NCBI GenBank assembly: GCA_963834755.1
Contig: CAWICQ010000001.1
Location: 59,566-123,565 of the forward strand
DNA length: 64,000 nt
Direction of reading: 5' to 3'
Source of the DNA: an uncultured Gammaproteobacteria bacterium
GTDB lineage: Bacteria > Pseudomonadota > Gammaproteobacteria > Xanthomonadales > Rhodanobacteraceae
The notes under the pieces are model-generated. The model worked only from the letters and a program-made list of their open reading frames with translations, was not told the origin of the DNA and made no database searches. Positions within the stretch are counted from its first letter, which is position 1, and every line of letters starts with the position of its first letter. Both the position numbers and the translations under genes were made by a program. Shown here piece after piece: positions 1 through 64,000 of this stretch.

Positions 1-450
1 GTCACGGAAATAGCTGTAAAACGTGTACGTCCACGGACTTTCGGGTTTGCCGTCCTTGCCGCGCCGGTAGATCGACAATGGATCGATCGTCGTGCCGTTG
101 GCACCGATGCGATCCATGTTGCCGACGTGATGGCGCAGGTGGACGTGGTGGTAGAACTCCTGCGAAAAACCGTCGGTCAGCGACAGGACGAAACTGTAGA
201 TGCGGTTCAGCGCCGGCGAAACGAAGAACGCGTTGTGGATGAAGTTGTGGCTGACCGAGTTGATGCTCCACGAGATGCTGATTGAATAGACCAGCGCCAG
301 CGGAACCCAGATGACCCATGGCGTCGCGTGGAAACCGAAGAACAGGAACGCGACGAAAGCGAGATGGCCCAGGCCCATCAGCACCGGAATCAGGTCCCAC
401 GGCGTGTGCGCGAAGACGCCGGGCCGGGTTGTCGTGGCATGCGGATTCAT
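1..450 (-). CDS. Membrane fatty acid desaturase family protein, N-terminal part (runs off the window edge)
   Basis: Manual translation from ATG at 450: MNPHATTTRPGVFAHTPWDLIPVLMGLG...SHNFIHN...FYHHVHLRHHVGN. It has hydrophobic helices and two His boxes. Not in the ORF track because it is open-ended. Confidence 0.8.
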   Translation of the reverse strand, partial: MNPHATTTRPGVFAHTPWDLIPVLMGLGHLAFVAFLFFGFHATPWVIWVPLALVYSISISWSINSVSHNFIHNAFFVSPALNRIYSFVLSLTDGFSQEFYHHVHLRHHVGNMDRIGANGTTIDPLSIYRRGKDGKPESPWTYTFYSYFRD

Positions 451-809
451 GAAGCCTTGTTGTGGGCGATTCTCGACGTAAGCCGTCTTGGTGCAAGCGA
501 TTTCGATGTAGGCGATTTCGACGCGAGCGGTGATGCTCGATCAAGCCAGTATCTTAGCGCTTTCGCGCAACCGGCCGTTGCAGCCTAGGCAGGCCGTCTT
601 TCGCACCGCTTTCGATGTGGCGAGGCGGATTTTGCGGCCTCCGGGGCCCGCGATGCCGCATCCGCCATGTCTGCTGGTACGATTTGCGCCGCCGGGTGCC
701 CGCGGCCGGGAAGGAGGCGGGGCACCGAGCGGCTGCGAAAGGGCCGCGAAAGACACTCAAAGCTACGATTTTCATTGTTCGGCCGATGCCGACGGATAAG
801 GATCCCTGC

Positions 810-1508
810 GTGTCCAACTGGACCATTCTCTGCGATTTCGACGGCACCGTTTCCGTCGAGGACATCACCGACTCGCTGCTCGAGCGCTTCGCGCGTCCCG
901 GCTGGCAAAAAATCGAGCAGGCGTGGCGGCGCGGCGAAATCGGTTCGCACGATTGCATGGCCGAACAGGTCGCGCTGTTCGACGCCAGCCGCGAGGAAAT
1001 CGACGAGCATCTGGACAGCATGATGATCGATCGCGCGTTCCCGGCGTTCGTGGTCGAGGTCGAAGCGGCGGGAATTCCGCTCGCGATCGTCAGCGACGGA
1101 CTCGACTACGCGATACGACGCATCCTCGACAGTCACGGCCTCGGCCGTCTGCCGATCATCGCGAACCGGCTCGAAACCACCGGACCGCGCAGCTGGCGAC
1201 TCGATTTCCCGCACGGAAGTCCCAGCTGCCGCATCGCCAGCGGCAACTGCAAGTGCGCGTGCGCGGGCAGCGCGCGCGACGCGCAGCGGCGCGTGCTGCT
1301 GATCGGCGACGGCGCGTCGGATTTCTGCGTCGCCGGCGAGGCGGATCTGGTTTTCGCCAAGCACCGGCTGATCGAGCATTGCCGTTCCGCCGGGATCGCC
1401 TACGTGCCGGTCACCGGATTCGCCGACGCGCTCGATCTCCTCCCGACGCTGCTTGCGGGCGAGCTCGCCGCGCACGTCGTCCCGCTGGAACAGCCGGCGC
1501 CGGCCTGA
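810..1508 (+). CDS. HAD-IB family phosphatase (MtnX-like)
   Basis: DFDGT motif I and GDGASD motif IV; GTG start 7 nt after a TAAGGA RBS. Confidence 0.85.
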   Translation: MSNWTILCDFDGTVSVEDITDSLLERFARPGWQKIEQAWRRGEIGSHDCMAEQVALFDASREEIDEHLDSMMIDRAFPAFVVEVEAAGIPLAIVSDGLDYAIRRILDSHGLGRLPIIANRLETTGPRSWRLDFPHGSPSCRIASGNCKCACAGSARDAQRRVLLIGDGASDFCVAGEADLVFAKHRLIEHCRSAGIAYVPVTGFADALDLLPTLLAGELAAHVVPLEQPAPA

Positions 1509-1599
1509 CCGGCGCCCGCACCACCTCGAAGTTCGAGCCGACGTTTCGCGCCGAGCCGGCGCGTATCACAATGCACGCCGACGCGTGGAGTGGAATCCG

Positions 1600-3018
1600 A
1601 TGAATTACGACATCTCCCGGCAGAAGACCCTGCCGGTCAGCGACGCGGAACTTCTCGCCGACGAGGCGCGCTACTGCTCGTTCGGCGACACCGTGCATTA
1701 CTCGGAGCCGCCGAAGATCTTCACGCGCTGCGAAGGCAGCTATCTCTACGACGCGGCCGGCACGCCATTCCTCGATCTGCAGATGTGGTATTCCGCGGTC
1801 AACTTCGGTTACGCGAACCCGCGCCTCAACCACGCGCTGAAGCAACAGGTCGACACGCTGCCGCAGGTCGCGAGCCAATACCTGCATCCGACCAAGATCG
1901 AGCTTGCCAAGATCATCGGCCAGGACGCGGAAAAGAAATGGGGCAATCGCGGCCGCGTGCACTTCAATGTCGGCGGATCGCAGTCGGTCGAAGACTCGCT
2001 CAAGCTCGTGCGCAACGCCTCGAACGGCAAGAGCCTCGTGTTTGCGTTCGAGGGCGGCTATCACGGACGCACGCTGGGCGCGTCGGCGATCACGTCTTCG
2101 TATCGTTACCGTCGCCGCTACGGGCATTTCGATCGCGCGCAATTCGTCGAATTTCCGTATCACTTCCGTGCTTCGAAGAGCCTCGGCTCGAAAGGCATGT
2201 CGAAGGAGGAATACGGCGAATACTGCGTCGCAAAATTCGAGCGCCTGTTCGAAACCGAATACAACGGCGTCTGGGATCCCAAGGCCGGGCAGTGCGAATA
2301 CGCCGCGTTCTATGTCGAGCCGATTCAGGGTACCGGCGGCTATGTGATTCCGCCGCCGAATTTTTTCAGCGGCCTGAAACGTGTGCTGGACAAGTACGGC
2401 ATCCTGCTCGTCGTCGACGAAATCCAGATGGGTTTCTTCCGCACCGGCAAGCTGTGGTCGATCGAGCATTTTGGCGTGAAGCCCGACGTGCTCGTGTTCG
2501 GCAAAGCACTCACCAACGGCCTCAATCCGCTCGCCGGCATCTGGGCGCGCGAGGAGCTGATCAATCCGACGGTATTTCCGCCGGGCTCGACGCATTCGAC
2601 GTTCGCGTCGAATCCACTCGGCACGGCCGTCGGTCTCGAAACGATGAAGATGTTGGCCGAAACGGATTACTCGTCGATGGTGATGCGCAAGGGCGCGCAC
2701 TTTCTCGACGGCCTGCGCGATCTGCAGAAGCGCCATCCGGAAATCGGCGATGTCGACGGTCTCGGTCTCGCGCTGCGCGCGGAGATCTGCGAGGCGGACG
2801 GCTTCACGCCGAACAAAAAGCTGCTCGATCGCATGGCCGATATCGGCCTTGCCGGACAGCTGGATGACGGTGGCGAGAAAGTCGGCCTCGTGCTCGATGT
2901 CGGCGGCTATTACAAGAACGTGATCACGCTGGCGCCGTCGCTGCATATCAGCGATGAGGAAATCGACCGCGGCCTGCGTCTGCTCGATCAGCTGTTGACG
3001 CGCGCCAAGAAGGCCTGA
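1600..3018 (+). CDS. Class III PLP-dependent aminotransferase
   Basis: VDEIQMGFFRTG and FGKALTNG (PLP lysine), GYHGRT, HSTFASNPL. Confidence 0.9.
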   Translation: MNYDISRQKTLPVSDAELLADEARYCSFGDTVHYSEPPKIFTRCEGSYLYDAAGTPFLDLQMWYSAVNFGYANPRLNHALKQQVDTLPQVASQYLHPTKIELAKIIGQDAEKKWGNRGRVHFNVGGSQSVEDSLKLVRNASNGKSLVFAFEGGYHGRTLGASAITSSYRYRRRYGHFDRAQFVEFPYHFRASKSLGSKGMSKEEYGEYCVAKFERLFETEYNGVWDPKAGQCEYAAFYVEPIQGTGGYVIPPPNFFSGLKRVLDKYGILLVVDEIQMGFFRTGKLWSIEHFGVKPDVLVFGKALTNGLNPLAGIWAREELINPTVFPPGSTHSTFASNPLGTAVGLETMKMLAETDYSSMVMRKGAHFLDGLRDLQKRHPEIGDVDGLGLALRAEICEADGFTPNKKLLDRMADIGLAGQLDDGGEKVGLVLDVGGYYKNVITLAPSLHISDEEIDRGLRLLDQLLTRAKKA

Positions 3019-3028
3019 CGACACGAGA

Positions 3029-3054
3029 GAACGCCTGCCGATCGGCGGGCGTTC
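3029..3054. terminator. Stem-loop between convergent genes, putative bidirectional terminator
   Basis: GAACGCCTGCCG-AT-CGGCGGGCGTTC hairpin just after the aminotransferase stop; weak U-tract. Confidence 0.5.
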
Positions 3055-3072
3055 CGTGTTGCAGATCGGGGA

Positions 3073-3387
3073 TCAACGATCCCAGCGGCCGTCGTAGTAG
3101 CGCCAGCGATGGCCTTCGTGCTCCCAGCGCGACGGCACCCAGTGATAGCCGTGGCGCTCATGCACCCAATGGCCCTTGTGCCATACGTGCCTATGTCCGC
3201 CCCAACCCCAGTAGCCATTGATCCAAACGTAACCCGCACGCGGACCGGGAACAGCCTCGACGCGGAGGGCAGGGGGCTCGACATCGGCATAAATGATGGT
3301 GCGCGCCAGGGCTTGATGGCTACCCAAGGCACCCAGGCCGCCGATCGCCACCGCGGCACCCAACAGCAGTTTGTTCAGCGCTTGCAT
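3073..3387 (-). CDS. Secreted YXWGXW-repeat protein
   Basis: Signal peptide, then PPALRVEAVPGPRAGYVWINGYWGW...WHKGHW...WVPSRW...YYDGRW. Confidence 0.85.
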   Translation of the reverse strand: MQALNKLLLGAAVAIGGLGALGSHQALARTIIYADVEPPALRVEAVPGPRAGYVWINGYWGWGGHRHVWHKGHWVHERHGYHWVPSRWEHEGHRWRYYDGRWDR

Positions 3388-3505
3388 CGTTGCCTCCGTA
3401 TGGCGCTCGGAGAGCGCCCTCAGGGGATGCTACGCTAGCCAACGCGCACTGAATGATCGCCAAGCACGTTCATGGAAATGCCGCGTCCACGCGTCGCGAG
3501 CTGAA

Positions 3506-3850
3506 TCAGTTCTTCCCGGCCGAATAGCCGGCGCAGAATGCCGGTGGGTTGGTTTCGATCATCGCGCATCCGCGTTTGATTTCGTCGATGACGAGCTCGC
3601 ACGAATTCGACGCATTGCATGGCGGATGCGTTGCCGGCGAAACCGCAAGACACTGTTGCACGTACTCGTCGGCTTTCTTCGCGCCGGCGCTCTTGCTGCA
3701 CGGGACGTCAGCCGGGGTCTGCGTGGGCGCAGATGCGTTCGGGACAGACGCGGCTGCATGCGCGGCCGCGCTGTCTTTCGGGACGTCATTCGATCGCGCG
3801 CTCGCCAATGAGCACGCGGCGAGTGCAACAGTGACAAGCATGCGATGCAT
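3506..3850 (-). CDS. Small secreted Cys-rich hypothetical protein
   Basis: GAGGA RBS, signal peptide, Ala/Pro linker and a six-Cys C-terminal domain (CLAVSPATHPPCNASNSC...GC...FC). Confidence 0.7.
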   Translation of the reverse strand: MHRMLVTVALAACSLASARSNDVPKDSAAAHAAASVPNASAPTQTPADVPCSKSAGAKKADEYVQQCLAVSPATHPPCNASNSCELVIDEIKRGCAMIETNPPAFCAGYSAGKN

Positions 3851-3872
3851 GGGTGTCCTCTGCGAATACGCC

Positions 3873-5087
3873 TTACGGTGCGCGCCGCAGCGCGAGCACG
3901 GCGTTGAGTCCACCGAACGCGAACGAATTGCTGAGCGCGACGCGCACCGGTTTTTCGCGCGCCGCGTTTGGCACGTAGTCGAGATCGCACTCGGGATCAG
4001 GGTCGATGAAGTTCGCCGTCGGTGGGATCACGCCGTCGCGCAATGCGCCGATCACTGCGACGAGCTCGATCGCGCCCGCCGCGCCGAGCGCGTGACCGTG
4101 CATCGATTTCGTCGACGACACCGCGAGCGCATCGGCGTGCGCGCCGAACGTACGCCGGATCGCGCGCGACTCAGTCGGATCGTTGGCCGGCGTGCCGGTG
4201 CCGTGCGCGTTGATGTAGTCGACTTTTTCGGGCGTGATTCCGCCGTCGTCGAGTGCGCGCCGCATCGCCATCGCCGCACCGGCCTCTGACGGAAACACGA
4301 TATCGCCGGCGTCGGCCGACATGCCCGCGCCGGCGATCTCGGCGAGAATATTCGCGCCACGCGCGTGCGCGCGATCGAGCGTTTCCAGCACGAACGCCGC
4401 GGCGCCTTCGCCCAGCACGAGGCCGCGGCGCTGCTTGCAAAATGGTCGGCAGGTGTCGTCGGCGAGCACGCGCATCGCTTCCCAAGCACGTATCGCGCCG
4501 AGCGTCAGGCAGGCTTCGGTACCGCCGGTCACGGCCGCATCGGCAACGCCGCTGCGCACCATGTGGAAGGCCTGCGCAATCGCATGGTTCGACGAGGCGC
4601 ACGCGCTGACCGTCGCGAACGCCGGTCCATGCAATTTGTGTTCGATGCTGACGTGACAGGCCGGCGCGTTCGCCATCAGGCGCACGATCGTCAGCGGATG
4701 CAGGCGCGGATTGTTCTCGGCGTACATGCGCCGCGATGCTTCGTCGTTCGTGTTCTCGCCGCCGATGCCGGTGCCGATCACGACCGCAGTGTTGTCCCCC
4801 AGACTGTCACGCATGAAATCGATGCCGGATTGCGCGATCGCCTCGCGCGCGGCGACGAGCGCGAGCTGCGAGACGCGATCGAGCAGGATCAGGCGTTTCT
4901 CGTCGAAGTGCTTCAGCGGATCGAAATCGCGCACTTCGGCGGCGATGCCGAAGCGCAACGCATCGCGCGGCAGGCAGGTGATCGGACCGATCGCCGAGCG
5001 GCCTTCGCGCAGCGCGCCCCACGTCGCGGCTGCCGTGTGCCCGAGCGGCGTGACCGCACCCATGCCGGTGACAACGACGCGATGCAT
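3873..5087 (-). CDS. Beta-ketoacyl-ACP synthase II family, NodE-like
   Basis: Catalytic SACASSNHA, INAHGTGT and KSMHGHALG. The segment MRVLADDTCRPF...LVLGEGA resembles rhizobial NodE from memory. Confidence 0.9.
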   Translation of the reverse strand: MHRVVVTGMGAVTPLGHTAAATWGALREGRSAIGPITCLPRDALRFGIAAEVRDFDPLKHFDEKRLILLDRVSQLALVAAREAIAQSGIDFMRDSLGDNTAVVIGTGIGGENTNDEASRRMYAENNPRLHPLTIVRLMANAPACHVSIEHKLHGPAFATVSACASSNHAIAQAFHMVRSGVADAAVTGGTEACLTLGAIRAWEAMRVLADDTCRPFCKQRRGLVLGEGAAAFVLETLDRAHARGANILAEIAGAGMSADAGDIVFPSEAGAAMAMRRALDDGGITPEKVDYINAHGTGTPANDPTESRAIRRTFGAHADALAVSSTKSMHGHALGAAGAIELVAVIGALRDGVIPPTANFIDPDPECDLDYVPNAAREKPVRVALSNSFAFGGLNAVLALRRAP

Positions 5088-5112
5088 CCTCGATTCCGTC
5101 GTGCAAGGAGAC

Positions 5113-5376
5113 TCAGGCCGCCGGAGGCTTGGCGCCTTGCGCGGCGACGAGCTTCTCGACCGTTTCGATGAGCCCCTTGACGGACTCGGTGTCGAAATTC
5201 GGATCGCGGTCCGGCATCGTGATCTTGAAGTGGTCCTCGATCTCGAAAAGGATCTGCACGGCGTCGAGCGACTGGATTTCCAGATCCTTCAATGTCGCCT
5301 CGGGCGTGATCTTCGCGCGATCGATCCCGGATTCCTTGGCGATGATGTCGAAGATGGTTTCCTGCACACTGCTCAT
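5113..5376 (-). CDS. Acyl carrier protein (NodF-like)
   Basis: 87 aa, acidic, phosphopantetheine Ser in LEIQSLDAVQILFEIED; adjacent to the KAS. Confidence 0.9.
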   Translation of the reverse strand: MSSVQETIFDIIAKESGIDRAKITPEATLKDLEIQSLDAVQILFEIEDHFKITMPDRDPNFDTESVKGLIETVEKLVAAQGAKPPAA

Positions 5377-5442
5377 GAAACGATTCCCTTACGAAAGTGT
5401 TCCGACGTTCGTCGCCGGGCGCGTCGCGGTCCGGCGGCGTCG

Positions 5443-5862
5443 CTAATCTTCGCCCCGTCCCGCCGCGGCCGGCGTAGCCGCGGGGTGGTCCGGGCCAAGC
5501 AGCAGGACGCCCGCGACAATCATCGCCGAGCCGACGAGTTTGAGCCAGCCCACCGGCTCATCGAACAGCCAGCGCGAGGCGATCATCAACACGATCAATA
5601 CGATGGCGCCGGTCGGAAACGCGCTCGACAGCGACGACTGGCGCAGGATCACCATCCAGGCCAGGAATTCGCCGACATAGCAGGCGACCGCGGTCCACAG
5701 CCACGCGGACGACACGGCGGCCGCGAATGCGTGCGGTGAAAAATCAAACGGACCGGTATCGAGCCCGGCATATTTGAGAGAGATCTGACACAGAGCGCCG
5801 AGCGCAAGCAGGATCACCCAGCTCGCCAGAACCGTCGTGCGCGAGTAGGCTGCGCGCGTCAC
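5443..5862 (-). CDS. Small DMT/EamA membrane protein (ArnF-like)
   Basis: GTG start overlaps the GNAT stop (GTGA). Four TM helices; LSSAFP and GSAMIVAGVLLLG. Confidence 0.8.
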   Translation of the reverse strand: MTRAAYSRTTVLASWVILLALGALCQISLKYAGLDTGPFDFSPHAFAAAVSSAWLWTAVACYVGEFLAWMVILRQSSLSSAFPTGAIVLIVLMIASRWLFDEPVGWLKLVGSAMIVAGVLLLGPDHPAATPAAAGRGED

Positions 5863-6983
5863 AAGCTCGCCGCCGGCGGCAGCGCGGTGTTCGAGGCGTC
5901 GAGAGTGAAGACGCGCTCGACCGCGGCGAACACACGATCGACGATGCGGTTGCGATGGCGATACCAGAGCCAGTTCGGCGCGAGACGGCTGCCGAGTCGC
6001 GTTTTTTCGCGCTCGAGACCCTGGCCGCTCTGGTAGCGGACGAGGCCGTGCTCGATGCAGTAGCGAACGTTTTCCATCCAGCTCAGATAATAAAGGTTGT
6101 GCGCGCGGCCGAGCGCATAGTCCATGCCGAAGAACTTGTCGAGCAGGTAGCGCCGATTGTGCAGGATCAGGTTGAAGCCGATCAGTTGCTGGCCAAGCCA
6201 GTACGTCGAGCATAGCGCGCGTCCGCGCAGGTCGCGCATCACGCCGCTGAAGTATTCGGGTGTCAACTCTTCGAAGCGGTATTCTGCCTGCGACAGCGTT
6301 GCGCGATAAAGCGCCATGATCGGATCGATGAGATCGTCGATGTCGCTGCGCCATTCGACGCGCACGTCGGCGCGCGCGCGGAGCTTCCGGCGCATGTCCT
6401 TGCGGGTCGCGGGACCCAGCGAAGCGAGATAGTCGTCGAGCGAGCGGAACGGCAGTTCGAGCAATGCGGTCGACTGGCCCGGCATGCGCCGCAGTCCGGC
6501 GCGGCCGCACGCATCGGTCCACAGCGCGTCGTCGGCGCCGCGCGCGTCCTTGACCGCGACCATGCCGATGCGTCGTTGTGCGGCGAAGTCGAGCAGCTTG
6601 TCGAGCAGTCTTGCGGCAAGACGCCGCCGTTCGTCTTCATCGCAATCGGCCGCAAAGCCGAGATGGCAGATTTCTCCCACCGGCGATCCGAGCGATGCGA
6701 GCGGAATGCCGAGCAATCGCGGCGCGACGCGCGCGACCGCGCCGGTCACGCGTTTCAGCGGGCCCGACAGTGTCGTATCGATGCGATAATCGGTAACGAA
6801 ACCCGGCACCGCGGCGCGCAGCCGGCCGTGTTCCCACACCGCGAGATAGATCCATTCGAAGCCGGCCAGTGCGGCATTTTCGACTGCGCGGTAGTAGAAC
6901 CAGTCCTCGATCTCGTCCGCGAACAGGGCATTCCATTCTTCGCGGTCGAATGCCTCGATCGATCGGGCGACAATCGCTTCCAT
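5859..6983 (-). CDS. GNAT-fold acyltransferase, FemAB-like / Acetyltransf_6 type
   Basis: FRSLDDYLASL...TRKDMRRKLR, YYLSWMENVRYCIEHGL..YQSGQG..K.RLG; coupled by TGATG overlap. Confidence 0.75.
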   Translation of the reverse strand: MEAIVARSIEAFDREEWNALFADEIEDWFYYRAVENAALAGFEWIYLAVWEHGRLRAAVPGFVTDYRIDTTLSGPLKRVTGAVARVAPRLLGIPLASLGSPVGEICHLGFAADCDEDERRRLAARLLDKLLDFAAQRRIGMVAVKDARGADDALWTDACGRAGLRRMPGQSTALLELPFRSLDDYLASLGPATRKDMRRKLRARADVRVEWRSDIDDLIDPIMALYRATLSQAEYRFEELTPEYFSGVMRDLRGRALCSTYWLGQQLIGFNLILHNRRYLLDKFFGMDYALGRAHNLYYLSWMENVRYCIEHGLVRYQSGQGLEREKTRLGSRLAPNWLWYRHRNRIVDRVFAAVERVFTLDASNTALPPAASL

Positions 6984-7840
6984 CACTCGATCGCGGCTGC
7001 GATCGCTGCGCCCGGCTCGCGCATCGGCTCGGCTTCGGCGATGCGGCGGAAGAATTCGGCGGATCGCTCGATCAGCTCGCCGCGTTGACGATCGACGGTG
7101 ACCATGTGATAGCTGTCGTCGAGCAGCACAGTTTCGACCGGCGCGCGCGTGCCGCGTTCGACGATGCGCACGTTGCGCAGGCTCGCGATGTCGTCGTCGG
7201 ACGAATGCACGATCACGCTCGGCGCGCGCACGCGACCGATGCGGTTGCGCACGTGCAGCGACAGGCTCTGGAATTCAGCGAGCGAAGGCCACGGAAAGCC
7301 GGCGAGGCCGCCGGCCTGGCTGTCGCCCGACAGCATCGCGCTGACGATGCGGTTGCGGATGCGTTCGTCCTTGATACCGTACGGCGGATTTTCCATCGAA
7401 ATCTGCTTGCGCCCGATGCCGAGACGCATGCCCAGCGGCAACAGGAATGCAAAGCGGCCGATCAGCGGCGTGGCCCAGCCGTCGTGGAAGAACGTCGTGC
7501 CGTAGAGACCGAGGCCGTCGACTTCGCGCGGTCGATCGATCGCGAGCTTCAGCGCGAGCACCGCGCCCATCGAAAGGCCGGCGACGAAGAGATGATCGAC
7601 CTGTTCCTGCAGGCGTTCGGCCGCGGCGACGACGCTTGCGTACCAGTCGCGCCAGCCGGTCGCCAGAAGATCGGCTTCGTCGCCGCAATGTCCGGCGAGC
7701 TGCAAGCCGAGCACGGTGAATCCCGCGCGATTGAGGCCATTGCCGACGAAACGCATCTCCGTCGGTGTGCCGGTCAATCCGTGGATCAGCAACACGCCGG
7801 AGCGGCCGCCACGTAGATGGAATTCGGAAGGCTTGATCAT
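6983..7840 (-). CDS. Alpha/beta hydrolase (carboxylesterase/lipase-like)
   Basis: HGLTG oxyanion motif, GLSMG nucleophile elbow, SDDD acid, SYHM His. Confidence 0.9.
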   Translation of the reverse strand: MIKPSEFHLRGGRSGVLLIHGLTGTPTEMRFVGNGLNRAGFTVLGLQLAGHCGDEADLLATGWRDWYASVVAAAERLQEQVDHLFVAGLSMGAVLALKLAIDRPREVDGLGLYGTTFFHDGWATPLIGRFAFLLPLGMRLGIGRKQISMENPPYGIKDERIRNRIVSAMLSGDSQAGGLAGFPWPSLAEFQSLSLHVRNRIGRVRAPSVIVHSSDDDIASLRNVRIVERGTRAPVETVLLDDSYHMVTVDRQRGELIERSAEFFRRIAEAEPMREPGAAIAAAIE

Positions 7841-7842
7841 GC

Positions 7843-8208
7843 TCAGGCGGTCGGCCAGCAGACGATCGCGACGCCGGCCGCGACGACCAGTGTCGCGGCC
7901 CAGCGTTGCGCGGAAATGTGCTCGTGCAGAATCAGCCGGCTCGCGACCACGACGCCGCAATACGACAGCGCCGCGAACGGCACGGCGAGACTCAGCGGCG
8001 CGAGCGTGAGCGCTCCGAACCAGAACACGAATTCAAGCGCGTAGATGACAACGCCGAGTGCGATCCACGGCGAGCGCACGAGGCTGGCGAGGAAGCCCGC
8101 GATGCCGCCGGCATTCGATCCACCATCGTCGTGCACGCCGATCTTGAAGCAGATCTGCCCGCCGATATCGCACAGCACGGAGCCGGCGAGGAATGCGAAC
8201 ATCAGCAT
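7843..8208 (-). CDS. Small DMT/EamA membrane protein (ArnE-like)
   Basis: 121 aa, four TM helices; GQICFKIG, APLSLAVPF, LILHEHIS. Confidence 0.8.
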   Translation of the reverse strand: MLMFAFLAGSVLCDIGGQICFKIGVHDDGGSNAGGIAGFLASLVRSPWIALGVVIYALEFVFWFGALTLAPLSLAVPFAALSYCGVVVASRLILHEHISAQRWAATLVVAAGVAIVCWPTA

Positions 8209-9125
8209 GACCGAGCTCCCGCGATCGCAGCGAGCAGTGCGCGATTGACGCGTTCGTTGTCCTCGAGGCGTGCCGCCGCAACGTCGGTGCGATGCGGCTG
8301 GTCGAAGCGCGCTTCCCAGCGCTTGAATGGATTCGCGTGCACCAGCGGCGCATATTCGCCGCAGATGTCGGCGCCGATCACGCGCCGTTGGGCGACGGTC
8401 GCGCGCACGAAGCGCAGCAGCGCGTCGAGCGGCATCTGTCCCTGGTCCCAGTTGGTCACCACTTCGCTCTCCGGCAACACGTCCTTGTCGACGCTGATCC
8501 AGACCGCCTGGGTCGGTATCGCGGCGATCATCGCGGAAATAGCTTCATCGAGATCCCTTTCGCACAGGTTTCGCCAGTAAATATAGCCCTTGGCGTAGCG
8601 GTGGGCGGGGCCATCCGCGATTCGGTGCCAGATTCTCGATGGGGCATGCTGCCATGGATACAAGACGAGACGCCCGGAATCCAGCGCAGCGACATTGCCG
8701 CCCTTGAGGCCCGGATTGACAAGGTCGTCGCTGCAAGGGCCGAGCGTGATCGCGCGCGCGAGCAAGGGCAGCGTTAGCGTTCGATTCATCCAGGATCCGC
8801 AGTGCCAGCGCGGCGCGAAGCGCACCCAATCCGGGTGATTGTCGAAATGCACGAGCGTGAATGGTTCTCGAATGCGTTCGTGCAGCAACGCGGCGACGTG
8901 ATGGAAATCGCCCGAGCCGAGCAGCGTGATCGTCGATTCGATCTCGGCACCGGTCTGGATGAGTCGTTGGCGTGTTTGCGCGATTGTCGTGCCGCGCGAC
9001 CAGAGTCGCAGGCGCGGGCCGATGTCGCGCAGATCGATCGTGCGCGTCGATTGCCAGGGCGCGACGTCGCCGAGCGATGACTGAGCGGTCAGCGAACCAT
9101 CGAGATCGAATATCTGAAGATGCAT
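8202..9125 (-). CDS. Arginase/ureohydrolase-fold metalloenzyme
   Basis: GSGDFHH, HFDNHPD and ISVDKDVL match ureohydrolase metal motifs; first gene of a translationally coupled operon. Confidence 0.75.
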   Translation of the reverse strand: MHLQIFDLDGSLTAQSSLGDVAPWQSTRTIDLRDIGPRLRLWSRGTTIAQTRQRLIQTGAEIESTITLLGSGDFHHVAALLHERIREPFTLVHFDNHPDWVRFAPRWHCGSWMNRTLTLPLLARAITLGPCSDDLVNPGLKGGNVAALDSGRLVLYPWQHAPSRIWHRIADGPAHRYAKGYIYWRNLCERDLDEAISAMIAAIPTQAVWISVDKDVLPESEVVTNWDQGQMPLDALLRFVRATVAQRRVIGADICGEYAPLVHANPFKRWEARFDQPHRTDVAAARLEDNERVNRALLAAIAGARSC

Positions 9126-9228
9126 CCGCGCGCCGGTCCGCAAGCCCGGGCGCAGGCTGCCATTGGATCGTGCGCGCGTCCAGCCGGCGGCGCGCAATCA
9201 TCGCCGCGCGCGCCGCGAGCCGGCAAAT

Positions 9229-10053
9229 TCAGTCGTCGTCGTTCGGCACTGAAACCTTGCCGCGCACATTGCGGTGCTCGATGTCGCCCGAGCCTTTGGC
9301 ACCGACGCGGAAATTGCCGTTGACGCCGTCGACGTGGACATCGCCCGAGCCGATCGACTCGACCGTCACGTCGTTGGCCGCGTCGGTGACGGATACATCG
9401 CCCGAACCGACGTCGCCGATGCTGACGCTACCGACGGTATCGAAGACCAGGTCGCCCGAGCCCGAGCGCGCGACGCCGACGGGCCCGTGCACGTCGCGCA
9501 GCGAAATGTCGCCGGAAGACGTTCCGCGAACGTCGACGCTGCCGATGTCCTCGCCGCGTACGTCGCCGGAGCTGACTTGGACGGCAAGCGTGCCGGCGAT
9601 GTGGTCGGCAACGAGATCGCCCGAGCTCGCAGCGAAATCGAGCGCCGCGATGTTTCTCGCCTGGACGTCACCCGACTGCGCCTTGATCGAAGCCGCGAGT
9701 TTGGTCGGCACGCGAACGCGAACGTCCACATAGGCGTAGTTCGAACCCGACCAGCTGCCGTGAAGGTCGTGGCCATTGTGCGGCGTGATGTCGACGCGAT
9801 CGCCGCTGCGATGCTGGTCGATGGTCAATTGATCGAGCCAGGCCGGCTCTGATGCGCAGGCGCGCCCGCGGACTTCGACCTGTGCGAGTCCGGGCACGCC
9901 TTCGATGACGAGATCGCTTGACCCGAGATCGAAGGCGACCGTGTTGAGACCCGCGGCCGGGACGTCGAAATTGCGATCGGCGGAGTAGCGACATTCGGCG
10001 CCCGCGGTGGCGGGCAGGAGGGCGAGCAGGAACAGACTGGACAAGCGCGGCAT
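9229..10053 (-). CDS. Secreted beta-strand repeat protein (DUF4097/adhesin-like)
   Basis: Signal peptide followed by many (S)SGD(L/V/I) beta-solenoid repeats. Confidence 0.8.
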   Translation of the reverse strand: MPRLSSLFLLALLPATAGAECRYSADRNFDVPAAGLNTVAFDLGSSDLVIEGVPGLAQVEVRGRACASEPAWLDQLTIDQHRSGDRVDITPHNGHDLHGSWSGSNYAYVDVRVRVPTKLAASIKAQSGDVQARNIAALDFAASSGDLVADHIAGTLAVQVSSGDVRGEDIGSVDVRGTSSGDISLRDVHGPVGVARSGSGDLVFDTVGSVSIGDVGSGDVSVTDAANDVTVESIGSGDVHVDGVNGNFRVGAKGSGDIEHRNVRGKVSVPNDDD

Positions 10054-10253
10054 GGCGGGCTTCCTTCGGTCGGACTGAATGCTCCGATGCGCCAAGGCGT
10101 GCAAGGGTTTATGCGGACGCTGACGATGCCGACTGCCGCGATTCGCTGAGTGCCGAGGTGAGCCATCCGATGTCGTGCGCACGCGTTCGCAGCGGACACA
10201 TCAGCTTTGGCCCGACCCTTGCTTTGATCCCCGCATTGGCAAGAGGGAATTCC

Positions 10254-10820
10254 ATGTTTATCTCGTCCGACCCGAACTCGCTCGTCGCGCGAAGTCTCTC
10301 CGTGTTGCGCAGCGTGGGCACGTGGGTCGCCATCCATCCGGAACAGACCTACGTCGCGACGAGCATTCGCGGCCTGGGCGCGTGTAAAAGTACCTATTGT
10401 CAGGCCGAGCGCCGCGAGCGGCCCGCTTCGCGGGCCGCAAGTCGCTTGCCCGGTCGACTCGCGCCGTTGCTCGCGGCCGCCATGGCGGCGGTCGGGCTGC
10501 TGGCGGGCTGCGCGACTTACCGCCCGCTGGTCGACATGCGCGATGTGGCAGATCGTGACCAATACGAGCGCGATATCGCGGATTGTCAAAATTACGCGGG
10601 GTCTGTCAGTCCTGGCGCCTCGGCCGGAGCCGGGGCGGTTTTCGGCGCGCTCCTTGGGGCGGCGCTTGGAGCGGCCGTCGGTGACCGGGACGTCGCGATC
10701 GACGCGGCGCGGTTTGGGGCGGTTGAAGGCGCGGTGGCCGGAGGGGCGGCGGGGGCGGACACGCAAGTCCGGATCATGCGCAACTGCATGAGCGAGCGCG
10801 GTTACCTCGTCCTCAACTGA
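10254..10820 (+). CDS. Glycine-zipper lipoprotein (start uncertain, possibly later)
   Basis: LLAGC lipobox, DQYERDIADC, glycine zipper GAGAVFGALLGAALGAAVG, C-terminal RNCMSERGY. Confidence 0.7.
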   Translation: MFISSDPNSLVARSLSVLRSVGTWVAIHPEQTYVATSIRGLGACKSTYCQAERRERPASRAASRLPGRLAPLLAAAMAAVGLLAGCATYRPLVDMRDVADRDQYERDIADCQNYAGSVSPGASAGAGAVFGALLGAALGAAVGDRDVAIDAARFGAVEGAVAGGAAGADTQVRIMRNCMSERGYLVLN

Positions 10821-10870
10821 CGATCGTCGAATCGGATCAAGCAGGACCACATCTAGTGGAAAAGGAAACC

Positions 10871-11074
10871 ATGAACCACGAGATCTTGAAGCGCCTTGGG
10901 CTGGATCATCTGGATGTGTCCTCGCCGGATTTCCTGACCACGCTCAATCGCCTGCAGCAGGCGGCACGCGAGGATCTGCGCCAGACCAAGCCGGTCAACG
11001 ATCCGCAGTTCACCGGTCCGGTCGAGGATGTGCCGTTCCCCGGATTCGACTGGATGCCGCTCGGCCTGGAATGA
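10871..11074 (+). CDS. Small hypothetical protein (67 aa)
   Basis: Strong AAGGA RBS and host-like codon usage; no family recognised. Confidence 0.5.
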   Translation: MNHEILKRLGLDHLDVSSPDFLTTLNRLQQAAREDLRQTKPVNDPQFTGPVEDVPFPGFDWMPLGLE

Positions 11075-11339
11075 GGGCGGCCGCGGCCTCCCCCGTGGCA
11101 CGCAAAATGCTTGACTTAAGACAAACGCAAACCGGTCAAGCCGCCATGTACAACAACGTCAGCGAGTTCCCCGTAGATCATCTGTCCGACCGCGAGCTGC
11201 GCTTGCGCGAATGGGAAGTGGTGATGGCCGGCGGTTACGGATCGTCCGAGCACAAGCGTCTGCAGAATGAGATGTGGCGTCGCACGTCGAACATGTATGC
11301 GCCGGCGCAAGCTCGCACCACGCACTGATTCGGCATCGC

Positions 11340-11593
11340 GTTATTCCGCATCGCGTCAATCGGCATCGATTGAATCCGCATTTCGCGTCGCACGGCCGAC
11401 TCGACGCCCGCGTGATCTCCGCCAGATAGCCATCGACTTGCGTACCCGGCGGCGAAACGAACGCGAACGTCTTGTATGCGCTGAAATTTGCCGAATGGTG
11501 GTAATCGGATCGCACCTTGGGACCGGCCGCGATGGCCGAAACGGCGATGACGGCGGCAAGCGCGGCGGTTACCAGTGATTCGCGCATTTTCAT
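11340..11593 (-). pseudogene. Truncated, frameshifted DUF4136-like periplasmic protein
   Basis: Signal peptide + GPKVRSDYHHSANFSAYKTFAF...AEIT, then a frameshift to GVESAVRREM; similarity is lost afterwards. Left limit approximate. Confidence 0.55.
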
Positions 11594-11933
11594 CGACGGT
11601 CTCCCCAGTGATGTGCTGACCGTTCGCGTCAGCGGCGAACCCGAGAGACCCGATTGATGTCGCAGTCTCCCGGCGCGAGGATCGCCCGGCGACGAGGGCG
11701 GCACAGTTCTGCCGCCGATCCACGAGCGGACCCAGACCAGGCGATCACGAAGGGGGACGCCTGAGCAGCCCAAGCGTCGCAATCCGGACCTACGACGATT
11801 CGTAACACGCCGATGCTACGGTCCGCCGGGGCCGCCACGGGTCTGTGGAATCCGCGGGGGCGGGCAACGCGCTCTTTGGCGGCAATTCGCGGTCCCGGCT
11901 CGGTGCTATCGCAAATGAAGAGATCGAACCTCG

Positions 11934-13136
11934 ATGAACATCCTGATGCTGTCCGACGTCTATTTCCCCCGCGTCAACGGTGTGTCGACATCGATGCAGA
12001 CGTTCTGCCGCGAGCTCGTCGGATTCGGCCATCACGTCACCATCGTTGCACCGGACTATGGCATCCCCGACGACGACTCGGAATTCGAAATAGTCCGGCT
12101 GCCGTCGCGCCGCATCTTCTTCGATCCGGAAGATCGGCTGATCAGGAAATCCGCGGCGCGCAAGATCGTGTCGGAGCTGGCGCGCAGATCCTGGGACGTC
12201 ATTCATATCCACACGCCGTTTCGCGCACATCAGATCGGCGTCGAACTCGCGCGAAGGACCGCTCGGCCGACCGTGGAGAGCTATCACACCTATTTCGAGG
12301 AATACGTCGCCAATTATCTGCCGTGGTTTCCGCCGAAGGTGCTGCGGTTTTTCGTCCGGCGATTTTCGCGCCGTCTGTGCGAAAGCGTCGATCATCTGAT
12401 CGTGCCTACGACCGAAATGGCGGACGTGCTGCGCAGCTACGGCATCGGCACGGCGTCGACCGTGGTTCCGACCGGAATTCGCCTCGAAGAGTTTGCGCGT
12501 GGAGATGCCGCGCGCTTTCGCCATGCGCACGGTTTCGGCGCGGCACAGCTTCTGCTGCTTACTGTGAGCCGGCTCGCGATCGAGAAGAACATCGACTTCC
12601 TGCTCGAAGTCGCCCGGATTCTCAAGAGCGAATTCGATGACTTCGTCTTCGTCATCGCAGGCGAGGGCCCCGACGCGCCGCGTCTCGGCCGCTTGACGCG
12701 AGCGCTCGGGCTCGACAAGCACGTGCGTTTTCTCGGCAATCTCGATCGATATACGACGCTGGTCGATTGCTACAGCGCCGCCGACGTTTTCATGTTTGCG
12801 TCCAGCACCGAGACGCAAGGACTGGTGCTGATCGAAGCGATGGCCTGTGGCGCCCCGATCGTCTCGACGGCCGTGATGGGCACGGCGACCGTGCTGCGCG
12901 ATACTCGCAGCGCGTTGATCAGCGAGGGCCGCGTCGAGGTCTTCGCAGCCAATGTCGCCAGATTGCTGCGCTCGCCCGAGGAGCGCGCCGCGCTATCGGC
13001 TTGCGGCCCGCTCGACGCGGAAAAATGGAGCGCTGGCGCGTTGATGCGCAAAGTGATCGGAATGTACGAGCATTTGGTGAAGTCGCGTTCGAGCGAAACG
13101 CCACATGTTGCAGTCGAGGCGTCGCCCGCGGCTTGA
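11934..13136 (+). CDS. Glycosyltransferase family 4 (diacylglycerol glycosyltransferase-like)
   Basis: SDVYFPRVNGV, HIHTPF, SYHTYFEEY, EKNID, ETQGLVLIEAMACG. Confidence 0.9.
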   Translation: MNILMLSDVYFPRVNGVSTSMQTFCRELVGFGHHVTIVAPDYGIPDDDSEFEIVRLPSRRIFFDPEDRLIRKSAARKIVSELARRSWDVIHIHTPFRAHQIGVELARRTARPTVESYHTYFEEYVANYLPWFPPKVLRFFVRRFSRRLCESVDHLIVPTTEMADVLRSYGIGTASTVVPTGIRLEEFARGDAARFRHAHGFGAAQLLLLTVSRLAIEKNIDFLLEVARILKSEFDDFVFVIAGEGPDAPRLGRLTRALGLDKHVRFLGNLDRYTTLVDCYSAADVFMFASSTETQGLVLIEAMACGAPIVSTAVMGTATVLRDTRSALISEGRVEVFAANVARLLRSPEERAALSACGPLDAEKWSAGALMRKVIGMYEHLVKSRSSETPHVAVEASPAA

Positions 13137-13365
13137 TCCGTGAGATATCGCACGTGCCTGCGTCGCGTTGCGACGATCGTGATGGCATCACATGCCGCAC
13201 TCTTGGATTCGACGCGAACCAACGTTCCGCATGGCGTCCGCATGAAGCGCTGACCGATACGGCTGTCCGCGTCGTCTCCGCATTCTCGTAATAGCGGCAG
13301 GGTTCGTCCTCCGCCGCATCCCGAACGTGCTCACTGCACCCGAAAACTATCCAGTGGAGAAACGC

Positions 13366-13638
13366 ATGAAACGACACGCTGCCGTTGCTTCAATGTTGCT
13401 GGCCGGCGGTTTGGCTTTGTCCAGCACCGCATCATTTGCGGCTCGCACGCAGCCCCCGCCGCATATCTATCCGCCCGGTCCTTCCGGCGCAGGCCAGCCA
13501 TCGCAAGCCGCGCAGGCTCGCAAAATCAATTCCGCGCCGGCACCGCGTCGCAGTCAGCAGACGCCGAACGGACGCATGTACCCGCCCGGTCCATCGGCAC
13601 ATGAGGCGCCGCGGCCTTCCGGTGATTCGGCCGGTTGA
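13366..13638 (+). CDS. Small secreted Pro-rich protein
   Basis: GGAG RBS, signal peptide ending SFA, YPPGPS motif twice. Confidence 0.6.
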   Translation: MKRHAAVASMLLAGGLALSSTASFAARTQPPPHIYPPGPSGAGQPSQAAQARKINSAPAPRRSQQTPNGRMYPPGPSAHEAPRPSGDSAG

Positions 13639-13730
13639 GGCGATTGGATTCCCCGAAATACGCTTGAGAATTCGCGGACCCCGGCGCGCAGCAACGGGGT
13701 TCGCGCTTCCGCATGCAAACGGCGTCGATC

Positions 13731-14468
13731 CTATGGCGCCGACACGGCGCAATCGAACGGCAGCAACGCATGCAACCACGGGGCGTGGCCAGCAGCGAGC
13801 CAGGGCCCCGCCAACGTCAGCATGGCGCTTGCGAGCAACAGGCTTCCAGCGGCGTTGCGCATGAATCGCGGGGCCTTCGCGAATGCAAGCCGCTGCGCGC
13901 CGAACGCGCCGAGCATCAATGCGGGCACCGTGCCGAGTCCGAATGCCGCCATCGTCGCTGCGCCACGCAGGGGATCGAGCGAAAGCGTCGCGACGATCAG
14001 CACGGTATAGACGAAGCCGCACGGCATCCAGCCCCATAGCATTCCGAACGCAGTCGCGCGCGGAAAGGTCGACACCGGCAGAAGCCGTCGTCCGAGCGGT
14101 GCGATTCCGGCCCAGATCCGATGCGCAGCTCCGGCGCCAGGATTTCGCAGCACACCGAATGCAACCAGCGCGCCGACTAGGAAAGCGCCAGCGGTTGCGG
14201 TGCGCAATGCGGTGCGCACGTGATCGTTGTCAAGCCAGCCGATCGCCGCACCAGCGAGGCCACTGAAAAGGAGGCCGGCCAGCGTGTAGGAAAGAACACG
14301 GCCGAACTGATAACCCGCGAGGAGATCGACGCGCGGCCGGCCATCGCTGCGGCGCGTGGTTACCGTTCCGAGCGCGGCCGTGATCCCGCCGCACATGACC
14401 AGGCAATGTCCGCTGGCGGCGAGCCCGAGCAGCAACGCGGCGCCGATCGTCAGAGCGCCGCCGCTCAT
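13731..14468 (-). CDS. TauE/SafE/DsbD_2-type membrane protein of cco clusters
   Basis: GHCLVMCGG, YQFGRVLSY, WGWMPCGFVY, FGLGTVP; last gene of the ccoGHIS operon. Confidence 0.85.
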   Translation of the reverse strand: MSGGALTIGAALLLGLAASGHCLVMCGGITAALGTVTTRRSDGRPRVDLLAGYQFGRVLSYTLAGLLFSGLAGAAIGWLDNDHVRTALRTATAGAFLVGALVAFGVLRNPGAGAAHRIWAGIAPLGRRLLPVSTFPRATAFGMLWGWMPCGFVYTVLIVATLSLDPLRGAATMAAFGLGTVPALMLGAFGAQRLAFAKAPRFMRNAAGSLLLASAMLTLAGPWLAAGHAPWLHALLPFDCAVSAP

Positions 14469-14620
14469 GGCGGCGACTCCTTCTCATCGTCGGTCAGCGG
14501 CATCAGCGCGGGCGTTTCCAGATCGTCGAACTGCGAATGATCGATCGCCCAGAACAGCGCGGCGACTCCGGCGACGAGCAGCACGATGCTGAGCGGAATC
14601 AGTACAAGAATGATGTTCAC
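14465..14620 (-). CDS. ccoS: cbb3 oxidase maturation protein CcoS/FixS
   Basis: VNIILVLIPLS...FWAIDHSQFDDLE; GTG overlaps the ccoI stop. Confidence 0.9.
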   Translation of the reverse strand: MNIILVLIPLSIVLLVAGVAALFWAIDHSQFDDLETPALMPLTDDEKESPP

Positions 14621-17031
14621 GCGATCGCCTCCGCGAGCCGCGGCGTATCGTCGCGCGTCGCCTGGCGCGCACGCGGCACGTCGATGCGCAACGAATTGAG
14701 GACGACGATAAGCGAGCTCGCCGACATCGCAATCGCGGCGAGCCACGGCGGGACAAAGCCCAGCGCCGCGAGCGGCACGGCGCCGATGTTGTAGACCAGC
14801 GCCCAGTCGAGATTCTGCGCGAGCACCCGGCGCATGCGTACCGCGACCGCGCGCGCACGAGGCAATTCGTCGAAGCGATCGGCCGCGAGCACGAGACCGC
14901 TGGCCGCCTGGGCGAGCGCCGCTCCGCTCGACAACGCGATCGAAACATCGGCTGCGGCCAGCACCGGCGCATCGTTCACGCCGTCGCCGATCATCGCGAC
15001 GACGTGTCCCTCGGCGCGTAGGCGTTCGATATGCGCAAGCTTGTCGGCCGGCGTCGCGTTCGCCTTCCATGCGCCCGCCGCGAGTTCTGCGGCGGCTTCG
15101 GCAACGCGCGCACTCGTGTCGCCGCTCAGGATCTCGGTCGACGCACCGCTTTCGCGCAAGGCTGCCAAAGCGGGCGCAGCTCCGTCGCGTGGCCGCTCGC
15201 GCATCGTGAATTCGGCGACGACGCCATGGTCGTCCGCAAGGACCAGACCATCGCGCGCATTGTCGCCGGGTATCGCGAAATTCGAGCGCCCGAAACGGTA
15301 CGTGACTCCATCGACGATGCCGGAAACTCCGGCTCCGGCCGCGTGGCGTCGATCCATGACGACGGGCAGCGGCATGTCGCCGGCCGCCTCGCGCACGGCG
15401 GCGCCGAGTGGATGCGCGCTGCCCTGCTCGAGCGCAGCGGCCACGGCGAGCGCGGCAAACGGGTCGCCGCGGCGGACCAGCAGGTCGCCGCTCGTGATCT
15501 CCGGATGGGTCAGCGTGCCGGTTTTGTCGAAAACGAAACGGTCGGCGCGCGCGAGCACATCGAGCGCATCGGCGTCGACGACGAGCACACCGCGGCGCGC
15601 GAGCACGGCGACCGCGCGCGTCAGCGCGGCGGGCACGGCGAGCGCGAACGCGCACGGACAGCTCACGACCAGCACGGATACCGCAGCGGCGAATGCGCGC
15701 GAGGGATCGACGAAGCTCCAGCCGACGCCCGCGATCAGCGCGAAGGCAAGCACGCGCAACACGAAATGCCGCGCGCGACGATCCGCTTCGTGCACCAGTT
15801 TGGGTTTGCCGCTCGCGGCGCGCGTCACCATGCGCACGATGTCGGCCAGCACCGTGTCGGCACCGACGCGTTCGACACGTACTTCGACCGGGCCATCGAG
15901 GACGAGACTGCCTGCGATCAGCGCATCGCCGCTGCAACGTCGCAATGGCGTCGATTCGCCGGTCAAGAGCGATTCGTCGACGCTGCAGGCACCGTCGATC
16001 AGCAAACCGTCGGCCGGCACCGCCGCGCCCGCGGGGATGCGCACGCGATCGCCGGGTACCAGCTCGTGCACGCCGACTTGCTCGCTGCCGCTCGCAGTCA
16101 GGCGTTCGGCGGTGGCCGGCTGCAGGCGCGCGAGCGCATCGACGAGATCGGCGGTGCGGTGGCGCGCGCGCATCTCGACATAGCGCGCGCCGAGCAGGAA
16201 GAAGACGAACATGCTCACCGAATCGAAATAGATGTCGCGGCCGTGCGCGAGCGTCTCGACCAGGCTCGCGGTATAGATCAGCGCGATCGCGAGCGCGATC
16301 GGCGTGTCCATCGAAAGATGACGCGCCTTCCACGAACGCCACGCGCCGGCGAAGAACGGCCTCGCCGAATAGAAGACGACCGGCGCGGCGACGAGGAAGC
16401 CGAGCCAGCGGAAGAAATCGCGCGTCGTCGCTTCGATGCCGTCGAAGGTGCCGGCGTACAGCGCGACGGCGTACATCATTGCCTGCATCGTGCCGAGGCC
16501 GGCGACGACGAGACGCTTCAGCGCATCGCGATCCTCGCGCAAGCGCGAAGAATCCAGCGCGGCGGCTTCGAGCGGCTGCGGCGTGTAGCCAAGCTGCGCG
16601 AGTCGGCCCATCAAATCGCAGAGACGCGCCGCGTTTGGATCGAACACCAGGCGCACACGCCGCGCCGGTGCGTTGACCGCCACCTCGCGCACCCCGGCGC
16701 TGCGGCCGAGCGTGCGTTCGATCAGCCAGGCGCACGCCGAGCAACGCAGACCCTCGACGAGAAAAACAATTTCCGCGCGATCGCTCGCGTGCGATCGCAG
16801 ATGCAGACGTTGTAACGCGGGACGATCCCATGCCGAGAAATCCGCGCTCGCCGCGGGGCGCGTCGCGGGCCCGGTGCGCAGGCGATAGTAGTCGCCCAGG
16901 CCGAGCCCGGCGATCCATTCGACGGCGGCGCGGCAGCCCTGACAACAGACCGGCTCACGTTCGCCTCCGACCGATGCAAGGATCGCGACGTCGTCCGGCA
17001 CAGGCTCGCCGCAGTGGAAGCACCGCTTCAC
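14617..17031 (-). CDS. ccoI: Cu-translocating P1B-ATPase CcoI/FixI
   Basis: CFHC...CCQGC N-terminus, CSAC HMA domain, TGES, CPC, DKTGT, GDGVND. Confidence 0.92.
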   Translation of the reverse strand: MKRCFHCGEPVPDDVAILASVGGEREPVCCQGCRAAVEWIAGLGLGDYYRLRTGPATRPAASADFSAWDRPALQRLHLRSHASDRAEIVFLVEGLRCSACAWLIERTLGRSAGVREVAVNAPARRVRLVFDPNAARLCDLMGRLAQLGYTPQPLEAAALDSSRLREDRDALKRLVVAGLGTMQAMMYAVALYAGTFDGIEATTRDFFRWLGFLVAAPVVFYSARPFFAGAWRSWKARHLSMDTPIALAIALIYTASLVETLAHGRDIYFDSVSMFVFFLLGARYVEMRARHRTADLVDALARLQPATAERLTASGSEQVGVHELVPGDRVRIPAGAAVPADGLLIDGACSVDESLLTGESTPLRRCSGDALIAGSLVLDGPVEVRVERVGADTVLADIVRMVTRAASGKPKLVHEADRRARHFVLRVLAFALIAGVGWSFVDPSRAFAAAVSVLVVSCPCAFALAVPAALTRAVAVLARRGVLVVDADALDVLARADRFVFDKTGTLTHPEITSGDLLVRRGDPFAALAVAAALEQGSAHPLGAAVREAAGDMPLPVVMDRRHAAGAGVSGIVDGVTYRFGRSNFAIPGDNARDGLVLADDHGVVAEFTMRERPRDGAAPALAALRESGASTEILSGDTSARVAEAAAELAAGAWKANATPADKLAHIERLRAEGHVVAMIGDGVNDAPVLAAADVSIALSSGAALAQAASGLVLAADRFDELPRARAVAVRMRRVLAQNLDWALVYNIGAVPLAALGFVPPWLAAIAMSASSLIVVLNSLRIDVPRARQATRDDTPRLAEAIA

Positions 17032-17032
17032 T

Positions 17033-17194
17033 TCAGTGCGGCAGCTTGTGCGTCTGCGTGTCGGCATTCGCGATGTAGGCATCGGGCAGGCTCATCGCCA
17101 CGATCGCCAGCGTGAGGGCGCCGGACACGCCGCCGGTGAGCAGGAAGATCAGCAGCCAGACTTCGGGCACGCGATACCAGGATGTCTTCTTCAT
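17033..17194 (-). CDS. Short CcoH/FixH-like membrane protein (53 aa)
   Basis: W(Y)RVPEVWLLIF N-terminus at the ccoH position between ccoG and ccoI. Confidence 0.65.
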   Translation of the reverse strand: MKKTSWYRVPEVWLLIFLLTGGVSGALTLAIVAMSLPDAYIANADTQTHKLPH

Positions 17195-18606
17195 GGGAGC
17201 TCCGGAGCAAAGAAGCGCGTCGTCGTGCGGACCGATTCCGCACGCGCGACATCGCCGTGATTGTGGTCGGGTGTTTCGACGAATTCGAGCGTCGCATCGC
17301 GACGACCGTGGACCGCGCCGGCGGGCGCGCGCAGCGTCAAGGGAATCGAAGCGACCGCGCCGCCTTCGATTTCGATGCGGTGCGCGCCGACGATCGAGTA
17401 GATCGGGTCCGCGACGCGCGCTTCGAGCTCGATGCTGCGCTCGCTCTTGTTGACGATCTTGGCGGTGTAGCTGTTCTCGATGCTGCCCTCCGGCCCGGCG
17501 TGCCACAGCGCATTGCGATCGCGAATGATTTCGGCGAGCAGCATGCTTCGATGCGTGACGCTCCAGACGAAACCGGAAAAGAGCGTGAGCAGCAGCGAGG
17601 CGTAGACGAGTGTGCGTGGCCGGAGTACACGCATGGGCCGGCCGTCGCGCGCATTTTCGGTTGTGTAGCGGATCAGTCCTTTCGGATATGCCATCTTGTC
17701 CATGACGACGTCGCACGCGTCGATGCAGGCGGCGCACGCAATGCAGCCCACCTGAAGTCCGTTGCGAATGTCGATGCCGGTGGGACAGACCTGCACGCAG
17801 GCGAGGCAGTCGATGCAGTCGCCAAGTCCGGCCGAGCCGCGTTCGACGCTCTTGCGACGACTGCCGCGCGGTTCGCCGCGTGCTTCGTCGTAGCTGATGA
17901 TCAGCGTGTCACGATCGAACATCGCACCCTGGAATCGCGCGTACGGGCACATGTATTTGCAGACCTGCTCGCGCAGGTAGCCGGCGTTGCCGTAGGTCGC
18001 GAACGCGTAGAAGAGGATCCAGAACGTTTCCCAACCACCCACCTTGAGACGCGACATTTCGCCGGCAAGCTCGTGTATCGGCGTGAAAAACCCGACGAAC
18101 GTGAAGCCCGTCCAGAGCGCAAACGCGATCCACAGGAATTGCTTGAGCGATTTCCGCGCGAGTTTCGCGCCGTTCCAAGGTGCAGCGTCGAGCTTCATGC
18201 GCCGGTTGCGATCGCCTTCGATCTTGCGCTCGATCCACAGGAACACTTCGGTCCACACGGTCTGCGGGCATGCGTAACCGCACCACAGCCTTCCGGCGAG
18301 CGCGGTGAAGAAAAACAGCGACAGCCCGGCCATGACCAGCAGCCAGGTCAGATAAAAGAAATCCTGTGGCCAGAAGGTCAGGCCGAAGACATGGAATTTG
18401 CGCGCGGGAAGATCGAACAGGACGAGCTGATGCCCGTTCCACGACAGCCACGGAAACGCATAGAACATGCCGAGCAGCCAGAACACTGCCGCGATACGCA
18501 GACGCTGGAAGCGCCCGTCGATCTCGCGTGGATAAACCTTCGGCTGCTTCGCGTAGAGCGCGCCGTCATCGCCCTCGACCAGCGCCAATGGAATGGTTTT
18601 GGTCAT
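17191..18606 (-). CDS. ccoG: cbb3 accessory ferredoxin-like protein CcoG/FixG
   Basis: WCGYACPQTVW, CKYMCPY, CIDCLACVQVCPTGIDIR, CIACAACIDAC. Confidence 0.95.
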   Translation of the reverse strand: MTKTIPLALVEGDDGALYAKQPKVYPREIDGRFQRLRIAAVFWLLGMFYAFPWLSWNGHQLVLFDLPARKFHVFGLTFWPQDFFYLTWLLVMAGLSLFFFTALAGRLWCGYACPQTVWTEVFLWIERKIEGDRNRRMKLDAAPWNGAKLARKSLKQFLWIAFALWTGFTFVGFFTPIHELAGEMSRLKVGGWETFWILFYAFATYGNAGYLREQVCKYMCPYARFQGAMFDRDTLIISYDEARGEPRGSRRKSVERGSAGLGDCIDCLACVQVCPTGIDIRNGLQVGCIACAACIDACDVVMDKMAYPKGLIRYTTENARDGRPMRVLRPRTLVYASLLLTLFSGFVWSVTHRSMLLAEIIRDRNALWHAGPEGSIENSYTAKIVNKSERSIELEARVADPIYSIVGAHRIEIEGGAVASIPLTLRAPAGAVHGRRDATLEFVETPDHNHGDVARAESVRTTTRFFAPELP

Positions 18607-18905
18607 TGCACATCGCGAGCGGTCGGACCATCGCTCACCGGCGCGGTCGAAAGCAGCGCGGTAAAAGAACTTGACGCGAACGTGCAGGCCCAGAACATGA
18701 AGAATCCGATCGTGTAGCCCGCCTCGCGCGAGATCGACACGTGCGGCCAGGTCATCGCCGCGAGTTCCACGGGATCGACGATCGCGAAGAACACCATCGT
18801 CGCCACGCCAGCAGCGAAGAACGATGGCCACGCCACGGCGCCGAAGCGCGCGGCCAGCGGTACGCGCGCGGACTTCGGCTTCGATCGGGCGGAATCCGGC
18901 TTCAT
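18603..18905 (-). CDS. Small membrane protein between ccoP and ccoG
   Basis: Two TM helices (WPSFFAAG...DP...GFFMFW); overlapping start and stop with both neighbours. Confidence 0.7.
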   Translation of the reverse strand: MKPDSARSKPKSARVPLAARFGAVAWPSFFAAGVATMVFFAIVDPVELAAMTWPHVSISREAGYTIGFFMFWACTFASSSFTALLSTAPVSDGPTARDVQ

Positions 18906-19810
18906 GGCGAACGCTGGCTGTCCGGCGGTAGTTTGTTTGCCGATTGCGCGATGACCCACGCGGCGACCAGACGAATGCGATCAGCGCCGAGCGACTTGTC
19001 CCACGCCGGCATCTGGCCGTTGCGTCCGTTGCGCACGGATGCTTCGATCGAAGCGAGATCGCCGCCGTAAAGCCACACATCGTCCGTGAGATTCGGCGCG
19101 CCGATCACCTGGTTGCCTTTGCCGTCCGGCCCGTGGCATGCGATGCACATGGTCATGAACTGCGCCTTGCCGGCGTCGGCTTTGGCCGCGTCGTGCGCTT
19201 TGCCAGACAACGAGAGCACGTACTCGGCGACGTTCTCAACGCCGGTATCGCCGAGCGCAGCGCCCCACGGCGGCATCACTCCGGTGCGACCGTTCGTGAT
19301 CGTCGCGACGATCGTGTCGGATGTGCTGCCGTACAACCAGTCGTCGTCGGTGAGGTTCGGGAAGCCGGGTCCGCCGCGGGCGGCCGAGCCGTGGCAGGCG
19401 ACGCAGTTGTTGGCGAACACGTTGTGTCCGATCTCGGTCGCCTTGGGATCGCGACTCAGCGCTTCGATCGGCCGATTGCGGAATTCGGCGAAGATGGCGT
19501 CGAGCTTGGCGTTGGCCGCTGCGACGTCGCTGTCGTGTTCCTTCGCCGATGTCCAGCCGGTGACGCCGGGGAATGCACCAAGTCCTGGATACACGACCAG
19601 GTAACCGATTCCGAACAGGATGCTGCCGACGAAGAGGCCCACCCACCAGAGCGGTAACGGCTTGTTGTATTCGGTGAGGTCTTCGTCCCAGACGTGGCCG
19701 GTGGTCTTGTCGGGCGAGCTCTTGCGCGCGTTCGCGAACAACAGCCACGCCGAACCGATGATGTTGGCGACGACGATCACGCTGATGAAAGCGCTCCAGA
19801 ACGATGTCAT
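18902..19810 (-). CDS. ccoP: cbb3-type cytochrome c oxidase subunit III
   Basis: GHVWDEDLTEY, two CxxCH (CVACH, CIACH), NLTDDDWLYG. Confidence 0.95.
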   Translation of the reverse strand: MTSFWSAFISVIVVANIIGSAWLLFANARKSSPDKTTGHVWDEDLTEYNKPLPLWWVGLFVGSILFGIGYLVVYPGLGAFPGVTGWTSAKEHDSDVAAANAKLDAIFAEFRNRPIEALSRDPKATEIGHNVFANNCVACHGSAARGGPGFPNLTDDDWLYGSTSDTIVATITNGRTGVMPPWGAALGDTGVENVAEYVLSLSGKAHDAAKADAGKAQFMTMCIACHGPDGKGNQVIGAPNLTDDVWLYGGDLASIEASVRNGRNGQMPAWDKSLGADRIRLVAAWVIAQSANKLPPDSQRSP

Positions 19811-19956
19811 GGCGTGCGCTCCGCGCGCCGAACATCGTCCACCAGCGCGAGCGCGGCGGCTTCCTCGAAACGTTGCCGCCGACCGGGCGCATAGGCCCAG
19901 GCGAAGAGTCCCAGGAACAGGACCAGCAATACGGCGATGAAGATCCCGGCGATCAT
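19807..19956 (-). CDS. ccoQ: cbb3 oxidase subunit CcoQ
   Basis: Manual translation MIAGIFIAVLLVLFLGLFAWAYAPGRRQRFEEAAAL; lies between ccoO and ccoP. Confidence 0.85.
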   Translation of the reverse strand: MIAGIFIAVLLVLFLGLFAWAYAPGRRQRFEEAAALALVDDVRRAERTP

Positions 19957-19959
19957 CGT

Positions 19960-20565
19960 CTACTCCTTGGGTGCGAACTTGCCGAGGCTTTGCAGATACG
20001 CGACGAGCGCGTCGAGCTCGGTCTTGTTGTCGACTGCGGCCTTGACCGATTTCAGATCGTCGTCCGTGTATGGATCGCCAATCGTGCGCAGCGCGCGCAT
20101 GTGCGATTCGACGGTCGCGGCATCAAGCTTGTTCTGCGCCAGCCACGGATAACCAGGCATGTTGGATTCGGGCACCACGTCGCGCGCATTCATCAGGTGC
20201 ACGCGGTGCCAGTCGTCGCTGTAGCGGCCGCCGACGCGCGCGAGATCGGGTCCCGTGCGCTTGCTGCCCCACAGGAACGGATGGTCGTAGACCGATTCGC
20301 CGGCGACCGAATAGTGACCGTAGCGCTGCGTCTCGAACGACAGCGTGCGGATCATCTGCGAATGACAGTTGTAGCAGCCTTCGCGCACGTACACGTCGCG
20401 CCCGGCAAGCTCGAGCGCCGCGGGCGGCTTGAGGCCCGGCACGGGCGTAATCGCCTGCGCCTGGTACATCAGCGGGACGATCTCGGCGAGGCCGCCGAAG
20501 CTGATCGCGACGGCGATCAGCACGGCAAGGAGACCGACGTTCTTCTCGATCGTGGCGTGGTTCAC
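19960..20565 (-). CDS. ccoO: cbb3 oxidase subunit II
   Basis: [28 protein letters not shown]. Confidence 0.95.
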
Positions 20566-20574
20566 GGCAAGTCC

Positions 20575-21999
20575 TCAGGCGGCGACCGCGGTCGGAATGA
20601 GCACGGGTTCTGGTGTGCGCGACGTGGCCCAGGTCTTCCAGGTGTTCCAGGCCATCATCAGCATGCCGCTGAGATAGAGCAGGCCGCCGACGAGGCGCAC
20701 GTAGTAGAACGGATAGGTCTGTTTGAGCGCTTCGACGAACGTGTAGGTCAGCGTGCCGTCCGGATTCGTCGCTCGCCACATCAGGCCCTGCATGATGCCG
20801 GCCGTCCACATCGCCGCGATGTAGAGCACGACGCCGATCGTCGCGACCCAGAAGTGCGTTTCGACCAGGCGCGTCGAATACATCTGCTTGGTGCCGCGCA
20901 AACGCGGGATCAGGCAATAGAGCGAACCGATGGTGATGAAGCCGACCCAGCCGAGCGCGCCGGAGTGCACGTGGCCGATCGTCCAGTCGGTGTAGTGCGA
21001 AAGCGAATTGACGGTCTTGATCGACATCATCGGCCCTTCGAAGGTCGACATGCCGTAGAACGACAGCGCGACGATCATGAATTTCAGGACCGGATCCGTG
21101 CGCAGCTTGTGCCACGCGCCCGACAGCGTGAGGATGCCGTTGAGCATGCCGCCCCATGACGGCGCGAGCAGGATCAGCGAAAACACCATGCCGAGCGACT
21201 GCGCCCAGTCCGGCAGCGCGGTGTAGTGCAGATGATGCGGGCCCGCCCACATGTAGATCGCGATCAGTGCCCAGAAGTGGACGACCGAAAGGCGATACGA
21301 ATAGATCGGACGCTCGGCTTGCTTCGGCACGAAGTAGTACATCATTCCGAGGAATCCAGCGGTCAGGAAGAAACCGACCGCGTTGTGGCCGTACCACCAC
21401 TCCACCATCGCGTCGACGGCGCCGGAGTAGACGATGTACGACTTCGTAAGCGACACCGGAATCGCGACGTTGTTGACGACGTGCAGAACGGCGATCGTGA
21501 TGATGTACGCGCCGTAGAACCAGTTGGCGACGTAGATGTGCTTGACGCGTCGCGTCGCCAGCGTGCCGAAGAAGACGACGGCGAACGCGATCCAGACAAT
21601 CGTGATTAGAATGTCGATGAACCACTCGGGCTCGGCGTATTCCTTGTTCTGCTGGATGCCGAGCGGCAGCGTGATCGCGACGAGCACGATCACGGTCTGC
21701 CATCCCCAGAATGTAAACGCGGCGAGCTTGTCGCTGAACAGGCGCACTTGAGACGTGCGCTGCACGACGTAGTACGCCGTCGCGAACAGACCGCAGCCGC
21801 CGAACGCGAAGATCACCGCATTCGTGTGCAGCGGGCGCAGGCGGCTGTAGGTCAGCCATGGAATGTCGAAATTGAGCGCCGGCCACGCGAGCTGCGCCGC
21901 GATCAGCGCGCCGACGAGCATGCCGACGATGCCCCAGAAGATGGTTGCGATCGTGAACTGGCGTACGACGCGATCGTTGTAGGTCTCGACGGCTTGCAT
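20575..21999 (-). CDS. ccoN: cbb3 oxidase catalytic subunit I
   Basis: [38 protein letters not shown]. Confidence 0.97.
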
Positions 22000-22051
22000 G
22001 TAGGGCCTCCCGGTCTTTGCGGGAGGTTAGGCGGAGGCCCTTCGTCCGTTC

Positions 22052-22065
22052 TTGATCCTGATCAA
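22052..22065. promoter_or_regulatory. FNR/FixK box upstream of ccoN
   Basis: Perfect TTGAT-CCTG-ATCAA, centred about 59 nt upstream of the ccoN ATG. Confidence 0.9.
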
Positions 22066-22256
22066 GTGCACCTGCTCTCGCGATGTCGTGATCGCCGCAC
22101 TCCCTCGCAACACGAATGATCCGTGCACTTTGCGACAGACACGGCGCTGATGATCCTGGGCAGCACGCTTCGCGCCGCATGCGCGCTTGATGCCTGAGCC
22201 TGGAACGGCCGTCGCGTTGTTGGGCCGCCGTCGAGTGAAGGCGCAGCGTGATTCAG

Positions 22257-23081
22257 TCAGTGCCGCAGGAACACCGGAATCTCTGCCTCGACCAGCACAT
22301 GGCGCGTCGCGCCACCGAATATCCATTCGCTGAATCGTGCGCGTCCGTACGCGCCCATCACCAGCATGTCGGCGTGCAGTGCCGAAGCCGCGGCCAACAA
22401 GGCCTTTCCGGCGTCGTCATCGGGGGTTTCCAAATCGCGTCTCTCGAAGACAAGACCGTGATTGTGCAGATATGCATCGAGCTCGAATTCCGGCTTCCAA
22501 CCCATCTCGCTGAAATGCTCGCGGCGTTCCCCGGCGAGAACGACGATGCGTTTGGCGCGCGCCAATATCGGTCGCGCGGCATGAATCGCGCGGATCGCCT
22601 CGGGCGAACCATTCCACGCGAGCACGACGCAGTCGAATCGCGGCTCGCTGACGCCCGGCGGGACGATGATGCACGGCATCCTGCTGCCGAGGACGGCGCT
22701 GCCGAGCGTCGCCGCAGTGCCGACGCTCGTGTCGGGGTCGCGTCCGAGCACGACCACATCGTGCCAATTGCCCAGGTGCGCCAACACGCTCGCCAAACTA
22801 CCCTCGGCCACCTGCCACAGCGCTTTTCGCACCGAGAGCTCGGCTGCTCGCGCGCCGAATGCGGCGCCGCCGCCGCAAGCCTGCTCCTCGAGCTCGCGTA
22901 TTTCCTCGATGATCGTCGAAAAAAGTTGCGGGGCATCGTACGGAGGCATCGTGCCGACCGGCGAAGGACAGACAAACACGCCGGTGACGCGCCCTTCGAA
23001 CGATGCGGCAAGGCGCATCGCGTAGTCCATGCTCGGCGTGCATACGGTGAAATTGTCGGCGTAAACCAGGAAGTCGCGCAT
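22257..23081 (-). CDS. Tandem-domain universal stress protein
   Basis: VLAWNGSPEAIRA, DMLVMGAYGRARFSEWIFGGATRHVL. Confidence 0.9.
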   Translation of the reverse strand: MRDFLVYADNFTVCTPSMDYAMRLAASFEGRVTGVFVCPSPVGTMPPYDAPQLFSTIIEEIRELEEQACGGGAAFGARAAELSVRKALWQVAEGSLASVLAHLGNWHDVVVLGRDPDTSVGTAATLGSAVLGSRMPCIIVPPGVSEPRFDCVVLAWNGSPEAIRAIHAARPILARAKRIVVLAGERREHFSEMGWKPEFELDAYLHNHGLVFERRDLETPDDDAGKALLAAASALHADMLVMGAYGRARFSEWIFGGATRHVLVEAEIPVFLRH

Positions 23082-23135
23082 GACGGCTGCTCCTGCGAAC
23101 CTGCAGCAGCCTAGTTCCGCTTCCAAGGCTCGATG

Positions 23136-23149
23136 CTGATCCTGATCAA
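23136..23149. promoter_or_regulatory. FNR/FixK box (1 mismatch) for the leftward USP
   Basis: CTGAT-CCTG-ATCAA, centred about 61 nt from the ATG at 23081. Confidence 0.75.
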
Positions 23150-23172
23150 GCCGGTGCAAGATCGCGCTCGAC

Positions 23173-23186
23173 TTGACGAGGATCAC
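23173..23186. promoter_or_regulatory. FNR/FixK-like box (2 mismatches) for the rightward USP
   Basis: TTGAC-GAGG-ATCAC, centred about 65 nt before the ATG at 23245. Confidence 0.55.
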
Positions 23187-23244
23187 ATGGCGCTATTCGG
23201 GACCGGGCTAGGTTCACCAGGTGTCCACTCAAGAGCATGCTGTC

Positions 23245-23682
23245 ATGTTCAGGCACATCCTGTTGCCGATCGATGGGTCCGAGCTTTCGGAGAAGGCCGT
23301 GCGTTCCGGCGTGCGTCTGGCCAAGACGTTCGGCGCGAGCGTCACGGCGTTCCACATGAAGCCCAAGGTGGATGGTTTCACGGCGATGATGAATGGCTTC
23401 GAGAAGACGCCAGGCGACTACGCCGAGGATGCCGAGAGGCGATCGAAGACGCTCCTTTCGTACGTCAGCCGCGCCGCCAAGGCGGCAGGTGTCGACTGCG
23501 ACGTCGTGAGCTCGACCGGCCACGATCCGTTCAAGGAGATCATCAAAGTGGCGACTGCGAGAAAATGCGATCTCGTCGTCATGGGCTCGCACGGACGGCG
23601 CGGCATCGAAGCCGTGCTGATGGGAAGCGAAACGCACAAACTGCTCACGCACAGTCGCGTTCCGGTGCTTGTGTACCGCTGA
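23245..23682 (+). CDS. Universal stress protein
   Basis: ILLPIDGS...DLVVMGSHGRRG...LMGSET. An alternative GTG start exists at 23221. Confidence 0.92.
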   Translation: MFRHILLPIDGSELSEKAVRSGVRLAKTFGASVTAFHMKPKVDGFTAMMNGFEKTPGDYAEDAERRSKTLLSYVSRAAKAAGVDCDVVSSTGHDPFKEIIKVATARKCDLVVMGSHGRRGIEAVLMGSETHKLLTHSRVPVLVYR

Positions 23683-23760
23683 GGACGCAGTGCGTATGAC
23701 GATCCCGAATTCATCGCGGACCCGCTGTCGATGCTTCTTCGGATTCCGCGCGGCGGCGGG

Positions 23761-23774
23761 TTGATCTGGATCAA
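23761..23774. promoter_or_regulatory. FNR/FixK box upstream of the BON gene
   Basis: Perfect TTGAT-CTGG-ATCAA, centred about 64 nt before the ATG at 23832. Confidence 0.9.
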
Positions 23775-23831
23775 CACAATCCGCGTGCGGCTGACACAGG
23801 CTGATGCCGTATTCAATACGGAGGCGTCAAC

Positions 23832-24488
23832 ATGAATGCGAAGACCGATCGCCAGCTGCAGAAGGACGTCATGGAGGAGCTGGCCTGGGATCCCGCGATC
23901 GAAGCGAATCGAATCGGCGTCGACGTCGAGGACGGCATCGTAAGCCTGTCCGGCCATGTGCGCAGCTACGCGGAAAAATGCAACGCCGAGAAGGCCGCCC
24001 AACGCATCGCGGGCGTGAAAGGAGTCGTCGTCGATCTCAGCGTCGCGCTGCCGGGCGGAGCGGAGCACAGCGACGCGGAGCTCGCCAAGCGAGTGATCTC
24101 GGCGCTCGAGTGGAGCATTTCGGTGCCGCGGGATACGGTCAAGATACGCGTCGAAGAGGGTTGGGTCACATTGACGGGCGATGTCGATTGGGCGTACGTG
24201 CGCGATGCGGCCGAGTCGTGCGTGCGCAGCCTCATCGGCATCAAAGGTGTCGTCAACAAGATCGACGTGCATCCCAAAGTGGCGCTCGAGCACGTGAAAG
24301 CGAAGATTGAGGCCGCGCTGCAACGCCGGGCGCACGCGGACGTGGACGGAATTACCGTGACCGCGAAGGACGGTATCGTTACGCTCACCGGTTGCGTCGA
24401 TTCGCTCGCCGAGCGTCTTACGATGGAAAGTGCCGCGTGGAACACGCCCGGCGTGCGTAAAGTCGTCGACAATCTCACCATCACCTGA
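23832..24488 (+). CDS. Triple BON-domain protein (OsmY-like)
   Basis: Three repeats of G.V.L.G.V motifs; GVRKVVDNL end; no signal peptide. Confidence 0.9.
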   Translation: MNAKTDRQLQKDVMEELAWDPAIEANRIGVDVEDGIVSLSGHVRSYAEKCNAEKAAQRIAGVKGVVVDLSVALPGGAEHSDAELAKRVISALEWSISVPRDTVKIRVEEGWVTLTGDVDWAYVRDAAESCVRSLIGIKGVVNKIDVHPKVALEHVKAKIEAALQRRAHADVDGITVTAKDGIVTLTGCVDSLAERLTMESAAWNTPGVRKVVDNLTIT

Positions 24489-24509
24489 GGCGGCCCGCGC
24501 CGATCCGAC

Positions 24510-24974
24510 ATGTACAAACGCCTTCTGGTCTGCACCGATGGTTCGCCTCTCGCGCAGAGTGCTGCGCGGGAAGGCGTGAAGCTCGCTGCATCGCTGCGCG
24601 CGCGCGTCGTCGCGTTGCTCGTGACGCCGCCGTTCGAGCCGCCGAAGGGGTACGAATCATCGCCACTTGCTGCACAGATCCGACAGCACGAGCGCGAAAG
24701 CAAGGCGATGGCCGCGCGCTGTCTTGACGCCATCGCGCGCGAGGCCAAAGAGCTCGGCATAGTGTGCAAGACGCGGCACGTCGGCAAGTACCCGCCCGCG
24801 GCGACGATCGTCGAGACCGCGGCGGAGGAGAAGTGCGATCTCATCGTGATGGGCTCGCACGGCCACGGCGCGCTCGGACAGCTCTTCGTCGGATCGGTGA
24901 CGACACGCGTGGCAGCGACATGCTCGGTGCCCTTGCTGATCGTGCGCCCGCGCGCTGGCAAGGGTAGGAAATAG
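24510..24974 (+). CDS. Universal stress protein
   Basis: LVCTDGS...DLIVMGSHGHG...VGSVT. Confidence 0.92.
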   Translation: MYKRLLVCTDGSPLAQSAAREGVKLAASLRARVVALLVTPPFEPPKGYESSPLAAQIRQHERESKAMAARCLDAIAREAKELGIVCKTRHVGKYPPAATIVETAAEEKCDLIVMGSHGHGALGQLFVGSVTTRVAATCSVPLLIVRPRAGKGRK

Positions 24975-25000
24975 GCTAGGAAAGAAATAGGCGACGAACG

Positions 25001-25915
25001 TCACCCACGCGGAGCGGCGTCACCGATGCGCTCGAGCTGACGCAGGATCGGTGGCGCCAGAACCGGCACGATGTCAATCGCATTGGTCGGATGTGGGATC
25101 GTATTCGTCGTGACAACGCGTCCAACGCCCGCGTCGAGAATTTCCTGATACGCATCTGCCGCGAAGATGCCGTGCACGGCGACGCAAGCCGGCGCCGCTG
25201 GCGTCGCGACACGCAGACGTCTGACGACTTGCATGAGCGTTCGCCCTGACGAGATGATGTCATCGACGATCACGGGCGTGCGTCCTTCGATCTCGGCGGT
25301 CGGCAGCGAACAGACTTCGACCTCGCGGTCACCGAGCCGCTGCTTGCTGAGCGCCAAGATGGGCGCCCCGATCGCGACGCCGAGTGGCTGCACCCACTGC
25401 GCGCTCTCGTCGTCGGGACCGATCAGGATCGGATTCGCGACATTGGCCCGAATCCATTCGCCGATCGGCGGTATCGCCGTGACATGTTCGACTGGAATGC
25501 CGAACAGCGCGCCGAGATCGTGGCGCCGGTGCAGGTGAGGATCGACCGTGACCAGCCAGTCGAAAATCGACGACAGGAATGAAGCGAAATGCGCCGACGC
25601 AAGAGCTTCGCCGGGATGGAAGCGCGCGTCCTGGCGCATATACGCAAGATACGGTGCAGCAAGTCCGACCGAACGCGCGCCGAGCTCGCGCGCCGTGCGC
25701 GCGGCGAACAGCAGCGGTAATGCGAGCGGATCGGGATCTCGAAGCGTGCCGACAATGACGACGTCGCGCCCGCGGCATTCGCCTTCGAGAGCGAGCAGCG
25801 ATTCACCGTCGGGAAAATGTCTCCATCGCAGCGTTCCCATCTGCGCGCCCAACCGCTCGCAGAGGTGTGCGGCGAGCTGATCGACGCGTGGGAATGCGAA
25901 CAGGATCGGCGTCAT
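25001..25915 (-). CDS. Ribose-phosphate pyrophosphokinase paralogue
   Basis: FPDGE, PYLAYMRQD, DPHLH, GPD, VDDIISSGRT. Confidence 0.9.
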   Translation of the reverse strand: MTPILFAFPRVDQLAAHLCERLGAQMGTLRWRHFPDGESLLALEGECRGRDVVIVGTLRDPDPLALPLLFAARTARELGARSVGLAAPYLAYMRQDARFHPGEALASAHFASFLSSIFDWLVTVDPHLHRRHDLGALFGIPVEHVTAIPPIGEWIRANVANPILIGPDDESAQWVQPLGVAIGAPILALSKQRLGDREVEVCSLPTAEIEGRTPVIVDDIISSGRTLMQVVRRLRVATPAAPACVAVHGIFAADAYQEILDAGVGRVVTTNTIPHPTNAIDIVPVLAPPILRQLERIGDAAPRG

Positions 25916-27429
25916 GATCCTTCGCCGATGCGCAGCAGCGCCGCATGTTGATCGAGATACGCTCGTGCGTAATCGAGTTCGCCGGCCGATTCGGCGTGCA
26001 GCGTGAGCAACGGTTCGCCGACGTTTACCCTGGCGCCGAGCGGCGTATTCAGCACCAGCCCAGCCGCGGCATCGCGCGGCGCGCCGGCGAGTTTGGCCAC
26101 CTTGGCGAGCTTGCGATTGTCGATCTCCTCGACGATGCCATCGCGCGTCGCGAGGAATTCGAATCGGTACGCTGCGACGGGCGGCTCATGCATGCCACCT
26201 TGCGCAAGGCAGATCGCTTCGAACTTGCGCAAGGCAGCACCCGAGCGCAGCAGATGTTCGGCTCTGCTCCTGTTGATGCCGGGCGTCGTCGAGTCGAAGT
26301 CGAGCACTTTCGCTGCGAGCTCGAGCGCGCGCTCCCGCAGATCAGCCGGCGCATCGTCTGCGTTGCGCAGCACGCGCAGGACATCCCAGGCTTCGAGCGC
26401 CGGACCGATGCCGCGCCCGATCGGCTGACGTCCGTCGCAGACATGCACGGCAATGTGAAGGCCGATTGCGCCACCGACATCGACGAGCCGCTTGCCGAGC
26501 ACCGCAGCGGCGTCGAGGCTGCGGACCTTGGCCGTCGGTCCGACGGGAACGTCGATCACGACGTGCGTGGAGCCAGCCGCTTTCTTCTTCGACAGCACGC
26601 TTGCAGTGAGCTGCGCATCGCTGTCGAAGTCGAGCGGGCGCTCCACGCGAATCAGTACGTCGTCGGCCGGGCTCAGGCTGACCGCGCCGCCCCAGACGAT
26701 GCAGCCGCCTTCGCGCTCAACGACACGGCGCATTGCCGGAAGATCGAGATCGACCTTGGTCAGCGTCGCCATGGTGTCGGCTGTTCCTGCCGGCGAGGTG
26801 ATCGCGCGCGACGATGTCTTCGGGATCAGCGAACCGGCCGCGGCGACGATCGCAACGACGATCGGTGTCGTCCGGTTGCCCGGCAGTCCGCCGACGCTGT
26901 GCTTGTCCAGCACCGGCGAGCGCGACCATTCGATCCGCTCGCCGACGCCGACCATCGCTTCGGTCAATGCGATATTTTCCTTGAGGTCAAACGCCGGGCC
27001 CGCGCAAGCCGCGATGAATGCGGCCAGTTCGATGTCCGAGAGCCGCCCGTCGATTGCATCGCGAAGGAGGCGTTCGTATTGGCCGCGATCGAGCGCGTGT
27101 CCGAACACTTTTGAGCGCAGATCGCTCGCCGATTCGGCCGGCTGGGGATATTCGAAAGTCACCCGCTCCCCATCGTGCGCACCAAGGCGACGCCACGCCG
27201 CCTCCGAGAGTCCGGCCGTGAACGCATCCAGCCATGTGCCGGTGACGACGTTCAGTGTCGCCACGATGCTGCGCTCACCAAGACAGATGCGAATGCGCGA
27301 CAGCGACTCGAAACCGATCGACTTGCACACCGAGCATTCGCGATTCAGGTAGACGACGGATTCCTGATACGTGTCGACGCCGAGTCGTCGAACCTGGAGC
27401 TGCGTTGTGACGGGGATGGCAGCACCCAT
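25912..27429 (-). CDS. AMP/thymidine phosphorylase family, archaeal AMP-phosphorylase-like
   Basis: Extra N-terminal domain of about 85 aa plus DKHSVGGLPGNRTT and PKTSSRAITSPAGTAD; about 505 aa. Confidence 0.88.
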   Translation of the reverse strand: MGAAIPVTTQLQVRRLGVDTYQESVVYLNRECSVCKSIGFESLSRIRICLGERSIVATLNVVTGTWLDAFTAGLSEAAWRRLGAHDGERVTFEYPQPAESASDLRSKVFGHALDRGQYERLLRDAIDGRLSDIELAAFIAACAGPAFDLKENIALTEAMVGVGERIEWSRSPVLDKHSVGGLPGNRTTPIVVAIVAAAGSLIPKTSSRAITSPAGTADTMATLTKVDLDLPAMRRVVEREGGCIVWGGAVSLSPADDVLIRVERPLDFDSDAQLTASVLSKKKAAGSTHVVIDVPVGPTAKVRSLDAAAVLGKRLVDVGGAIGLHIAVHVCDGRQPIGRGIGPALEAWDVLRVLRNADDAPADLRERALELAAKVLDFDSTTPGINRSRAEHLLRSGAALRKFEAICLAQGGMHEPPVAAYRFEFLATRDGIVEEIDNRKLAKVAKLAGAPRDAAAGLVLNTPLGARVNVGEPLLTLHAESAGELDYARAYLDQHAALLRIGEGS

Positions 27430-27434
27430 CGCCC

Positions 27435-28253
27435 TCAGCCCTTGAGATAGAGCGGCACGCCGGCGTGTTGCAGGAGATAGCGCGGGATGGGATCGAGGTG
27501 CACGTCGCCGAATCGACTCTTGCCCGGAGCACCCGCGACGACAAGATCCACGCGATGACGAGACGCTGCTTCGAGCAGCGCGTCGGCGGCCTCGTCCGCG
27601 CCTGCATCCAGCTCCTCGAGCTCGATCGCGATGCCATGTTTTGCAAGGTGATGCAGCGGGTCGAATGGCGGGCGTCCGTCGGGTCGTTCCACCGGCCAGT
27701 TCCCGCGCAGCAGAACGACGCAGGTCGCCCTGCCGAGCAGTGGAAGCGCTTCGTGCAGCGCGCGGATCGAAGCGGACGAACCATCGTAGACGAGCGCGAT
27801 GCGCTCGAGCCGGCCGATTGCGTAGGTCGCTTCCGGCACCACGATGCAGGCGAATCCGGACAGCAGCGTTTCGCTGATCAAGTCGATCGCTCGCTCGGCT
27901 TCGGCGTTCGGCCGCTCGAACACGACGACGTCGCTCCAGTTGGCGGCGACGCCTACAACATTCGCCGCATCGCCGAGTGCGACCTGCCACTGCGCTCTCT
28001 GCACGCCGAATTGCCGCGCCCACGTGGCGAAGCGCGGTCCGGCCAGCATGGCGGCCTGCACTTCGTCCTGCGCGTAGGCGATCAACTCCGCACCGATCGA
28101 TGCCGGCATGCCGCTCGGTGTCCGTAACGGCAACCGCGGCGCGACGTGAATGCCGGTCAACGACGCGTCGACGGTCGCCGCAAGCTCCGCCGCATAGCGG
28201 GCGCCGGGCGACCACGTATGGATGTCGGCGCAATAGGCGAGGATATCCTGCAC
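27435..28253 (-). CDS. Tandem-domain universal stress protein (divergent)
   Basis: MQDILAY, LVYDGSSASIRALHEALP, DLVVAGAPG. Confidence 0.85.
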   Translation of the reverse strand: MQDILAYCADIHTWSPGARYAAELAATVDASLTGIHVAPRLPLRTPSGMPASIGAELIAYAQDEVQAAMLAGPRFATWARQFGVQRAQWQVALGDAANVVGVAANWSDVVVFERPNAEAERAIDLISETLLSGFACIVVPEATYAIGRLERIALVYDGSSASIRALHEALPLLGRATCVVLLRGNWPVERPDGRPPFDPLHHLAKHGIAIELEELDAGADEAADALLEAASRHRVDLVVAGAPGKSRFGDVHLDPIPRYLLQHAGVPLYLKG

Positions 28254-28263
28254 GCGCGCCGCT

Positions 28264-28995
28264 TCACTGCAGTTTCAGAGTATGGATGACCTGTCTTGGA
28301 TCATCCGGATCGGTCTTGCGACGGAAACCGAAGAACTTGGCCAGATCGCGCATGCCCGTGTTGCCGACCTCGTCGATCGACATCATCGATCGCACACCGC
28401 GCGATCGCGCGACTTCGATCAGATGCCGCATCAGCAATGCGCCGAGTCCGCGGTTGCGCCATTCGTCACTCACGGTGACAGCGCATTCTGAGGTCTTGCC
28501 GTCCTTGCTCGTGCTGTAGCGTGCGACGCCGATTTCGACCTTCTCGCCGTCGCGGTGGATCAGCGCGACGAACGCCATGTCGCGCCGATAGTCGATGTCG
28601 GTCAGGTTGTGAATCAGCTCATCGCTCGGCTCGTTCATCTGGCCGAGAAAGCGCAGACGCCGCGATTCCGGCGAAAGGCGTTTGATGAAAGCCCGCTCAA
28701 GTGCTGCGTCTTCCTTGTGGATCGGGCGGATCAGAATGCGCGTGCCGTCTGCGAGCGTCTCGGTCCATCGCGGATCGTCACGTGACGGAGCGGTCGTGAC
28801 GAGCGCCTTGGCGGGTTTTCCTACCGGACGCGGCGCTTTCGGCTTGCGCGCCGACGCGTTGGATTTTGCCTTCGCGGCGGTCTTGCGTCGCATGGGTTTC
28901 GCGACGGTCTTGCTGCGGCGCGACCGCGCACTGTCGGTCGTCTTGGCCTTCACGGAAGCGCGGCGGCGCGGGGTACGGGTCGAACGGGTGGCCAT
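28264..28995 (-). CDS. GNAT acetyltransferase with a Lys/Arg/Ala-rich N-terminal tail
   Basis: AAGGAG RBS. Core LADG..ILIRPI..ED...LSPESRRLRF...IGVARY...WRNRGLG resembles the Pat/YfiQ GNAT domain. Confidence 0.85.
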   Translation of the reverse strand: MATRSTRTPRRRASVKAKTTDSARSRRSKTVAKPMRRKTAAKAKSNASARKPKAPRPVGKPAKALVTTAPSRDDPRWTETLADGTRILIRPIHKEDAALERAFIKRLSPESRRLRFLGQMNEPSDELIHNLTDIDYRRDMAFVALIHRDGEKVEIGVARYSTSKDGKTSECAVTVSDEWRNRGLGALLMRHLIEVARSRGVRSMMSIDEVGNTGMRDLAKFFGFRRKTDPDDPRQVIHTLKLQ

Positions 28996-29049
28996 GGCGG
29001 CATCTCCTTGAAGCGTGCCGTCACTATGGCCCGGTCGCGCAGCGGGCAA

Positions 29050-29063
29050 TTGATCCACGTCAT
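29050..29063. promoter_or_regulatory. FNR/FixK-like box (2 mismatches) upstream of the GNAT
   Basis: TTGAT-CCAC-GTCAT, centred about 61 nt from the ATG at 28995. Confidence 0.55.
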
Positions 29064-29088
29064 CCGCCGGCGAGATTCGCCCTTCGGG

Positions 29089-30261
29089 TCAGCGTCTGAG
29101 CCGGTCGGTCGCACGCGCGACGACGATCTCCTCGTCGGTGGGAATCGCGAATACGTCGACGCGTGAATCGGGCGCGCTGATGCGCGGGCGGTGGCGCGCA
29201 TTTGCGTCGGCGTCCAGCGCGACGCCGAGCCATGCCGAACAAGCGCAGACGCGACGTCGCATCTGCGCCGAGTGCTCGCCGATGCCGCCGCTGAAGACCA
29301 GCACGTCGAGCCCTTCGAGCGCTGCGGCCATCGCGGCGATCTCGCAGCCCGCGCGATATGCGAAGAGGTCCATGGCTTCCTCGGCATGCGGGTCGCCACT
29401 CGCCTCGAGAACGCGCAGATCGTCGCTGATTCCTGATACGCCGAGCAGGCCGGAACGGTTATAGAGCAAGTCCTCGACGGCGGCGGGCGTCATTGGTCTT
29501 TGCTGCAGCAGATACAGCAATAGACCAGGATCGATCGCGCCGCTGCGCCGACCCATCATGAGTCCATCGAGCGCGGTGAAGCCCATCGTCGTCGCCATGC
29601 TGCGCCGATCGCGCATCGCGCACAGGCTGGCGCCGTTCCCGAGATGGGCGAGGACAACGCGTCCGTTGGCGCGAGCGCCGGCGTAGCGCGGCAGAACGCC
29701 ACTGAGATATTCGTACGAGAGCCCATGAAAACCGTAACGGATGATGCCTTCGGCAGCGAAAGCGCGCGGCAGCGCGAACCATTGTGCGCGCGCCGGTTGG
29801 GTGCGATGGAATGCGGTATCGAAGCACGCGATCTGCGTCAGGCCGGGCCATGTCTGGGCAACCATGCGGATCGCAGCCAGGTTGTGAGGCTGGTGCTGCG
29901 GGGCGAGCGGCACGAGCTTTTCGAGCGCGGCGAGCACGTGCTCGTCTACGACGACAGGCTCCGCGAAATCCATTCCACCATGCACGACGCGATGGCCCGC
30001 CGCCCGAACCACGACGTCGGCCACCGATTGGCGGATGCGATCGAGCAGCCAGCGTCCGGCTGTGGAGTGATCGCGGATCTCGGCCGGCAATTCCGTCTCG
30101 CCGAAATCCGCAGCCCGTGGTCCCTCGATGTGCGCGGCGATGTCGTCGTCGCCAATGTTCTCGATATGGACTCGGCACTGCAGATCGAGCGTGCCGGCGG
30201 CATAGAGCGCGACCTTGATGCTCGACGAGCCGACATTGAGAACCAGGATCGCTTCGATCAT
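29089..30261 (-). CDS. ackA: Acetate/propionate kinase
   Basis: NVGSSSIK, GHRVVHGG, APQHQP, FDTAFH, GFHGLSY, HLGNGAS, GGIGE, PTDEE. Confidence 0.93.
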   Translation of the reverse strand: MIEAILVLNVGSSSIKVALYAAGTLDLQCRVHIENIGDDDIAAHIEGPRAADFGETELPAEIRDHSTAGRWLLDRIRQSVADVVVRAAGHRVVHGGMDFAEPVVVDEHVLAALEKLVPLAPQHQPHNLAAIRMVAQTWPGLTQIACFDTAFHRTQPARAQWFALPRAFAAEGIIRYGFHGLSYEYLSGVLPRYAGARANGRVVLAHLGNGASLCAMRDRRSMATTMGFTALDGLMMGRRSGAIDPGLLLYLLQQRPMTPAAVEDLLYNRSGLLGVSGISDDLRVLEASGDPHAEEAMDLFAYRAGCEIAAMAAALEGLDVLVFSGGIGEHSAQMRRRVCACSAWLGVALDADANARHRPRISAPDSRVDVFAIPTDEEIVVARATDRLRR

Positions 30262-31649
30262 TTCGACGCGCTTCGGAAATGCTCGAGCAGCACGGCAAGC
30301 GCGCAGGACGCCAGTCTCGCCAGCACGTCGTCCGAGCGGCTGGTGAGCACGATCGGAACGCGTGCGCCGAGCACGATCCCCGCCGAGTCGGCGCCGGAAA
30401 GGTAGATGAGCTGCTTGGCCAGCATATTGCCCGACTCGAGGTCGGGCACAACGAGTATGTCGGCGTCGCCGGCGACGGGCGAAACAATCTGTTTCGTCTC
30501 AGCGGCTGCGCGCGAGATCGCGTTGTCGAACGCGAGCGGCCCGTCGACGAGACCACCGACGATCTGGCCGCGATCGACCATCTTGCACAGCGCCGCGGCC
30601 TCGACCGTCGAGTGAATCTTCGGGTTGATCGTCTCGACCGCCGACAAGATCGCCACCTTCGGCAATCGAATCGCGATCGCGTGCGCGAGATCGATCGCGT
30701 TCTGGACGATGTCGCGCTTGTCCATCAGGTCGGGATAGATATTGATCGCGGCGTCGGTGAGCAGCAACGGTTTGGGATATGTCGGGACGTCGAGCGCGAA
30801 AACGTGACTCATGCGCCGTTCCGTGCGCAAACCCGAAGCGGCGTCGACCACGGCCGCCATCAGCTCGTCGGTGTGCAGCGCGCCCTTCATCAGTGCGCGG
30901 ACCGCACCGCTGCGCGCGAGATCGACGGCGCGCGCCGCGGCCGCGTGGCTGTGCGGCGTGTCGAGGATCTCGACCCCATCGAGCGAAAGTCCTGCCGCAG
31001 CGGCCGTCTTGCGGATCTTCGCTTCGGGTCCGACCAGCACCGGCACGATCAACAGCTTGCTCCTCGCTTCGAGAGCGCCGGTCAGCGACAGCTCGTCGCA
31101 CGGATGCACAACCGCCATGCGCAACGGTTCCAGCGATCGCGTCGCGTCGATCAGCTGGCGATAGCGCAGGCCGCGCTCGTGCAGGTGCACCTCCGCAAGC
31201 GCGGTGCGCGGCCGTCGCACTTTCGCGGTCGGTGCGATGACGCTGGCGACGCCCTCGACGACGACATCACCTGCCTGATTGCGACACACGCAATCCAGCG
31301 TGACACGGTTGCCCGGCATGTGCTTCTCGCGCACGCTGACGCGCACCGTGACCGTATCGCCGACGCCGACCGGTTTGCGGAAATGCAGGGTCTGGTCGAC
31401 ATAGATCGTGCCCGGTCCCGGCAGTTCCGTACCCAACACGGCCGATATCAGCGCGCCGCCCCACATTCCGTGCGCGATGACTTTGTGGAACACATCGGAG
31501 CGGGCGAAGTTCTCGTCGACATGTTCGGGATTGACGTCGCCGGACAATACCGCGAACAACTCGATGTCGTCCTTGCGCAAGGTGCGCGTGATCTCGGCCT
31601 GATCGCCAACCTTGAGCTCGTCGTAGGTCTTGTTCTCGATGTACTGCAT
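30258..31649 (-). CDS. Bifunctional MaoC-type enoyl-CoA hydratase / phosphate acyltransferase
   Basis: N-terminal SGDVNPEH..AHGMW hot-dog domain; C-terminal MKGALHT, DGPLAFDNA, SRSD. Confidence 0.92.
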   Translation of the reverse strand: MQYIENKTYDELKVGDQAEITRTLRKDDIELFAVLSGDVNPEHVDENFARSDVFHKVIAHGMWGGALISAVLGTELPGPGTIYVDQTLHFRKPVGVGDTVTVRVSVREKHMPGNRVTLDCVCRNQAGDVVVEGVASVIAPTAKVRRPRTALAEVHLHERGLRYRQLIDATRSLEPLRMAVVHPCDELSLTGALEARSKLLIVPVLVGPEAKIRKTAAAAGLSLDGVEILDTPHSHAAAARAVDLARSGAVRALMKGALHTDELMAAVVDAASGLRTERRMSHVFALDVPTYPKPLLLTDAAINIYPDLMDKRDIVQNAIDLAHAIAIRLPKVAILSAVETINPKIHSTVEAAALCKMVDRGQIVGGLVDGPLAFDNAISRAAAETKQIVSPVAGDADILVVPDLESGNMLAKQLIYLSGADSAGIVLGARVPIVLTSRSDDVLARLASCALAVLLEHFRSASK

Positions 31650-31723
31650 CGGTTTTCCGCCCGCGCATCCAGTCCCGTGGTTCGGCTCAAGCGTACAGTG
31701 TCGCCGACGTATGTGTCGCATGA

Positions 31724-31737
31724 TTGACCAGGATCAA
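31724..31737. promoter_or_regulatory. FNR/FixK box in the divergent MaoC-pta / MBL promoter
   Basis: TTGAC-CAGG-ATCAA, placed between ATG 31649 (-) and ATG 31803 (+). Confidence 0.8.
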
Positions 31738-31802
31738 GCGTCGCGGCGGCCGACCATCTAGAGTGCGCAGGCCGGGCGCGTCGCTGGCGGGGGAGGATGC
31801 GG

Positions 31803-33203
31803 ATGATCGCAATCACATGCCACGGCGCCGCCCGGCAAGTCACAGGGTCCTGTCACCTCCTCGAATGCGCCTCGCAGCGAATGCTGATCGACTGCGGCCT
31901 CTTTCAGGGCAGCGATGCGGTCGAGAACGGCAATGCGGCGGAATTCGGCTTCGATCCCGCGTCGATCGACTTCGTTCTACTGACCCACGCGCACCTCGAT
32001 CATTGCGGTCGCATACCGTTGTTGGTCAAACGAGGATTTCGTGGCGAAATCATCGCGACCGCTCCGACGCGCGAACTGGCGCGGCTCGTGATGAGCGACG
32101 CCGCGTCGCTGCAGCAAGAGGACGCGCGCATGCGCTCGCGGCGACTGCATCGCGGCGGAAATGCCGATTCGGTGCCGCTCTACACGATCGACGATGCGTT
32201 CCATGCGATGGATTTCTTCGGCCGCAAGGCCGAGTACGGACGCGATATCGACCTCGCGCCGGACCTGCGCGTTCGCTTCGTCGATGCCGGACACATGCTC
32301 GGATCCGCTTGCGTGCTCGTCGATGCGGGAACCGGCGCTTCGCGCCGGCGCATCCTGTTCTCGGGCGACATCGGCAATCCGGGCCGGCCGCTGCTGCGCA
32401 TTGCCGAGCCGCCGCCGGCGGCGGATGTCGTGGTGATGGAAGCGACGTACGGCGATCGCAACCATCGATCGATGTCGGCCAGTGTCGATGAGCTCGTCGC
32501 CGCGATCAAGGACAGGCTCGACAGCGGCGGCAATGTGGTCATCCCGACGTTCGCGCTCGAACGCGCGCAGGAAGTCATCTTTCATCTCGCCAATGCCGTG
32601 CGCGCAGGCACGCTGCCGCGCAACTTGCGCGTCTTCCTCGATTCGCCGATGGCGATCTCGGCGACTTCGATCTTTGCGCGCTATCCCGATTGTCTGGGCG
32701 AAGAATCACGCGCGCGCATTGCCGCCGGCAGCGACCCGTTCGGGCTGCCGACGCTGCGCTTCACGCGCGATGTCGCCGAGTCGATGGCGATCAACAATAT
32801 CGACGGCGGAGCGGTGATCCTTGCGGGCTCCGGCATGTGCACCGGCGGCCGTGTGCTCCATCACCTCAAGCACAATCTCTGGCGCGAGAATGCCGGCGTC
32901 GTATTCGTCGGCTACGCCGCCGAAGGGACACCCGCGCGCCGCATCATCGATGGCGCCGACTACGTGCGCATTCTCGGCGAGGAAATCCGCGTTCGCGCGA
33001 AGATATGGACGATCAATGGCTTCTCGGCGCACGCGGGTCAGGACGATCTGCTGCGCTGGATCGCGCACACCGGCGCACCGCGCAAGGTCCTGCTGGTCCA
33101 TGGCGAGCCGGCGCGAGGCATGCAACCGCTTGCCGAACGCATTCGGCAGAGCGGACTCTCCGTCGAGATGCCCGCCCAGGGCGAACGCCTGACGTTCGAC
33201 TGA
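31803..33203 (+). CDS. MBL-fold beta-CASP ribonuclease (RNA-metabolising)
   Basis: DCG, THAHLDHCG, AGHMLGS, FSGDIG, FSAHAG, LVHGE. Confidence 0.92.
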   Translation: MIAITCHGAARQVTGSCHLLECASQRMLIDCGLFQGSDAVENGNAAEFGFDPASIDFVLLTHAHLDHCGRIPLLVKRGFRGEIIATAPTRELARLVMSDAASLQQEDARMRSRRLHRGGNADSVPLYTIDDAFHAMDFFGRKAEYGRDIDLAPDLRVRFVDAGHMLGSACVLVDAGTGASRRRILFSGDIGNPGRPLLRIAEPPPAADVVVMEATYGDRNHRSMSASVDELVAAIKDRLDSGGNVVIPTFALERAQEVIFHLANAVRAGTLPRNLRVFLDSPMAISATSIFARYPDCLGEESRARIAAGSDPFGLPTLRFTRDVAESMAINNIDGGAVILAGSGMCTGGRVLHHLKHNLWRENAGVVFVGYAAEGTPARRIIDGADYVRILGEEIRVRAKIWTINGFSAHAGQDDLLRWIAHTGAPRKVLLVHGEPARGMQPLAERIRQSGLSVEMPAQGERLTFD

Positions 33204-33237
33204 CGTCGCACCGCGCACGCGGCAGATTCGCTCCGAC

Positions 33238-33251
33238 TTGACGCAGATCAG
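33238..33251. promoter_or_regulatory. FNR/FixK-like box (2 mismatches) upstream of USP-adh
   Basis: TTGAC-GCAG-ATCAG in the intergenic gap. Confidence 0.55.
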
Positions 33252-33338
33252 GATGGTGCCGGGCGCCGCTCGCTAGCGTGTCCCCTCGAAGCCGACGCCT
33301 CCTTCACGAGGAGATCGACAAGCGCGAGAGGACAGGTC

Positions 33339-34169
33339 ATGCAGGACGTTCTGATCTATGTGCACAGCCTCAAGCAGCCTTGGGATCCCGTGGTCGAATA
33401 CGGTGGACGACTGGCTGCGCTGCTCGGCGCCTCGGTCACTGGTGCCTACGTCTATCCATGGCCGCAATATTCGCCGCCGCCGTTCAGCTCGCCTGACTTC
33501 ATCGCGCTCATCTTCCAGAATTCGCGTGCGCAGGAGGCTGCCGCGAAGGCGGCCGAGGAACCTTTCAAGCGCTGGGCGAAGTCGGTCGGCGTCCGCGATA
33601 CGACCTGGCACGTCGCGGAAGGGTACCTGCCGGATGCGCTTGCGCAGATCGGTACGTGGCACGATTTGCTCGTGCTCGAGCTCAATTCGGATGCGCCGTG
33701 GGGTTCGCCTTCGGATGTGGCGAGTCTGGTACTCGCGTCGCATCTGCCGACCGTCATAGTTCCTGGCATGCAGAAATTGAATGGCGCGCCGGGCTGCGTG
33801 CTGGTCGCATGGAACGGCGCCCCGGAATCGGTCCGCGCGATCCACGCGGCACTGCCGTTGCTCCAGCGCGCCAAGCGCGTGGTCATGTTGTGCGGCGAGC
33901 GACGCAACAGCTATCTCGAGATCACCTGGAAACCGCCGTTCGACATGAACGCCTACCTGCTCCGGCATGGCGTCAAGCTCGAATTTCGGAATCTCGAGGT
34001 GGACGATGAGCAGGCCGGCGCGGCGATTCTCGATGCCGCGTCGGAGCTCAAGGCCGAACTCATCGTCATGGGAGCCTACGGCCGAAATCGTTTCAGCGAG
34101 TGGGCGCTCGGCGGCGCGACGCGTCATGTGCTGAATCACACTCAGGTACCGGTCTTCATGCGTCATTGA
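33339..34169 (+). CDS. Tandem-domain universal stress protein
   Basis: LVAWNGAPESVRA, IVMGAYGRNRFSEWALGGATRHVL; paralogue of 22257-23081. Confidence 0.9.
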   Translation: MQDVLIYVHSLKQPWDPVVEYGGRLAALLGASVTGAYVYPWPQYSPPPFSSPDFIALIFQNSRAQEAAAKAAEEPFKRWAKSVGVRDTTWHVAEGYLPDALAQIGTWHDLLVLELNSDAPWGSPSDVASLVLASHLPTVIVPGMQKLNGAPGCVLVAWNGAPESVRAIHAALPLLQRAKRVVMLCGERRNSYLEITWKPPFDMNAYLLRHGVKLEFRNLEVDDEQAGAAILDAASELKAELIVMGAYGRNRFSEWALGGATRHVLNHTQVPVFMRH

Positions 34170-34217
34170 GCGAAGCGTATCGTTCTCGGTGTCGGCAAGC
34201 TGCCAGGGTACGCGGAC

Positions 34218-35201
34218 GTGCGTGCGATGGTGTCCATGGGAGCGGGGCTACCGCTTCGGTACCGGGAGTTGCCCGATCCGGCCCCGCGGCCGGACGAGGT
34301 TCGTCTGCGCATAGAAGCCTGCGGCGTCTGCCGGACCGATCTGCATGTCGTCGATCGGGAGTTGCCCGACACGCCCGCGCAAATCATCCCGGGACATGAA
34401 GTCGTCGGTGTTGTCGATGTGGTCGGCGCGAATGTCTCCGCCTTCTCGGTCGGCGACCGCGTCGGGGTTCCATGGCTTGGCTCGACGTGCGGTCATTGCG
34501 AATACTGCCACGCCGGTCGCGAAAACCTTTGCGATGCGCCGACGTTCACCGGCTACACGCGATCAGGCGGATTCGCCACGCACATCGTCGCGTGCGCCGA
34601 TTACTGCGTGCCGTTGCCGGCCGGCGTAGATCCCGTCGCGACCGCGCCACTTCTATGCGCCGGGCTGATCGGCTGGCGTTGCTTGCAGAAAACAGGAGAA
34701 GCGTTTCGCATCGGTTTGTACGGATTCGGCGCGGCGGCTCACATCGTCGCCCAGATCGCGCGATGGCAGCGTCGCGAGGTGTTCGCCTTCACGCGCGCGG
34801 GCGATCTCGAGACGCAGGCGTTCGCGCGATCGCTCGGAGCCGCCTGGGCGGGCGCTTCCGGCGATGCACCACCGGTTGCGCTCGATGCGGCGATCATTTT
34901 CGCACCGGTCGGATCGCTGGTCGTCGACGCGTTGCGCGCCGTGAAGAAGGGCGGCCGCGTCGTCTGCGGCGGCATCCACATGAGCGACATTCCTTCGTTT
35001 GGCTATCAGCTGCTGTGGCACGAGCGCGAGATCGTATCGGTCGCCAACTTGACACGCGCCGATGCGCACGAATTTTTCGCGGTCGCGCCGCGCGCGGGTA
35101 TCGTGGTCACGACCACGCGTTATACGCTCCAGGATGCGAATCGCGCTCTGACCGATTTGCGCAACGGAACGTTCGACGGAGCCGCGGTACTGGTTCCGTA
35201 A
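34218..35201 (+). CDS. Zn-dependent alcohol dehydrogenase (AdhP-like)
   Basis: CGVCRTD, GHEVVG, CGHCEYC...C, LCAG, GLYGFG. Confidence 0.92.
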   Translation: MRAMVSMGAGLPLRYRELPDPAPRPDEVRLRIEACGVCRTDLHVVDRELPDTPAQIIPGHEVVGVVDVVGANVSAFSVGDRVGVPWLGSTCGHCEYCHAGRENLCDAPTFTGYTRSGGFATHIVACADYCVPLPAGVDPVATAPLLCAGLIGWRCLQKTGEAFRIGLYGFGAAAHIVAQIARWQRREVFAFTRAGDLETQAFARSLGAAWAGASGDAPPVALDAAIIFAPVGSLVVDALRAVKKGGRVVCGGIHMSDIPSFGYQLLWHEREIVSVANLTRADAHEFFAVAPRAGIVVTTTRYTLQDANRALTDLRNGTFDGAAVLVP

Positions 35202-35220
35202 CACCGTATGCTCGGCGGCT

Positions 35221-35236
35221 GTTACGAACCGTTACA
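35221..35236 (+). promoter_or_regulatory. Tandem direct repeat GTTACG-N4-GTTACA (K-box-like OmpR-family site)
   Basis: GTTAC at 35221 and 35231 with a weaker GTTGC at 35241 (10-bp period), 79 nt upstream of the FixK-like ATG. Confidence 0.7.
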
Positions 35237-35314
35237 AACGGTTGCTGCGGCGACGTCGAATTGTGAGCGTCGGCCGATAACGTCTCTTCCGCGAACCCGC
35301 GTTAGGAGACCGAC

Positions 35315-36037
35315 ATGAACATCGCATGCGCCGCCAGCAGAATCGAACCGGCCGTTGTCGCGGCGTCGGCACGCTTCAACAGCGCCGCCATCGATATCGA
35401 TCTGCTGCGTCAGCACGTCGAGGTGTTTCGCCGGAAGATATCGGCCGGTGAATACATCTATCGCGCGGGACAGCCGATGCAGGCCGTGTTTCTGGTCCAT
35501 GTCGGATCGCTCAAAACCTGCGAGCTCGCGACGGACGGCCGTGAACAGATCACCGGATTCCGCATGCGCGGCGATCTGGTCGGCGTGGAGTCGATCGGCC
35601 TTGCGACCTATGCGTGCGATGCGATTGCGCTCGAAGACTGCGAAGTCTGGGAATTGCCGTACCCGCCGGTCCTGAAGGCGTGCCTGGAGATTCCGGAATT
35701 GCACAACCGCTTCACGGCTGCCCTGGCGGAGGAGATCCGGCGCGATCGAAGCTGGATGCTTGCGCTCGGCACGTTGACCGCCGAGCAGCGCGTCGCCGCG
35801 TTCCTGATCGATGTCGCGGCCCGTTACGCGGAGCTCGGTTTCAGCGACCGTCATTTCCTGTTGCGTATGAGCCGCGCCGACATGGCGAATTTCCTCGCGC
35901 TGAAACACGAGACCGTCAGCCGGGCGCTGTCGCGTCTGCAGGACCTGTGCTTTATTGCGGTCCAGCGCCGCGAGGTCAAGGTGATGGACATGCCGGAGCT
36001 GCGCCGGCTGGCCGCGGGTTCTGCGACGATCCACTGA
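35315..36037 (+). CDS. Crp/Fnr-family regulator, FixK-type (no N-terminal Fe-S Cys cluster)
   Basis: DGREQITGF, SRADMANFL, recognition helix ETVSR; only one Cys in the N-terminal region. Confidence 0.9.
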   Translation: MNIACAASRIEPAVVAASARFNSAAIDIDLLRQHVEVFRRKISAGEYIYRAGQPMQAVFLVHVGSLKTCELATDGREQITGFRMRGDLVGVESIGLATYACDAIALEDCEVWELPYPPVLKACLEIPELHNRFTAALAEEIRRDRSWMLALGTLTAEQRVAAFLIDVAARYAELGFSDRHFLLRMSRADMANFLALKHETVSRALSRLQDLCFIAVQRREVKVMDMPELRRLAAGSATIH

Positions 36038-36049
36038 GACGCGGCGGCT

Positions 36050-38107
36050 TCAGGCGGCTCGGTCGGCGTCCAGCGTTTTGCGCAAGGCGGCCGCTAATTG
36101 CTCGCGGCGATAGGGCTTGCGTAGCACATCGGATTCGATCGATGCCGACGGCTCGCTTGCTTCGGCAGCGTGTTCATAACCGGACGTGAGCAATACCGGC
36201 AGATGAGGTCGCAATACCCTCGCTTCGCGGACGAGGTCGAAGCCGGTCATGCCGCTGCCGAGCACGATGTCGGAAAACAGCAGTTCGATATCGGTGTGCT
36301 GCCTGAGAAGCGCGAGCGCGTTCTCGGCATCGCTTGCTTCATAGGTCGTGTAGCCGAGTGAACGCAGGAAGGCGAGGGCGATTCCGCGCACTTCGGCTTC
36401 GTCTTCGACGACGAGAATGGTTTCTTTTCCTTCGCGCGGCGGTATTGCGTCGCGGACGGGATGTGCGAGGTCCGCGTTGGAGCCCGCGGGCAGATAAAGA
36501 TCGACGCGCGTCCCTTGGCCGACGTGGCTTTCAATGGCGACCTGACCGCCCGACTGCCGGGCAAATCCGTACACCATGCTGAGGCCAAGTCCGGCGCCTT
36601 TGCCGGCGTCCTTGGTCGTGAAGAAGGGTTCCAGCGCGCGCGCACACACTTCCGGCGCCATGCCGGTGCCGGTGTCGACGACGCTGAACACGACGTAGGC
36701 GCCGGGCGGCAGATCGATACGATCCGTCCCGGATTCCAGGACGTGCTCGCGGACGCCGATGTTAAGAGCACCGCCATTCGGCATCGCGTCGCGCGCGTTG
36801 AGAGCGAGGTTGATGAGCGCCGCCTCGAGTTCGCCCGGATCGGCAAACACCGGAGTCTTGTCTGCCTCGCCCAGTTCGACCGAAACGGCGATGTGCTCGC
36901 CCAGGGTGCGCCGAAGCATGCCTTGCAGATCGGAAAGAACCTGGCCAGGCAGGATGGGCCGCGGGACCAGGTGTCGTCTGCGCGCGAATGCCAGCAGCTT
37001 GCGTGTGAGTACAGCACCGCGGTCGACGGCACGCAACGCGCTGTCGATCGTTTCGCCCAGCGCGGGGCGGTCCGCAAGCTCCGCTTCGAGAATCTGAAGA
37101 TTGCCCGAGATCACGGTCAGCAGATTGTTGAAATCGTGCGCGATGCCGCCGGTGAGTTGTCCCACTGCGTCCAATCGTTGGGAATGCGCAAGCTGTTCCT
37201 CGCTGCGACTGCGTTGAGCGGCCGCGGCAAGAATATTTCCGACCGATTGCAGGAAATGCAGGGCATCGCGGTCGAAGTGATCGCGTTTGCCGGACAACGC
37301 GAGCAACACGCCCATCGGCTGGTAGCGATCGAGCAGCAAGACGGCGGCCGCATCGCGAAAACCGGCGTCGCCGAGCGCGGCGACGAGGGGCGCGAACTCG
37401 CTGCCGATCAGCTGTTTCAGCGTGATGCCCGCGGGCGCGTCGCGCTCGACGCGGGCGAATAGCGCGCTCTGCGGAATCGTCCGCGGCAGTGTTTCGCGAA
37501 GACTGCGCGGAAGGCCGGTTTCCGCGTGCACGCGCAGATCGTCGCTGCGCGGGCCCGCAAGCAGAACCACGGCAGCACGGATCGCCAACGCCGACGCCAC
37601 GAGCGCGGGCATCTTCTCAACGGCCGCTTCGTAGTTCGAAGATTCGAGCGCAAGGCGACCGATCTGCGCGGCGAACGTGTCGTGTCGCGCGCGCGTCAAA
37701 GCCTGTCGCACGCGATGCGTTTCGGAGATGTCGCGAATCGAAGCGGCGAATAATATGCTTTTCGACGACTGGATCGGACTGAGCCCGATCTCCACCGGAA
37801 AGGGTTGCCCGTTGCGGCGAACGCCGGTCAACTCATAGCCCGCGCCCATCGGGCGGACGCGTGGGTTTGCCATGAATCCGTTGCGGTGGCCGACATGAAC
37901 CGCGCGCACGCTTTCCGGCAGCAGGACTTCCACGGGCGATCCCGCGAGTTCTCCGGCCTCGTATCCAAACAGGCGTTCCGCCTGCGGATTCGCCAGGACG
38001 ATGCAACCATCGCGATTGACCACGATCATCGCATCGGGCGCCGTCTCGAACAGCGCTTCGAACAGCGCCGAGTCGATCGGTTCGTCGGATCCGGCCGGAG
38101 GCGTCAT
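36050..38107 (-). CDS. Hybrid sensor histidine kinase PAS-GAF-HisKA-HATPase-REC (FixL-like PAS)
   Basis: PAS ETAPDAMIV...FGY...LLPESVRAVH...GVRRNGQPFP; H-box GIAHDFNNLL; NARDAM; DTGTGM; FFTTK; REC EDE...FSD...KP. Confidence 0.92.
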   Translation of the reverse strand: MTPPAGSDEPIDSALFEALFETAPDAMIVVNRDGCIVLANPQAERLFGYEAGELAGSPVEVLLPESVRAVHVGHRNGFMANPRVRPMGAGYELTGVRRNGQPFPVEIGLSPIQSSKSILFAASIRDISETHRVRQALTRARHDTFAAQIGRLALESSNYEAAVEKMPALVASALAIRAAVVLLAGPRSDDLRVHAETGLPRSLRETLPRTIPQSALFARVERDAPAGITLKQLIGSEFAPLVAALGDAGFRDAAAVLLLDRYQPMGVLLALSGKRDHFDRDALHFLQSVGNILAAAAQRSRSEEQLAHSQRLDAVGQLTGGIAHDFNNLLTVISGNLQILEAELADRPALGETIDSALRAVDRGAVLTRKLLAFARRRHLVPRPILPGQVLSDLQGMLRRTLGEHIAVSVELGEADKTPVFADPGELEAALINLALNARDAMPNGGALNIGVREHVLESGTDRIDLPPGAYVVFSVVDTGTGMAPEVCARALEPFFTTKDAGKGAGLGLSMVYGFARQSGGQVAIESHVGQGTRVDLYLPAGSNADLAHPVRDAIPPREGKETILVVEDEAEVRGIALAFLRSLGYTTYEASDAENALALLRQHTDIELLFSDIVLGSGMTGFDLVREARVLRPHLPVLLTSGYEHAAEASEPSASIESDVLRKPYRREQLAAALRKTLDADRAA

Positions 38108-38853
38108 TCCCGTCGAACCTGCGCGGCAAACAGGTACCCGGCTCCGCGCACGGACTTGATGATTTCCGGCCGCGCGGGATCAGTCTCGATCTTGCGCCGC
38201 AGCCGGCTGATCTGCACGTCGATCGCCCGGTCGAATGGACCGGCGTCGCGCCCGTGCAGGTGCGTCATCAAATCGTCACGCGACAACACGCGATTCGGAT
38301 GCTCCACGAGAATCTTCAGAAGCGCGAATTCGCCACTCGTCAGATCCACCGGCGCGCCATGCCGATCGATCAAGGAATACGCTCTTGCGTCGAGGCGGAA
38401 ACCCGAGAAAACCAGTGTCGAACCATCCTGCGCCGAACTTGCATCGCGTTCGCTCGTGCGACGCAGTACCGTGCGAACGCGCGCAAGCAGCTCGCGCAGA
38501 TCGAAGGGTTTGGTCACGTAGTCATCGGCACCGAGCTCGAGTCCGACGACGCGATCCACGGATTCCCCGCGACCCGTCACGATGATGACGGAACCGCGCC
38601 ATTGCTGGCGCAGATAACGCGTCAGATCGAAACCGTCCTCGCCCGGCAAACCCAGATCGAGCAGGATCAGATCGACAGAAATCTCCCTGGCGAGTGCCTC
38701 TCGCATCGCAGCGCCGTCGGTTGCCGTGCTGACGCGAAAGCCCTGCGCCGTGAAATAGCGCACGACCAGCGCGGCGATATCGGGATCATCGTCGACGATC
38801 AGCAGATGATGGTTGCAGACTTGGTTGGCGGAGGTGGAGGTCGAATCGTGCAT
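38104..38853 (-). CDS. OmpR/PhoB-family response regulator (FxkR-like)
   Basis: VDDD, LLDLGLP, GADDYVTKPF, FDRAIDVQISRLRRKIE; stop overlaps the kinase start. Confidence 0.93.
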   Translation of the reverse strand: MHDSTSTSANQVCNHHLLIVDDDPDIAALVVRYFTAQGFRVSTATDGAAMREALAREISVDLILLDLGLPGEDGFDLTRYLRQQWRGSVIIVTGRGESVDRVVGLELGADDYVTKPFDLRELLARVRTVLRRTSERDASSAQDGSTLVFSGFRLDARAYSLIDRHGAPVDLTSGEFALLKILVEHPNRVLSRDDLMTHLHGRDAGPFDRAIDVQISRLRRKIETDPARPEIIKSVRGAGYLFAAQVRRE

Positions 38854-38967
38854 GGCGTCGCGAGTTGTCGAACATCCTTGGTCTGTCTTCGTTCAAGAAA
38901 AGCGCTCACCAGAGCCGTGCGCGAATCCTAAGTGCGATGCGCTGACGATACAAACGATCGATGTCAG

Positions 38968-38998
38968 TGGCGGAAGGTTGGGATTCAAACCGCCGAGG
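38968..38998 (-). other. Degenerate tRNA 3'-end-like sequence (possible att scar)
   Basis: Reverse complement reads ...CGGCGGTTTGAATCCCAACCTTCCGCCA: near-canonical T-loop and a CCA end, but no 5' half. Confidence 0.4.
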
Positions 38999-39457
38999 CC
39001 GGCGTTTTCTGCGAAAACGGAGTTTTAGCGGCGCCGCGGTCCCTGCGGGCCGCGGCGGCGAATCCGTCGGTCGAGGGATTTGCGCGCCCGTCAACGTAAT
39101 TCCCCGGCACGGCCGTGATCCGGTCGTCGGACATCAACGGCGGGACCGGCAGCACGCTCGTCGGAGATCACAATTTGATCGGCTGGTCCGGACCAACGCC
39201 TCCCTCCCATACGCTCTTCACCGACGAGGCGAAGCTCGAGCCGCTCGCCGACACTGAGCCGCATACGCATCTGACCGATGCGACGACGCATGACGCCGGA
39301 TGGCGAACCCTGGGCCGGCGGATGGATCGATGCCGCTTGGCGATTACGATGCCGTCGATCCTGAGCTTGCGCAGTTCGACTATTGCCGGTTGGACGTCGG
39401 CAGGCAGACCGAAATCGAGAGCGCGCGCGTGGGGCTGCCGTTGTAGGCGAGTGGCCC

Positions 39458-40649
39458 CGTAATCTCCCCCGATCGCCGGACACCGCAGAAGTAGAACTTT
39501 CTGGCATGTTTAAGCCAGGAGGTTCCAATGAAGAAGTCGCGATTTACCGAGACGCAGATCTTTCGATCTGAAGCGGGCCGATGCGGGGATGCCGGTGAAG
39601 GACGTCTGCCGGCAGGCTGGGATCAGCGTGCCGACGTACTACCAGTGGAAGTCGAAGTACGGCGGGCTTGAAGCGTCCGATCTGAAGCGGGTGAAGGAGC
39701 TCGAGGCGGAGAATGCCAAGCTCAAACGCTGTATGCCGATTTGGCGCTGGAGAACGCCGCGATGAAGGACCTGATCGCAAAAAAATTGTAGGGCCGGCTC
39801 GCAAGCGCGAGGCGGTGCGGTATCTCGTCGAGGTACACGCCCTGCCGCTGCGCCGGTCCTGTGGATGCGTCGGTCTCTCGCGCTCGGCCTGGTACGACCC
39901 GCCATTGGACTGGACCGTGCGCGATGCCGAGCTTATTGCGGCATTGGCCCGGTTGGTAGAAGAGCGGCCCAGCCGCGGCTTCGGGATGTGTCGCAAACAA
40001 CTGCGCAGGACGACCCGTGCTGGAACCGCAGACGCATGTACCATGTGTACAAAGCCATGCATCTGAACCTACGTCGTAGCGCACGTCGGCGGCTGCCCAG
40101 GCGCGAACGCGCCGAGCTTTACATTCCGCGGCTGCCTGACACCGTGTGGTCCGCGACTTGATGGCCGAGCTTGGCATGCGGGCGACGCTCTCGCAACTTC
40201 AACGTCATCGACGACTTCAACCGCGAAGTGCTACATATCGAGGTCGACACCTCGATCACGTCACTGCGGTTGATCCGCATCTTCGAGCACCTGCGTTGCG
40301 AGCGCGGTCTGCCCCAGGTGCTCAGGACCGACAACGGTCCTGAATTCCTTGGCGAGGTGTTCGCGCAGTGGGCCAAGAGCCATGGCATGGCGATCCAATA
40401 CATCCAGCCCGGCAAGCCGAATCAGAACGCCTACATCGAGCGTTTCAATCGCACGTTCCGCGAGGACGTACTGGACCCGCACTTGTTCCTGCGGCTCGAC
40501 GACGTTCGTGAAGCGGCGCACTGGTGGATGATCGATTACAACGAGCAACGTCCGCATGACTCGCTCAGCGACATGACGCCTTGCGAGTACGCACAACAAT
40601 TCGCCGGAGGTTCTACTTCTGAAATGTCCGCTTGACGGGGATGATTACG
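39458..40649 (+). mobile_element. IS3-family insertion sequence, degenerate (~1.19 kb)
   Basis: Imperfect terminal IRs CGTAATC..CCCC....GGACA...CAGAAGTAGAAC; orfA MKKSRFTETQI...IAKKL with an A7 slip site; orfB DDE segments (DDFNRE, RTDNGPEF, IERFNRT); several frameshifts; no target duplication seen. Confidence 0.92.
39528..40635 (+). pseudogene. IS3 orfA/orfB transposase, multiply frameshifted
   Basis: Homology pieces fall in ORFs 39713-40066, 39865-40161 and 40171-40635, plus two indels in orfA. Confidence 0.85.
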
Positions 40650-42062
40650 GTTCGTTTTCTGGAATCTTTTTCACCGTTAGCTTCGCTTGGCGCAATCCGT
40701 TCATGAGTGCCTGCCCGGAACCTGTGTCGTACCAAGTTTTGGGGTCGAGGCTGCTCACGTCCGGACCAAAGATGTTGGTGTGGCCATCGCCAGCAATCAG
40801 CATTAGGGCGCGGGATGTCTTCGCGGCGCGGGTCTCAAAGTCAATACCCCAGAGATATTGGTACGTGACGGTGTTGCGCAGTTGAATGCTCGTGCTGTTG
40901 CGGAAGCTCAAGTACGCGTAACGGAAAACACGCCGGACCCGCAGGCAGGGTCCATCACATACTCCTTGCGCGTTGGATTGAGCATACGTACGCACATTTC
41001 AACGACGTGTCGGGGAGTGAAAAACTGACCCTTCTTCTTCTTGGCTTCGGTCGGTAGCAGATACTCAAAGGCGTCGTCCATGATGCGCAGATTCGATCCC
41101 TCAGCCGCACCCCCTCGATGGGACCGACACAAACTTGCAGGTGTCGTTTGGCCAGTTCGATGTCTTCGTCTGCCTTGAAAATGCCGGGCCATTCGTCGCA
41201 GGCCTTATGGAAAAAGTTGTTGATGCGGTCGAAGGTGATCTCCGGATCAAGGCTTTGCGAAACTCGACTACCTTATCCTGGCCGATTCTTCTAACGCTTC
41301 CTTCTCGTCCCAAATCTTCGCAAAAATGAGCTTAAAGATTTCATTGAACTCATCTTTGCCACTGTCAGCTAAGACCAGCTCTTCAAGATCCTGGATGATC
41401 TTCTTGAAGTTGAAATCCTTTTTAAGTTGCAGAAGCGTTTTCTTCGCCTCTAAAACATCTTTCGGTTCCTGTCCTCGCTTCGGAATGTCGAACAGAGTGT
41501 CTCGAATTGCGCCGGGTAAGGACGGTAGAGGATGATGCTATCGGCACCGTTAGACCAGACGGCTAACGGATGCTCCCTTGGCGTTCATGTAACTTTTTAG
41601 CTGCTCGATGCCGTCCTTGCGTTTTGGCTTCTTGCACTCAACGATTAGCTTCGGGGTCACCTTTGTTGTATCGGTGTAGACGATGATGTCCGCCGCCTTG
41701 GTGCCGACTTCCGTCCCAAATTGGACGCTCTTCTCGAGGTCAATTTCGTCCGCTTTATAGCCATACTCGTGCATTAGCTTGTAAACCCAGAGTTGGCGCA
41801 CGATTTCTTCAGGCGCTGACTTGCCACCCTCGACGTACACCTGGACTTCCTCGTTGCCAGTGGAAAACGGGACGAAACTCTTCAGGTAGTACTTGATTTT
41901 GCCGGCGTCCTTTCCGGTGGTCACCGCCTTTGGGTAGATCGAAATGATTTCGTGAATGGGTTTGCCCAAATTCTCGAATTCAGTCAATTCGAACTTGATG
42001 CCAGGCTCTTTGAAGATCCGGTCGATGACTTCTTTTGTGTTCATGCTTGGTTTTTCGCTCAT
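40650..42062 (-). pseudogene. Restriction-nuclease + N6-adenine methyltransferase fusion (type IIG/type I-like), frameshifted and truncated by the IS
   Basis: N-terminal PEEIVRQ...ADIIVY...IVECKK (HsdR_N-like); GQFFTPR; DPACGSG motif I; LWGIDFE...LMLIAGDG. Ends at the IS before any NPPF/Y motif. Confidence 0.85.
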
Positions 42063-42362
42063 GGCTCTCTTTTGTCTCCAGGCCGCCGTTGTCCGGCGCT
42101 TGTAGTCCGCTCAGCGCGAGCGGGCACTGCTTCCTTTGCTTGAATCGGCCCGTCGACACTCTATGCAGCTCCGCGCGTAACTTGCACGCTCGCGCGAGCG
42201 ATCTCAATTTGAAGCTGCCTGGACCGACGGACTGGGAATTCGCGACATTATCCAAGAAATCGGCCTGCTGTCGACACGATGCGGTCGCGAGCGTTGACGC
42301 ACTGCAGAGCAGGCCAATGCGGGCACAAGGGCTTGAAGCATGTGACTGGCACCATTCGTGGT

Positions 42363-43376
42363 TCAATTTACCGCGTCTTTACCGATAGGCGCCAGCGGCA
42401 GTTCTGCTCGAATGTCCTCTGGCAATTTGTCATAGGTCCTAAAGACAGCAGCGAGAATGTCGGACTGATCCCACAGCCGTATATGAAAGTGCTGAGGTTT
42501 CGCCTCCTGCTCTACCGTCTTCAAGAACCCGGACCACGAAACGAGTAATCCAAGGTCTGCCTTGTAGGTCTGCATGATGCCTAGAAGCGACCGATAGACG
42601 GTGGTGTTAGATGCCGAATCTCCAGACTTGACCTGCACTAGCAATCTAGGACTTTCGAGACCGAAGAGGGCCGCGCCCGGCAAGAATGTCGACACCCCCG
42701 TCCGCCCCTGGAGGCGAGATATCCGTTTGGTAACGATCTGCGTGCAATATCGCAGCCACAAGCCGGGCCAACCCGTGTCCTGAAAATTGGCTCTGAATGT
42801 ATCGAGTGATCTGATCTTCTGTCGCGGCTTGGAGATCAGTTGCTGGCAATGCCACCAGCCAGCTGCGGCGCGTCGCGGTCAGCCAACAGCGCCGGCATCC
42901 TTGTTCCATATCAGCACCGCTTGCACTCTTTCCAGCGCGTTGTTCCGGCTGATCTCACACACCGTCATGAATGCGCCGAACGAATACAACAGGTCTTGCT
43001 TGAAGGTCGATCGCGGCAAGTTCGGCCGAAGCCAATTCACCTGAATGGCATGCTTTCCCTCAACAGCGTCTTTTAGATACCGGTATCCGCCCGTTACTTT
43101 GCCGACGGCGATCTGTGACCTGGTCTTTACCGGCATGACGACAATGTCATCTACCGCGATGCGACGCGCAAACGCATCCAGCTGCGCCGAATGATTGATT
43201 ATTTTCTTTGCTCCCGCGGATGGCTGGCTTGCTTGTAGCAGCGCAGCGATGTCCTCTCTAGATTTTGCTTGGGATAAATCCGGCACCTCAACCCACCCAA
43301 TGACGGCCAGTCCGTGCTCTAAGCTGTACGCTTCGGTCTCACCGTGCTTGCCGCCTCTAACCAACCAAACCTTCAT
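42363..43376 (-). pseudogene. Mrr-like restriction endonuclease, split over three frames
   Basis: MKVWLVRGG...IGW N-terminus; SPPGADGGVDILAG and LVQVKSG (D...QxK nuclease motif); GLLVSWSGF. Confidence 0.85.
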
Positions 43377-43580
43377 CGGTGATCTCCTCCAAGGCGAGGC
43401 CGAATACTAGGATGTTTTGAAACACCTGCGAGGGACGCAAACTGGCGAGGGGAGTCTCGATGGCTACGACACGAGTCTCCCGATCGAGACGAATCGGACG
43501 TTGCGGTCGAAGGTCGGTGCATGCCGTTCGACGAAGCCGATGACTAAATCGCGTTACTCAACGGCTAAAAAAGACGGCGC

Positions 43581-43600
43581 GGTGACTCAGTGGTGACTCA
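43581..43600. repeat. GGTGACTCA direct repeat near the tRNA 3' end
   Basis: GGTGACTCA-GT-GGTGACTCA, about 47 nt from the tRNA CCA end. Confidence 0.6.
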
Positions 43601-43646
43601 ACATGAATGCCACGGTTTACAAAGACGGCTAACAGTTTGATTTTAT

Positions 43647-43722
43647 TGGTGGCCAGGGACGGAATCGAACCGCCGACACGGGGATTTTCAGTCCCCTGCT
43701 CTACCAACTGAGCTACCTGGCC
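43647..43722 (-). tRNA. tRNA-Phe (GAA)
   Basis: GGCCAGGTAGCTCAGTTGGTAGAGCAGGGGACTGAAAATCCCCGTGTCGGCGGTTCGATTCCGTCCCTGGCCACCA; 76 nt with encoded CCA. Confidence 0.98.
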
Positions 43723-43973
43723 AGAAGCGTGCTTCGCGATTGTGCGGCAGGTGAGGGCCGCAGCGGGGCCGCGTATTAAAGCGGCCGGGTTCCGGCGCGT
43801 CAAGCGCGCTCGCGAGGGCGCGCGCAAGGCGTCTTCGCAAACGAAAAGGCACCTGGCGACCTCGTCGCCGTGCTTGCGCAGCTAGATGACCAGCCGGTCA
43901 TGACTTCCGGCCTGTTGCAGCCGTCGCAATTTTCTACTACACATGTAGTACGACGACTGTAGAAACACATCCG

Positions 43974-44363
43974 ATGACCAAGCGGGACGACGTCAGCCTG
44001 AGCGAATTGCAGATTGCGTTGATGCGCGTGCTCTGGCGACGCGGCGAGACCAGCACGGCCGACGTCGCAAGCGAGCTCGCCGAGGACCGCGGCTTGAAAC
44101 ATACGACCATCGCCACGGTGCTGACGCGATTGGAAAAGCGCGGCGTGGTCGCGCAACGGCGCGAAGGTCGTCAGCTTTTCTATCGCGCATTGGCCGGCGA
44201 AGCTCAGGTGCGACGCTCGATGGTGGCGGATTTGCTCGGAGCACTGTTCGGCGGCGACGCGCGCGAACTCGTCGCGCATCTGGTCAAGGAATCGGAAATA
44301 GCGCCCGGCGATCTCGCGAAAGTTCGCCGGCGTCTGGCGCGTGGAGGGCAGAATGGCGAGTGA
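43974..44363 (+). CDS. BlaI/MecI/CopY-family repressor
   Basis: LSELQIALMRVLW, TTIATVLTRLEKRG, LFGGD..ELVAHLV. Confidence 0.92.
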   Translation: MTKRDDVSLSELQIALMRVLWRRGETSTADVASELAEDRGLKHTTIATVLTRLEKRGVVAQRREGRQLFYRALAGEAQVRRSMVADLLGALFGGDARELVAHLVKESEIAPGDLAKVRRRLARGGQNGE

Positions 44364-46752
44364 AATCCTCACGGCGTGGTTGCTGACGGTCGCGCTGCAC
44401 GCCAGCGTCCTGCTTTGCATCGCGTGGCTGATCGATCGCGGATCATTGCGCGCGCGACCCGCGTGGCGCGAAACGCTCTGGCGCGCAGCGTTTTTCGGCG
44501 GCGCTATCACGGCGAGTGCGCAAGTACTGCTCGAGACACCGGCTTCGGCGCGAATCACATTGCTGACGAATTCCACGCACAGCACTGCGCCGCGCGGTGC
44601 GTCCTCGACGGTAGCGGCGCCGCCCGCGAAAAATCGCGCGGAGAAGGTCGCTCCCGCAGAACAGCCTTATGTAGCCGCTCGATCGCCGGCGTCGACGTCG
44701 ATCGCGCAGGTGAAAGCGAATGGCCGCGATGATGCGATGAAACCTTCGTCGCGCGGAACACCACTCGTGCTTCCTTCCTGGCATCTGATGCTGATCGCAG
44801 GCTGGCTCGCCGGTGCATTGATCGCTTTGGCGCGACTGACGGTGGTGTGGCTCAACCTGCAACGCTCGTTGACGCGCGCCGAATCGATCGACAACGCCCA
44901 GCTCGCGACCGATGCAACAGCGCTCGCGATCCAGGCGGGCATCGAAACACCGCGCCTCGGCGCACTCGACGAACTGGCGAGTCCGATCGCCGCACGAGGC
45001 CGCATTCTGCTGCCGTCCTGGGCGCTGGAGCTGCTCGATCGCGAACAATTGCGCGCGATGCTCGCGCACGAAACCGCGCACATCGCGCGTCGCGATCCGG
45101 AATGGAAGCTCGCGATCGCGATGTGGCGTGCGTTGTTCTGGTTCGTGCCGCTGGCGACGCTTGCTCGGCGCAGGCTCGATGAAGTAGCGGAAATTTCCTG
45201 CGACGCGTGGGCGGCGATCCATCTGGGCGACGGCCGTTCGCTTGCCGAATGCCTCGCCGAATGTGCGGAACGTCGGATCGGCGGCGTCGACATCGCGCTC
45301 GCGCCGGCGATGGCCGGACGCGAATCGCCGCTATTGCGACGCATCGATTATCTGATTGCGGGGGTACCCATGAATACGAGCAGTGCCGGCATGCGTGCGG
45401 CCATCGCCGTTGTTGCGGCGCTCGCGATCGGCGCATTCGCGCTGCCTGGCGTGAGCCTTCGTTCGGCCGCGGCACAGTCCGCGCCACCGGCTCCGCCAAC
45501 GCCACCCATTCCCGACGCGCCGCCGGTTCCCGCTGCGCCGGCCGTTCCTGCGGCGCCCACAGCGCCCGCGGAAGGTCATCACGTTCATGTGTCCTCGGAC
45601 ATCTCCATCAACGGTCGGCGCGACGTGATGATGGTGCAGGTCAACGACAGCCGGCACAGCTACAGCGTTAAGATCGATGGCAAAGTCGAATTCAACGGCA
45701 GCGAAGACGATATCGCGAGTCTCGCCGACGGCGGCACCGCGACATTTTCGGAAACGCATCTGGGCAAGACACAGCGCGTAGAGATCGCGAGTCGCGGCGG
45801 CAAGCTCGAGCGCCGCTACTTCGTCGACAACAAGGAACAGCCGCTCGACGCGAATGCACGTCAGTGGATGGCCGCGCTGATTCCTAGCGTGATCCGCGAA
45901 ACCGCCATCGACGCCGAAGGCCGCGTGAAACGCATTCGTGCCAAAGGTGGCGCCGCTGCGGTGCTCGACGAGATTGCGCACATCGATTCCGGCTACGCAC
46001 GCGGCGTTTATCTGCGTGCGCTCGCCGGCAGCGGCAAGCTCACATCCGCCGAGATGACGCGCGCGCTGGAGCTCGTCGACGCAATCGATTCCGATTACGA
46101 AAAGCGCAATGCGCTCGCCGCGCTCGCTGCGATGCAACCGTTGGATGCGGCCCAGCAAAAGCTCGTGATCGCGCAGGCCGACAAGATCAACTCCGACTAC
46201 GAGCGAGCCGAACTCCTCGTCGGCATGCTGCCGCAGCTCGCGCCTGCGGACGACGTGCGTGCGGCATGGCTCAAGGCCGCCTCTGGCATCAGTTCCGACT
46301 ATGAGCATCGGCGCACGTTGTCGGCGATGCTCGATTCGGGTCATGCGGACGAGGCGACACTCACGGCGGTCGTCGACGCCGCGCACACGATCGGATCCGA
46401 CTACGAGCGCCGCGAACTGCTGACGTCTGCCGTACAGCGTACGCACGATGCCGAGAAGCTCGCGGTGGCGTATGCCGGTGCGGCTTCCAAGATCGGCTCC
46501 GACTACGAGCGGCGCGAAGCGTTGACCGCGCTGATCCGCGCGCCGGGCTTCGGCAAGGACGGCTCGCGCGCGGTGCTCGATGCGCTCTCCGGTATCGGCT
46601 CGGATTACGACTGTCGCGAAGTGCTGGTCGCCTTGGCCAAAGTGATGCCGAACGATCCGGACCTCATCGCGCGCTATCGCACGGTTGCGCGGCGTTTGTC
46701 CGACTTCGATCGCGGCCAGGCCGAACGCGCGCTGGATCGCTTCACGAGTTGA
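44353..46752 (+). CDS. M56 (BlaR1-like) membrane metallopeptidase with a C-terminal 34-aa repeat domain
   Basis: AHETAHIARRD, WFVPL...E.SCDAWA, LLRRI; Pro/Ala linker; seven SDYE-type repeats. Confidence 0.9.
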   Translation: MASEILTAWLLTVALHASVLLCIAWLIDRGSLRARPAWRETLWRAAFFGGAITASAQVLLETPASARITLLTNSTHSTAPRGASSTVAAPPAKNRAEKVAPAEQPYVAARSPASTSIAQVKANGRDDAMKPSSRGTPLVLPSWHLMLIAGWLAGALIALARLTVVWLNLQRSLTRAESIDNAQLATDATALAIQAGIETPRLGALDELASPIAARGRILLPSWALELLDREQLRAMLAHETAHIARRDPEWKLAIAMWRALFWFVPLATLARRRLDEVAEISCDAWAAIHLGDGRSLAECLAECAERRIGGVDIALAPAMAGRESPLLRRIDYLIAGVPMNTSSAGMRAAIAVVAALAIGAFALPGVSLRSAAAQSAPPAPPTPPIPDAPPVPAAPAVPAAPTAPAEGHHVHVSSDISINGRRDVMMVQVNDSRHSYSVKIDGKVEFNGSEDDIASLADGGTATFSETHLGKTQRVEIASRGGKLERRYFVDNKEQPLDANARQWMAALIPSVIRETAIDAEGRVKRIRAKGGAAAVLDEIAHIDSGYARGVYLRALAGSGKLTSAEMTRALELVDAIDSDYEKRNALAALAAMQPLDAAQQKLVIAQADKINSDYERAELLVGMLPQLAPADDVRAAWLKAASGISSDYEHRRTLSAMLDSGHADEATLTAVVDAAHTIGSDYERRELLTSAVQRTHDAEKLAVAYAGAASKIGSDYERREALTALIRAPGFGKDGSRAVLDALSGIGSDYDCREVLVALAKVMPNDPDLIARYRTVARRLSDFDRGQAERALDRFTS

Positions 46753-46852
46753 CGACATTCGCGCGAGTTTGCGCGCCGCTCGGCAGGGCGGCGTTCAGCG
46801 CCGTGCGTCGAAAGCGCGCTATCTTCCGTCATGGGTTGAAGGATGACGGAGA

Positions 46853-47266
46853 ATGGCGATGAAAAATAAACTCGTCTTGGGCCTCCTGTTTGCGGTGCTG
46901 TGCGTGAGCGGCGCGCAAGCGCAGACGCGCAAGACTCAGCAGGAGAATCTCGAACGCTTCGAGAAATATACGGGCGAGCCGGTCGACCAGTTCCAGTTCT
47001 GGTCGCTCTACAAGTGGCAGCTCGTCGGGCCGACCAAGGTCGTCGTGTGGCCGACGATCAATCAGGCATATCTCTTGACCGTGAACGAACCATGTCCTGG
47101 CCTCGAATGGGCAAACACGATCGGCGTCACGTCGAAACAGCGGCATCTGGTGAGCAGCAAGTTCGACTACGTGACGTATGGCAAGGGTCGATGCCAGATC
47201 AGCGAGATCCGCCCGATCGATTACAAGAGGATGCTCAAGGACGGCCCGGACGCGAAAGCAAACTAG
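46853..47266 (+). CDS. Secreted protein (DUF6491-like)
   Basis: Signal peptide; W......VVVW....QAYLL.V..PC..L...IG...C.I..IRPID pattern. Confidence 0.7.
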   Translation: MAMKNKLVLGLLFAVLCVSGAQAQTRKTQQENLERFEKYTGEPVDQFQFWSLYKWQLVGPTKVVVWPTINQAYLLTVNEPCPGLEWANTIGVTSKQRHLVSSKFDYVTYGKGRCQISEIRPIDYKRMLKDGPDAKAN

Positions 47267-47308
47267 AGACGTGTCGTGCGCACGTCACGAGTGCGCGCGA
47301 TGTGTCCG

Positions 47309-47578
47309 CTATTCAGGCGCGACGTAGCCGACCGGTTTCTCCGAGCCATCGCCGAAGAAATACTTTTCCATTTCGGCGGAAAGGAACGCGCGCGTTTTCG
47401 GCTCGAGCGGATTCAGCCGGTTCTCGTTGATCAACATCGTCTGATGCGCGAGCCACGCCTGCCACGCTTCTTTGGAGACGTTCTGGTAAATGCGTCGGCC
47501 GAGCTCGCCGGGCCACGGCGCGAACGCGAGCCCTTCGGCTTCGCGGCCGAGTTTCACGCACTGAACGGTTCTTGCCAT
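47309..47578 (-). CDS. yggX: Oxidative damage protection / Fe(II)-trafficking protein
   Basis: [11 protein letters not shown]...[22 protein letters not shown]. Confidence 0.93.
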
Positions 47579-47580
47579 CG

Positions 47581-48720
47581 TCATTCCTCGAATGCGGTTT
47601 CGAGCAGTCGGCGCACGGGAGCCGGCAGACCGAGCGCCGGCCATTCTTCGCGCGAAAACCAGCCGCGATCGCCGTCGTCGGCAACGCGCGGCGCGCGGGC
47701 GCCGGCCACCAGCAGTGGCGTAACGCGCAAATGATAGTGGCTGAAACTATGCACGAATCCGCCGAGCGCAAGCGCTGACTCGGCGTGCACGGCGTAGCGA
47801 TCGCGCAATACGTCGCGCGCCGATTCCGGGTCGGGCGTTTCCGGAAGACTCCAGAGCCGGGCCCAGATGCCGGTCGGCGGACGCCTTTCGAGCAGCACGC
47901 GGCGGTGTTCGTCGCGCACGATCAGCATGGTCGTCTCGCGTGTTGGTCGCGTGCGCAAAGGTTTCGGCGAAGGCAGCTCGGCCGTCGAACCTTCGCGAAA
48001 CGCGATGCAGTCGCTGCGCACCGGACAGGCGCGACACAACGGACGCGTGCGCACGCAAACCGTCGCGCCGAGATCCATGATCGCCTGCGTATAGTCGGCG
48101 ACGCGCTGTCCGGGCGTGTGCGATTCGGCGTGTTCCCACAATATCCGCTGCACAGAACTTGCGCCGGGCCAGCCGCGCACGCCGTGCCAGCGCGCGAGCA
48201 CGCGCTTGACGTTGCCGTCGAGAATCGCATGGCGAGCGTCGAAGGCCTGCGCGAGAATCGCACCGGCGGTCGAGCGCCCGATGCCGGGCAGCACCGCAAG
48301 CGACTCGAAATCGCGCGGAAGATCACCACCGTGCCGCTCGACACAGATCTGCGCAGCACGATGCAGGTGACGCGCGCGCGGGTAGTAACCAAGCCCGGAC
48401 CACAACGCGAGCACGCGATCCAGCGGCGCTTCGGCGAGTGCCGGGAGCGTCGGCAGCGCAGCGACGAAGCGCTCGAAGTACGCGATCACGGTGCGCACCT
48501 GCGTCTGCTGCAGCATGATTTCGCTGAGCCACACGCGATACGGCGTGCGCGGATGCTGCCACGGCAGATTCTTGCGTCCGTGCACGTCGAACCAGGTGAG
48601 CAGATCGCGCGCGAACGCGTCGGCCAAGGGCCGGGATTCAGGATTCGGGATCCGGGGTGCCGCAGCGCGATCGTTTACGCACATCCCGAATCTCCAATCC
48701 CGAATCCTGTCTCTTCCCAT
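47581..48720 (-). CDS. mutY: A/G-specific adenine glycosylase (start uncertain: 48720, 48684 or 48627)
   Basis: [42 protein letters not shown]...C..CP..C. Confidence 0.95.
48633..48708. repeat. Inverted GGGATTC/GAATCCC heptamer arrays
   Basis: GGGATTC-AGGATTC-GGGATCC facing GAATCTC-CAATCCC-GAATCCT. Confidence 0.75.
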
Positions 48721-48721
48721 C

Positions 48722-49798
48722 TCAGCCGCCGATCGTCGCCGGCAACAAGCCGTCGACAAACGCCTGCGCGTCGAACACCCGCAGATCATTCGCACTTTCG
48801 CCAAGGCCGACGTAGCGAATCGGCAAACCGAACTCGCGCGCGAGCGCGAACACGATGCCGCCTTTTGCGGTGCCGTCGAGCTTGGTGACGGCGAGTCCGG
48901 TGACGCCGATCGCGTCGCGGAATTGTCGCGTCTGGCTGATCGCATTCTGGCCGGTCGTGCCGTCGATGACGAGCAGCACCTCGTGCGGCGCGTCGGCGTC
49001 GATCTTGTTGAGAACGCGGCGGATCTTCGAAAGCTCGTCCATCAGGCCGGATTGGGTGTGCAGTCGGCCCGCCGTGTCGGCGATCAGCACATCGGTGCCG
49101 CGCGAGCGCGCGGTCTGCAATGCGTCGAAGATGACGCTCGCCGCATCGGCGCCGGAACCTTGCGAAATCACCGGCACGCGATGGCGCTCGCCCCAGGTGC
49201 GAAGTTGTTCGACCGCGGCGGCGCGAAAGGTGTCGCCCGCGGCGAGCAAGACCGAGCGGCCTTCGGCCGTGTAGCGTCGCGCGAGTTTGCCGATGGTCGT
49301 CGTCTTGCCGACGCCGTTGACGCCGACCATCAGCAGCACGAATGGGCGTCGTCCGCCGACATCGAGCGGTTGCTCGACCGATTTCAGCCGCTCGACAAGC
49401 TCCGCGCGCAGCGCGGCGAGCAGCGCGTTCGCGTCGGCGAATTCACGGCGTGCGGTGCGCGCTCGAAGTCGCTCGACGAGCTCCGCAGCGGTCGCGACGC
49501 CGACGTCGGCGCTGATGAGGCACGTCTCGAGCTCGTCGAGCAACGCATCGTCGAGCACCGGATTGCGCGCGAACAAGGAGGACAATCCGCGTGCGAACCC
49601 GCTGCCGGAGAGACGCTCGCGCCACGAGCGTCTGGGTTCGCTCGCAGGCTCGATCTCGGTGGAAAGCGCCGCGCTTTCCTTTGCGACGATTGCGTCGGAG
49701 GGCGCGTCGTCGCCAGCGTCGACGCGCTCGTCCGGAGAGGGGGCCGGAGCCGTCGGCTGCGTTTCGTCGGCGGGTTTCTTTTTCCAGAACTTCAGCAT
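48722..49798 (-). CDS. ftsY: SRP receptor FtsY
   Basis: GVNGVGKTTT, DTFRAAA, DTAGR, TKLDGTAKGG. Confidence 0.96.
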   Translation of the reverse strand: MLKFWKKKPADETQPTAPAPSPDERVDAGDDAPSDAIVAKESAALSTEIEPASEPRRSWRERLSGSGFARGLSSLFARNPVLDDALLDELETCLISADVGVATAAELVERLRARTARREFADANALLAALRAELVERLKSVEQPLDVGGRRPFVLLMVGVNGVGKTTTIGKLARRYTAEGRSVLLAAGDTFRAAAVEQLRTWGERHRVPVISQGSGADAASVIFDALQTARSRGTDVLIADTAGRLHTQSGLMDELSKIRRVLNKIDADAPHEVLLVIDGTTGQNAISQTRQFRDAIGVTGLAVTKLDGTAKGGIVFALAREFGLPIRYVGLGESANDLRVFDAQAFVDGLLPATIGG

Positions 49799-49969
49799 TG
49801 CGAGACGGTATCGGTGAAAATGCGGGGCCAACATGCTAACACTCGGCTCTGCGGTACCCGACACGATGGCAATGCCGCTCGACCGGGACACCGACCGTTG
49901 CCGGCGCGCGAGAGGAACAAAATGAACAACAGCATCCTTCGCGTTCGCCGAATGAGCACGCGGTGATTC

Positions 49970-50557
49970 ATGCATCGCGATAACTCGGGAGCTCCCGGAA
50001 AACTGCGCATCGTCGCCGGCAGCCTGCGCGGATCGCGTCTTGCGGTGCCGGACAAGGCCGGGCTGCGACCGACGCCGGATCGCGTGCGCGAAACGCTGTT
50101 CAACTGGCTCGCGCCGGTCGTCGAGGGTGCGCGTTGTCTCGATCTTTATGCAGGCACGGGCGCGCTCGGTATCGAAGCGATTTCGCGCGGCGCGAGCGGG
50201 TGCACGTTCGTCGAAAGCGATCGCATGCTCGCGCGTCTCCTCGCGGAGAATCTGGCGCGACTCAAGATCGACACCGCGCGCGTCCTCGAAACCGACGCCC
50301 TGAACATGCTAAGCCGCGCTGCGGAACCTTTCGACATCGCGTTTCTCGACCCGCCGTTTGGCGCGAATCTCTGGAACGAGTCGGCGCGTCTGCTCGAAAG
50401 CCGCGGCTGGCTGGCGGCGAACGCCTGGCTCTATGTCGAATCGCCCAGAGACGCCGCGATCACGCTGCCGCCGTCGCTGCTGCTGCACCGCGAGGGCCAC
50501 GCGGGCGCTGTTCGCTACGCGCTGTATCGTCGCGCGCCGGCCGATCCGCTAAGCTAG
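49970..50557 (+). CDS. rsmD: 16S rRNA m2G966 methyltransferase
   Basis: LRIVAG, RPTPDRVRETLFNWL, DLYAGTGALG, DPPF. Confidence 0.95.
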   Translation: MHRDNSGAPGKLRIVAGSLRGSRLAVPDKAGLRPTPDRVRETLFNWLAPVVEGARCLDLYAGTGALGIEAISRGASGCTFVESDRMLARLLAENLARLKIDTARVLETDALNMLSRAAEPFDIAFLDPPFGANLWNESARLLESRGWLAANAWLYVESPRDAAITLPPSLLLHREGHAGAVRYALYRRAPADPLS

Positions 50558-51103
<546 letters not shown>

Positions 51104-51117
51104 GGGGCAGCAAGACC

Positions 51118-51624
51118 ATGCGCAAGATTCCCGCCATCATCTTTTCCGCGTGCGCCGCGACCTTCGCGCTCACCGCATGCAATCAGCAGGAAACGCCGAA
51201 AAATCAGGCGGACGTGAAGCCGCAAGTCGCGCCGGTGCCGACCAGTCCCACTGACAAGACGGCCTGGAAGCAGTATCTGGTCAGCGTGGTCACCGCCAAC
51301 ATGCAGGGCGTCAAGACCAATCATCCATATATGTACTTTGTGCCAGCCGGCGATGACGACACCGCCAAGAGCGATCGTCAGAATCAGCTCGACAACGTCA
51401 AGAACGTCGTCGCCCGCGGCGTGCTGCCGGGCAACATGATGGCGTTCGGCGGCCCGGATTCGAAGACGACCTCCGATCTCCTCGTGCAGGCGTTCAAGGA
51501 CGCGCAGGCCGGCGCGTTCAAGGATGTCGTCGTCTTGTTCATCGGCGCGCCGGGCGATCTCGATGCGGTGAAGCAGGCGCTGGCATCCTCGGGAGCGGAG
51601 GTGCGGTTCGTCGAGGCGAAGTAG
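51118..51624 (+). CDS. Conserved lipoprotein
   Basis: LTAC lipobox and host-like codon usage. Confidence 0.8.
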   Translation: MRKIPAIIFSACAATFALTACNQQETPKNQADVKPQVAPVPTSPTDKTAWKQYLVSVVTANMQGVKTNHPYMYFVPAGDDDTAKSDRQNQLDNVKNVVARGVLPGNMMAFGGPDSKTTSDLLVQAFKDAQAGAFKDVVVLFIGAPGDLDAVKQALASSGAEVRFVEAK

Positions 51625-51723
51625 TTTTTTGTCGGTTGTTCATTTTGTCGCGGCGCGCGTTGGGCTCGTCGTCCTGGCGTAGGTTGGGATTCGGTGTTTT
51701 TGGCTTTTGCTTCTTTGGTCTGC

Positions 51724-51996
51724 GGCGCTTGGCGAATACCGGCTCACGTCCGTGTGTGTTTCCGTCCGCCATCCTGGCGGACGGGTCACTTCTCTTTGCT
51801 TGCCCAAAGAGAAGTAACCAAGAGAAAGGGCACCCACACGGCCGCGGTCGCCGGGCATCGTGCCCGGCGACTCCGCGAGGGCGCTCCGGAGGTTCGCTGA
51901 CGGCACGTCCATGTGCCGACAGCGAACGCGCGCGCATCGTGCGCGCGCCCCTTCGGGCTTTTCCCTACGCGCCCTCGCCGCGGCCGAGAGGGACCC
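51724..51996 (+). repeat. Structured ~275-bp repeat, copy 1
   Basis: Multiple hairpins including CACTTCTCTTTGCTTGCCCAAAGAGAAGTAAC; homologous to the reverse complement of 52084-52361. Confidence 0.8.
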
Positions 51997-52083
51997 GGTA
52001 GAAGCAGAGCGCGGCCGTCCTGCCCGCAGAAGCAAGAGTAGAAGCGACGTGCAGATCTCTGCTCTGGCCTCGCACTTGACCTT

Positions 52084-54453
<2,370 letters not shown>

Positions 54454-54464
54454 CAGGAAAAGCC

Positions 54465-54655
54465 GGGATTCGGCATTCGGGATTGGGGATTCGAGACTTG
54501 GCGCTTCGTGGGCACTTCGTGCTGCGGCACGATTCTCTACCGTCCCCCCTTACCGCGGTGCGTGCTCGCCTCGGCCAGCTTCGCGTTCGCTCGCCGGGCG
54601 GTCAACCTTGTAAGCTTCTTTGCGCAATCCCCAATTCCAATCCCGAATCCCGAAT
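54465..54655. repeat. Inverted GGGATTC/GAATCCC heptamer arrays around a ~130-bp spacer
   Basis: Four forward heptamers at 54465-54492 and about four reverse heptamers at 54625-54655. Confidence 0.8.
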
Positions 54656-55526
54656 GAAGCTCTGGTCCATCATCGGCAACTCGCAGCGCCTCGACGGCGG
54701 CGCGATGTTCGGCAACGCGCCGCGCGCGATGTGGGAGAAGTGGATTGCGCCGGACAGCGAGAACCGCATTCCGCTCGCCTGCCGCTGTCTGCTGGTCGAA
54801 GGGCTGAACGGACGCAACGTGCTGTTCGAGACCGGCATCGGCGCATTCTTCGAGCCGCGTTTGCGCGAGCGGTACGGCGTCGTCGAACAGCACCATGTTC
54901 TTCTGGATTCGCTCAAACGCGCGGGGTTTTCCCATGAGGACATCGGCGCGGTCGTGCTTTCGCACCTGCATTTCGATCATGCCGGAGGCCTGCTTGCCGC
55001 CTGGGAAGAGGGCAAACCCGCGCGGCTCCTGTTTCCGAACGCGACTTACGTCGTCGGCGAGGAGTGCTGGCAGCGTGCGCTGAATCCGCATCCGCGCGAT
55101 CGCGCGTCGTTCATTACCGAATTGCAGCCGTTGCTCGAAGCGTCGGGGCGTCTCGAACGCGTGCAAGGCGCGCGTTCGCCGACGCTCGGCATGCAGGTTC
55201 GTTTCGGCTATTCGAGCGGGCATACGCCCGGACTCATGCTCGCCGAGATCGCGCCGGTCGAAGGCGGCACGAACGGGGTCGTGTTCTGCGCGGATCTCAT
55301 TCCGGGTCGGCCTTGGGTACACTTGCCGGTGACGATGGGCTACGACCGCAATCCCGAGCTCCTGATCGACGAGAAAAAAGCGTTCCTCGAAGACAAGCTC
55401 GCGCGCGACGTGCGCCTGTTCTTCACCCACGATGTCGGCTGTGCGATCGCGCGCGTCACACGCGATGCGAAAGGCCGTTTCTCGACCGCCGACGAGCATG
55501 CCGAGCTGATCGGCGAAGCCGCCTGA
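54654..55526 (+). CDS. MBL-fold metallo-hydrolase (YtnP-like)
   Basis: [29 protein letters not shown]. Confidence 0.9.
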
Positions 55527-55534
55527 AGACGCGC

Positions 55535-56284
55535 ATGGCCAAGAAAACCAACCGAACCCCAATCGTCATTCTCGTTCTTGTTCTCGGCGCCGCCGCCGCC
55601 GTCGCGTATCTATGGATGTACAGACATCGACCTTCCGGTGCGGAGCCGGAGGCGAACAAGCCGGCGGCCGCGCCGGGTGCACCGATCGCGGTCCACGCAG
55701 ACAAGATCGACCCCGCCGACGAGGATCGACTCATCGAGTTGACCGGCGAACTCAAAGTGCTGACGCCCTCGCGCGATACGCAGCTCGGTATCGAGGCGGA
55801 CGCGGTCATGCTGATGCGCTACGCCGACATGCTGCAATGGCGGGAACAATGCAGCGGCACGAGTTGCACGTATCAGCAGACCTGGTCGCCGCAGCTTCTC
55901 AACTCGAAGAAATTCCGCGAGCAGCAAGGGCATCAGAACCCGACGCGCATGCCGGTGACGACCGCGCGTTATCCTTCGGCGGAAGTTCGCGTCGGCGCGT
56001 TCCGAGTGAACGCCGCGCTGTTCGGCAATTCGCAGCCGGGCGCTGGGCTTCCGATCAAGCCGGTGCCATATCCGGTCACGAGCGCGAAGCTTCCGTCGAA
56101 CCTCGCGATCAGCTTTCGCGACCGCAACGGGATACTGTACGCGGGCGATCCCGATCATCCCGCCATCGGCGACGTGCGCGTGATCTATCGCATCATTCCG
56201 GCGGAAAAAGTCCAGATCATCGGTACGCAGCACGGCGATGGCGTGGTCGTGAAATCGGTGAAGTCGATCGGGCCTTCGTCCTGA
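55535..56284 (+). CDS. TMEM43/DUF1625-like single-anchor membrane protein
   Basis: N-terminal TM; ELTGEL...D...GI....L.R...M.QW.E...Y...W...NS..F....H.NP; DP.HPAIGDVRV.Y. Confidence 0.65.
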   Translation: MAKKTNRTPIVILVLVLGAAAAVAYLWMYRHRPSGAEPEANKPAAAPGAPIAVHADKIDPADEDRLIELTGELKVLTPSRDTQLGIEADAVMLMRYADMLQWREQCSGTSCTYQQTWSPQLLNSKKFREQQGHQNPTRMPVTTARYPSAEVRVGAFRVNAALFGNSQPGAGLPIKPVPYPVTSAKLPSNLAISFRDRNGILYAGDPDHPAIGDVRVIYRIIPAEKVQIIGTQHGDGVVVKSVKSIGPSS

Positions 56285-56300
56285 CAACAGGAGCGGATTC

Positions 56301-56699
56301 ATGCGCATCACGGGCATTTACGCGGCACTTGCTGCACTGCTGATCGTGATCCTCGCGGTGCGCGTCACCTTGCGCAGGCGAGCGATCAAGGTCGGCATCG
56401 GCAACGGCGGCGATGCAATCCTCGCGCGACGCATCCGCGCGCACGCGAACGCAGCGGAATACGTTCCGCTGGCGCTGATGCTGCTGTTGATCCTCGAACT
56501 CAACCAGACGCAGCCGCTGCTGCTGCACGTATTCGGCTGCGTGCTGATCGCGGGACGCCTGCTGCACGGATTTGGGCTCTCGACTTCGCCTGCGGTCACG
56601 CCCGGTCGCGCGATCGGCATCACGCTGACTTGGCTCGTGATCGCCGCGATGGCGTTGCTGCTGCTCTGGCAGGCGCTCGCGATGTGGGTTCTGACTTGA
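56301..56699 (+). CDS. MAPEG-family membrane protein
   Basis: RAHANAAEYVP, GRLLH. Confidence 0.9.
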   Translation: MRITGIYAALAALLIVILAVRVTLRRRAIKVGIGNGGDAILARRIRAHANAAEYVPLALMLLLILELNQTQPLLLHVFGCVLIAGRLLHGFGLSTSPAVTPGRAIGITLTWLVIAAMALLLLWQALAMWVLT

Positions 56700-57257
56700 T
56701 CAACGCGGATTCTTTTTCGCGTCCTTGAACAACGTCTCGCCGTGTTCCAGGAAGTAGAGACCGGCGAACATCTTCGGATCGACCGAATAGCCCTCGCGGA
56801 TCTTCTGCAACAGCCAGCGCGGCGCCTCTTCGCGCGGCACTTCGTGCACGACGATGTCCTCGGTCTCGTCACCGCCGCCCTCGTGCACGCGAACCAGATC
56901 GTATGCACGCACGAAGGCCATGATCTCGTTGCTCATGCCGGACGATGACGGTCCGGCCATCAGGAATTCGATGCGCCCGGCTTCGTAGCCGGTCTCCTCG
57001 AGGAGCTCGCGTCGCGCCGCTTCGACGGCGTGCTCATCCGCACTGTGGGCGAGATCGCCGACCAGGCCGGCCGGCATCTCGATGGTCTTTTTTTCGATCG
57101 CGGCGCGATATTGCTCGACCAGCAGCACGCGGTCCTCCGGGGTGACGGCGACGATGATCACGCCACCGCCCGCATTCACGCGTTCGGCAAATTCCCAGCG
57201 CCCGCGTCGTTTGAGGCGCAGCCAGCGGCCGTTGCAAAGCGTTTCGGTTTCGGTCAT
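56700..57257 (-). CDS. NUDIX hydrolase
   Basis: Nudix box PAGLVGD...AARRELLEETGY; EQYR. Confidence 0.92.
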   Translation of the reverse strand: MTETETLCNGRWLRLKRRGRWEFAERVNAGGGVIIVAVTPEDRVLLVEQYRAAIEKKTIEMPAGLVGDLAHSADEHAVEAARRELLEETGYEAGRIEFLMAGPSSSGMSNEIMAFVRAYDLVRVHEGGGDETEDIVVHEVPREEAPRWLLQKIREGYSVDPKMFAGLYFLEHGETLFKDAKKNPR

Positions 57258-57423
57258 CGTGAGCGGCTGTCCCAGCCCTTTTTTCGTGGGTAATTTATCG
57301 ATCCGGCCTGTGTTGCGGCCGGCGAACATCATGCGGTCCTTGCCGCCGCGGCCCAGCCGCCGTCCCGGCGTGCCCGACCGAAGCCGACAAGCATCCTCCC
57401 GACAAGCATCCTAGGTAAGCCCG

Positions 57424-58920
57424 ATGAAGATCAAGAGAATCCTCTGCTGCGCCGCGTTCGCCATCGTCGCCGCGTTCGCGCAAGCACAAACGCTGCCGCG
57501 TGGCGCGGCACGCGGCCCCGATCCGCGTTCGCTCAGCCAAGCGCAGATCGAGCAGATGCAGGTGCCGTCGGCGCTGTACCGGCTCGCCGCGACCTACAAG
57601 CAAAGCGGCGATCTCGATCGTCTGGTGTGGTCGCTGACGCGGCTCGTCGAGCTGATGCCGAACAGCGGCGAGCTGAGGCTGGCACTGGCCAGCGTCTATG
57701 CCCAAAAAGGCGATGCATCGAAGACCTACGGAGTGCTGCTGCAGATGCAGAAGCAGGGTTTCGGTTACGACCTTGCCGATAACGCCGCCTTCGCAAAGGT
57801 CAAGAACACGCATCTCTGGGATTTTCTCCTCAGTAGCCTCAAGACGAACATGAAGATGTTCGGCGAAGGCAAGGTCGCGTTCACGCTGCCGAAGGGCGAC
57901 TACATGTTCGAGTCGCTCGCGTTCGACCCGGCGCGCAAGCAGTTTCTCGTCGGCAGCGTGCGCGAAGGCAAGATCTATCGCGTCGGCAAGGACGGCAAGC
58001 TCGAGGACTTCGTCGCACCGGGTGCCGGCAACGGTCTCTGGAGCGTCTACGCGATGGCGGCCGATCCGGCCAACGACACGCTGTACGTCGCAAGCACCTC
58101 GTCGGTCTACTTCAAGAATTTCAGCCAGAACGACTACGGCAAGGCCGGCGTGTTCAAATTCAAGCTTTCGACCGGCAAATTGCTCAACAAGTATCTCCTC
58201 GCACCCGACAGCGCGCCGCACACGCTATCCAGCATCGCGATCGGCAAGCACGGCGAGGTGTTTGCCGCGGATGGACTGCGCAACATCATTTACCGGCTCG
58301 ACGATGGTGCGTTGAAGCCGATGCTCGAGAATCCGAGGTTGACGAGCATCCGTGGCCTGGCAGTCAGCGAAGACGGCAAGCGCCTTTATTTCGCTGACTA
58401 TTCGCTGGGTGTATTCGGCGTCGACCTCGCAGCCGGAAAGGCGTTCGATCTCGGCTACGCCGGCGACAAGCTCGTGCTCGGTGGCATCGACGGCCTTTAT
58501 TGCTACGACGGCACATTGGTGGTGATCGAAAACGGCATGTCGCCCAGGCGCGTCATGCGGCTCCAGCTCGGCAAGGACGGCCACTCGATCGAGCGCGCGA
58601 TGCCGCTCGATGTCGCCAACCCGGCGTTCGGATTGCCGACTTACGGCGCCATCGACGGCGACGGACTCTACTTCGTCGCCAACAGCCAGAAGAACGAATA
58701 CGACACCTTCGGCGTGCCGAAAGATCTGGCGAAACTGGAAGCAGTGCGCGTGTTCCGCAGCAATCTGCGTTTCGCCTGGAGCGAAGGCGGCATCGACACG
58801 CGCGTCGGTGGCAAGCCGACACCGGCCGCCGCCGCGCCGCACACCGGCGTGTTCGACAACGTCGAAGGCGGCGTGCAATCGACGCAACCGGCCGAGAGCG
58901 CGAAGTCTTCAGGCGGCTGA
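57424..58920 (+). CDS. Secreted protein with a TPR-like N-terminus and an SMP-30/gluconolactonase-like beta-propeller
   Basis: Signal peptide; helical repeat (P.SGELRLALASVYA); ESLAFDP, GLAVSEDG, GIDGL blade motifs. Confidence 0.65.
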   Translation: MKIKRILCCAAFAIVAAFAQAQTLPRGAARGPDPRSLSQAQIEQMQVPSALYRLAATYKQSGDLDRLVWSLTRLVELMPNSGELRLALASVYAQKGDASKTYGVLLQMQKQGFGYDLADNAAFAKVKNTHLWDFLLSSLKTNMKMFGEGKVAFTLPKGDYMFESLAFDPARKQFLVGSVREGKIYRVGKDGKLEDFVAPGAGNGLWSVYAMAADPANDTLYVASTSSVYFKNFSQNDYGKAGVFKFKLSTGKLLNKYLLAPDSAPHTLSSIAIGKHGEVFAADGLRNIIYRLDDGALKPMLENPRLTSIRGLAVSEDGKRLYFADYSLGVFGVDLAAGKAFDLGYAGDKLVLGGIDGLYCYDGTLVVIENGMSPRRVMRLQLGKDGHSIERAMPLDVANPAFGLPTYGAIDGDGLYFVANSQKNEYDTFGVPKDLAKLEAVRVFRSNLRFAWSEGGIDTRVGGKPTPAAAAPHTGVFDNVEGGVQSTQPAESAKSSGG

Positions 58921-59823
58921 GGCGGGCGTGTCGGCCGGGTTTGCGATCGCGCGCACGCGCGCTCGCGTCAGCGGACCGAGTTTGAGGCGATCGAACAGCG
59001 CTTCGATAGCTGTCGAATCCATCGCACGCCGCGTATACGCCTCGGCCCCAAGCGGCACCGGCGCATCGAGCGCGATCACGCTGAGCAATCGCGAAAGGCG
59101 CGCGCTTTCCGCGTGCTCGCGCAGTCGCATCGAAGCGGCCGCGGCGCCGCGAGTGCGCAGGAAGGCGACCTCTTCGGCGCGTTCGAGCAATGCATCCAGC
59201 GTGCCGAAATGGTGCAGAAGGATCGCCGCGGTCTTCGGCCCGATGCCGGGCACGCCGGGAATGTTGTCGACGCTGTCGCCGGTCAGCGCGAGGTAATCCG
59301 CGACCTGATCCGGACGCACGCCGAGACGCGCCTTCACACCGTGCGCGTCCCAACGCTGGTTGCGTTGCGGATCCCATTGCTCGTCGTCGGCACCAATCAG
59401 CTGACCGAAGTCCTTGTCGGCGGAAACGATCACGCCGCGGAATCCATCCATGCGCAATGCCATCAGCGCGCTGCCGATGAGATCATCGGCTTCGTACTTC
59501 CCATCCGCCAGCACCACCACGCCGAGCGCCGCGGTGACTTCCTTGCACAGAGCGAACTGATGCATCAACTCGGGCGGCGCTGGCTCGCGATGCGCCTTGT
59601 ACGCGGGATAGATCGCGTTGCGGAACGACGTCGTCAGCGATTCGTCGAAAGCAACCGCGATGTGCGTCGGCCGCGTGCGTTCGAGAAGATCGAGCAGAAA
59701 GCGCGTGAAGCCGTGCACGGCGACCACCGACGCGCCATCGGCGCCGGCGATGTCCGGCATCGGCGCGAAATACGCGCGGCAGATGTAGAGGCTGGCGTCG
59801 ACGAGGTGCGCGGTGGGTGTCAT
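58909..59823 (-). CDS. Stand-alone 5'-3' exonuclease / flap endonuclease
   Basis: LVDAS, FD...FRN.IYPAYKAHR, YEADD, SADKDF, GDSVDNIPGVPGIGPKTA. Confidence 0.92.
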   Translation of the reverse strand: MTPTAHLVDASLYICRAYFAPMPDIAGADGASVVAVHGFTRFLLDLLERTRPTHIAVAFDESLTTSFRNAIYPAYKAHREPAPPELMHQFALCKEVTAALGVVVLADGKYEADDLIGSALMALRMDGFRGVIVSADKDFGQLIGADDEQWDPQRNQRWDAHGVKARLGVRPDQVADYLALTGDSVDNIPGVPGIGPKTAAILLHHFGTLDALLERAEEVAFLRTRGAAAASMRLREHAESARLSRLLSVIALDAPVPLGAEAYTRRAMDSTAIEALFDRLKLGPLTRARVRAIANPADTPASAA

Positions 59824-60386
59824 CGATGCCACTCGCTCAACACGCTTTCGAGCGCCGGACGCGTGCGCTCGGGCGCCGCTTCGCGCGCGGTGCCGATGTG
59901 AACGAAGCCGACCACGCGTTCGTCGTCGGCAAGACCGAGCAACGCAGCGGCTTCACGATCGTAGGCCGGCCAGCCGGTCAGCCATTGCGCGCCGAAACCG
60001 AGTGCCTGTGCGCCAAGCAGCAGGTTGTAGGCGACGCAACCCGACGACAGCAACTGCTCCTGCGCCGGAATTTTCGGATGATCCGGCGCGATGCGCGCGA
60101 TGACGGCGACGATCAGCGGCGCGAAATTGAAACGCGAGCGATCCTTCTCGATCACCGCCGGCGGCACGTCCGGCTCGTTGCGCAGATGAATCTCGGCGAG
60201 CGCCGAGCCAAGTTTCGCGCGCGCGTCGCCACGGATCAGCAGAAGACGCCACGGAGTGAGCTTGCCGTGATCCGGCACGCGAATCGCCGCGCGCAGCAGT
60301 TCCTGCAGCTGCGCACGATCGGGACCGGGCTCGCCGAGCTGGCGCGACGGCACCGAGCGGCGCTGATTGAGAACGTCGAGGGACAT
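59820..60386 (-). CDS. Nitroreductase family (YdjA-like)
   Basis: RRSV, RVPDHGKLTPWR, WLTGW, VGFVHIGT. Confidence 0.92.
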   Translation of the reverse strand: MSLDVLNQRRSVPSRQLGEPGPDRAQLQELLRAAIRVPDHGKLTPWRLLLIRGDARAKLGSALAEIHLRNEPDVPPAVIEKDRSRFNFAPLIVAVIARIAPDHPKIPAQEQLLSSGCVAYNLLLGAQALGFGAQWLTGWPAYDREAAALLGLADDERVVGFVHIGTAREAAPERTRPALESVLSEWHR

Positions 60387-60525
60387 GCGTCGGGGAAAGT
60401 GGAGACTCGCCCGCGAGTTTACCAGCCGCCCGCCGGCGAACGCGGCCGATTCGCTGCAGTGCGGCTTACCGTATCCGCACGGTTCCGCTAGGATTGCCGG
60501 CATTCGAGTGATTCCTGGAGGCGAC

Positions 60526-64000: not shown

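Follow-up and report, generated by a model that had tools for sequence, protein, structure and literature searches.

A conserved proteobacterial gene cassette that may make, aminoacylate and flip a lipid amine

Gene content of the locus

The window is a stretch of 64,000 nucleotides from an uncultured gammaproteobacterium of the family Rhodanobacteraceae, and coordinates refer to it unless stated otherwise. Seven genes of its minus strand form an operon. The operon starts with a divergent member of the ureohydrolases with an arginase fold (ARG, 8202-9125; PF00491, 24 bits against a cut-off of 22), followed by a half-size, ArnE/ArnF-like EamA/DMT protein (EamA1, 7843-8208; PF00892, 29.1 bits against a cut-off of 28.2), an alpha/beta hydrolase of the monoacylglycerol-lipase/Est30 type (ABH, 6983-7840; PF12146 and PF00561) and a tandem-GNAT transferase of the FemAB_like/Acetyltransf_6 type (GNAT, 5859-6986; PF04339, 44.4 bits, and PF13480, 41.4 bits). 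A second half-size, ArnE/ArnF-like EamA/DMT protein of about four transmembrane segments (EamA2, 5443-5862; weak EamA match, E = 1e-3; ArnF, 31.7 bits), a dedicated acyl carrier protein (ACP, 5113-5376; PF00550, E = 2.5e-9) and a paralogue of beta-ketoacyl-ACP synthase II (KAS II, 3873-5087; PF00109 and PF02801; fabF model, 456 bits) complete it. By the ORF coordinates, ARG and EamA1 overlap by 7 nt, EamA1 and ABH are 2 nt apart, and the ABH/GNAT and GNAT/EamA2 junctions are GTGA overlaps, the EamA2 start lying over the GNAT stop in the latter. The gaps between EamA2 and ACP and between ACP and KAS are 66 and 25 nt. Four of the six junctions thus overlap or almost touch, which bears out the translational coupling originally proposed.

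Convergent with this operon, on the plus strand, are an MtnX-like HAD-IB phosphatase (786-1508; TIGR01489, 87.7 bits against a cut-off of 81.55; PF12710) and an atypical class III PLP-dependent enzyme (AT3, 1600-3018; PF00202, E = 1e-75). A minus-strand gene of the membrane fatty-acid desaturase/hydroxylase family begins at position 450, and only its 5' part (1-450) is within the window. The full gene, of 305 aa, extends to C1:59098 of the genome contig; the full protein matches PF00487 (E = 3e-22) and has the His boxes HNFIH, HLRHH and HAEHH. A GT4 gene was placed at 11934-13136 by the domain scan.

Pfam and NCBIfam profile searches recovered every gene named in the original prediction, with strands and order as given there. 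Two small minus-strand genes 3' of KAS have to be added to that list. The one at 3506-3850, 22 nt from KAS, was read from the sequence as an ORF with an LAAC lipobox and is a predicted lipoprotein; a Pfam search with it gave no family match, and it was found in one other locus only (L003). The other, at 3073-3387, encodes a small secreted WXXGXW-repeat protein (PF12779, E = 2e-7). Its synteny extends to L003-L006 and L010, and it may close the unit, though in close relatives alone.

Conservation and boundaries of the cassette

The conserved core comprises the HAD-IB phosphatase, AT3, ABH, EamA1, EamA2, GNAT and the ureohydrolase. In about 18 related Lysobacterales loci the seven-gene order is kept down to 50 % identity, with HAD and AT3 always nearby, so the arrangement is beyond chance. 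The core set also recurs with its order shuffled in at least eight genera with GC contents of 34-71 %. The carriers include Stenotrophomonas maltophilia, Frateuria terrea, Roseateles, Gilliamella apicola (34 % GC), a Lysobacterales bacterium, Mesorhizobium, P. poae and one 1.9-Mb genome, and numerous bacteria from soil have the set as well. In a sample of 401 Pseudomonadota genomes, an AT3 ortholog is present in 26, GNAT in 25 and both in 23 (Fisher p = 5e-32). HAD, AT3, ABH, the two half-size EamA proteins and GNAT are therefore a co-inherited set, which the ureohydrolase joins in about half of the genomes: ARG belongs to most gammaproteobacterial versions and is absent from 11 of the 25 GNAT-bearing genomes of the sample.

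These results confirm that the predicted gene set is real and conserved across lineages, and they support the predicted combination of amine chemistry, lipid enzymes and export. The boundaries were drawn wrongly, since HAD and AT3 are core genes and the most constant members. A HAD-IB phosphatase is found in every version of the cassette, and AT3 lies beside it in nearly all loci. AT3 is the most conserved member of the core, at 67-84 % identity across Gamma- and Alphaproteobacteria in 23 of the 25 other ortholog-bearing genomes. The lipase-type hydrolase is also constant.

ACP, KAS and the desaturase, on the other hand, had been counted as parts of the cluster, yet most versions lack them (Stenotrophomonas, Roseateles, Gilliamella, Mesorhizobium, P. 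poae). KAS accompanies the cassette in the relatives of the window, in Frateuria (L062) and in Lysobacterales 69-70 (L066). The desaturase adjoins the HAD gene in six loci (L003, L004, L007, L014, L019 and L021), and the operon of genome G269 contains two copies; the versions of Stenotrophomonas, Roseateles, Gilliamella and Mesorhizobium have none. Both the desaturase and the ACP/KAS pair are additions restricted to particular lineages. GT4, also listed with the cluster, is only a neighbour, syntenic in a single relative (L004). Nor is there support for an amino-sugar lipid as the product, because the conserved set holds no sugar-pathway gene. In G269, a two-component system of the PmrB/QseC type (an OmpR-type regulator and a kinase with a 2CSK_N domain) precedes the operon, whose last gene is MipA; in P. 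poae, MipA is divergent from the operon. A literature search found no paper describing the gene set or its product, in keeping with the earlier failure to match it to a named pathway.

Properties of the encoded proteins

AT3 keeps the catalytic Lys (VFGKALTNG), while GabT E211 and R398, the pair that recognizes glutamate/2-oxoglutarate, are both replaced by Thr. It has an invariant ITSSYRYRRRYGHF insertion and an invariant RYRRR loop adjoining the active-site Arg. Its top NCBIfam and PDB matches include putrescine, GABA and polyamine transaminases. The closest solved structure to the HAD-IB phosphatase, in which the motifs DFDGT and GDGASD can be read, is MtnX (2fea, E = 1e-17). ABH, with a GLSMG nucleophile elbow, is closest to LipS, bacterial monoacylglycerol lipase and Est30 (E = 1e-27 to 1e-18). 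KAS II scores 437 bits with PRK07314, above its cut-off, and its sequence has the Cys-His-His motifs ACASS, HGTGT and HGHALG. ACP carries its Ser in a QSLD motif and is below the cut-off of every NCBIfam ACP model.

In ARG, the motifs GSGDxHH, DNHPD, DKD and GxDxxG(E/D) are kept in all nine sequences aligned across taxa, and by these motifs the protein retains every metal ligand of a binuclear metallohydrolase. The top Foldseek matches to its AF2 model (pLDDT 80.6) are proclavaminate amidinohydrolase, guanidinopropionase, agmatinase, guanidinase and arginase, the best matches being amidino- or ureohydrolases throughout. ARG does not match the peptide-arginase family PF12640 at E <= 0.01.

The AF2 model of GNAT (pLDDT 88) is matched best by Sbb17/Sba18, FemA, the MprF C-domain and FemX (E ~1e-12), and its modelled fold is thus the tandem-GNAT fold of aminoacyl-tRNA-dependent transferases. 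Such a fold is no proof of tRNA use: the acetyl-CoA-binding tandem GNAT of clavulanate synthesis (2wpw) scores equally well. Where members of the GNAT family match a third Pfam family at all, it is usually the arginyl-tRNA-protein transferase domain ATE_C, matched in register. Four members match ATE_C, one from a same-genus genome at 27.4 bits and the others at 23.3, 16.1 and 12.3 bits; only the first is above the cut-off of 25 bits. No family member matches the acyl-CoA N-acyltransferase families of Pfam. With hhalign, similarity of GNAT to the Bpt/ATE family has a local P of 4e-4 over 182 columns and a probability of only 34 %. The ATE_C and Bpt signals are weak pointers to an arginyl-tRNA donor. 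There is no hhalign similarity to the MprF C-domain (probability 0.5 %), no PF09924 domain, no sequence-level match to any PDB entry, and no match of the family to PF02388, one member giving E = 0.14. The motif RKxxRRKLR is common to both GNAT subtypes. No dedicated tRNA or aminoacyl-tRNA synthetase paralogue was found near the locus. Elsewhere, this genome has a separate MprF-type gene and a canonical FemAB_like paralogue (475 bits).

Gene fusions tie GNAT to its neighbours. Fusion to EamA2 is seen in about 45 of the 120 closest homologues of GNAT; in one of these fusions (P0040), residues 379-505 are 54 % identical to EamA2 of the window. Natural GNAT-ARG fusions occur in three separate 50 %-identity clusters (P0303, P0324, P0328), and the two genes are adjacent in L057, L061-L064, L066 and L093. 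ARG had been viewed as an enzyme that tailors an amine head group. Being fused to GNAT or directly 3' of it in many genomes, it would act immediately before or after the GNAT step and not at a remote one.

EamA1 scores 32.4 bits with ArnF and 26.2 bits with ArnE, both below cut-off. ArnF and ArnE give the best scores for EamA1 and EamA2, yet these are 26-32 bits against cut-offs of 92-99.

Possible function of the cassette

We give a probability of roughly 40 % to the following reading. The locus represents, in the form specific to one lineage, a widespread two-module system that has not been described; it would make a lipid amine, aminoacylate it with Arg-tRNA as the donor, de-amidinate the arginyl group to ornithine and flip the product. 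Module A (AT3, the HAD phosphatase and ABH) would convert a phosphorylated carbonyl precursor to a lipid or lipid-like primary amine, and in this genome the private KAS/ACP and the membrane desaturase would supply or tailor an acyl chain. At the inner face of the membrane, GNAT of module B would transfer an amino acid to the amine, most probably arginine donated by Arg-tRNA, and the ureohydrolase would then remove urea to leave an ornithyl group. To our knowledge, no tRNA carries ornithine, which therefore could not be delivered directly. Since ARG is missing from 11 of 25 GNAT genomes, the Arg-to-Orn step cannot be universal. An EamA1/EamA2 heterodimer may flip or export the product. ArnE/ArnF and the flippase domain of MprF translocate their lipids, and the pair could act likewise. 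The outcome would be a cationic, amine-bearing membrane amphiphile that has left the cytoplasmic leaflet.

A phosphorylated amine precursor is suggested by the loss of E211/R398 from AT3, its RYRRR loop and its adjacency to HAD-IB. The lipid nature of the product is suggested by the desaturase, KAS/ACP, the monoacylglycerol-lipase-like ABH and the ArnE/F-like pair, and by the two-component system and MipA of G269. This reading is weakest in the roles that it gives to the HAD phosphatase and the hydrolase; ABH may alternatively be a turnover esterase or amidase of the kind that accompanies aminoacyl-lipid synthases. The recruitment of the KAS/ACP pair is not explained by this reading.

The original prediction, N-acylation by GNAT from acyl-ACP, survives as a live rival, as one option only. 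In its refined form, GNAT would be an acyl-ACP or acyl-CoA N-acyltransferase of the kind represented by bacterial ceramide synthase and the selidamide GNATs. A guanidino precursor would first be de-amidinated to an amine by ARG, GNAT would add a desaturase-modified chain from the private ACP/KAS, and the EamA pair would export the N-acyl amino lipid. The PF13480-type bacterial ceramide synthase uses acyl-CoA. ACP, KAS and desaturase genes in or beside the operon here, in Frateuria and in Lysobacterales 69-70 agree with this model, and 2wpw among the top fold matches of GNAT binds acetyl-CoA. The GNAT-ARG fusions fit de-amidination before acylation equally well. There is also a precedent: in selidamide biosynthesis, arginase must precede fatty-acylation of the new ornithine by GNAT (PMC8784127). 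We nevertheless consider N-acylation unlikely, at perhaps one chance in four. Most versions of the cassette lack a dedicated ACP or KAS and still have GNAT, the best fold matches other than 2wpw are all tRNA-dependent enzymes, and the family matches ATE_C in four members and acyl-CoA N-acyltransferases in none. A source of the guanidino lipid precursor is not encoded, and ARG falls outside the peptide-arginase family.

Two other readings change the target or the nature of the product, and both seem improbable. The group modified might be linked to polyprenyl phosphate or to lipid A/LPS, giving a cationic decoration of the outer membrane of the Arn or AlmEFG kind, with the ArnE/F-like pair flipping a carrier-linked intermediate. 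The preference of both EamA proteins for ArnF and ArnE, the regulatory genes before the G269 operon and MipA next to it and to the P. poae operon would fit. The Arn scores, however, are far under the cut-offs, the conserved set has no glycosyltransferase or ArnT-like, ArnC-like or LpxL/AlmG-like enzyme, and no enzyme for periplasmic attachment to lipid A is encoded. Alternatively, the product might be a soluble cationic metabolite, such as a guanidino compound, an aminoacyl-amine or a modified polyamine, with an SMR-like heterodimer as its exporter and the lipid genes of the window as unrelated neighbours or mere suppliers of a short acyl unit. Small 4-TM SMR/DMT pairs can export soluble cations, MdtJI being a spermidine exporter, which also counts against lipid flipping. 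The transaminases matched by AT3, agmatinase and guanidinopropionase among the fold neighbours of ARG, and the aminoacylation of a soluble amino sugar by Sbb17-type Fem-like enzymes point the same way. Against a soluble product are the fusion of GNAT to a membrane protein in many lineages, the constancy of the lipase-type hydrolase, the two desaturase genes embedded in the G269 operon, the recurrence of KAS/ACP in separate lineages, and the loss from AT3 of residues used by canonical omega-amino-acid transaminases.

Comparison with known systems

GNAT is a clear full-length homologue of the canonical FemAB_like family (PF04339/COG3146; hhalign probability 99.7 %, E = 8e-26), but a divergent branch of it (37-67 bits with the model) with a different, specific gene neighbourhood. 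The function of the canonical family is not known, a pterin-related prediction having been invalidated (PMC3223725).

The ureohydrolase recalls selidamide synthesis, where an OspR-like peptide arginase acts with a GNAT (PMC8784127), and clavulanate synthesis, whose proclavaminate amidinohydrolase heads the fold matches of ARG. In both, an arginine-derived guanidino group is a masked primary amine that a ureohydrolase reveals, with a GNAT as partner. Unlike these systems, the cassette has an ARG outside PF12640 and no precursor peptide, LanM or beta-lactam genes. The Arn pathway similarly has two adjacent half-size DMT/SMR-like proteins (the undecaprenyl-phosphate-aminoarabinose flippase ArnE/ArnF), an aminotransferase alongside and an envelope-modification setting. 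However, the EamA proteins score far under the family cut-offs, the aminotransferase is of class III and not of the DegT/ArnB type, and equivalents of ArnA, ArnC, ArnD and ArnT are absent.

The best structural matches to GNAT are Fem-type amide synthases (Sbb17/Sba18 of streptothricin-type pathways; FemX/FemA). They join a tRNA-borne amino acid to a substrate amine by an amide, the step proposed here for the AT3-made amine. Unlike them, GNAT has no sequence-level PDB match and does not match PF02388, and its context is membrane and lipid rather than antibiotic or peptidoglycan synthesis. MprF and other aminoacyl-phosphatidylglycerol synthases with partner hydrolases (e.g., PA0920/PA0919) share with the cassette the tandem-GNAT fold (Foldseek E ~1e-12), the coupling of the transferase to a membrane translocator (in the cassette sometimes by gene fusion), a co-encoded alpha/beta hydrolase and a cationic membrane lipid as the likely outcome. 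In contrast to MprF, the cassette GNAT lacks PF09924 and profile similarity to the C-domain, and the translocator is a pair of ~4-TM EamA proteins, not a multi-helix domain. The cassette also adds a PLP enzyme, a HAD phosphatase and a ureohydrolase; the acceptor is therefore probably a purpose-built amine and not phosphatidylglycerol.

Organization of the locus

The genome that carries the window at C1:59566-123565 (4.05 Mb, 14 contigs) has Rhodanobacteraceae MAGs as its nearest relatives. Because the DNA is about 65% GC, many spurious ORFs are present. Genes in the window were chosen by codon-position GC and then confirmed with Pfam and NCBIfam, and ORFs in high-GC loci were picked by mutual similarity. 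Seven genes form an operon on the minus strand: ARG, a divergent ureohydrolase (8202-9125, PF00491); EamA1, the first of two half-size, ArnE/ArnF-like EamA proteins (7843-8208); ABH, an alpha/beta hydrolase (6983-7840); GNAT, a tandem-GNAT transferase of the FemAB_like/Acetyltransf_6 type (5859-6986); EamA2 (5443-5862, EamA); ACP (5113-5376, PP-binding); and KAS, a FabF-type KAS II (3873-5087). ARG and EamA1 overlap by 7 nt, EamA1 and ABH are 2 nt apart, the ABH/GNAT and GNAT/EamA2 junctions are GTGA overlaps, and gaps of 66 and 25 nt precede ACP and KAS, respectively. Convergent on this operon, on the plus strand, are the genes for HAD, an MtnX-like HAD-IB phosphatase (786-1508), and AT3, an atypical class III PLP enzyme (1600-3018). 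A membrane desaturase gene, starting at 450 on the minus strand, diverges from the HAD gene and encodes 305 aa when upstream genome sequence is included. A GT4 gene lies at 11934-13136. The original prediction had described these genes, their strands and their order accurately, as the Pfam and NCBIfam matches confirm.

Several other genes lie near the operon. Past KAS on the same (minus) strand are genes for a small lipoprotein (3506-3850, 22 nt from KAS) and a WXXGXW-repeat secreted protein (3073-3387), the latter syntenic in five close relatives. Also on the minus strand, a gene for a secreted DUF4097/GIN-domain ('toastrack') protein (9229-10050) lies about 100 nt upstream of ARG, with synteny in three of the fetched loci only (L004, L005 and L021). 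To the left of the window, past the desaturase gene, C1:56137-59064 (minus strand) encodes a large protein (about 950 aa, secreted) that by eye resembles a peptidase of the sedolisin/S53 type with a repeat region at its C-terminus. Promoter and terminator scans of the window performed no better than on shuffled sequences, and the first 20 kb of the window has no tRNA genes.

Conservation and composition of the cassette

The order ARG-EamA1-ABH-GNAT-EamA2-ACP-KAS is retained in about 18 Lysobacterales loci, down to 50% identity, with HAD and AT3 1-6 kb away and often the desaturase there as well. GT4 was rejected as a member, being syntenic in L004 only. Of 401 Pseudomonadota genomes sampled for a phylogenetic profile, 25 have a GNAT homologue and 26 an AT3 ortholog; the two occur together in 23, AT3 alone in three and GNAT alone in two (Fisher's exact test, p = 5e-32). 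The cassette is present in about 6% of the sampled Pseudomonadota. Among its carriers are Stenotrophomonas maltophilia, the bee-gut symbiont Gilliamella, plant-associated Pseudomonas and Mesorhizobium, and most genomes of the window's own Rhodanobacteraceae genus, nearly all of which have the cassette GNAT.

The fetched loci of carrier genomes have one gene set in shuffled order; the organism names rest on exact protein matches. In S. maltophilia (L061) the arrangement is ABH-EamA-EamA ... HAD-AT3-GNAT-ARG. In Frateuria terrea (L062), HAD-AT3-ACP-KAS-GNAT-ARG faces EamA-EamA-ABH, and in Roseateles (L063) AT3-GNAT-ARG faces EamA-EamA-ABH-HAD. In Gilliamella apicola (L064, 34% GC), HAD-ABH-EamA-EamA faces ARG-GNAT-AT3. 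The locus of Lysobacterales 69-70 (L066) includes ACP and KAS, and that of Mesorhizobium (L068) reads HAD-AT3-ARG-EamA-ABH. P. poae (L052) has HAD-AT3-ABH-GNAT and a second GNAT-ARG pair on another contig. In genome G269 (L053, 1.9 Mb) the order is regulator-kinase-HAD-AT3-DUF4337-ARG-EamA-desaturase-ABH-GNAT-desaturase-EamA-MipA. This last cassette (G269:C1, ~754400-765300; 47% GC) is a single operon that contains DUF4337 and two desaturase genes, is preceded by genes for an OmpR-type regulator and a 2CSK_N-domain kinase, and has MipA as its last gene. A MipA gene likewise lies divergent to the P. poae operon.

Because they recur across these shuffled loci, HAD, AT3, ABH, the two EamA halves and GNAT are taken as the core. 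ARG is present in 14 of the 25 GNAT-bearing genomes of the sample, namely the window's genome, 11 other Gammaproteobacteria, G269 and the Mesorhizobium genome (G287). ACP/KAS and the desaturase are recurrent accessories outside the core. The unit boundaries of the original prediction have to be redrawn, since conservation places HAD and AT3 in the core, makes accessories of ACP/KAS and the desaturase, and leaves GT4 unlinked.

AT3, HAD and ABH

AT3 matches PF00202 with 255 bits and is of the Aminotran_3 fold; the Lys of its VFGKALTNG motif, the Schiff-base lysine, aligns with the lysine region of GabT. Glu211 and Arg398 of E. coli GabT, the switch that recognizes glutamate and 2-oxoglutarate, are both Thr in AT3 (EPIQGTGG and KNVITLAPSL). 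An insertion, ITSSYRYRRRYGHF, follows the retained active-site Arg; this RYRRR insertion has no GabT counterpart. Both Thr replacements and the insertion are invariant in all seven of the distant AT3 orthologues checked. That the substrate of AT3 is phosphorylated is suggested by the Arg-rich loop at the entrance of the active site and by the constant HAD-IB partner; a substrate bound to a carrier protein is another possibility. AT3 is 67-84% identical across classes in the 25 other genomes, two excepted. The corresponding values across those distant genomes are 43-64% for HAD and ABH, and 29-46% for ARG and GNAT. AT3 has thus evolved slowly relative to its operon partners (29-64%) between Alpha- and Gammaproteobacteria in most genomes, which may reflect constraint by a macromolecular partner or recent horizontal spread.

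HAD belongs to the TIGR01489 subfamily (87.7 bits; cut-off 81.55) and has the DxDxT and GDGxxD motifs. Its identity as MtnX itself was rejected: the equivalog model gives 100.8 bits against 292, and there are no adjacent methionine-salvage genes. ABH has its closest matches in bacterial monoacylglycerol lipases, LipS and Est30. What exactly HAD and ABH do is the least certain part of the pathway.

GNAT as a candidate aminoacyl transferase

GNAT matches PF04339 (44.4 bits; cut-off 27) and PF13480 (41.4 bits; cut-off 22). Aligned with canonical COG3146 proteins of related genomes, it gives an hhalign probability of 99.7% over 365 columns, which makes it a full-length homologue of that orphan family, on a divergent branch. 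The genome also has a canonical COG3146/FemAB_like paralogue (C12:513187-514290, minus strand; 475 bits), as do nearly all its relatives. GNAT exists in two subtypes with about 30-37% identity between them; an RKxxRRKLR helix and a DK(F/Y)xG...NLY..SW motif are common to both.

Sequence searches of the PDB with GNAT alone and with the family profile found nothing. The AlphaFold model (pLDDT 88) has as its best Foldseek matches Sbb17/Sba18, FemA, FemX and the catalytic domain of MprF (E ~1e-12, TM ~0.55); all of these are aminoacyl-tRNA-dependent enzymes, Sbb17 and Sba18 being peptide synthases. The score is equalled by an acetyl-CoA-binding tandem GNAT that belongs to the clavulanate pathway. 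When the two Fem-like families are set aside, the Pfam family that GNAT members match next is usually ATE_C, in register; ATE_C is the domain of arginyl-tRNA-protein transferases. It reaches 27.4 bits, over the cut-off, in the GNAT of a genome from the same genus, with an ABH 84% identical to that of the window, and scores 23.3, 16.1 and 12.3 bits in further members. Between GNAT and the Bpt/ATE proteins from related genomes, hhalign finds a local P of 4e-4 over 182 columns. As amino acid transferred by GNAT, arginine is hinted at by these similarities, not proved. Among 13 family members there was no match to PF09924 (LPG_synthase_C, DUF2156), at E <= 1 for ten of them and E <= 0.01 for three fusion proteins, and hhalign found nothing between GNAT and the MprF C-domains of same-genus genomes (probability 0.5%). 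The FemAB model PF02388 matched one of the 13, at E = 0.14 only, which leaves the family outside FemABX.

Coupling of GNAT to ARG and EamA2

Among the 120 nearest GNAT homologues, about 45 combine GNAT and EamA2 in a single polypeptide, the fusion partner being a half-size EamA protein of about 135 aa; P0040, one of the family proteins, shows 54% identity to the window's EamA2 over its residues 379-505. An exhaustive ARG profile search (1,092 representative clusters at E <= 1e-10) yielded three independent GNAT-ARG fusion proteins of 666-725 aa, with FemAB_like/Acetyltransf_6 at the N-terminus, the ARG domain at the C-terminus and all motifs intact. An apparent ARG-EamA fusion (P0344) looks like a frameshifted gene call and was left out of the count. 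The two kinds of fusion indicate that GNAT works at the membrane side by side with ARG and the half-transporter, and the ARG step is predicted to come immediately before or after the GNAT step. In another genome of the window's genus (L093, G403:C427), an ABH 84% identical to that of the window is followed by a GNAT (36%) and an ARG (33%) that are both of the other subtype; within a single genus, one subtype of the GNAT/ARG module has therefore been exchanged for the other.

ARG is a member of the ureohydrolase/arginase family by its PF00491 match (24 bits; cut-off 22) and its six binuclear-metal ligands, in the pattern His, Asp-x-His-x-Asp and Asp-x-Asp. The corresponding motifs GSGDxHH, DNHPD and DKD do not vary among 16 close and eight distant orthologues; from Gilliamella to Mesorhizobium, GxDxxG(E/D) and a family-specific TNWDQG motif are invariant along with them. 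With the AlphaFold model (pLDDT 80.6), the top 50 Foldseek matches are all ureohydrolases (TM 0.42-0.55), including proclavaminate amidinohydrolase, guanidinopropionase, agmatinase, guanidinase, metformin hydrolase and arginase; sequence search of the PDB gave marginal matches only. ARG has no match to PF12640 (OspR-like peptide arginase) at E <= 0.01, and the conserved gene set, in which small ORFs were partly covered, has no RiPP precursor or LanM-type gene. RiPP/selidamide membership was rejected on these grounds.

A proposed pathway and its alternatives

The reading that uses most of the evidence, to which we assign a probability of about 0.4, is as follows. AT3, HAD and ABH, helped in this genome by KAS, ACP and the desaturase, would produce a lipid amine. 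GNAT would aminoacylate the amine from an aminoacyl-tRNA, probably with arginine, ARG would trim the arginyl group to ornithyl, and the EamA pair would flip the product. The main rival keeps the idea of the original prediction: ARG would unmask an amine, which GNAT would then N-acylate from acyl-ACP. The recurrent recruitment of KAS and ACP speaks for it, and the fusions fit either order of steps. The fold neighbours of GNAT and the ATE_C hints favour aminoacylation, as does the fact that most cassettes lack ACP/KAS; acylation from acyl-ACP is a serious if unlikely contender. The target might also lie on lipid A or a polyprenyl carrier, or the product might be a soluble cation; we hold either of these to be improbable.

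Stated in full, the aminoacylation reading would make the cassette a tRNA-dependent lipid aminoacylation system of Gram-negatives and an MprF analogue in split form. Its Fem-like synthase, of the COG3146 type, would dock on a heterodimeric flippase of half-size DMT proteins or be fused to it, and the purpose-built lipid amine, once arginylated, would be converted to the ornithine form by a dedicated membrane-associated ureohydrolase. With all these particulars the proposal is a tentative one.

Significance

The literature search found no paper describing the gene set, and the combination matches no described pathway, in agreement with what had been said of it from the sequence alone. The sphingolipid PKS sgaAB of P. 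fluorescens is unrelated to the cassette. Argolaphos AlpO is another COG3146 member, in a peptide pathway. The present analysis tests or adds the named carriers and the statistic on the phylogenetic profile, the fold searches, the GNAT-ARG fusions, the comparison with ATE_C and Bpt, and the lack of the GabT recognition residues in AT3. If the aminoacylation reading is true, a common class of bacterial surface-charge modification has been overlooked so far, ARG would be the first 'lipid arginase', acting on lipid-bound arginine, and ornithine-type cationic lipids would be made without OlsBA or OlsF. Such cationic lipids usually determine how well a bacterium tolerates cationic peptides, acid and host defences. 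Confirmation would also give a branch of the COG3146/FemAB_like family its first function and explain a class III PLP enzyme without the usual keto-acid recognition residues.

Comparison with known systems

The conserved neighbourhood has none of the Arn enzymes (arnA, arnB, arnC, arnD, arnT), and the EamA pair falls outside the ArnE/ArnF families, with best scores of 26-32 bits against cut-offs of 92-99. Nor does that neighbourhood have an spt-like (class II) gene; a bacterial ceramide synthase (bCerS) homologous to CCNA_01212 would be expected with spt and cerR in its context. The genome has no OlsB-type gene. It does have a separate MprF-type gene (PF09924), which at C9:418937-419816 is split across two frames and could represent a frameshift, a pseudogene or an assembly error; same-genus genomes have intact frames of about 822-825 aa.

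That a ureohydrolase can unmask an amine is known from clavulanate synthesis. Arginine as a tRNA-deliverable, masked form of ornithine has a precedent in ribosomal peptides, where an arginase has to come ahead of a GNAT enzyme (PMC8784127). The cassette GNAT is like MprF and the aminoacyl-PG synthases at the level of fold only and lacks their PF09924 domain. While the synthase of MprF is fused to a multi-helix flippase domain, the partner of the cassette GNAT, where it has one, is a half-size EamA protein. The overall logic of the cassette resembles that of the MprF systems, with parts drawn from known families.

Follow-up and report, generated by a model that had tools for sequence, protein, structure and literature searches.

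A probable chromosomal low-oxygen cluster with hFixL-FxkR-FixK-type control and lxa-type content in a Rhodanobacteraceae bacterium

We analysed positions 13731-38853 of a 64,000-nucleotide stretch of DNA (the window) from a soil-type gammaproteobacterium of the family Rhodanobacteraceae. We read this segment as a chromosomal low-oxygen cluster with a three-step cascade predicted at its right end (hFixL-FxkR-FixK control, lxa-type content), and give this reading a probability of roughly 0.8. A single 25-kb stretch groups the predicted oxygen sensor and both regulators with roughly half of the genes that they would control for survival at low oxygen. The assembly comprises 14 contigs (4.05 Mb, 95.1% complete, average G+C 0.64), and 22 genes were called in the cluster analysis.

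In the proposed mechanism, a drop in oxygen would activate a soluble hFixL-like hybrid kinase with a FixL-type haem PAS domain, which would phosphorylate an OmpR-family FxkR-like regulator encoded just upstream in the same operon. This regulator would bind three GTTAC direct repeats (the K-box, a site predicted from its conservation) and turn on the neighbouring Crp/Fnr gene. The product, a Cys-less FixK-type protein that would itself be unable to sense oxygen, would bind TTGAT-N4-ATCAA boxes centred at -41.5 and activate eight class II promoters in the cluster. Their output would be the sole cbb3 oxidase with its assembly genes, five universal stress protein (USP) genes, the BON-domain protein, pta-ackA, an alcohol dehydrogenase, a beta-CASP nuclease, a Pat-like acetyltransferase and a nucleoside-phosphorylase/PRPP-synthase pair. 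FixK would also act at nine or more promoters elsewhere, including those of hemN, nirK and cytochrome c peroxidase. At low oxygen, we would expect high-affinity respiration, substrate-level ATP synthesis, redox balancing and dormancy-type protection.

FixK boxes and the genes behind them

The cluster targets include ccoNOQP and were assigned as follows:

13731-21999, minus strand: cbb3 oxidase and maturation genes (Pfam), with ccoN 20575-21999, ccoO 19960-20565, ccoP 18902-19810, ccoG about 17191-18720, ccoI (P-type ATPase) 14617-17082 and DsbD_2 13731-14468
22257-23081, minus strand: tandem USP (Pfam Usp; start from homologues)
23245-24974, plus strand: USP 23245-23682, BON-domain protein 23832-24488 and USP 24510-24974 (Pfam)
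25001-28995, minus strand: probable operon behind box 29050 (Pfam, NCBIfam), with a Pat-like GNAT whose N-terminal tail is basic and K/A/R-rich 28264-28995, a third tandem USP 27435-28253 (paralogy by tblastn), an archaeal-type thymidine/AMP-phosphorylase-like protein 25912 to about 27400 and a PRPP-synthase paralogue 25001-25915
29089-31649, minus strand: MaoC-phosphate acetyl/butyryl transferase (pta) 30258-31649 and acetate kinase (ackA) 29089-30261 (Pfam, NCBIfam PRK08190)
31797-33203, plus strand: beta-CASP metallo-beta-lactamase-fold nuclease (mbl; Pfam; compare the 'metal-dependent RNase' BCAM0300 of lxa)
33339-35201, plus strand: tandem USP 33339-34169 and zinc alcohol dehydrogenase (adh) 34218-35201 (Pfam)

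The initial annotation had placed seven TTGAT-N4-ATCAA boxes among these genes, and all seven were recovered at their positions and with their mismatch counts. They are listed without strand, with the distance from box centre to ATG and, where present, the TAnnnT -10 hexamer with its offset past the box:

22052-22065: perfect, ccoN operon; 59.5 nt from ATG 21999; TAACCT at offset 22
23136-23149: 1 mismatch, minus-strand tandem USP; 61.5 nt from ATG 23081; TAGGCT at offset 22
23173-23186: 2 mismatches, plus-strand USP; 65.5 nt from ATG 23245; TAGGTT at offset 22
23761-23774: perfect, bon-usp; 64.5 nt from ATG 23832
29050-29063: 2 mismatches, ackA/GNAT gap; 61.5 nt from GNAT ATG 28995
31724-31737: 1 mismatch, divergent mbl/pta; 66.5 nt from mbl and 81.5 nt from pta; TAGAGT at offset 21, mbl side
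33238-33251: 2 mismatches, tandem USP-adh; 94.5 nt from ATG 33339; TAGCGT at offset 22

The claimed spacing of 59-95 nt held once four over-long ORF calls were trimmed to homologue-supported starts (pta 31649, tandem USP 23081, USP 23245, GNAT 28995), and the centres of the boxes then precede eight transcription units by 59.5-94.5 nt. A TAnnnT hexamer begins 21-22 nt past the box in 7 of 17 promoters (background 0.0016 per position), and it stands at class II spacing after five cluster boxes. This offset places the box centre at -41.5, which agrees with the earlier proposal that these are FNR/FixK class II sites, as predicted from the -10 spacing. Box 31724 had been assigned to a divergent pair; its distances to both genes fit, but a canonical -10 is present on the mbl side alone.

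Matches with at most one mismatch numbered 7 in the window versus 0.99 ± 1.07 in shuffles, and none of 100 shuffles reached 7. All but one of the seven fall within 13731-38853, and four of these six are intergenic. The whole assembly holds 104 such matches (0.026 per kb), about 30 of them non-coding; thus, about 0.2 non-coding matches would be expected in a 25-kb cluster, against the four observed. In the backbone of the window, no boxes had been noticed at first. Its only match with at most one mismatch (63360) lies within a coding frame, but 16 two-mismatch matches also occur there, mostly in coding sequence. The two-mismatch class is therefore near noise, and the three cluster boxes that belong to it are statistically too weak to stand alone.

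Related loci point the same way. Across ten of them, boxes with at most one mismatch occur at 0.04-0.28 per kb (0.09-0.28 in 8 of 10) versus 0.026 genome-wide here, and these boxes stand 57-90 nt 5' of orthologous ccoN, bon, usp, adh, mbl and gnat. For instance, the orthologous box lies 63.5 nt 5' of ccoN in G006, boxes also precede bon in G035 and G018, and one precedes a gnat/mbl pair in G024.

The description of the cluster as self-contained fails, because a genome scan found at least nine equally well-placed boxes elsewhere. They precede hemN (two boxes), nirK, cytochrome c peroxidase, a cytochrome c, two P-type ATPases, a ferredoxin-NADP-reductase-like gene and a hypothetical gene.

Distribution and mobility

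Of 41 genomes of the genus, about 11 carry the trio of kinase and two regulators, counted by an orthologue of more than 57% identity; the trio is missing from several assemblies that are 99-100% complete, in line with the patchy distribution anticipated by the initial annotation. Sensor, regulator and targets had also been proposed to travel as one module. The sensor-regulator trio does recur, with shuffled target genes, in other genomes and on plasmids.

The word island, used for the stretch at the outset, suits its patchiness in the genus and its presence on plasmids elsewhere better than its local structure. In the strict sense of the word, a mobile genomic island would have been gained recently by insertion next to tRNA-Phe. 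This gene does lie 4.8 kb rightward, with a decayed IS3 element and a patch of low G+C in between, and right-flank synteny in G005 and G025 stops exactly there; however, its end is not copied at the left border as an att repeat, and the only mobile-element trace is the IS3 copy, outside the right border. On a Variovorax plasmid the same module adjoins T4SS, ParAB and IS21 genes, whereas a Pfam search of the cluster genes here found no integrase. The other hallmarks of a mobile island (a recombinase, deviant composition) are likewise missing from the cluster, where G+C is 0.63-0.69 against the genome average of 0.64. Moreover, the congener G061 carries a rearranged 64-kb version, with the same genes between the same flanking genes, and the only cbb3 oxidase, ackA and pta in the assembly (tblastn) sit in the cluster. 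We consider a recent insertion of this kind unlikely, and retain the reading of a chromosomal low-oxygen cluster.

Predicted sensor, regulators and K-box

The right end of the cluster holds the following features:

35221-35245, plus strand: K-box GTTACGAACCGTTACAAACGGTTGC, predicted FxkR site, 70-94 nt upstream of the fixK ATG
35315-36037, plus strand: FixK-like Crp/Fnr regulator, 240 aa (translation, Pfam, NCBIfam)
36050-38107, minus strand: hFixL-like hybrid histidine kinase, 685 aa (Pfam; FixL-structure match)
38104-38853, minus strand: FxkR-like OmpR-family response regulator, 249 aa (Pfam Response_reg and Trans_reg_C)

As initially proposed, sensor, regulator and targets sit together, with the kinase and response regulator adjoining the fixK gene within the cluster. 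Judged by its predicted proteins, the cascade is complete here: the hybrid kinase carries a FixL-like haem PAS domain, the regulator is of OmpR type and the FixK is Cys-less.

By Pfam, the kinase combines an N-terminal FixL-type PAS domain, a GAF-like linker, HisKA, HATPase and a C-terminal receiver, with no evident membrane segment. Its PAS domain matches solved FixL haem domains (E 1e-17), with His71 aligned with the proximal haem histidine, and it probably binds haem. Across 18 orthologues, H71, H324 (H-box) and D613 (receiver Asp) do not vary, and over kinase plus receiver the protein shares 47% identity with hFixL9 of pRL9. Phosphotransfer from the kinase to the regulator would be expected.

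The kinase might instead sense another signal (NO, CO, redox or a ligand of the GAF-like segment between its PAS and kinase domains), which would make this a nitrosative- or redox-stress regulon rather than a hypoxia one. Arginines R206 and R220, which in FixL couple oxygen binding to the kinase, are not conserved but replaced here, and nirK is among the outside targets. Nevertheless, among solved structures the PAS domain is closest to the oxygen sensors FixL and DosP, the targets (cbb3 oxidase, hemN, USPs, pta-ackA) make up the classic low-oxygen set, and the homologous rhizobial cascade responds at about 1% O2 (PMC7888657). Thus, we regard a different signal as rather improbable and favour oxygen as the input of the kinase.

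The regulator and kinase genes overlap by 4 nt and therefore form an operon. Along its full length, the regulator shares 50% identity with FxkR9 (Rhizobium pRL9), but many gammaproteobacterial OmpR-type proteins likewise reach 47-53% class-wide, so sequence alone cannot part orthologue from paralogue. A tree places it beside FxkR9 and regulators adjacent to the same kinase, apart from the OmpR-like proteins, with moderate support (94/84).

The K-box consists of three direct half-sites (GTTACG, GTTACA and GTTGC, separated by AACC and AACG) with a 10-bp period, and it is the sole intergenic perfect GTTAC-N5-GTTAC in the 4.05-Mb assembly. It is kept 5' of fixK in seven related genomes (G035, G024, G036, G006, G018, G050 and G060), and is degenerate or partial in three betaproteobacteria (Methylibium, Variovorax and an uncultured one). 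Sequence and spacing agree with the published FxkR site, GTTACA-N4-GTTACA (PMC4999443, PMC7888657), and with the K-box read in pRL9.

The FixK protein has the recognition helix ETVSR, and its translation contains no N-terminal Cys cluster or CX2CX5C motif. Its best NCBIfam matches are Fnr and FixK, each below cut-off, and it is only 29% identical to the rhizobial FixK9b. The trio-linked FixK orthologues all lack the Cys cluster, whereas paralogues in G035, G050 and G060 have one. Among six Crp/Fnr genes in the assembly, it is the only one whose product has an E--SR recognition helix, and no Fe-S FNR was found in the 14 contigs (HTH_Crp_2 family search; tblastn with a relative's canonical FNR), so the organism appears to have no anaerobox regulator besides FixK. 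At 95% completeness, an Fe-S FNR could sit in the missing part. That a canonical Fe-S FNR/Anr from the unassembled 5% mainly reads the boxes, with the cluster FixK minor and local, seems very improbable: a Cys-cluster FNR does lie a few kb from the trio in G035, G050 and G060, and homologues at about 35-40% identity to this FixK occur in most of the genus, but not even a fragment of an FNR gene turned up in these searches, and the cluster FixK has the full E--SR helix.

Comparison with known systems

The Anr regulon of Pseudomonas aeruginosa uses the same box. Its targets overlap those described here in cbb3 oxidase, hemN, USPs, ackA-pta and adh, for anoxic survival. Anr differs in sensing oxygen directly by an Fe-S cluster, and its regulon is scattered, not clustered. 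Our list of Anr targets comes partly from a review (PMC12071387). We also considered a canonical FNR/Anr regulon for the cluster and disfavour it: the cluster regulator lacks the N-terminal Cys cluster for [4Fe-4S], and the assembly holds no other candidate.

The FixLJ-FixK systems of Bradyrhizobium, Sinorhizobium, Caulobacter and Burkholderia dolosa share the order of control, from a haem-PAS kinase through a response regulator to a Cys-less FixK and TTGAT-N4-ATCAA boxes. However, FixJ is a LuxR/NarL-type regulator with another binding site, and FixL is not a hybrid kinase.

The hFixL-FxkR-FixK cascade is closer. It was described in Rhizobium etli and R. leguminosarum (Zamorano-Sanchez et al. 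2012, as cited in PMC4999443; Rutten et al. 2021, PMC7888657), and its origin was proposed in the Rhizobiaceae ancestor (PMC4999443). Shared features are the hybrid kinase with FixL-type PAS and C-terminal receiver, a regulator of OmpR-type architecture, the K-box 5' of a Cys-less fixK, FixK anaeroboxes before the cbb3 operon and hemN, and adh beside the regulators. The rhizobial likeness noted at the outset is borne out, and the gene content parallels that of pRL9 (fixNOQP, fixGHI, fixK, hfixL, hemN, fixK, fxkR, adhP). The differences are also clear: the host is a gammaproteobacterium and not a rhizobium, the kinase has PAS plus a GAF-like segment whereas hFixL9 has two PAS domains, FixK identity is low, and the K-box has a third half-site. 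Besides, no FnrN partner was found here, there is no nitrogen-fixation link, and the targets are lxa-type.

These targets resemble the lxa locus of Burkholderia cenocepacia J2315 (Sass et al. 2013, PMC3721108), as had been suggested. Both cluster USPs, BON ('phospholipid-binding'), alcohol dehydrogenase, acetate kinase, phosphate acetyl/butyryl transferase and a metal-dependent RNase, matching the lxa gene table. The parallel in gene content spans BCAM0286-0300, and by gene order adh, Crp/Fnr and HK/RR here correspond to BCAM0286, 0287, 0288 and 0289. In both, most intergenic points of the locus carry an FNR-like motif, which recurs at a few loci outside, and both are patchy among relatives. 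The seven boxes here serve eight transcription units, with at least nine more outside, whereas lxa has 17 inside and 4 loci outside. Moreover, lxa spans 50 kb and 50 genes without a cbb3 oxidase, while the 25-kb cluster has one. None of the 22 genes called here encodes the Hsp20, PHA synthase, class II RNR or ribokinase of lxa; lxa transporters and PHA synthesis genes are absent, and the PRPP-synthase/nucleoside-phosphorylase pair takes the lxa 'pentose/nucleotide' slot. BCAM0287 is described as an FNR protein, and Burkholderia FNR proteins keep the Cys cluster (PMC4505428); by that description it differs from the FixK here, which lacks one.

Altogether, the cluster shares its kind with the Burkholderia cenocepacia lxa locus and its control logic with the rhizobial hFixL-FxkR-FixK cascade. 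It is a fresh example of these two known systems and not a new system type.

Gene content, FixK boxes and predicted promoter geometry

The cluster occupies 25 kb of the window (13731-38853). Open reading frames were picked by third-position G+C (G+C content 64%) and named from Pfam and NCBIfam. Four of them had been called too far upstream, and their starts were reset by alignment to homologues in related genomes (pta 31649, tandem USP 23081, USP 23245, and GNAT 28995).

Genes of the cluster, with window coordinates and strand
13731-14468, minus, DsbD_2
14617-17082, minus, ccoI (P-type ATPase)
about 17191-18720, minus, ccoG
18902-21999, minus, ccoP, ccoO, ccoN
22257-23081, minus, tandem USP
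23245-23682, plus, USP
23832-24488, plus, BON-domain protein
24510-24974, plus, USP
25001-25915, minus, PRPP-synthase paralogue
25912 to about 27400, minus, archaeal-type thymidine/AMP-phosphorylase-like protein
27435-28253, minus, third tandem USP (recognised by paralogy alone)
28264-28995, minus, Pat-like GNAT with basic tail
29089-30261, minus, ackA
30258-31649, minus, MaoC-pta
31797-33203, plus, beta-CASP MBL nuclease
33339-34169, plus, tandem USP
34218-35201, plus, Zn-ADH
35315-36037, plus, Crp/Fnr regulator (fixK)
36050-38107, minus, hybrid PAS kinase
38104-38853, minus, OmpR-type regulator

The genome has no second cbb3 oxidase, ackA, or pta, and five of its six USP genes lie in the cluster. 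The GNAT protein (28264-28995, minus strand) carries an N-terminal tail of ~70 residues, rich in Lys, Arg, and Ala and histone H1/AlgP-like; its length differs among orthologues, whose alignments begin at residues 9-86. The phosphorylase-like protein scores above the NCBIfam PRK04350 cut-off, and AMP_phos gives it 446 bits, under that model's own cut-off. Its gene overlaps the PRPP-synthase paralogue (PRK07199), a pair also present in the congener G061, and neither a ribose-1,5-bisphosphate isomerase nor a RuBisCO is encoded in the cluster.

Scanning the window for TTGATNNNNATCAA, the FNR/FixK site (box), recovered all seven boxes of the initial annotation with the same coordinates and mismatch counts. 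At one mismatch or fewer, the window contains seven matches versus 0.99 ± 1.07 expected from dinucleotide-preserving shuffles of the window, none of which attained seven. Six of the matches lie inside 13731-38853, and the sole one in the backbone (63360) falls within a coding frame. Two-mismatch matches are frequent in backbone and coding sequence too, so the three weaker boxes of the cluster count by position alone.

With the corrected starts, the distance from box centre to ATG is 59.5 nt for ccoN, 61.5 and 65.5 nt for two usp genes, 64.5 nt for bon, 61.5 nt for gnat, 66.5 nt for mbl, 81.5 nt for pta, and 94.5 nt for usp-adh. This range of 59.5-94.5 nt agrees with the 59-95 nt proposed initially. 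As a sequence-level stand-in for the position of the transcription start, we used the spacing of the -10 hexamer. Of 17 promoters examined, seven, including five in the cluster, have a TAnnnT that starts 21-22 nt past the box, against a genome-wide background of 0.0016 per position. If this hexamer spans -12 to -7, the box centre would lie at -41.5, which is class II FNR geometry.

Boxes 22052, 23136, 23173, 31724, and 33238 are followed, at 21-27 nt, by an extended -10 form, CTAG(G/A/C)nT (CTAACCT, CTAGGCT, CTAGGTT, CTAGAGT, and CTAGCGT), which also occurs at C11:69738 (CTAGGGT). The likeness among these regions exceeds what plain TAnnnT demands, and the shared form may be the promoter preferred by this FixK or by a sigma factor.

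The K-box and the regulator-kinase-fixK trio

No anaerobox stands upstream of fixK itself. This gene is preceded by GTTAC direct repeats, here GTTACGAACCGTTACAAACGGTTGC at 35221-35245 (K-box), the only intergenic perfect GTTAC-N5-GTTAC in the 4.05-Mb assembly. Such repeats, with a 10-bp period, are found upstream of each fixK orthologue compared from seven related genomes, and a looser version at three betaproteobacterial loci. The motif corresponds to the published K-box, GTTACA-N4-GTTACA, the site bound by the OmpR-type regulator FxkR (PMC4999443, citing Zamorano-Sanchez 2012; PMC7888657), and in Rhizobium etli and R. leguminosarum the hybrid kinase hFixL acts through FxkR to turn fixK on (PMC4999443, PMC7888657). 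On pRL9, the Rhizobium plasmid carrying hFixL9, FxkR9, and FixK9b, the K-box sequence is GTTACAAACTGTTACC.

The window regulator is 50% identical to FxkR9 over its full length. The kinase is 47% identical to hFixL9 in its kinase and receiver part and 25% in its haem PAS, and the window FixK is 29% identical to FixK9b. The window regulator also shares 47-53% identity with OmpR-like proteins across the class, so identity by itself is no proof of FxkR orthology; in a class-wide search at E 1e-62, FxkR-like and OmpR-like proteins could not be told apart, and a tree was built instead. There, the window regulator clusters with FxkR9 and with regulators adjoining the same kinase (support 94/84), apart from the OmpR-like clades and from the genome's own OmpR paralogue. 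The kinase PAS matches solved FixL haem domains (E about 1e-17) with His71 aligned to the proximal histidine, but other residues stand in place of FixL Arg206 and Arg220. Across 18 orthologues of the kinase, His71, His324 of the H-box, and Asp613 of the receiver do not vary.

Judged from these sequences, the predicted control logic of the cluster is that of hFixL-FxkR-FixK, in a gammaproteobacterium. The cascade was described in Alphaproteobacteria and proposed to have arisen there, with PMC4999443 proposing a Rhizobiaceae invention. Our data place it, K-box included, outside that class: in Rhodanobacteraceae and, with slight degeneracy, in Variovorax and Methylibium. Close database relatives of the kinase come from Dyella, Frateuria, and Dokdonella, which puts the window in Rhodanobacteraceae. 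The betaproteobacterial and Hyphomicrobiaceae loci were obtained through a contig search with the kinase that was dominated by generic kinase-domain matches and missed the close relatives.

The predicted regulon beyond the cluster and the probable reader of its boxes

The cluster had been regarded as self-contained, a view that a genome-wide scan (seven perfect matches plus 97 single-mismatch ones) overturned, since well-placed boxes precede genes elsewhere.

Boxed genes outside the cluster, with distance from box centre to ATG
hemN, two boxes, 41.5 and 94.5 nt
nirK, 74.5 nt
cytochrome c peroxidase, 92.5 nt
a cytochrome c gene, 74.5 nt
copA-like ATPase, 63.5 nt
cation P-type ATPase (C11:61154-71100 group; compare BCAM0318 of the lxa locus), 66.5 nt
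ferredoxin-NADP-reductase-like flavoprotein (same group), perfect box, 63.5 nt
secreted hypothetical protein (same group), perfect box, 65.5 nt

Once these genes are counted, the cluster represents about half of the predicted regulon. The P-type ATPase, flavoprotein, and hypothetical protein form a second small boxed group at C11:61154-71100. The hemN and nirK genes stand in tandem (C12:413789-415422), two boxes before the former and one before the latter, and nirK carries a fused cytochrome c domain at its C terminus. The organism is likely a nitrite reducer with nirK under FixK control.

Regarding the reader of the boxes, the Crp/Fnr protein of the cluster has the FNR/FixK recognition helix ETVSR and lacks the N-terminal CX2CX5C motif. 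The assembly contains six Crp/Fnr-family genes, and in the remaining five the helix is of CRP/Clp type or of another kind. CRP/Clp was rejected as the reader, the Clp-like protein of this genome having a CRP-type helix and the boxes being TTGAT-type, not TGTGA-type. Querying the assembly (95% complete) with the canonical FNR of a relative found no gene for an Fe-S (Cys-cluster) FNR/Anr; a weak tblastn match at C11:323471 belongs to a membrane protein with a fused cNMP-binding domain. With no other FNR-type helix or FNR match at this completeness, the FixK of the cluster is the sole visible box reader. If the genome has no Fe-S FNR, as far as the assembly shows, oxygen would act on the anaerobox regulon, hemN and nirK included, through the haem-kinase cascade alone, which bears on the control of denitrification in Rhodanobacteraceae, a soil and groundwater family. 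In three relatives (G035, G050, and G060), a Cys-cluster FNR is carried a few kb from the trio.

Distribution of the module and comparison with the lxa locus

The initial annotation read the cluster as an island, which holds at most in a weak sense. In its favor, the distribution is patchy: of 41 genus genomes, about 11 carry a FixK orthologue >57% identical, and several assemblies 99-100% complete have none. The regulator-kinase-fixK trio is kept in all seven related loci examined, amid shuffled neighbours (USP, BON, GNAT, ADH, MBL, pta-ackA, and cco). Variovorax guangxiensis and an uncultured betaproteobacterium have the trio with USP, BON, ADH, and MBL neighbours, and in Methylibium the trio alone was found. 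On a 938-kb plasmid of Variovorax boronicumulans (NZ_CP138497.1, 558-588 kb), the module lies beside IS21, ParAB, and VirB-type type IV secretion genes; this locus contains the regulator-kinase pair, six USPs, BON, adhP, GNAT, an MBL-fold hydrolase, and phosphoketolase.

Against an island, the cluster has the G+C of the genome, none of its genes is an integrase, and the search for an att-like copy of the tRNA-Phe 3' end at its left border gave only 9-14-nt chance matches. The congener G061 has the same genes rearranged over 64 kb and the same flanks (glycosyltransferase on the left, blaI/blaR on the right). At that locus (C8:284-332 kb), alignments of ccoN, ccoI, the kinase, and the regulator are partial (e.g., 253 of 474 residues), pointing to frameshifts or decay in the G061 assembly. 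In two genomes without the module (G005 and G025), synteny with the window's right flank stops exactly at tRNA-Phe. In the window, a decayed IS3 copy and a low-G+C patch lie between this tRNA and the cluster.

Features to the right of the cluster
from about 39529, orfA-like frame of the decayed IS3-family element, with frameshifts (rve fragment 40171-40635)
40-43.5 kb, low-G+C patch (0.53-0.57) holding an HsdR N-terminal fragment (41550-42062)
43647-43722, tRNA-Phe

A stretch at 38966-38999 resembles a tRNA 3' end, with about 14 of 17 bases in common with tRNA-Phe. Read most simply, this is a variable stretch of chromosome beside tRNA-Phe where the module has long been resident in part of the genus, the module passing between lineages on a longer time scale.

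Spacing, -10 position, and gene content bear out both the class II FNR/FixK mechanism proposed initially and the resemblance to lxa, the low-oxygen-activated locus of Burkholderia cenocepacia. Six USPs are encoded there, along with BON-type "phospholipid-binding" proteins, ADHs, acetate kinase, a phosphate acetyl/butyryl transferase, and an RNase that is metal-dependent (PMC3721108). Its Crp/Fnr gene BCAM0287 lies between the ADH BCAM0286 and the regulator/kinase pair BCAM0288/0289, and copies of its FNR-like motif stand at 17 intergenic positions and at four loci elsewhere (PMC3721108). All of these have a counterpart here: USPs, BON, ADH, ackA, pta, RNase, the flanked Crp/Fnr gene, and boxes both intergenic and outside. 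Hsp20, PHA, class II RNR, and ribokinase genes are found only in lxa, and the cbb3 oxidase only in our cluster.

In the portions of the literature searched, BCAM0287, BCAM0288, and BCAM0289 are only listed, with no role given to the BCAM0288/0289 pair, and the review model of lxa control is FixLJ-FixK rather than hFixL-FxkR-FixK. Burkholderia homologues of the kinase sensor region were not found among the best 120 database matches, and the homology of BCAM0287-0289 to the window proteins is a prediction from gene order and annotation only. We give slightly less than even odds (roughly 45%) to the reading that, in general, an hFixL-FxkR-FixK cascade embedded in lxa-type clusters of Beta- and Gammaproteobacteria switches them on via the K-box. 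If so, BCAM0288/0289 would be the FxkR/hFixL turning on BCAM0287 in lxa, and the cascade would travel together with its targets, as a single module, on plasmids and chromids.

Both the control cascade and the lxa-type content were already known, and the cluster is no new kind of system. The main gain is that the K-box cascade is carried outside Alphaproteobacteria, together with a hint at how lxa-type loci are switched on, for which the cluster suggests a concrete candidate mechanism.

Follow-up and report, generated by a model that had tools for sequence, protein, structure and literature searches.

The 64,000-nucleotide stretch of DNA analysed here (the window) carries an NMP/AMP-phosphorylase-like gene followed by a PRPP-synthase (PRS) paralogue, and this pair forms the 3′ end of a six-gene operon behind an FNR/FixK-type box. 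The same pair recurs in other bacterial genomes, so it is not peculiar to the present one; the copy described here is representative of the module. Tentatively, and with somewhat less than even confidence, we regard the pair as the core of a nucleotide-recycling module that is conserved among bacteria and lies here within an FNR/FixK regulon; the module would lead from RNA through NMPs and ribose-1,5-bisphosphate (R15P) to PRPP. A beta-CASP nuclease would degrade RNA to 5′-NMPs, and the phosphorylase, acting as its Thermococcus homologue does, would convert NMP and Pi to free base and R15P. The PRS paralogue would then make PRPP, most likely straight from R15P (R15P + ATP -> PRPP + ADP), as a functional stand-in for PhnN. 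Such a route would regenerate PRPP for adenine, NAD and nucleotide re-synthesis without pentose-phosphate flux, at a cost of one ATP equivalent instead of two. RuBisCO and R15P isomerase would lie outside it.

The operon occupies the minus strand. It is headed by a gene for a bifunctional MaoC-hydratase/phosphate acetyl(butyryl)transferase (30258..31649; 760 bits against NF006045), probably translated from the ATG at 31649, since the NF006045 alignment begins at residue 25 of the long open reading frame. An acetate/propionate kinase gene follows (29089..30261; 333 bits on TIGR00016, cut-off 293), then a gene for a Pat-like GNAT acetyltransferase with an N-terminal extension rich in Lys, Ala and Arg (28264..29058) and a tandem universal stress protein gene (27435..28253; Pfam Usp) that ends 5 bp 5′ of the phosphorylase. 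Both genes of the pair lie where the sequence-only reading had placed them. The phosphorylase gene (25912..27429) encodes 505 aa with an extra N-terminal domain, and its ATG start is preceded by a GAGGG Shine-Dalgarno sequence. The 304-aa PRS paralogue (25001..25915) begins at an ATG that overlaps the phosphorylase TGA (ggatcATGAcg), an arrangement of translational coupling. A terminator-like hairpin with a T-rich tail on the same strand (24987..25008), a consensus match that spans the PRS stop codon (25001..25003), likely marks the end of the operon. Beyond it, a universal stress protein gene on the plus strand (24510..24974) converges on the pair.

Upstream, the FNR/FixK-type box TTGACCAGGATCAA (31724..31737, unstranded) sits in a divergent promoter shared by the pta-like gene and a plus-strand gene for an MBL-fold ribonuclease of the beta-CASP type (31797..33203), with Lactamase_B, Beta-Casp and RMMBL domains. 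The search for perfect TTGA-N6-TCAA boxes returned three in the window against 0.38 expected. In addition to the one heading the operon, boxes were located 5′ of ccoN of the cbb3 oxidase (22052..22065) and 5′ of a BON-domain gene (23761..23774), both likewise unstranded. Together with the cbb3 oxidase and the universal stress proteins of the neighbourhood, these boxes suggest that the pair is wired here into a predicted FNR/FixK low-oxygen regulon. Experimental evidence from Bradyrhizobium points the same way: the B. diazoefficiens operon bll3117-bll3116-bll3115 is a FixK2 target induced by microoxia at both RNA and protein level (PMC6515984, PMC9104804). The hypoxic setting proposed from the sequence alone is thus borne out. 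Family-wide FNR control was considered and rejected, because a perfect box lies within 400 bp upstream of the cluster in just 4/79 other loci (background 0.016 per 430-bp window); low-oxygen control is accordingly claimed for the present window and Bradyrhizobium.

The phosphorylase belongs to a family known in public records as "thymidine phosphorylase (family protein)". In HMM searches it scored above the cut-offs of NF003338/PRK04350 (628 bits; cut-off 434) and TIGR02645 (546 bits; cut-off 434.6), and because the alignments begin at model position 2, they include the extra N-terminal domain. Scores against the DeoA and PyNP models fell well below their cut-offs (TIGR02643, 151 vs 571; TIGR02644, 180 vs 409; NF004490, 183 vs 269). 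Comparison with solved structures gave 310 bits to NMP phosphorylase and at most 140 bits to PyNP/TP, with 40.8% identity over 409 aa to the T. kodakarensis NMP phosphorylase 4GA5. The sequence includes DKHSVGGLPGNRTT and IPKTSSRAITSPAGTAD. The motifs GG(L/V)PGN(R/K)T and PKTSSRAITS(P/A)AGTAD are common to this protein and 4GA5 and are not shared by PyNP 1BRW: the phosphorylase reads GGLPGNRT / PKTSSRAITSPAGTAD, close to GGVPGNKT / PKTSSRAITSAAGTAD of the T. kodakarensis enzyme and unlike GGV-GDTT / AKMSGRGLGHTGGTID of PyNP. Residues that bind phosphate and base throughout the NP-II family are also kept. The assignment to the archaeal NMP/AMP-phosphorylase type, as opposed to DeoA, therefore stands on HMM scores, structure matches and motifs. 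The archaeal enzymes of that type convert NMP and Pi to base and R15P in the "NMP shunt", which belongs to the pentose bisphosphate pathway (PMC9700705). The score against the AMP phosphorylase equivalog TIGR03327 was 445.9 bits, below its cut-off of 535; this shortfall (446 vs 535) is an observation that runs against our preferred explanation.

The PRS paralogue passed the cut-off of its own subfamily, NF005537/PRK07199 (362.5 bits; cut-off 322), and that of the general ribP_PPkin model TIGR01251 (180 bits; cut-off 113). It fell far under the class I models (NF002320, 117 vs 297; NF003428, 70 vs 536) and below the class III archaeal equivalog NF002095 (179.8 bits; cut-off 296). Its nearest solved relatives are all genuine PRPP synthases (1U9Y, 4TWB and 1DKR), the best being the M. 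jannaschii class III enzyme 1U9Y at 131 bits. The alignment stops short of the C-terminal allosteric segment, as in class III enzymes, for which the lack of that segment is among the properties given in PMC9232217. The catalytic elements FPDGE, RQD, the catalytic His, PD, KxR and DDIxSxGxT are kept. Among 84 family members, F33/D35/E37, R94-Q95-D96, H127, P167-D168, K191/R193, D218-D219 and T226 are at least 90% conserved; roles for the PRS residues F35/N37/E39, H130 and T225/T228 are described in PMC10227994. The family also has invariants of its own, namely DPHLHR with a three-residue insertion, GPDxESxQW replacing PDxGG, KxRxGD and a C-terminal H..N motif. The first three of these appear to sit in the loops that deal with the phosphoryl groups being transferred, and the change from PDxGG to PDxES falls in what we take to be the pyrophosphate-binding loop. 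Since all canonical catalytic elements are retained and the ribP_PPkin cut-off is passed, the sequence would suit plain R5P + ATP chemistry just as well. Use of R15P by the paralogue is thus something that we infer. PhnN has a P-loop, guanylate-kinase-like fold (TIGR02322) and the paralogue has the PRS fold, so the proposal is that it may work like PhnN, and not that it is a PhnN.

Conservation of the pair was assessed in two samples. Across 301 genomes of the window's phylum, the phosphorylase is present in 35 and the PRS paralogue in 33, with both in 32 (Fisher p = 1.5e-38) and adjacent in the order phosphorylase to PRS in 29 of these 32. The second sample comprised 80 named loci of Pseudomonadota, Bacteroidota, Planctomycetota, Myxococcota and Acidobacteriota, and 68 of them carry the PRS gene directly 3′ of the phosphorylase, at a median gap of 15 bp. 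The co-occurrence survey that the sequence-only reading had suggested thus came out in favour of a linked pair. The beta-CASP gene is a conserved third partner, adjoining the pair in 11/20 and 46/80 related loci. A PRS::beta-CASP fusion suspected from long open frames was dismissed, as the genes of that locus (L024) are separate, with an ATGA overlap. A divergent phosphoketolase of the XFP type adjoins the pair in 4/20 and 14/80 loci, and AckA lies nearby in 4/20 and 3/80. Set beside the pta-ackA genes of the present operon, the phosphoketolase-like gene in 14/80 loci hints that the role may be catabolic and not one of salvage.

The remaining gene content of these genomes helps to frame the proposed route. 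A canonical class I prs, whose presence the sequence-only reading had wanted to see confirmed, lies elsewhere in the genome (G000 C3:238882; 618 bits on NF003428). Class I prs also accompanies the paralogue in 39/39 other paralogue-bearing genomes, so the housekeeping gene is never replaced; the idea that the paralogue is the sole PRS in some genomes, which would force R5P chemistry, was discarded on this count. The earlier claim that the pair occurs without R15P isomerase or RuBisCO held in part. In profile searches of the genome, R15P isomerase (TIGR00511, best 180 bits; cut-off 314) and form III RuBisCO (TIGR03326, best 400 bits; cut-off 497) were not found, nor was PhnN (best 49 bits; TIGR02322 cut-off 156). 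The 180 and 400 bits belong to an MtnA-type isomerase and to the form I RuBisCO of a cbbR-cbbLS-cbbX operon, both of which the genome does contain, unlinked to the pair. More broadly, R15P isomerase was found in 0/36 genomes carrying the phosphorylase, the paralogue or both; RuBisCO of forms I/II occurs in 21/36, never adjacent, and is missing from 15/36. A link of the pair to RuBisCO or R15P isomerase was rejected on these grounds.

Comparative support for the step from R15P to PRPP comes from a clade whose phosphorylase forms a fusion with PhnN. The fusion protein of locus L027 exceeds the PhnN cut-off (TIGR02322, 183.5 vs 156) and scores 588 bits on the phosphorylase model NF003338. More than 100 clusters of such PhnN::phosphorylase fusions exist, each of about 680 aa; Bosea and Azorhizobium are among the genera that carry one. 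PhnN of E. coli is a ribose 1,5-bisphosphokinase that converts R15P to PRPP, as cited in PMC9700705. The fused proteins form a monophyletic clade with 100/100 support, nested in the tree among PRS-coupled phosphorylases. The PRS paralogue occurs in 0/6 fusion genomes versus 39/41 unfused genomes; because the fusion arose once in the sample, this complementary distribution counts in essence as a single event in evolution, and its strength is overstated by the Fisher p-value. Its interpretation as many independent events was abandoned for the same reason. The fused clade has also switched context, with 4/6 fusion loci directly behind nadC and a TRAP transporter, so its physiology may differ. NadC itself consumes PRPP, and in that respect the neighbourhood counts in favour of the link from R15P to PRPP. 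A PhnN fusion within a nested clade that lacks the PRS paralogue makes the route from NMP through R15P to PRPP plausible.

Several other explanations must be weighed against this proposal. Reading the public annotation at face value, the pair would be a plain thymidine or pyrimidine nucleoside phosphorylase with a spare PRPP synthase and no nucleotide-level chemistry. The name in the records and the conserved phosphate- and base-binding residues common to NP-II enzymes agree with this. We nonetheless consider it very improbable, given how far the DeoA and PyNP models are out of reach, the 310 bits to the NMP phosphorylase structure, and the AMP-phosphorylase type of both its N-terminal domain and its motifs; a fusion to PhnN would also be senseless if the product had no 5-phosphate. 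A stronger competitor, possible although we doubt it, keeps the NMP phosphorylase and makes the paralogue an ordinary, non-allosteric, class III-like PRPP synthase (R5P + ATP -> PRPP + AMP), co-expressed to re-salvage bases freed in low oxygen, with R15P either converted to R5P by another enzyme or left as a dead end or regulator. It draws on the full set of PRPP-synthase catalytic motifs in the 84 family members, the score above the ribP_PPkin cut-off, the genuine PRPP synthases that are the closest solved relatives, and the class III-like absence of the allosteric segment. The canonical prs that is always also there (39/39) weighs on the other side, as do the family-specific invariant changes in the PP loop and the flexible loop. 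An enzyme acting on what the phosphorylase produces would better account for the strict translational coupling of the two genes and for the R15P-specific PhnN found in the place of the paralogue in the fused clade.

The module might instead be catabolic. The paralogue would then run R15P + AMP (ADP) -> R5P + ADP (ATP), saving the energy of the glycosidic bond, and R5P would pass via pentose phosphates to phosphoketolase and acetate kinase for substrate-level ATP when respiration fails. When a canonical PRS runs in reverse, AMP attacks the phosphate on C1, and R15P would present the same geometry as PRPP at C1 minus the distal phosphate. The PDxGG to PDxES change in the presumed pyrophosphate-binding loop would suit such a substrate, as would the shared operon with pta-like and ackA genes here and the phosphoketolase and AckA genes beside some related pairs. 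Still, the reaction is uphill by an estimated 10 kJ/mol or so under standard conditions (from textbook values), and the displacement by PhnN suggests that PRPP is what is formed. Neither the present operon nor most loci contain the phosphoketolase-like gene, and the genome has only a distant homologue (C12:749.8-751.6 kb). We therefore rate this scheme as unlikely. A bolder reading, which we hold as doubtful, is that the paralogue represents a new activity on the PRS fold acting on R15P, either as a kinase yielding PRPP or as an R15P:AMP/ADP phosphotransferase. With the bacterial NMP phosphorylase and the beta-CASP RNase, it would constitute a widespread route from RNA through NMP and R15P to PRPP (or R5P + ATP) that sidesteps the pentose phosphate pathway and retains the energy of the glycosidic bond when oxygen is limiting.

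Nucleotide-level phosphorolysis has so far been described only in archaea (PMC9700705), with a prediction for candidate-phyla bacteria (PMC5113843). Should our proposal be correct, it would operate in bacteria of several phyla (35/301 genomes of the window's phylum) and be joined to PRPP formation instead of RuBisCO. A recurrent FixK/FNR-induced rhizobial operon of unknown role would be explained, and thousands of genes annotated as "thymidine phosphorylase family" and "ribose-phosphate pyrophosphokinase" would gain a function. It would also show how non-growing, oxygen-starved cells could turn rRNA cheaply into PRPP, adenylates or NAD. The PhnN fusion beside nadC offers a ready-made positive control for the step from R15P to PRPP. 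The sequence-only reading had called the shunt undescribed, which needs qualification: the pair is annotated in thousands of genomes and listed in microoxia transcriptome and proteome tables, whereas our literature search found neither biochemistry of the pair nor a paper that describes it in bacteria, and none on the PRK07199 family or the PhnN fusion.

Among known systems, the T. kodakarensis NMP (AMP) phosphorylase (PDB 4GA4-4GA6; PMC9700705) resembles the present phosphorylase in fold, domain layout including the N-terminal domain, identity (41%) and motifs, and presumably in the reaction NMP + Pi -> base + R15P. It differs in that the present protein falls in a separate bacterial clade of the tree and below the AMP_phos equivalog cut-off. 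Unlike in the archaeal NMP shunt, R15P isomerase and form III RuBisCO are replaced here by the PRS paralogue, or by PhnN in one clade. The E. coli PhnN route, as cited in PMC9700705, likewise gives PRPP from R15P independently of Prs, and PhnN is fused to the phosphorylase family in one clade; the window, however, has no PhnN, and the partner has a PRS fold, for which the known reaction is transfer of a diphosphoryl group to R5P. The class III PRS of M. jannaschii (1U9Y; Kadziola 2005, cited in PMC9232217) is similarly short and without the allosteric C-terminal segment, and shares with the paralogue the RQDxxF..GEA flexible loop and the KxR catalytic loop. In contrast, the paralogue has its own invariants (DPHLHR, GPDxESxQW, GD after KxR, and H..N) and always occurs beside a class I prs. 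The closest parallel in gene content is B. diazoefficiens bll3117-bll3116-bll3115 (PMC6515984, PMC9104804), which unites the same three gene families behind a FixK-type box, with the microoxic induction belonging to Bradyrhizobium. In that operon the beta-CASP gene comes third, whereas here it diverges from the shared box, and the present pair trails pta-ackA-GNAT-USP.

The pair under study consists of two minus-strand genes, a 505-aa phosphorylase (27429..25912) and a 304-aa PRPP-synthase (PRS) paralogue (25915..25001). The paralogue's start ATG overlaps the phosphorylase TGA (ggatcATGAcg), and Shine-Dalgarno-like purine runs precede both genes. The phosphorylase, which includes the motifs DKHSVGGLPGNRTT and IPKTSSRAITSPAGTAD, exceeds the curated cut-offs of NF003338/PRK04350 (628 bits; cut-off 434) and TIGR02645 (546 bits; 434.6). 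It falls below that of the AMP-phosphorylase equivalog TIGR03327 (446 versus 535 bits) and far below those of the DeoA/PyNP models. The paralogue scores above NF005537/PRK07199 (362.5 bits; cut-off 322) and the general ribP_PPkin model (180 bits; 113), and under the cut-offs of the class I and archaeal class III PRPP-synthase equivalogs. Open reading frames, ATGA junction and profile scores thus bear out the genes, motifs and overlap described in the sequence-only reading.

The closest solved structure to the phosphorylase is the NMP (AMP) phosphorylase of T. kodakarensis (4GA4-6; 310 bits), with 40.8% identity across 409 residues, whereas PyNP/TP structures reach at most 140 bits. Phosphate- and ribose-site motifs agree with the archaeal enzyme and differ from those of PyNP, while the general NP-II residues KHS, S-R, T-D and S-K-K are retained. 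By phosphorolysis, the Thermococcus enzyme converts AMP, CMP and UMP to ribose-1,5-bisphosphate (R15P) (PMC9700705).

For the paralogue, the closest solved relative is the class III PRPP synthase of M. jannaschii (1U9Y, 131 bits). Across 84 aligned members of the family, FPDGE, RQD, the catalytic His (DPH), PD, KxR and DDIxSxGxT are kept in at least 90%. The kept elements include the adenine-stacking Phe, the alpha-phosphate/Mg-binding His and the 5-phosphate loop, whose roles are known from human PRPS2 (PMC10227994). Because these catalytic elements are conserved, the paralogue is predicted to be an active adenine-nucleotide/ribose-5-phosphate enzyme. Family invariants comprise HLHR with a three-residue insertion behind the catalytic His, GPDxESxQW in place of the canonical PDxGG, GD behind KxR and a C-terminal H..N motif; the C-terminal allosteric segment is missing. 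The loops handling transferred phosphoryl groups are remodelled, and by sequence the acceptor could be either ribose-5-phosphate (R5P) or R15P.

The genome assembly (4.05 Mb, 14 contigs, 95% complete) contains a canonical housekeeping prs (618 bits on NF003428) adjoining the L25 and ispE genes, whose presence the sequence-only reading had proposed to check. That reading proposed that, without R15P isomerase or RuBisCO, R15P may be converted directly to PRPP or the paralogue may have altered specificity. The single IF-2B-family gene scores as MtnA (433 bits on TIGR00512) and reaches 180 on the R15P isomerase model, against a cut-off of 314; the RuBisCO genes form a form I operon (cbbR / cbbL-cbbS-cbbX). 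The absence of R15P isomerase and of form III RuBisCO therefore holds, and the absence of RuBisCO altogether does not.

Co-occurrence, the survey of which had also been proposed, was assessed in 301 genomes drawn evenly from the phylum. The phosphorylase was present above cut-off in 35, the paralogue in 33 and both in 32, with the paralogue directly downstream in 29 of the 32 (Fisher p = 1.5e-38 for co-occurrence). At E <= 1e-20, a protein search returned at least 8,000 clusters of phosphorylase relatives (90% identity). Eighty named loci were extracted from Alpha-, Beta- and Gammaproteobacteria, Bacteroidota, Planctomycetota, Myxococcota and Acidobacteriota. The paralogue lies immediately downstream in 68 (median gap 15 bp), nearby in two more, and is missing in ten, four or five of which end at contig edges. 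A beta-CASP gene adjoins the pair in 46/80. Phyla are intermixed in the phosphorylase tree, which indicates lateral transfer.

Class I prs is kept in all 39 paralogue-bearing genomes. Among the 36 genomes with phosphorylase and/or paralogue, R15P isomerase was found in none (control archaea matched); RuBisCO occurs in 21 and is lacking in 15, in no case adjacent to the pair. An MtnA-like isomerase accompanies 20 of the 21 RuBisCO-positive genomes versus 3 of the 15 RuBisCO-negative ones, and RuBisCO carriers look over-represented. Both patterns may reflect lineage bias, since one family contributes 15 of the 36 genomes; MtnA may also isomerise R15P promiscuously. An unfused phosphorylase lacking a PRS partner (L028, G064:C15:66874-68355) has an in-frame TGA, and several paralogue matches in small autotroph genomes contain a single stop; either decay or artefacts at the alignment edge may explain these.

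E. coli PhnN is the known kinase converting R15P to PRPP (PMC9700705). Three of the 36 genomes have the phosphorylase without the paralogue, and one of them, G220, encodes a single 739-aa PhnN-phosphorylase protein (PhnN part 183.5 versus cut-off 156; PRK04350 part 588 bits). Such fusions of ~680-740 aa were located at L027:7877-10096 (G220) and at L115, L116, L117, L118 and L119; those of ~680 aa fall into over 100 clusters, from genera that include Bosea, Rhodoplanes, Azorhizobium, Methylobacterium, Ottowia and Lautropia. A second sample covered 201 genomes from G220's order; the phosphorylase occurs in 16 of them, fused to PhnN in six and unfused in ten. The paralogue is present in none of the six and in nine of the ten, the exception having an in-frame stop. 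With both samples pooled, it accompanies 0/6 fused versus 39/41 unfused phosphorylases. The fused proteins group as a single, well-supported clade nested inside the PRS-coupled members; being monophyletic, they mark the displacement as a single event, and their neighbourhood changed too. At four of the six loci, the fusion gene lies directly downstream of nadC and a TRAP-TAXI transporter. NadC is quinolinate phosphoribosyltransferase, a consumer of PRPP, and the arrangement suggests a self-contained module that turns quinolinate into NaMN and provides its own PRPP. Taken together, these genomic data are good evidence that the R15P made by the bacterial phosphorylase family is bound for PRPP, and they suggest that PhnN and the PRS paralogue serve as alternative partners.

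We tentatively favour a recycling module, plausible though short of an even chance, in which the beta-CASP RNase would yield 5'-NMP, the phosphorylase would split it into base and R15P, and the paralogue would accept R15P directly to form PRPP. Nearly as likely, if itself doubtful, is that the paralogue acts as a standard, non-allosteric PRPP synthase that depends on R5P and is co-expressed so that bases can be salvaged. A catabolic reading would have R15P give its 1-phosphate to AMP or ADP, with R5P feeding phosphoketolase and acetate kinase. It draws on the pta-ackA genes of the window's operon and on phosphoketolase-like neighbours elsewhere (divergent XFP-type, PF03894/PF09364, in 14/80 loci); the PhnN displacement does not fit it, and we consider it improbable. 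The label 'thymidine phosphorylase (family protein)', carried by most relatives among the matches listed, is very unlikely to be right at face value.

The XFP-type homologues beside the pair (~790 aa; PF03894 130 bits, PF09364 weak) occur in a minority of genomes (L008:5931-8600, L009:10843-13242, L011, L025 and 14 of L035-L114). In the window's genome the sole homologue is a distant one (C12:749.8-751.6 kb), next to a P-type ATPase. P-type cation ATPases lie within 7 kb of the pair in 27 of the 80 loci.

The pair closes a co-directional, almost gap-free six-gene cluster on the minus strand, behind genes for a MaoC-phosphotransacylase (31649..30258), acetate kinase (30261..29089), a Pat-like GNAT with a basic tail (29058..28264) and a tandem universal stress protein (USP; 28253..27435). 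The GNAT, between ackA and the USP gene, has a Lys/Ala/Arg/Thr/Pro-rich N-terminal extension of ~90-100 aa. A terminator-like hairpin (24987-25008) spans the paralogue's stop codon, with a convergent gene beyond. The sole strong promoter-type signal is an FNR/FixK box, TTGACCAGGATCAA (31724-31737), common to the cluster and a divergent MBL/beta-CASP/RMMBL nuclease gene (31797..33203). Three perfect boxes occur in the window versus 0.38 expected, the other two preceding ccoN and a BON-domain gene. Nearby lie ccoNOP-ccoG, four USP genes, a Zn-alcohol dehydrogenase, and a PAS hybrid kinase with an OmpR-type regulator (35222-38853, minus strand), the kinase having a FixL-like PAS domain (116 bits on the FixL model). 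The region is a low-oxygen island. An adjacent 270-aa ORF (35222-36034) has no NCBIfam match; with the kinase and regulator it could form an oxygen-sensing cascade for the FixK-type boxes. A long ORF in the cco cluster (14465-16945) matches NCBIfam solely through a C-terminal CcoS segment and contains a P-type-ATPase-like tblastn match. Positions 40001-44000 have a G+C content of 0.54-0.57, versus 0.62-0.69 across the remaining window, and may be foreign DNA.

The pair's genes are already widely annotated and present in microoxia datasets, and no biochemical work on the bacterial pair, the PRK07199 family or the PhnN fusion was found in the literature searched. In Bradyrhizobium diazoefficiens, a single operon listed with a FixK2 box comprises bll3117 (thymidine phosphorylase family), bll3116 (ribose-phosphate pyrophosphokinase) and bll3115 (MBL fold); microoxia induces both its transcripts and its proteins (PMC6515984, PMC9104804). 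The three genes are orthologous to the window's phosphorylase, paralogue and MBL-fold gene, and this operon, together with the boxes, ccoNOP-ccoG and USP genes around the pair, upholds the hypoxic setting first proposed. The window's copy is a typical member of the module; it is particular in that the pair closes a pta-ackA-GNAT-USP operon and in that the nuclease gene runs divergently under a common FixK-type box.

Follow-up and report, generated by a model that had tools for sequence, protein, structure and literature searches.

The closest described system to the locus reported here is the hFixL-FxkR-FixK(f) cascade of Rhizobium etli CFN42, R. leguminosarum (johnstonii) 3841 and the S. meliloti plasmid pSymA (Zamorano-Sanchez 2012, as cited in PMC4999443; Rutten 2021, PMC7888657). 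FxkR was reported to bind the K-box motif in R. etli by gel shift (as cited in PMC4999443, PMC7888657). A comparative study put the origin of the cascade in an ancestor of the Rhizobiaceae (PMC4999443), and no discussion of FxkR outside rhizobia or the legume symbiosis was found in the literature searched. A similar logic of haem-PAS kinase, response regulator, FixK and anaerobox is used by the FixL-FixJ-FixK systems of Bradyrhizobium, Sinorhizobium, Caulobacter and the Burkholderia cepacia complex. With regard to the sensor domain, FG214 of Fimbriimonas ginsengisoli is a haem-PAS one-component regulator (PDB 10jx) acting as a redox-regulated switch, with His156 and either Met172 or His175 as haem ligands (bioRxiv 10.64898/2026.03.15.711900).

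The locus lies in a 64-kb window (the whole stretch of DNA analysed) from a soil member of the Rhodanobacteraceae (Gammaproteobacteria, Lysobacterales) with a genome of 4.05 Mb in a 95%-complete assembly. The nearest named homologues belong to Rhodanobacteraceae, Dyella, Dokdonella and Rudaea, in agreement with the initial annotation, which had placed the DNA in a Xanthomonadales-like host and not in an alphaproteobacterium. Judged from comparative sequence data, the locus appears to be a genuine FxkR/K-box/FixK cascade in the Gammaproteobacteria with relatives in the Betaproteobacteria, all of its biochemistry being predicted. The three-tier cascade of FxkR type that had been proposed is upheld in comparative tests by the orthology of the regulator, by a conserved repeat which co-occurs with it and by the presence of anaeroboxes. 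The three genes are as follows:

35315 to 36037, plus strand: FixK-like Crp/Fnr regulator, 240 aa, no Fe-S Cys cluster, E--SR recognition helix
36050 to 38107, minus strand: hybrid sensor kinase, 685 aa, PAS(haem-type)-GAF-like-HisKA-HATPase-REC
38104 to 38853, minus strand: FxkR-type OmpR/PhoB-family response regulator, 249 aa, 4-nt overlap with the kinase start

These positions agree with the earlier description of an operon of OmpR-family regulator and hybrid kinase convergent with a Crp/Fnr gene. The regulator is translationally coupled to the kinase through the overlap, and both this overlap and the convergent FixK-like gene are kept in 56 orthologous loci. On a metagenome contig, genes called independently showed the same kinase architecture and also confirmed the linkage of the regulator–kinase pair to the FixK-like gene. 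The gene order differs from that of rhizobia, where fxkR is divergent from fixK(-hfixL). In one relative, the locus is bordered by denitrification genes (NnrS and a Cu-oxidase/cytochrome c protein).

The regulator has a REC plus winged-helix architecture (Pfam Response_reg, E=7.5e-28; Trans_reg_C, E=1.7e-25). A FixJ/NarL-type response regulator was rejected on the basis of this OmpR-type Trans_reg_C domain, which sets the regulator apart from FixL-FixJ-FixK systems, as do its direct-repeat operator in place of a FixJ box and its hybrid kinase. It shares 50% identity with FxkR9 of R. leguminosarum 3841, a genetically characterised protein of which it is the reciprocal best hit (224 bits vs 181 for the next gene in the genome). 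The phylogeny which the initial annotation had suggested placed the regulator within a clade (96/90 support) with FxkR9 and the Ensifer and S. meliloti FxkR proteins, while the other OmpR-family regulators of the genome and a group of paralogues at 44–52% fell outside. The recognition helix reads FDRAIDVQISRLRRKIE in the regulator and FDRTIDAQIVRLRRKIE in FxkR9, with a Gln common to the FxkR clade and different in the paralogues.

Upstream of the FixK-like gene the following elements were found:

35221 to 35245, plus strand: K-box-type operator GTTACGaaccGTTACAaacgGTTGC (= GTTACGAACCGTTACAAACGGTTGC), three direct repeats GTTACG aacc GTTACA aacg GTTGC with a 10-bp period
35278 to 35283, plus strand: predicted −10 element TAACGT (TAnnnT), at a constant distance of 57 nt from where the first repeat begins

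The initial annotation had reported GTTACG-AACC-GTTACA with a third half-site, GTTGC, 79 nt upstream of the Crp/Fnr gene. The repeat is present, the two-repeat K-box GTTACGAACCGTTACA (35221–35236) lying 78 nt upstream of the ATG at 35315. Like the GTTACA-N4-GTTACA-type operators of rhizobia, with their AACN spacers, it precedes a Cys-less Crp/Fnr gene, and it shares its core and AACN spacer with the K-box of R. leguminosarum fixK9a, GTTACAAACTGTTACAAAC. A repeat-anchored promoter alignment gave the family consensus ctGTTAC..ACcGTTACa.a.cGTTGC; the operator is a triple phased repeat throughout the Rhodanobacteraceae, which corrects the initial annotation's reading, and this conserved third repeat is unlike the rhizobial K-box. 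Most orthologues have a TAnnnT hexamer at an identical offset in this alignment. The predicted −10 implies a transcription start near 35290, which would put the repeats at about −69, −59 and −49. A consensus sigma-70 promoter was looked for and not found, and repeats at −69 to −45 before a predicted promoter without a −35 element fit activation of the OmpR/PhoB type. The distance from operator to predicted −10 is 57 nt here vs about 66 nt in rhizobia, by estimate some one helical turn closer.

The family sample consisted of 151 Rhodanobacteraceae genomes, 59 of which (about 17 of 30 genera) carry the regulator. A search upstream of the Rhodanobacteraceae orthologues, as had been proposed earlier, showed that 56 of 57 orthologous loci have the repeat before the FixK-like gene; the kinase and FixK-like genes are likewise kept in 56 of the 57. 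The exact triple repeat is present in 47/151 genomes: 46 of the 59 with the regulator vs 1 of the 92 without it (p=1e-25). The reversed control gave 3 hits in 2 genomes.

The kinase contains Pfam PAS, weak GAF (E=7e-4), HisKA, HATPase_c and REC domains, and its AF2 model has a mean pLDDT of 88:

37697 to 38068, minus strand: PAS domain, about aa 14–137, with invariant His71 (codon 37895–37897), His74 and Met87 (codon 37847–37849)
37220 to 37660, minus strand: GAF-like domain, about aa 150–296, poorly conserved, no conserved His
36083 to 36418, minus strand: C-terminal receiver domain, aa 564–675 (Response_reg, E=5.9e-14), conserved LVVEDe ... lFsDv.LG

In the model the GAF-like region forms an alpha/beta fold after a long helix, and PAS-GAF bidomain structures were matched. 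The initial annotation had named the protein hFixL. This stands for the hybrid HK+REC core, which is homologous to that of the rhizobial kinase (47% identity to hFixL9 over kinase residues 299–681), but not for the PAS-PAS sensor or the Arg220 loop. The PAS-PAS-HK-REC order of hFixL was rejected in favour of PAS-GAF-like-HK-REC, as was a plain hFixL identity, the core being the only clearly homologous part next to a PAS plus GAF-like sensor half. It should be noted that a second kinase of the genome with the order PAS-PAS-HK-REC (C10:196131-197987) scored almost as high against hFixL9, with 266 bits vs 274+76 bits for the locus kinase; the haem His is absent from the PAS domains of this second kinase.

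The proposed haem ligand, the His of PESVRAVH, was recovered by both HMMER and MAFFT, which align His71 with the proximal His200 of B. japonicum FixL. The best PDB relatives of the domain are all haem-PAS proteins, namely FG214 (10jx; HMMER E=6.7e-20, Foldseek E=5e-11, 33% identity), FixL (HMMER E=1e-17) and DosP. FG214 is the top match in both sequence and fold: the proximal His, His+3, Met+16 and the PRxRxMG FG loop are all conserved, and His71 and Met87, invariant among the orthologues, are equivalent to FG214 His156 and Met172. The domain is predicted to be of the His/Met haem type, as FG214. FG214 differs, however, in being a one-component HTH-PAS protein whose haem is mainly bis-His ligated, while the output here is a histidine kinase; its distal His175 is replaced by Gly in the kinase PAS. 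EcDOS/DosP likewise has an O2-sensing PAS with His/Met axial haem ligands, although with a c-di-GMP phosphodiesterase output, 23% identity and an Arg97 that is not conserved in the kinase PAS. In the alignment the Arg220 and RIIGIGR loop of FixL are absent from the kinase PAS, which has the FG loop PRVRPMGAGY and a variable residue (Y/F/Q/H/M) at the Arg220-equivalent position, whereas rhizobial hFixL, with its PAS-PAS sensor and FixL-type haem pocket, retains RIIGYGR. Since Arg220 and its loop are missing, it is uncertain whether the ligand is O2 or whether redox state, NO or CO is sensed instead. In other gammaproteobacterial kinases this PAS subtype forms tandem arrays of 3–5 copies, and for this reason haem loading cannot be taken for granted in every member. 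No HPt domain was in sight for the hybrid kinase, which makes the predicted phosphate route to the regulator uncertain; this route is likewise unclear in Rhizobium.

The FixK-like protein has Pfam cNMP_binding and HTH_Crp_2 domains and is only 26–29% identical to rhizobial FixK proteins (29% to FixK9b). Its best NCBIfam hits are below threshold: Fnr with 148 bits (cut-off 228) and FixK with 90 (cut-off 300). As first described, it has the ETVSR helix (HETVSRALSRL) and no N-terminal CX2CX5C cluster; this motif was found in 0 of 59 orthologues, and the protein does have several Cys residues. It is encoded by the only FNR-type gene in the 95%-complete assembly, in which no Fe-S FNR was found, so that the earlier suggestion of a cascade replacing Fe-S FNR sensing holds for the source genome. 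It does not hold for the relatives, most of which have a CX2CX5C FNR besides the cascade, as FnrN coexists with it in Rhizobium. The chain appears to be the sole oxygen input to the FNR-type regulon in the source genome as assembled, and in relatives would work beside a classical Fe-S FNR. The source system differs from the rhizobial one in its gammaproteobacterial host, in having no link to nitrogen fixation and in having no FNR partner.

FixK-driven TTGAT-N4-ATCAA promoters had also been anticipated, and such boxes stand before the genes of a cbb3 oxidase and hemN, among others. Seven exact anaeroboxes were found in the genome against 0.43 expected (16-fold enrichment), including those before ccoN, hemN, a cytochrome c peroxidase gene and a BON gene. 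The boxes and presumed target genes in the window are:

22052 to 22065: exact anaerobox TTGATCCTGATCAA, 52 nt upstream of ccoN (20575–21999, minus strand)
23761 to 23774: exact anaerobox TTGATCTGGATCAA, 57 nt upstream of a BON-domain gene (23832–24488, plus strand), which is followed by a USP gene (24510–24974)
31724 to 31737: near-anaerobox TTGACCAGGATCAA, between the divergent MaoC-pta/ackA operon (29089–31721, minus strand) and a beta-CASP MBL gene (31797–33203, plus strand)
14617 to 35201: presumed target island (Pfam/NCBIfam) of ccoI, ccoG, ccoP, ccoN, USP, BON, USP, PRS-like, nucleoside/AMP phosphorylase-like, GNAT, ackA, MaoC-pta, beta-CASP MBL, USP and Zn-ADH

An anaerobox-driven cbb3 oxidase and hemN are shared with the rhizobial cascade, and USP, BON, MBL and ADH genes also adjoin fxkR-fixK-hfixL on rhizobial plasmids. 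The Burkholderia lxa locus is a comparable hypoxia island with USP, ackA-pta, ADH and other genes. The cascade probably switches on genes for low-oxygen respiration and survival.

The best explanation, and in our view a probable one, is a low-oxygen or redox signalling chain of the hFixL-FxkR-FixK type with four steps. The cytoplasmic hybrid kinase would sense O2 or redox state through haem b in its N-terminal PAS, with His71 as the proximal ligand and Met87 as a distal ligand that can be displaced, on the model of FG214 and EcDOS, and its autophosphorylation would change. Phosphate would then pass to the co-translated OmpR-type FxkR orthologue. Phosphorylated FxkR is expected, with strong comparative support, to bind the three 10-bp-phased GTTAC/GTTGC repeats head-to-tail in an activator-dependent promoter, at positions of about −69 to −45, and so turn on the FixK-like gene. 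The Cys-less FixK-like protein may in turn bind the TTGAT-N4-ATCAA boxes and activate ccoNOQP, hemN and the cytochrome c peroxidase gene, together with the neighbouring USP/BON/ackA-pta/beta-CASP/ADH hypoxia-survival island.

The same wiring could also report redox state or NO/CO and not O2, by means of a six-coordinate His/Met haem whose ligand changes when it is reduced, as in FG214. This is an unlikely but serious alternative, favoured by the redox-regulated His156 plus His175 or Met172 switch of the nearest solved relative, by the missing distal Arg of FixL and by the NnrS and Cu-oxidase/cytochrome c protein genes beside the locus in one relative. However, the cbb3 oxidase, hemN, USP, ackA-pta and ADH genes form a classical low-O2 set, the distal His175 of FG214 is not conserved, and DosP, an O2 sensor with a His/Met haem, is among the PDB hits. 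EcDOS senses O2 through such a haem.

The role assigned to the repeat can be questioned in two ways. The genome's composition leads one to expect about 0.7 GTTACR-N4-GTTACR sites by chance (our estimate), and the window has one such site against 0.15 expected, with 15 of 100 window shuffles also giving one, as would suit a fortuitous match beside an ordinary two-component system. Yet the operator at 35221 is the only site in the whole genome and lies in the one predicted promoter; given 0.7 chance sites per genome, placement no more than 100–200 nt upstream of this one Crp/Fnr gene has an estimated chance of about 1e-5. With the site also kept in 56/57 orthologous loci, as are the third repeat and a constant spacing to the −10, a chance match is refuted by the comparative data and deserves almost no credence. 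It is also quite improbable that the kinase–regulator pair has nothing to do with the repeat, with another protein binding the GTTAC repeats, or that the regulator represses, and that the FixK-like protein is under post-translational control of a kind such as the Cys oxidation of B. japonicum FixK2. That the regulator binds the repeat is a prediction, the FixK-like protein has several Cys residues, and a Variovorax regulator–kinase pair has no FixK gene or K-box nearby. Against this are the near-perfect co-occurrence of regulator and repeat across the 151 genomes, the position of the repeats, which suits OmpR/PhoB-type activation, and membership in the FxkR clade, members of which are reported to bind the motif in R. 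etli (as cited in PMC4999443 and PMC7888657).

The FxkR/K-box/FixK chain, with its operator, is found in about 40% of the sampled Rhodanobacteraceae, and the regulator–kinase pair in Betaproteobacteria, which changes the picture of a Rhizobiaceae origin and suggests that the module is a general and mobile way to put an FNR-type regulon under a two-component sensor. The broader proposal is one to which we give even weight for and against: that the module is old, horizontally mobile and proteobacterial, not a Rhizobiaceae invention, and that Gamma- and Betaproteobacteria use a distinct, undescribed kinase class (His/Met haem-PAS + GAF + hybrid HK), serving in the source genome as sole oxygen/redox input to the whole FNR-type regulon. 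The Rhodanobacteraceae include important soil and groundwater denitrifiers, whose oxygen sensing decides the timing of cbb3 oxidase, of fermentation-like survival pathways and probably of denitrification. The kinase also offers a predicted new and widely distributed haem-PAS subtype with kinase output, a tractable system in which to set His/Met against FixL-type oxygen sensing. The PAS-GAF-like-HK-REC order was also found in Betaproteobacteria, in which the same regulator–kinase pair occurs.

The locus comprises three genes and a repeat of the K-box type (GTTACA-N4-GTTACA, the operator of rhizobial FxkR):

35221-35245: K-box-type repeat, GTTACGaaccGTTACAaacgGTTGC; 78 nt separate its second repeat from the Crp/Fnr ATG
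35315-36037, + strand: Crp/Fnr protein, 240 aa, with Pfam cNMP_binding and HTH_Crp_2
36050-38107, - strand: hybrid histidine kinase, 685 aa, with Pfam PAS, weak GAF, HisKA, HATPase_c and Response_reg
38104-38853, - strand: OmpR/PhoB-type response regulator, 249 aa, with Pfam Response_reg and Trans_reg_C

The kinase gene is convergent with the Crp/Fnr gene and its start overlaps the regulator stop by 4 nt. The regulator's named homologues (76-64% identity) belong to Rhodanobacteraceae, Dokdonella, Rudaea and Dyella; on this basis the host was placed in the Gammaproteobacteria, order Lysobacterales, and is not the alphaproteobacterium that the initial annotation had kept in view. That annotation read the locus as a rhizobial-style three-tier oxygen cascade, and the parts of such a cascade are found outside the rhizobia, in a gammaproteobacterial family, at sequence level (protein domains, orthology, a conserved operator that co-occurs with the regulator, and enrichment of FixK-type boxes), with a sensor module that differs. 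In the proposed scheme, low O2 or a reduced state would alter haem ligation in the kinase PAS domain, the kinase would phosphorylate the FxkR-type regulator, the regulator would activate the FixK-like gene and the FixK-like protein would in turn activate genes preceded by an anaerobox (TTGAT-N4-ATCAA), all of these biochemical steps being predicted.

The regulator was compared with that of the experimentally studied cluster on plasmid pRL9 of R. leguminosarum (johnstonii) 3841, for which gene names and K-box positions were taken from PMC7888657. Over 233 aligned residues it shares 50% identity with FxkR9, as against 58% within the pair of FxkR paralogues in strain 3841 (PMC7888657), and it is the top match of FxkR9 in the window's genome (224 bits vs 181 for the next). 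Maximum-likelihood analysis of 60 OmpR-family sequences placed the Rhodanobacteraceae orthologues as sister to betaproteobacterial ones (Variovorax, Methylibium and a MAG), both within a clade containing Rlv FxkR9, Ensifer and S. meliloti FxkR (support 96/90). The eleven other OmpR-type regulators of the genome lie outside this clade, as does a group of paralogues with 44-52% identity, which are found without the kinase, FixK or the repeat. The phylogeny thus bears out the assignment of the regulator as FxkR-type. Its recognition helix (FDRAIDVQISRLRRKIE) is near-identical to that of FxkR9 (FDRTIDAQIVRLRRKIE), with a Gln that is common to the FxkR clade and replaced in the paralogues. An exact-match query with the window regulator retrieved no record. 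The rhizobial K-boxes of fixK9a (GTTACAAACTGTTACAAAC) and fixK9b (GTTACAAACTGTTACC) have the same core and AACN spacer as the window operator. A second FxkR-like gene, outside the window in this genome (C12:981568-982267), shows 57% identity to FxkR9 in its C-terminal half and three in-frame TGA codons in its N-terminal half, and is probably a pseudogene.

The sequence GTTACR-N4-GTTACR occurs once in the window, this being the single site in the whole 4.05-Mb assembly. About 0.7 such sites are expected per genome by our own estimate from base composition, giving a probability of about 1e-5 that one would lie in the 100-200 nt preceding the Crp/Fnr gene. Among 151 sampled genomes of the window's family, 59, in approximately 17 of 30 genera, carry a regulator orthologue (57-70% identity), and 12.7 kb was fetched around 57 of the regulator loci. 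The kinase adjoins the regulator and the FixK-like gene is kept in 56 of the 57, the sole exception being a locus truncated at the end of its contig; among the 56 this gene is mostly convergent, but divergent in one genus group. All 56 have a GTTAC-N5-GTTAC(-N5-GTTGC) repeat 5' of the FixK-like gene, with a family consensus of ctGTTAC..ACcGTTACa.a.cGTTGC, and the K-box-like repeat which the initial annotation had suggested seeking upstream of Rhodanobacteraceae orthologues is therefore present in 56 of 57 loci. The exact 25-nt triple pattern was detected in 47 of the 151 genomes, with a reversed control giving 3 matches in 2 genomes. Forty-six of these 47 are regulator-positive and 91 of the 92 regulator-negative genomes are without the triple (Fisher's exact test, p=1e-25), while 13 regulator-positive genomes contain mismatched versions only. 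The single regulator-negative genome with the triple is a 680-contig assembly from a genus in which all other sampled members have the system. A chance origin of the repeat was rejected, as it is unique in the genome, kept at orthologous loci and co-occurs with the regulator.

Additional copies of the repeat were also observed. The regulator gene itself has a second triple K-box approximately 130 nt upstream in some genera (loci L142, L144, L154, L160, L165 and L166, one genus group) and could be autoregulated. Further triple repeats occur elsewhere in a few genomes (noted in G113, with four, and in G062, G079 and G035), suggesting more FxkR targets. Four loci of one genus group (L134, L139, L157 and L159) have a divergent, rhizobial-style layout, in which a K-box of three GTTAC repeats separates the regulator from a Crp/Fnr gene of lower similarity (32-36% identity) and ADH and USP genes come after the kinase.

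In the family alignment a TAnnnT hexamer follows the repeat at a fixed distance. Here it is TAACGT (35278-35283), which may be a −10 element and would place the transcription start near 35290. Counted from that start, the three repeats would open at about −69, −59 and −49, facing the same side of the helix and beside a poor −35 region, in what would be the usual geometry for OmpR/PhoB-type activators. A sigma-70 promoter and terminator scan of 35100-36200 found none, which fits an activator-dependent promoter. The fixK9a K-box of strain 3841 lies at −77 to −62 from the published start (PMC7888657), approximately one helical turn farther from the −10 than the window repeat.

The kinase has an HK and REC core that is 47% identical to that of hFixL9, while its PAS domain is only 25% identical to the hFixL9 haem PAS. 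An NCBIfam alignment matched residues 17-139 to the haem-binding PAS domain of FixL from rhizobia. Across 56 aligned orthologues this PAS domain is highly conserved (H..HR..YM..PRvRPMGaG), with His71, Pro82 and Met87 invariant and His74 almost invariant. In the same orthologues the GAF-like domain shows poor conservation and lacks a conserved His, for which reasons haem binding there in the manner of DosS/DosT was rejected. The initial annotation had noted a His at the FixL haem-ligand position, and His71 does align with the proximal His200 of B. japonicum FixL; a FixL-type pocket did not hold up, since the FixL FG loop (RIIGIGR) and O2-binding Arg220 are absent from the kinase PAS, with the Arg220 position variable among orthologues, whereas rhizobial hFixL keeps both. 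A PDB search with the PAS domain returned only haem-PAS domains below E=1e-9 (10jx, FixL and DosP). Residues 8-300 were modelled with AlphaFold from 35 orthologues (mean pLDDT 88, with low confidence in the FG loop only). The model has a long helix between a PAS and a GAF domain, and its top Foldseek match is 10jx, described as a haem-binding PAS domain of the one-component transcription factor FG214. In FG214 the proximal ligand was assigned as His156 and the distal ligand as His175 or Met172, the His156-Met172 pair being seen in a dithionite-soaked crystal (bioRxiv 10.64898/2026.03.15.711900). Kinase residues His71, His74 and Met87 correspond to His156, His159 and Met172 of FG214, whereas His175 is replaced by Gly. 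Judged from its sequence, the PAS domain is rather likely to bind haem, which would be of a His/Met type nearer to FG214 and EcDOS than to FixL.

As a caution, there are other gammaproteobacterial kinases in which this PAS subtype is repeated 3-5 times in tandem (kinase-like ORFs G446:C3:8029-9846, G305:C1:100878-101990 and G472:C123:5357-6493; 43-53% identity to the window PAS); if haem-binding, these would be multi-haem cytoplasmic sensors. A PAS-PAS-HK-REC hybrid kinase outside the window (C10:196131-197987) has 34% full-length identity to hFixL9. It was rejected as a true hFixL, its PAS being of the non-haem type without the haem His and its gene unlinked to the regulator.

The Crp/Fnr protein is nearest to Fnr and FixK in NCBIfam, below both cut-offs, and its identity to rhizobial FixK is weak (26-29%). 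Seven exact TTGAT-N4-ATCAA sites are present in the genome against 0.43 expected, and these are listed here with a one-mismatch site in the window:

22052 (window): exact, 52 nt upstream of ccoN
23761 (window): exact, 57 nt upstream of a BON-domain gene, then a USP gene
C12:413789: exact, upstream of hemN
C12:785873: exact, upstream of a di-haem cytochrome c peroxidase gene
C11:69738: exact, upstream of an FAD-dependent oxidoreductase gene
C11:71088: exact, upstream of a gene without assigned function
C12:786996: exact, upstream of a gene without assigned function
31724 (window): one mismatch, between the MaoC-pta/ackA operon and a beta-CASP MBL gene

FixK-type boxes before respiration genes, as anticipated, are therefore seen at ccoN, hemN and the peroxidase gene. 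The region of 14.6-35.2 kb encodes the cbb3 oxidase and its assembly genes, three USP genes, BON, ackA-pta, GNAT, a PRS-like and phosphorylase-like pair, a beta-CASP nuclease and a Zn-ADH, and on the basis of its anaeroboxes and gene content it was designated a hypoxia island. Ensifer and Rhizobium plasmids carry the same kinds of genes beside fxkR-fixK-hfixL. Within the island (25001-28233), the PRPP-synthetase-like gene overlaps a 773-aa ORF with glycosyl-transferase-family-3 and PYNP_C domains (nucleoside or AMP phosphorylase-like).

The Cys cluster is absent from all 59 FixK-like orthologues. Most relatives, with or without the cascade, also carry a 37-41% identical paralogue with FC-x2-C-x5-C (e.g., loci L192-L196 in G043, G062, G135, G027 and G138), which by its sequence is the classical Fe-S FNR. 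This paralogue was not found in the 95%-complete assembly of the window's own genome, whose single FNR-type gene is the FixK-like one. The proposed replacement of Fe-S FNR thus stands for the window's genome alone and fails for the family, where both coexist, a situation resembling that of hFixL-FxkR-FixK and FnrN in R. leguminosarum (PMC7888657).

The regulator is present in only four of nine sampled genomes of the window's own genus. Directly past the regulator gene lie IS3-family transposase/integrase remnants (39540-40640), including an ORF (40171-40635) with an rve-like ...LRTDNGPEF... motif recognised by eye, followed by a low-GC stretch (40000-44000; 0.54-0.57 vs 0.64). These may represent the boundary of the hypoxia island, which fits the patchy occurrence in the genus, and the locus thus behaves as accessory DNA.

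The FxkR literature found concerns rhizobia or legume symbiosis, with the origin of hFixL-FxkR-FixKf placed in a Rhizobiaceae ancestor (PMC4999443), and nothing relevant on hFixL in Xanthomonadales or Rhodanobacter was found in the literature searched. The cascade logic is already known, and the regulator and operator are orthologous to the rhizobial ones; new relative to the rhizobial cascade are the host class, sensor module, gene arrangement and triple-repeat operator. A PAS-GAF-HK-REC kinase beside an FxkR-like regulator was also found in Methylibium, where a FixK-like gene is convergent and the repeat degenerate, and in a betaproteobacterial MAG, a Variovorax megaplasmid and one other gammaproteobacterial family. 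From this spread, two kinase lineages serve FxkR-type regulators, namely the rhizobial PAS-PAS FixL type and the beta/gamma type. On metagenome contigs (L189-L191; 73% regulator identity) genes for NnrS, a multicopper-oxidase/cytochrome c protein and SCO1/SenC flank the locus, a hint of a connection to denitrification or to genes for copper enzymes in this relative.
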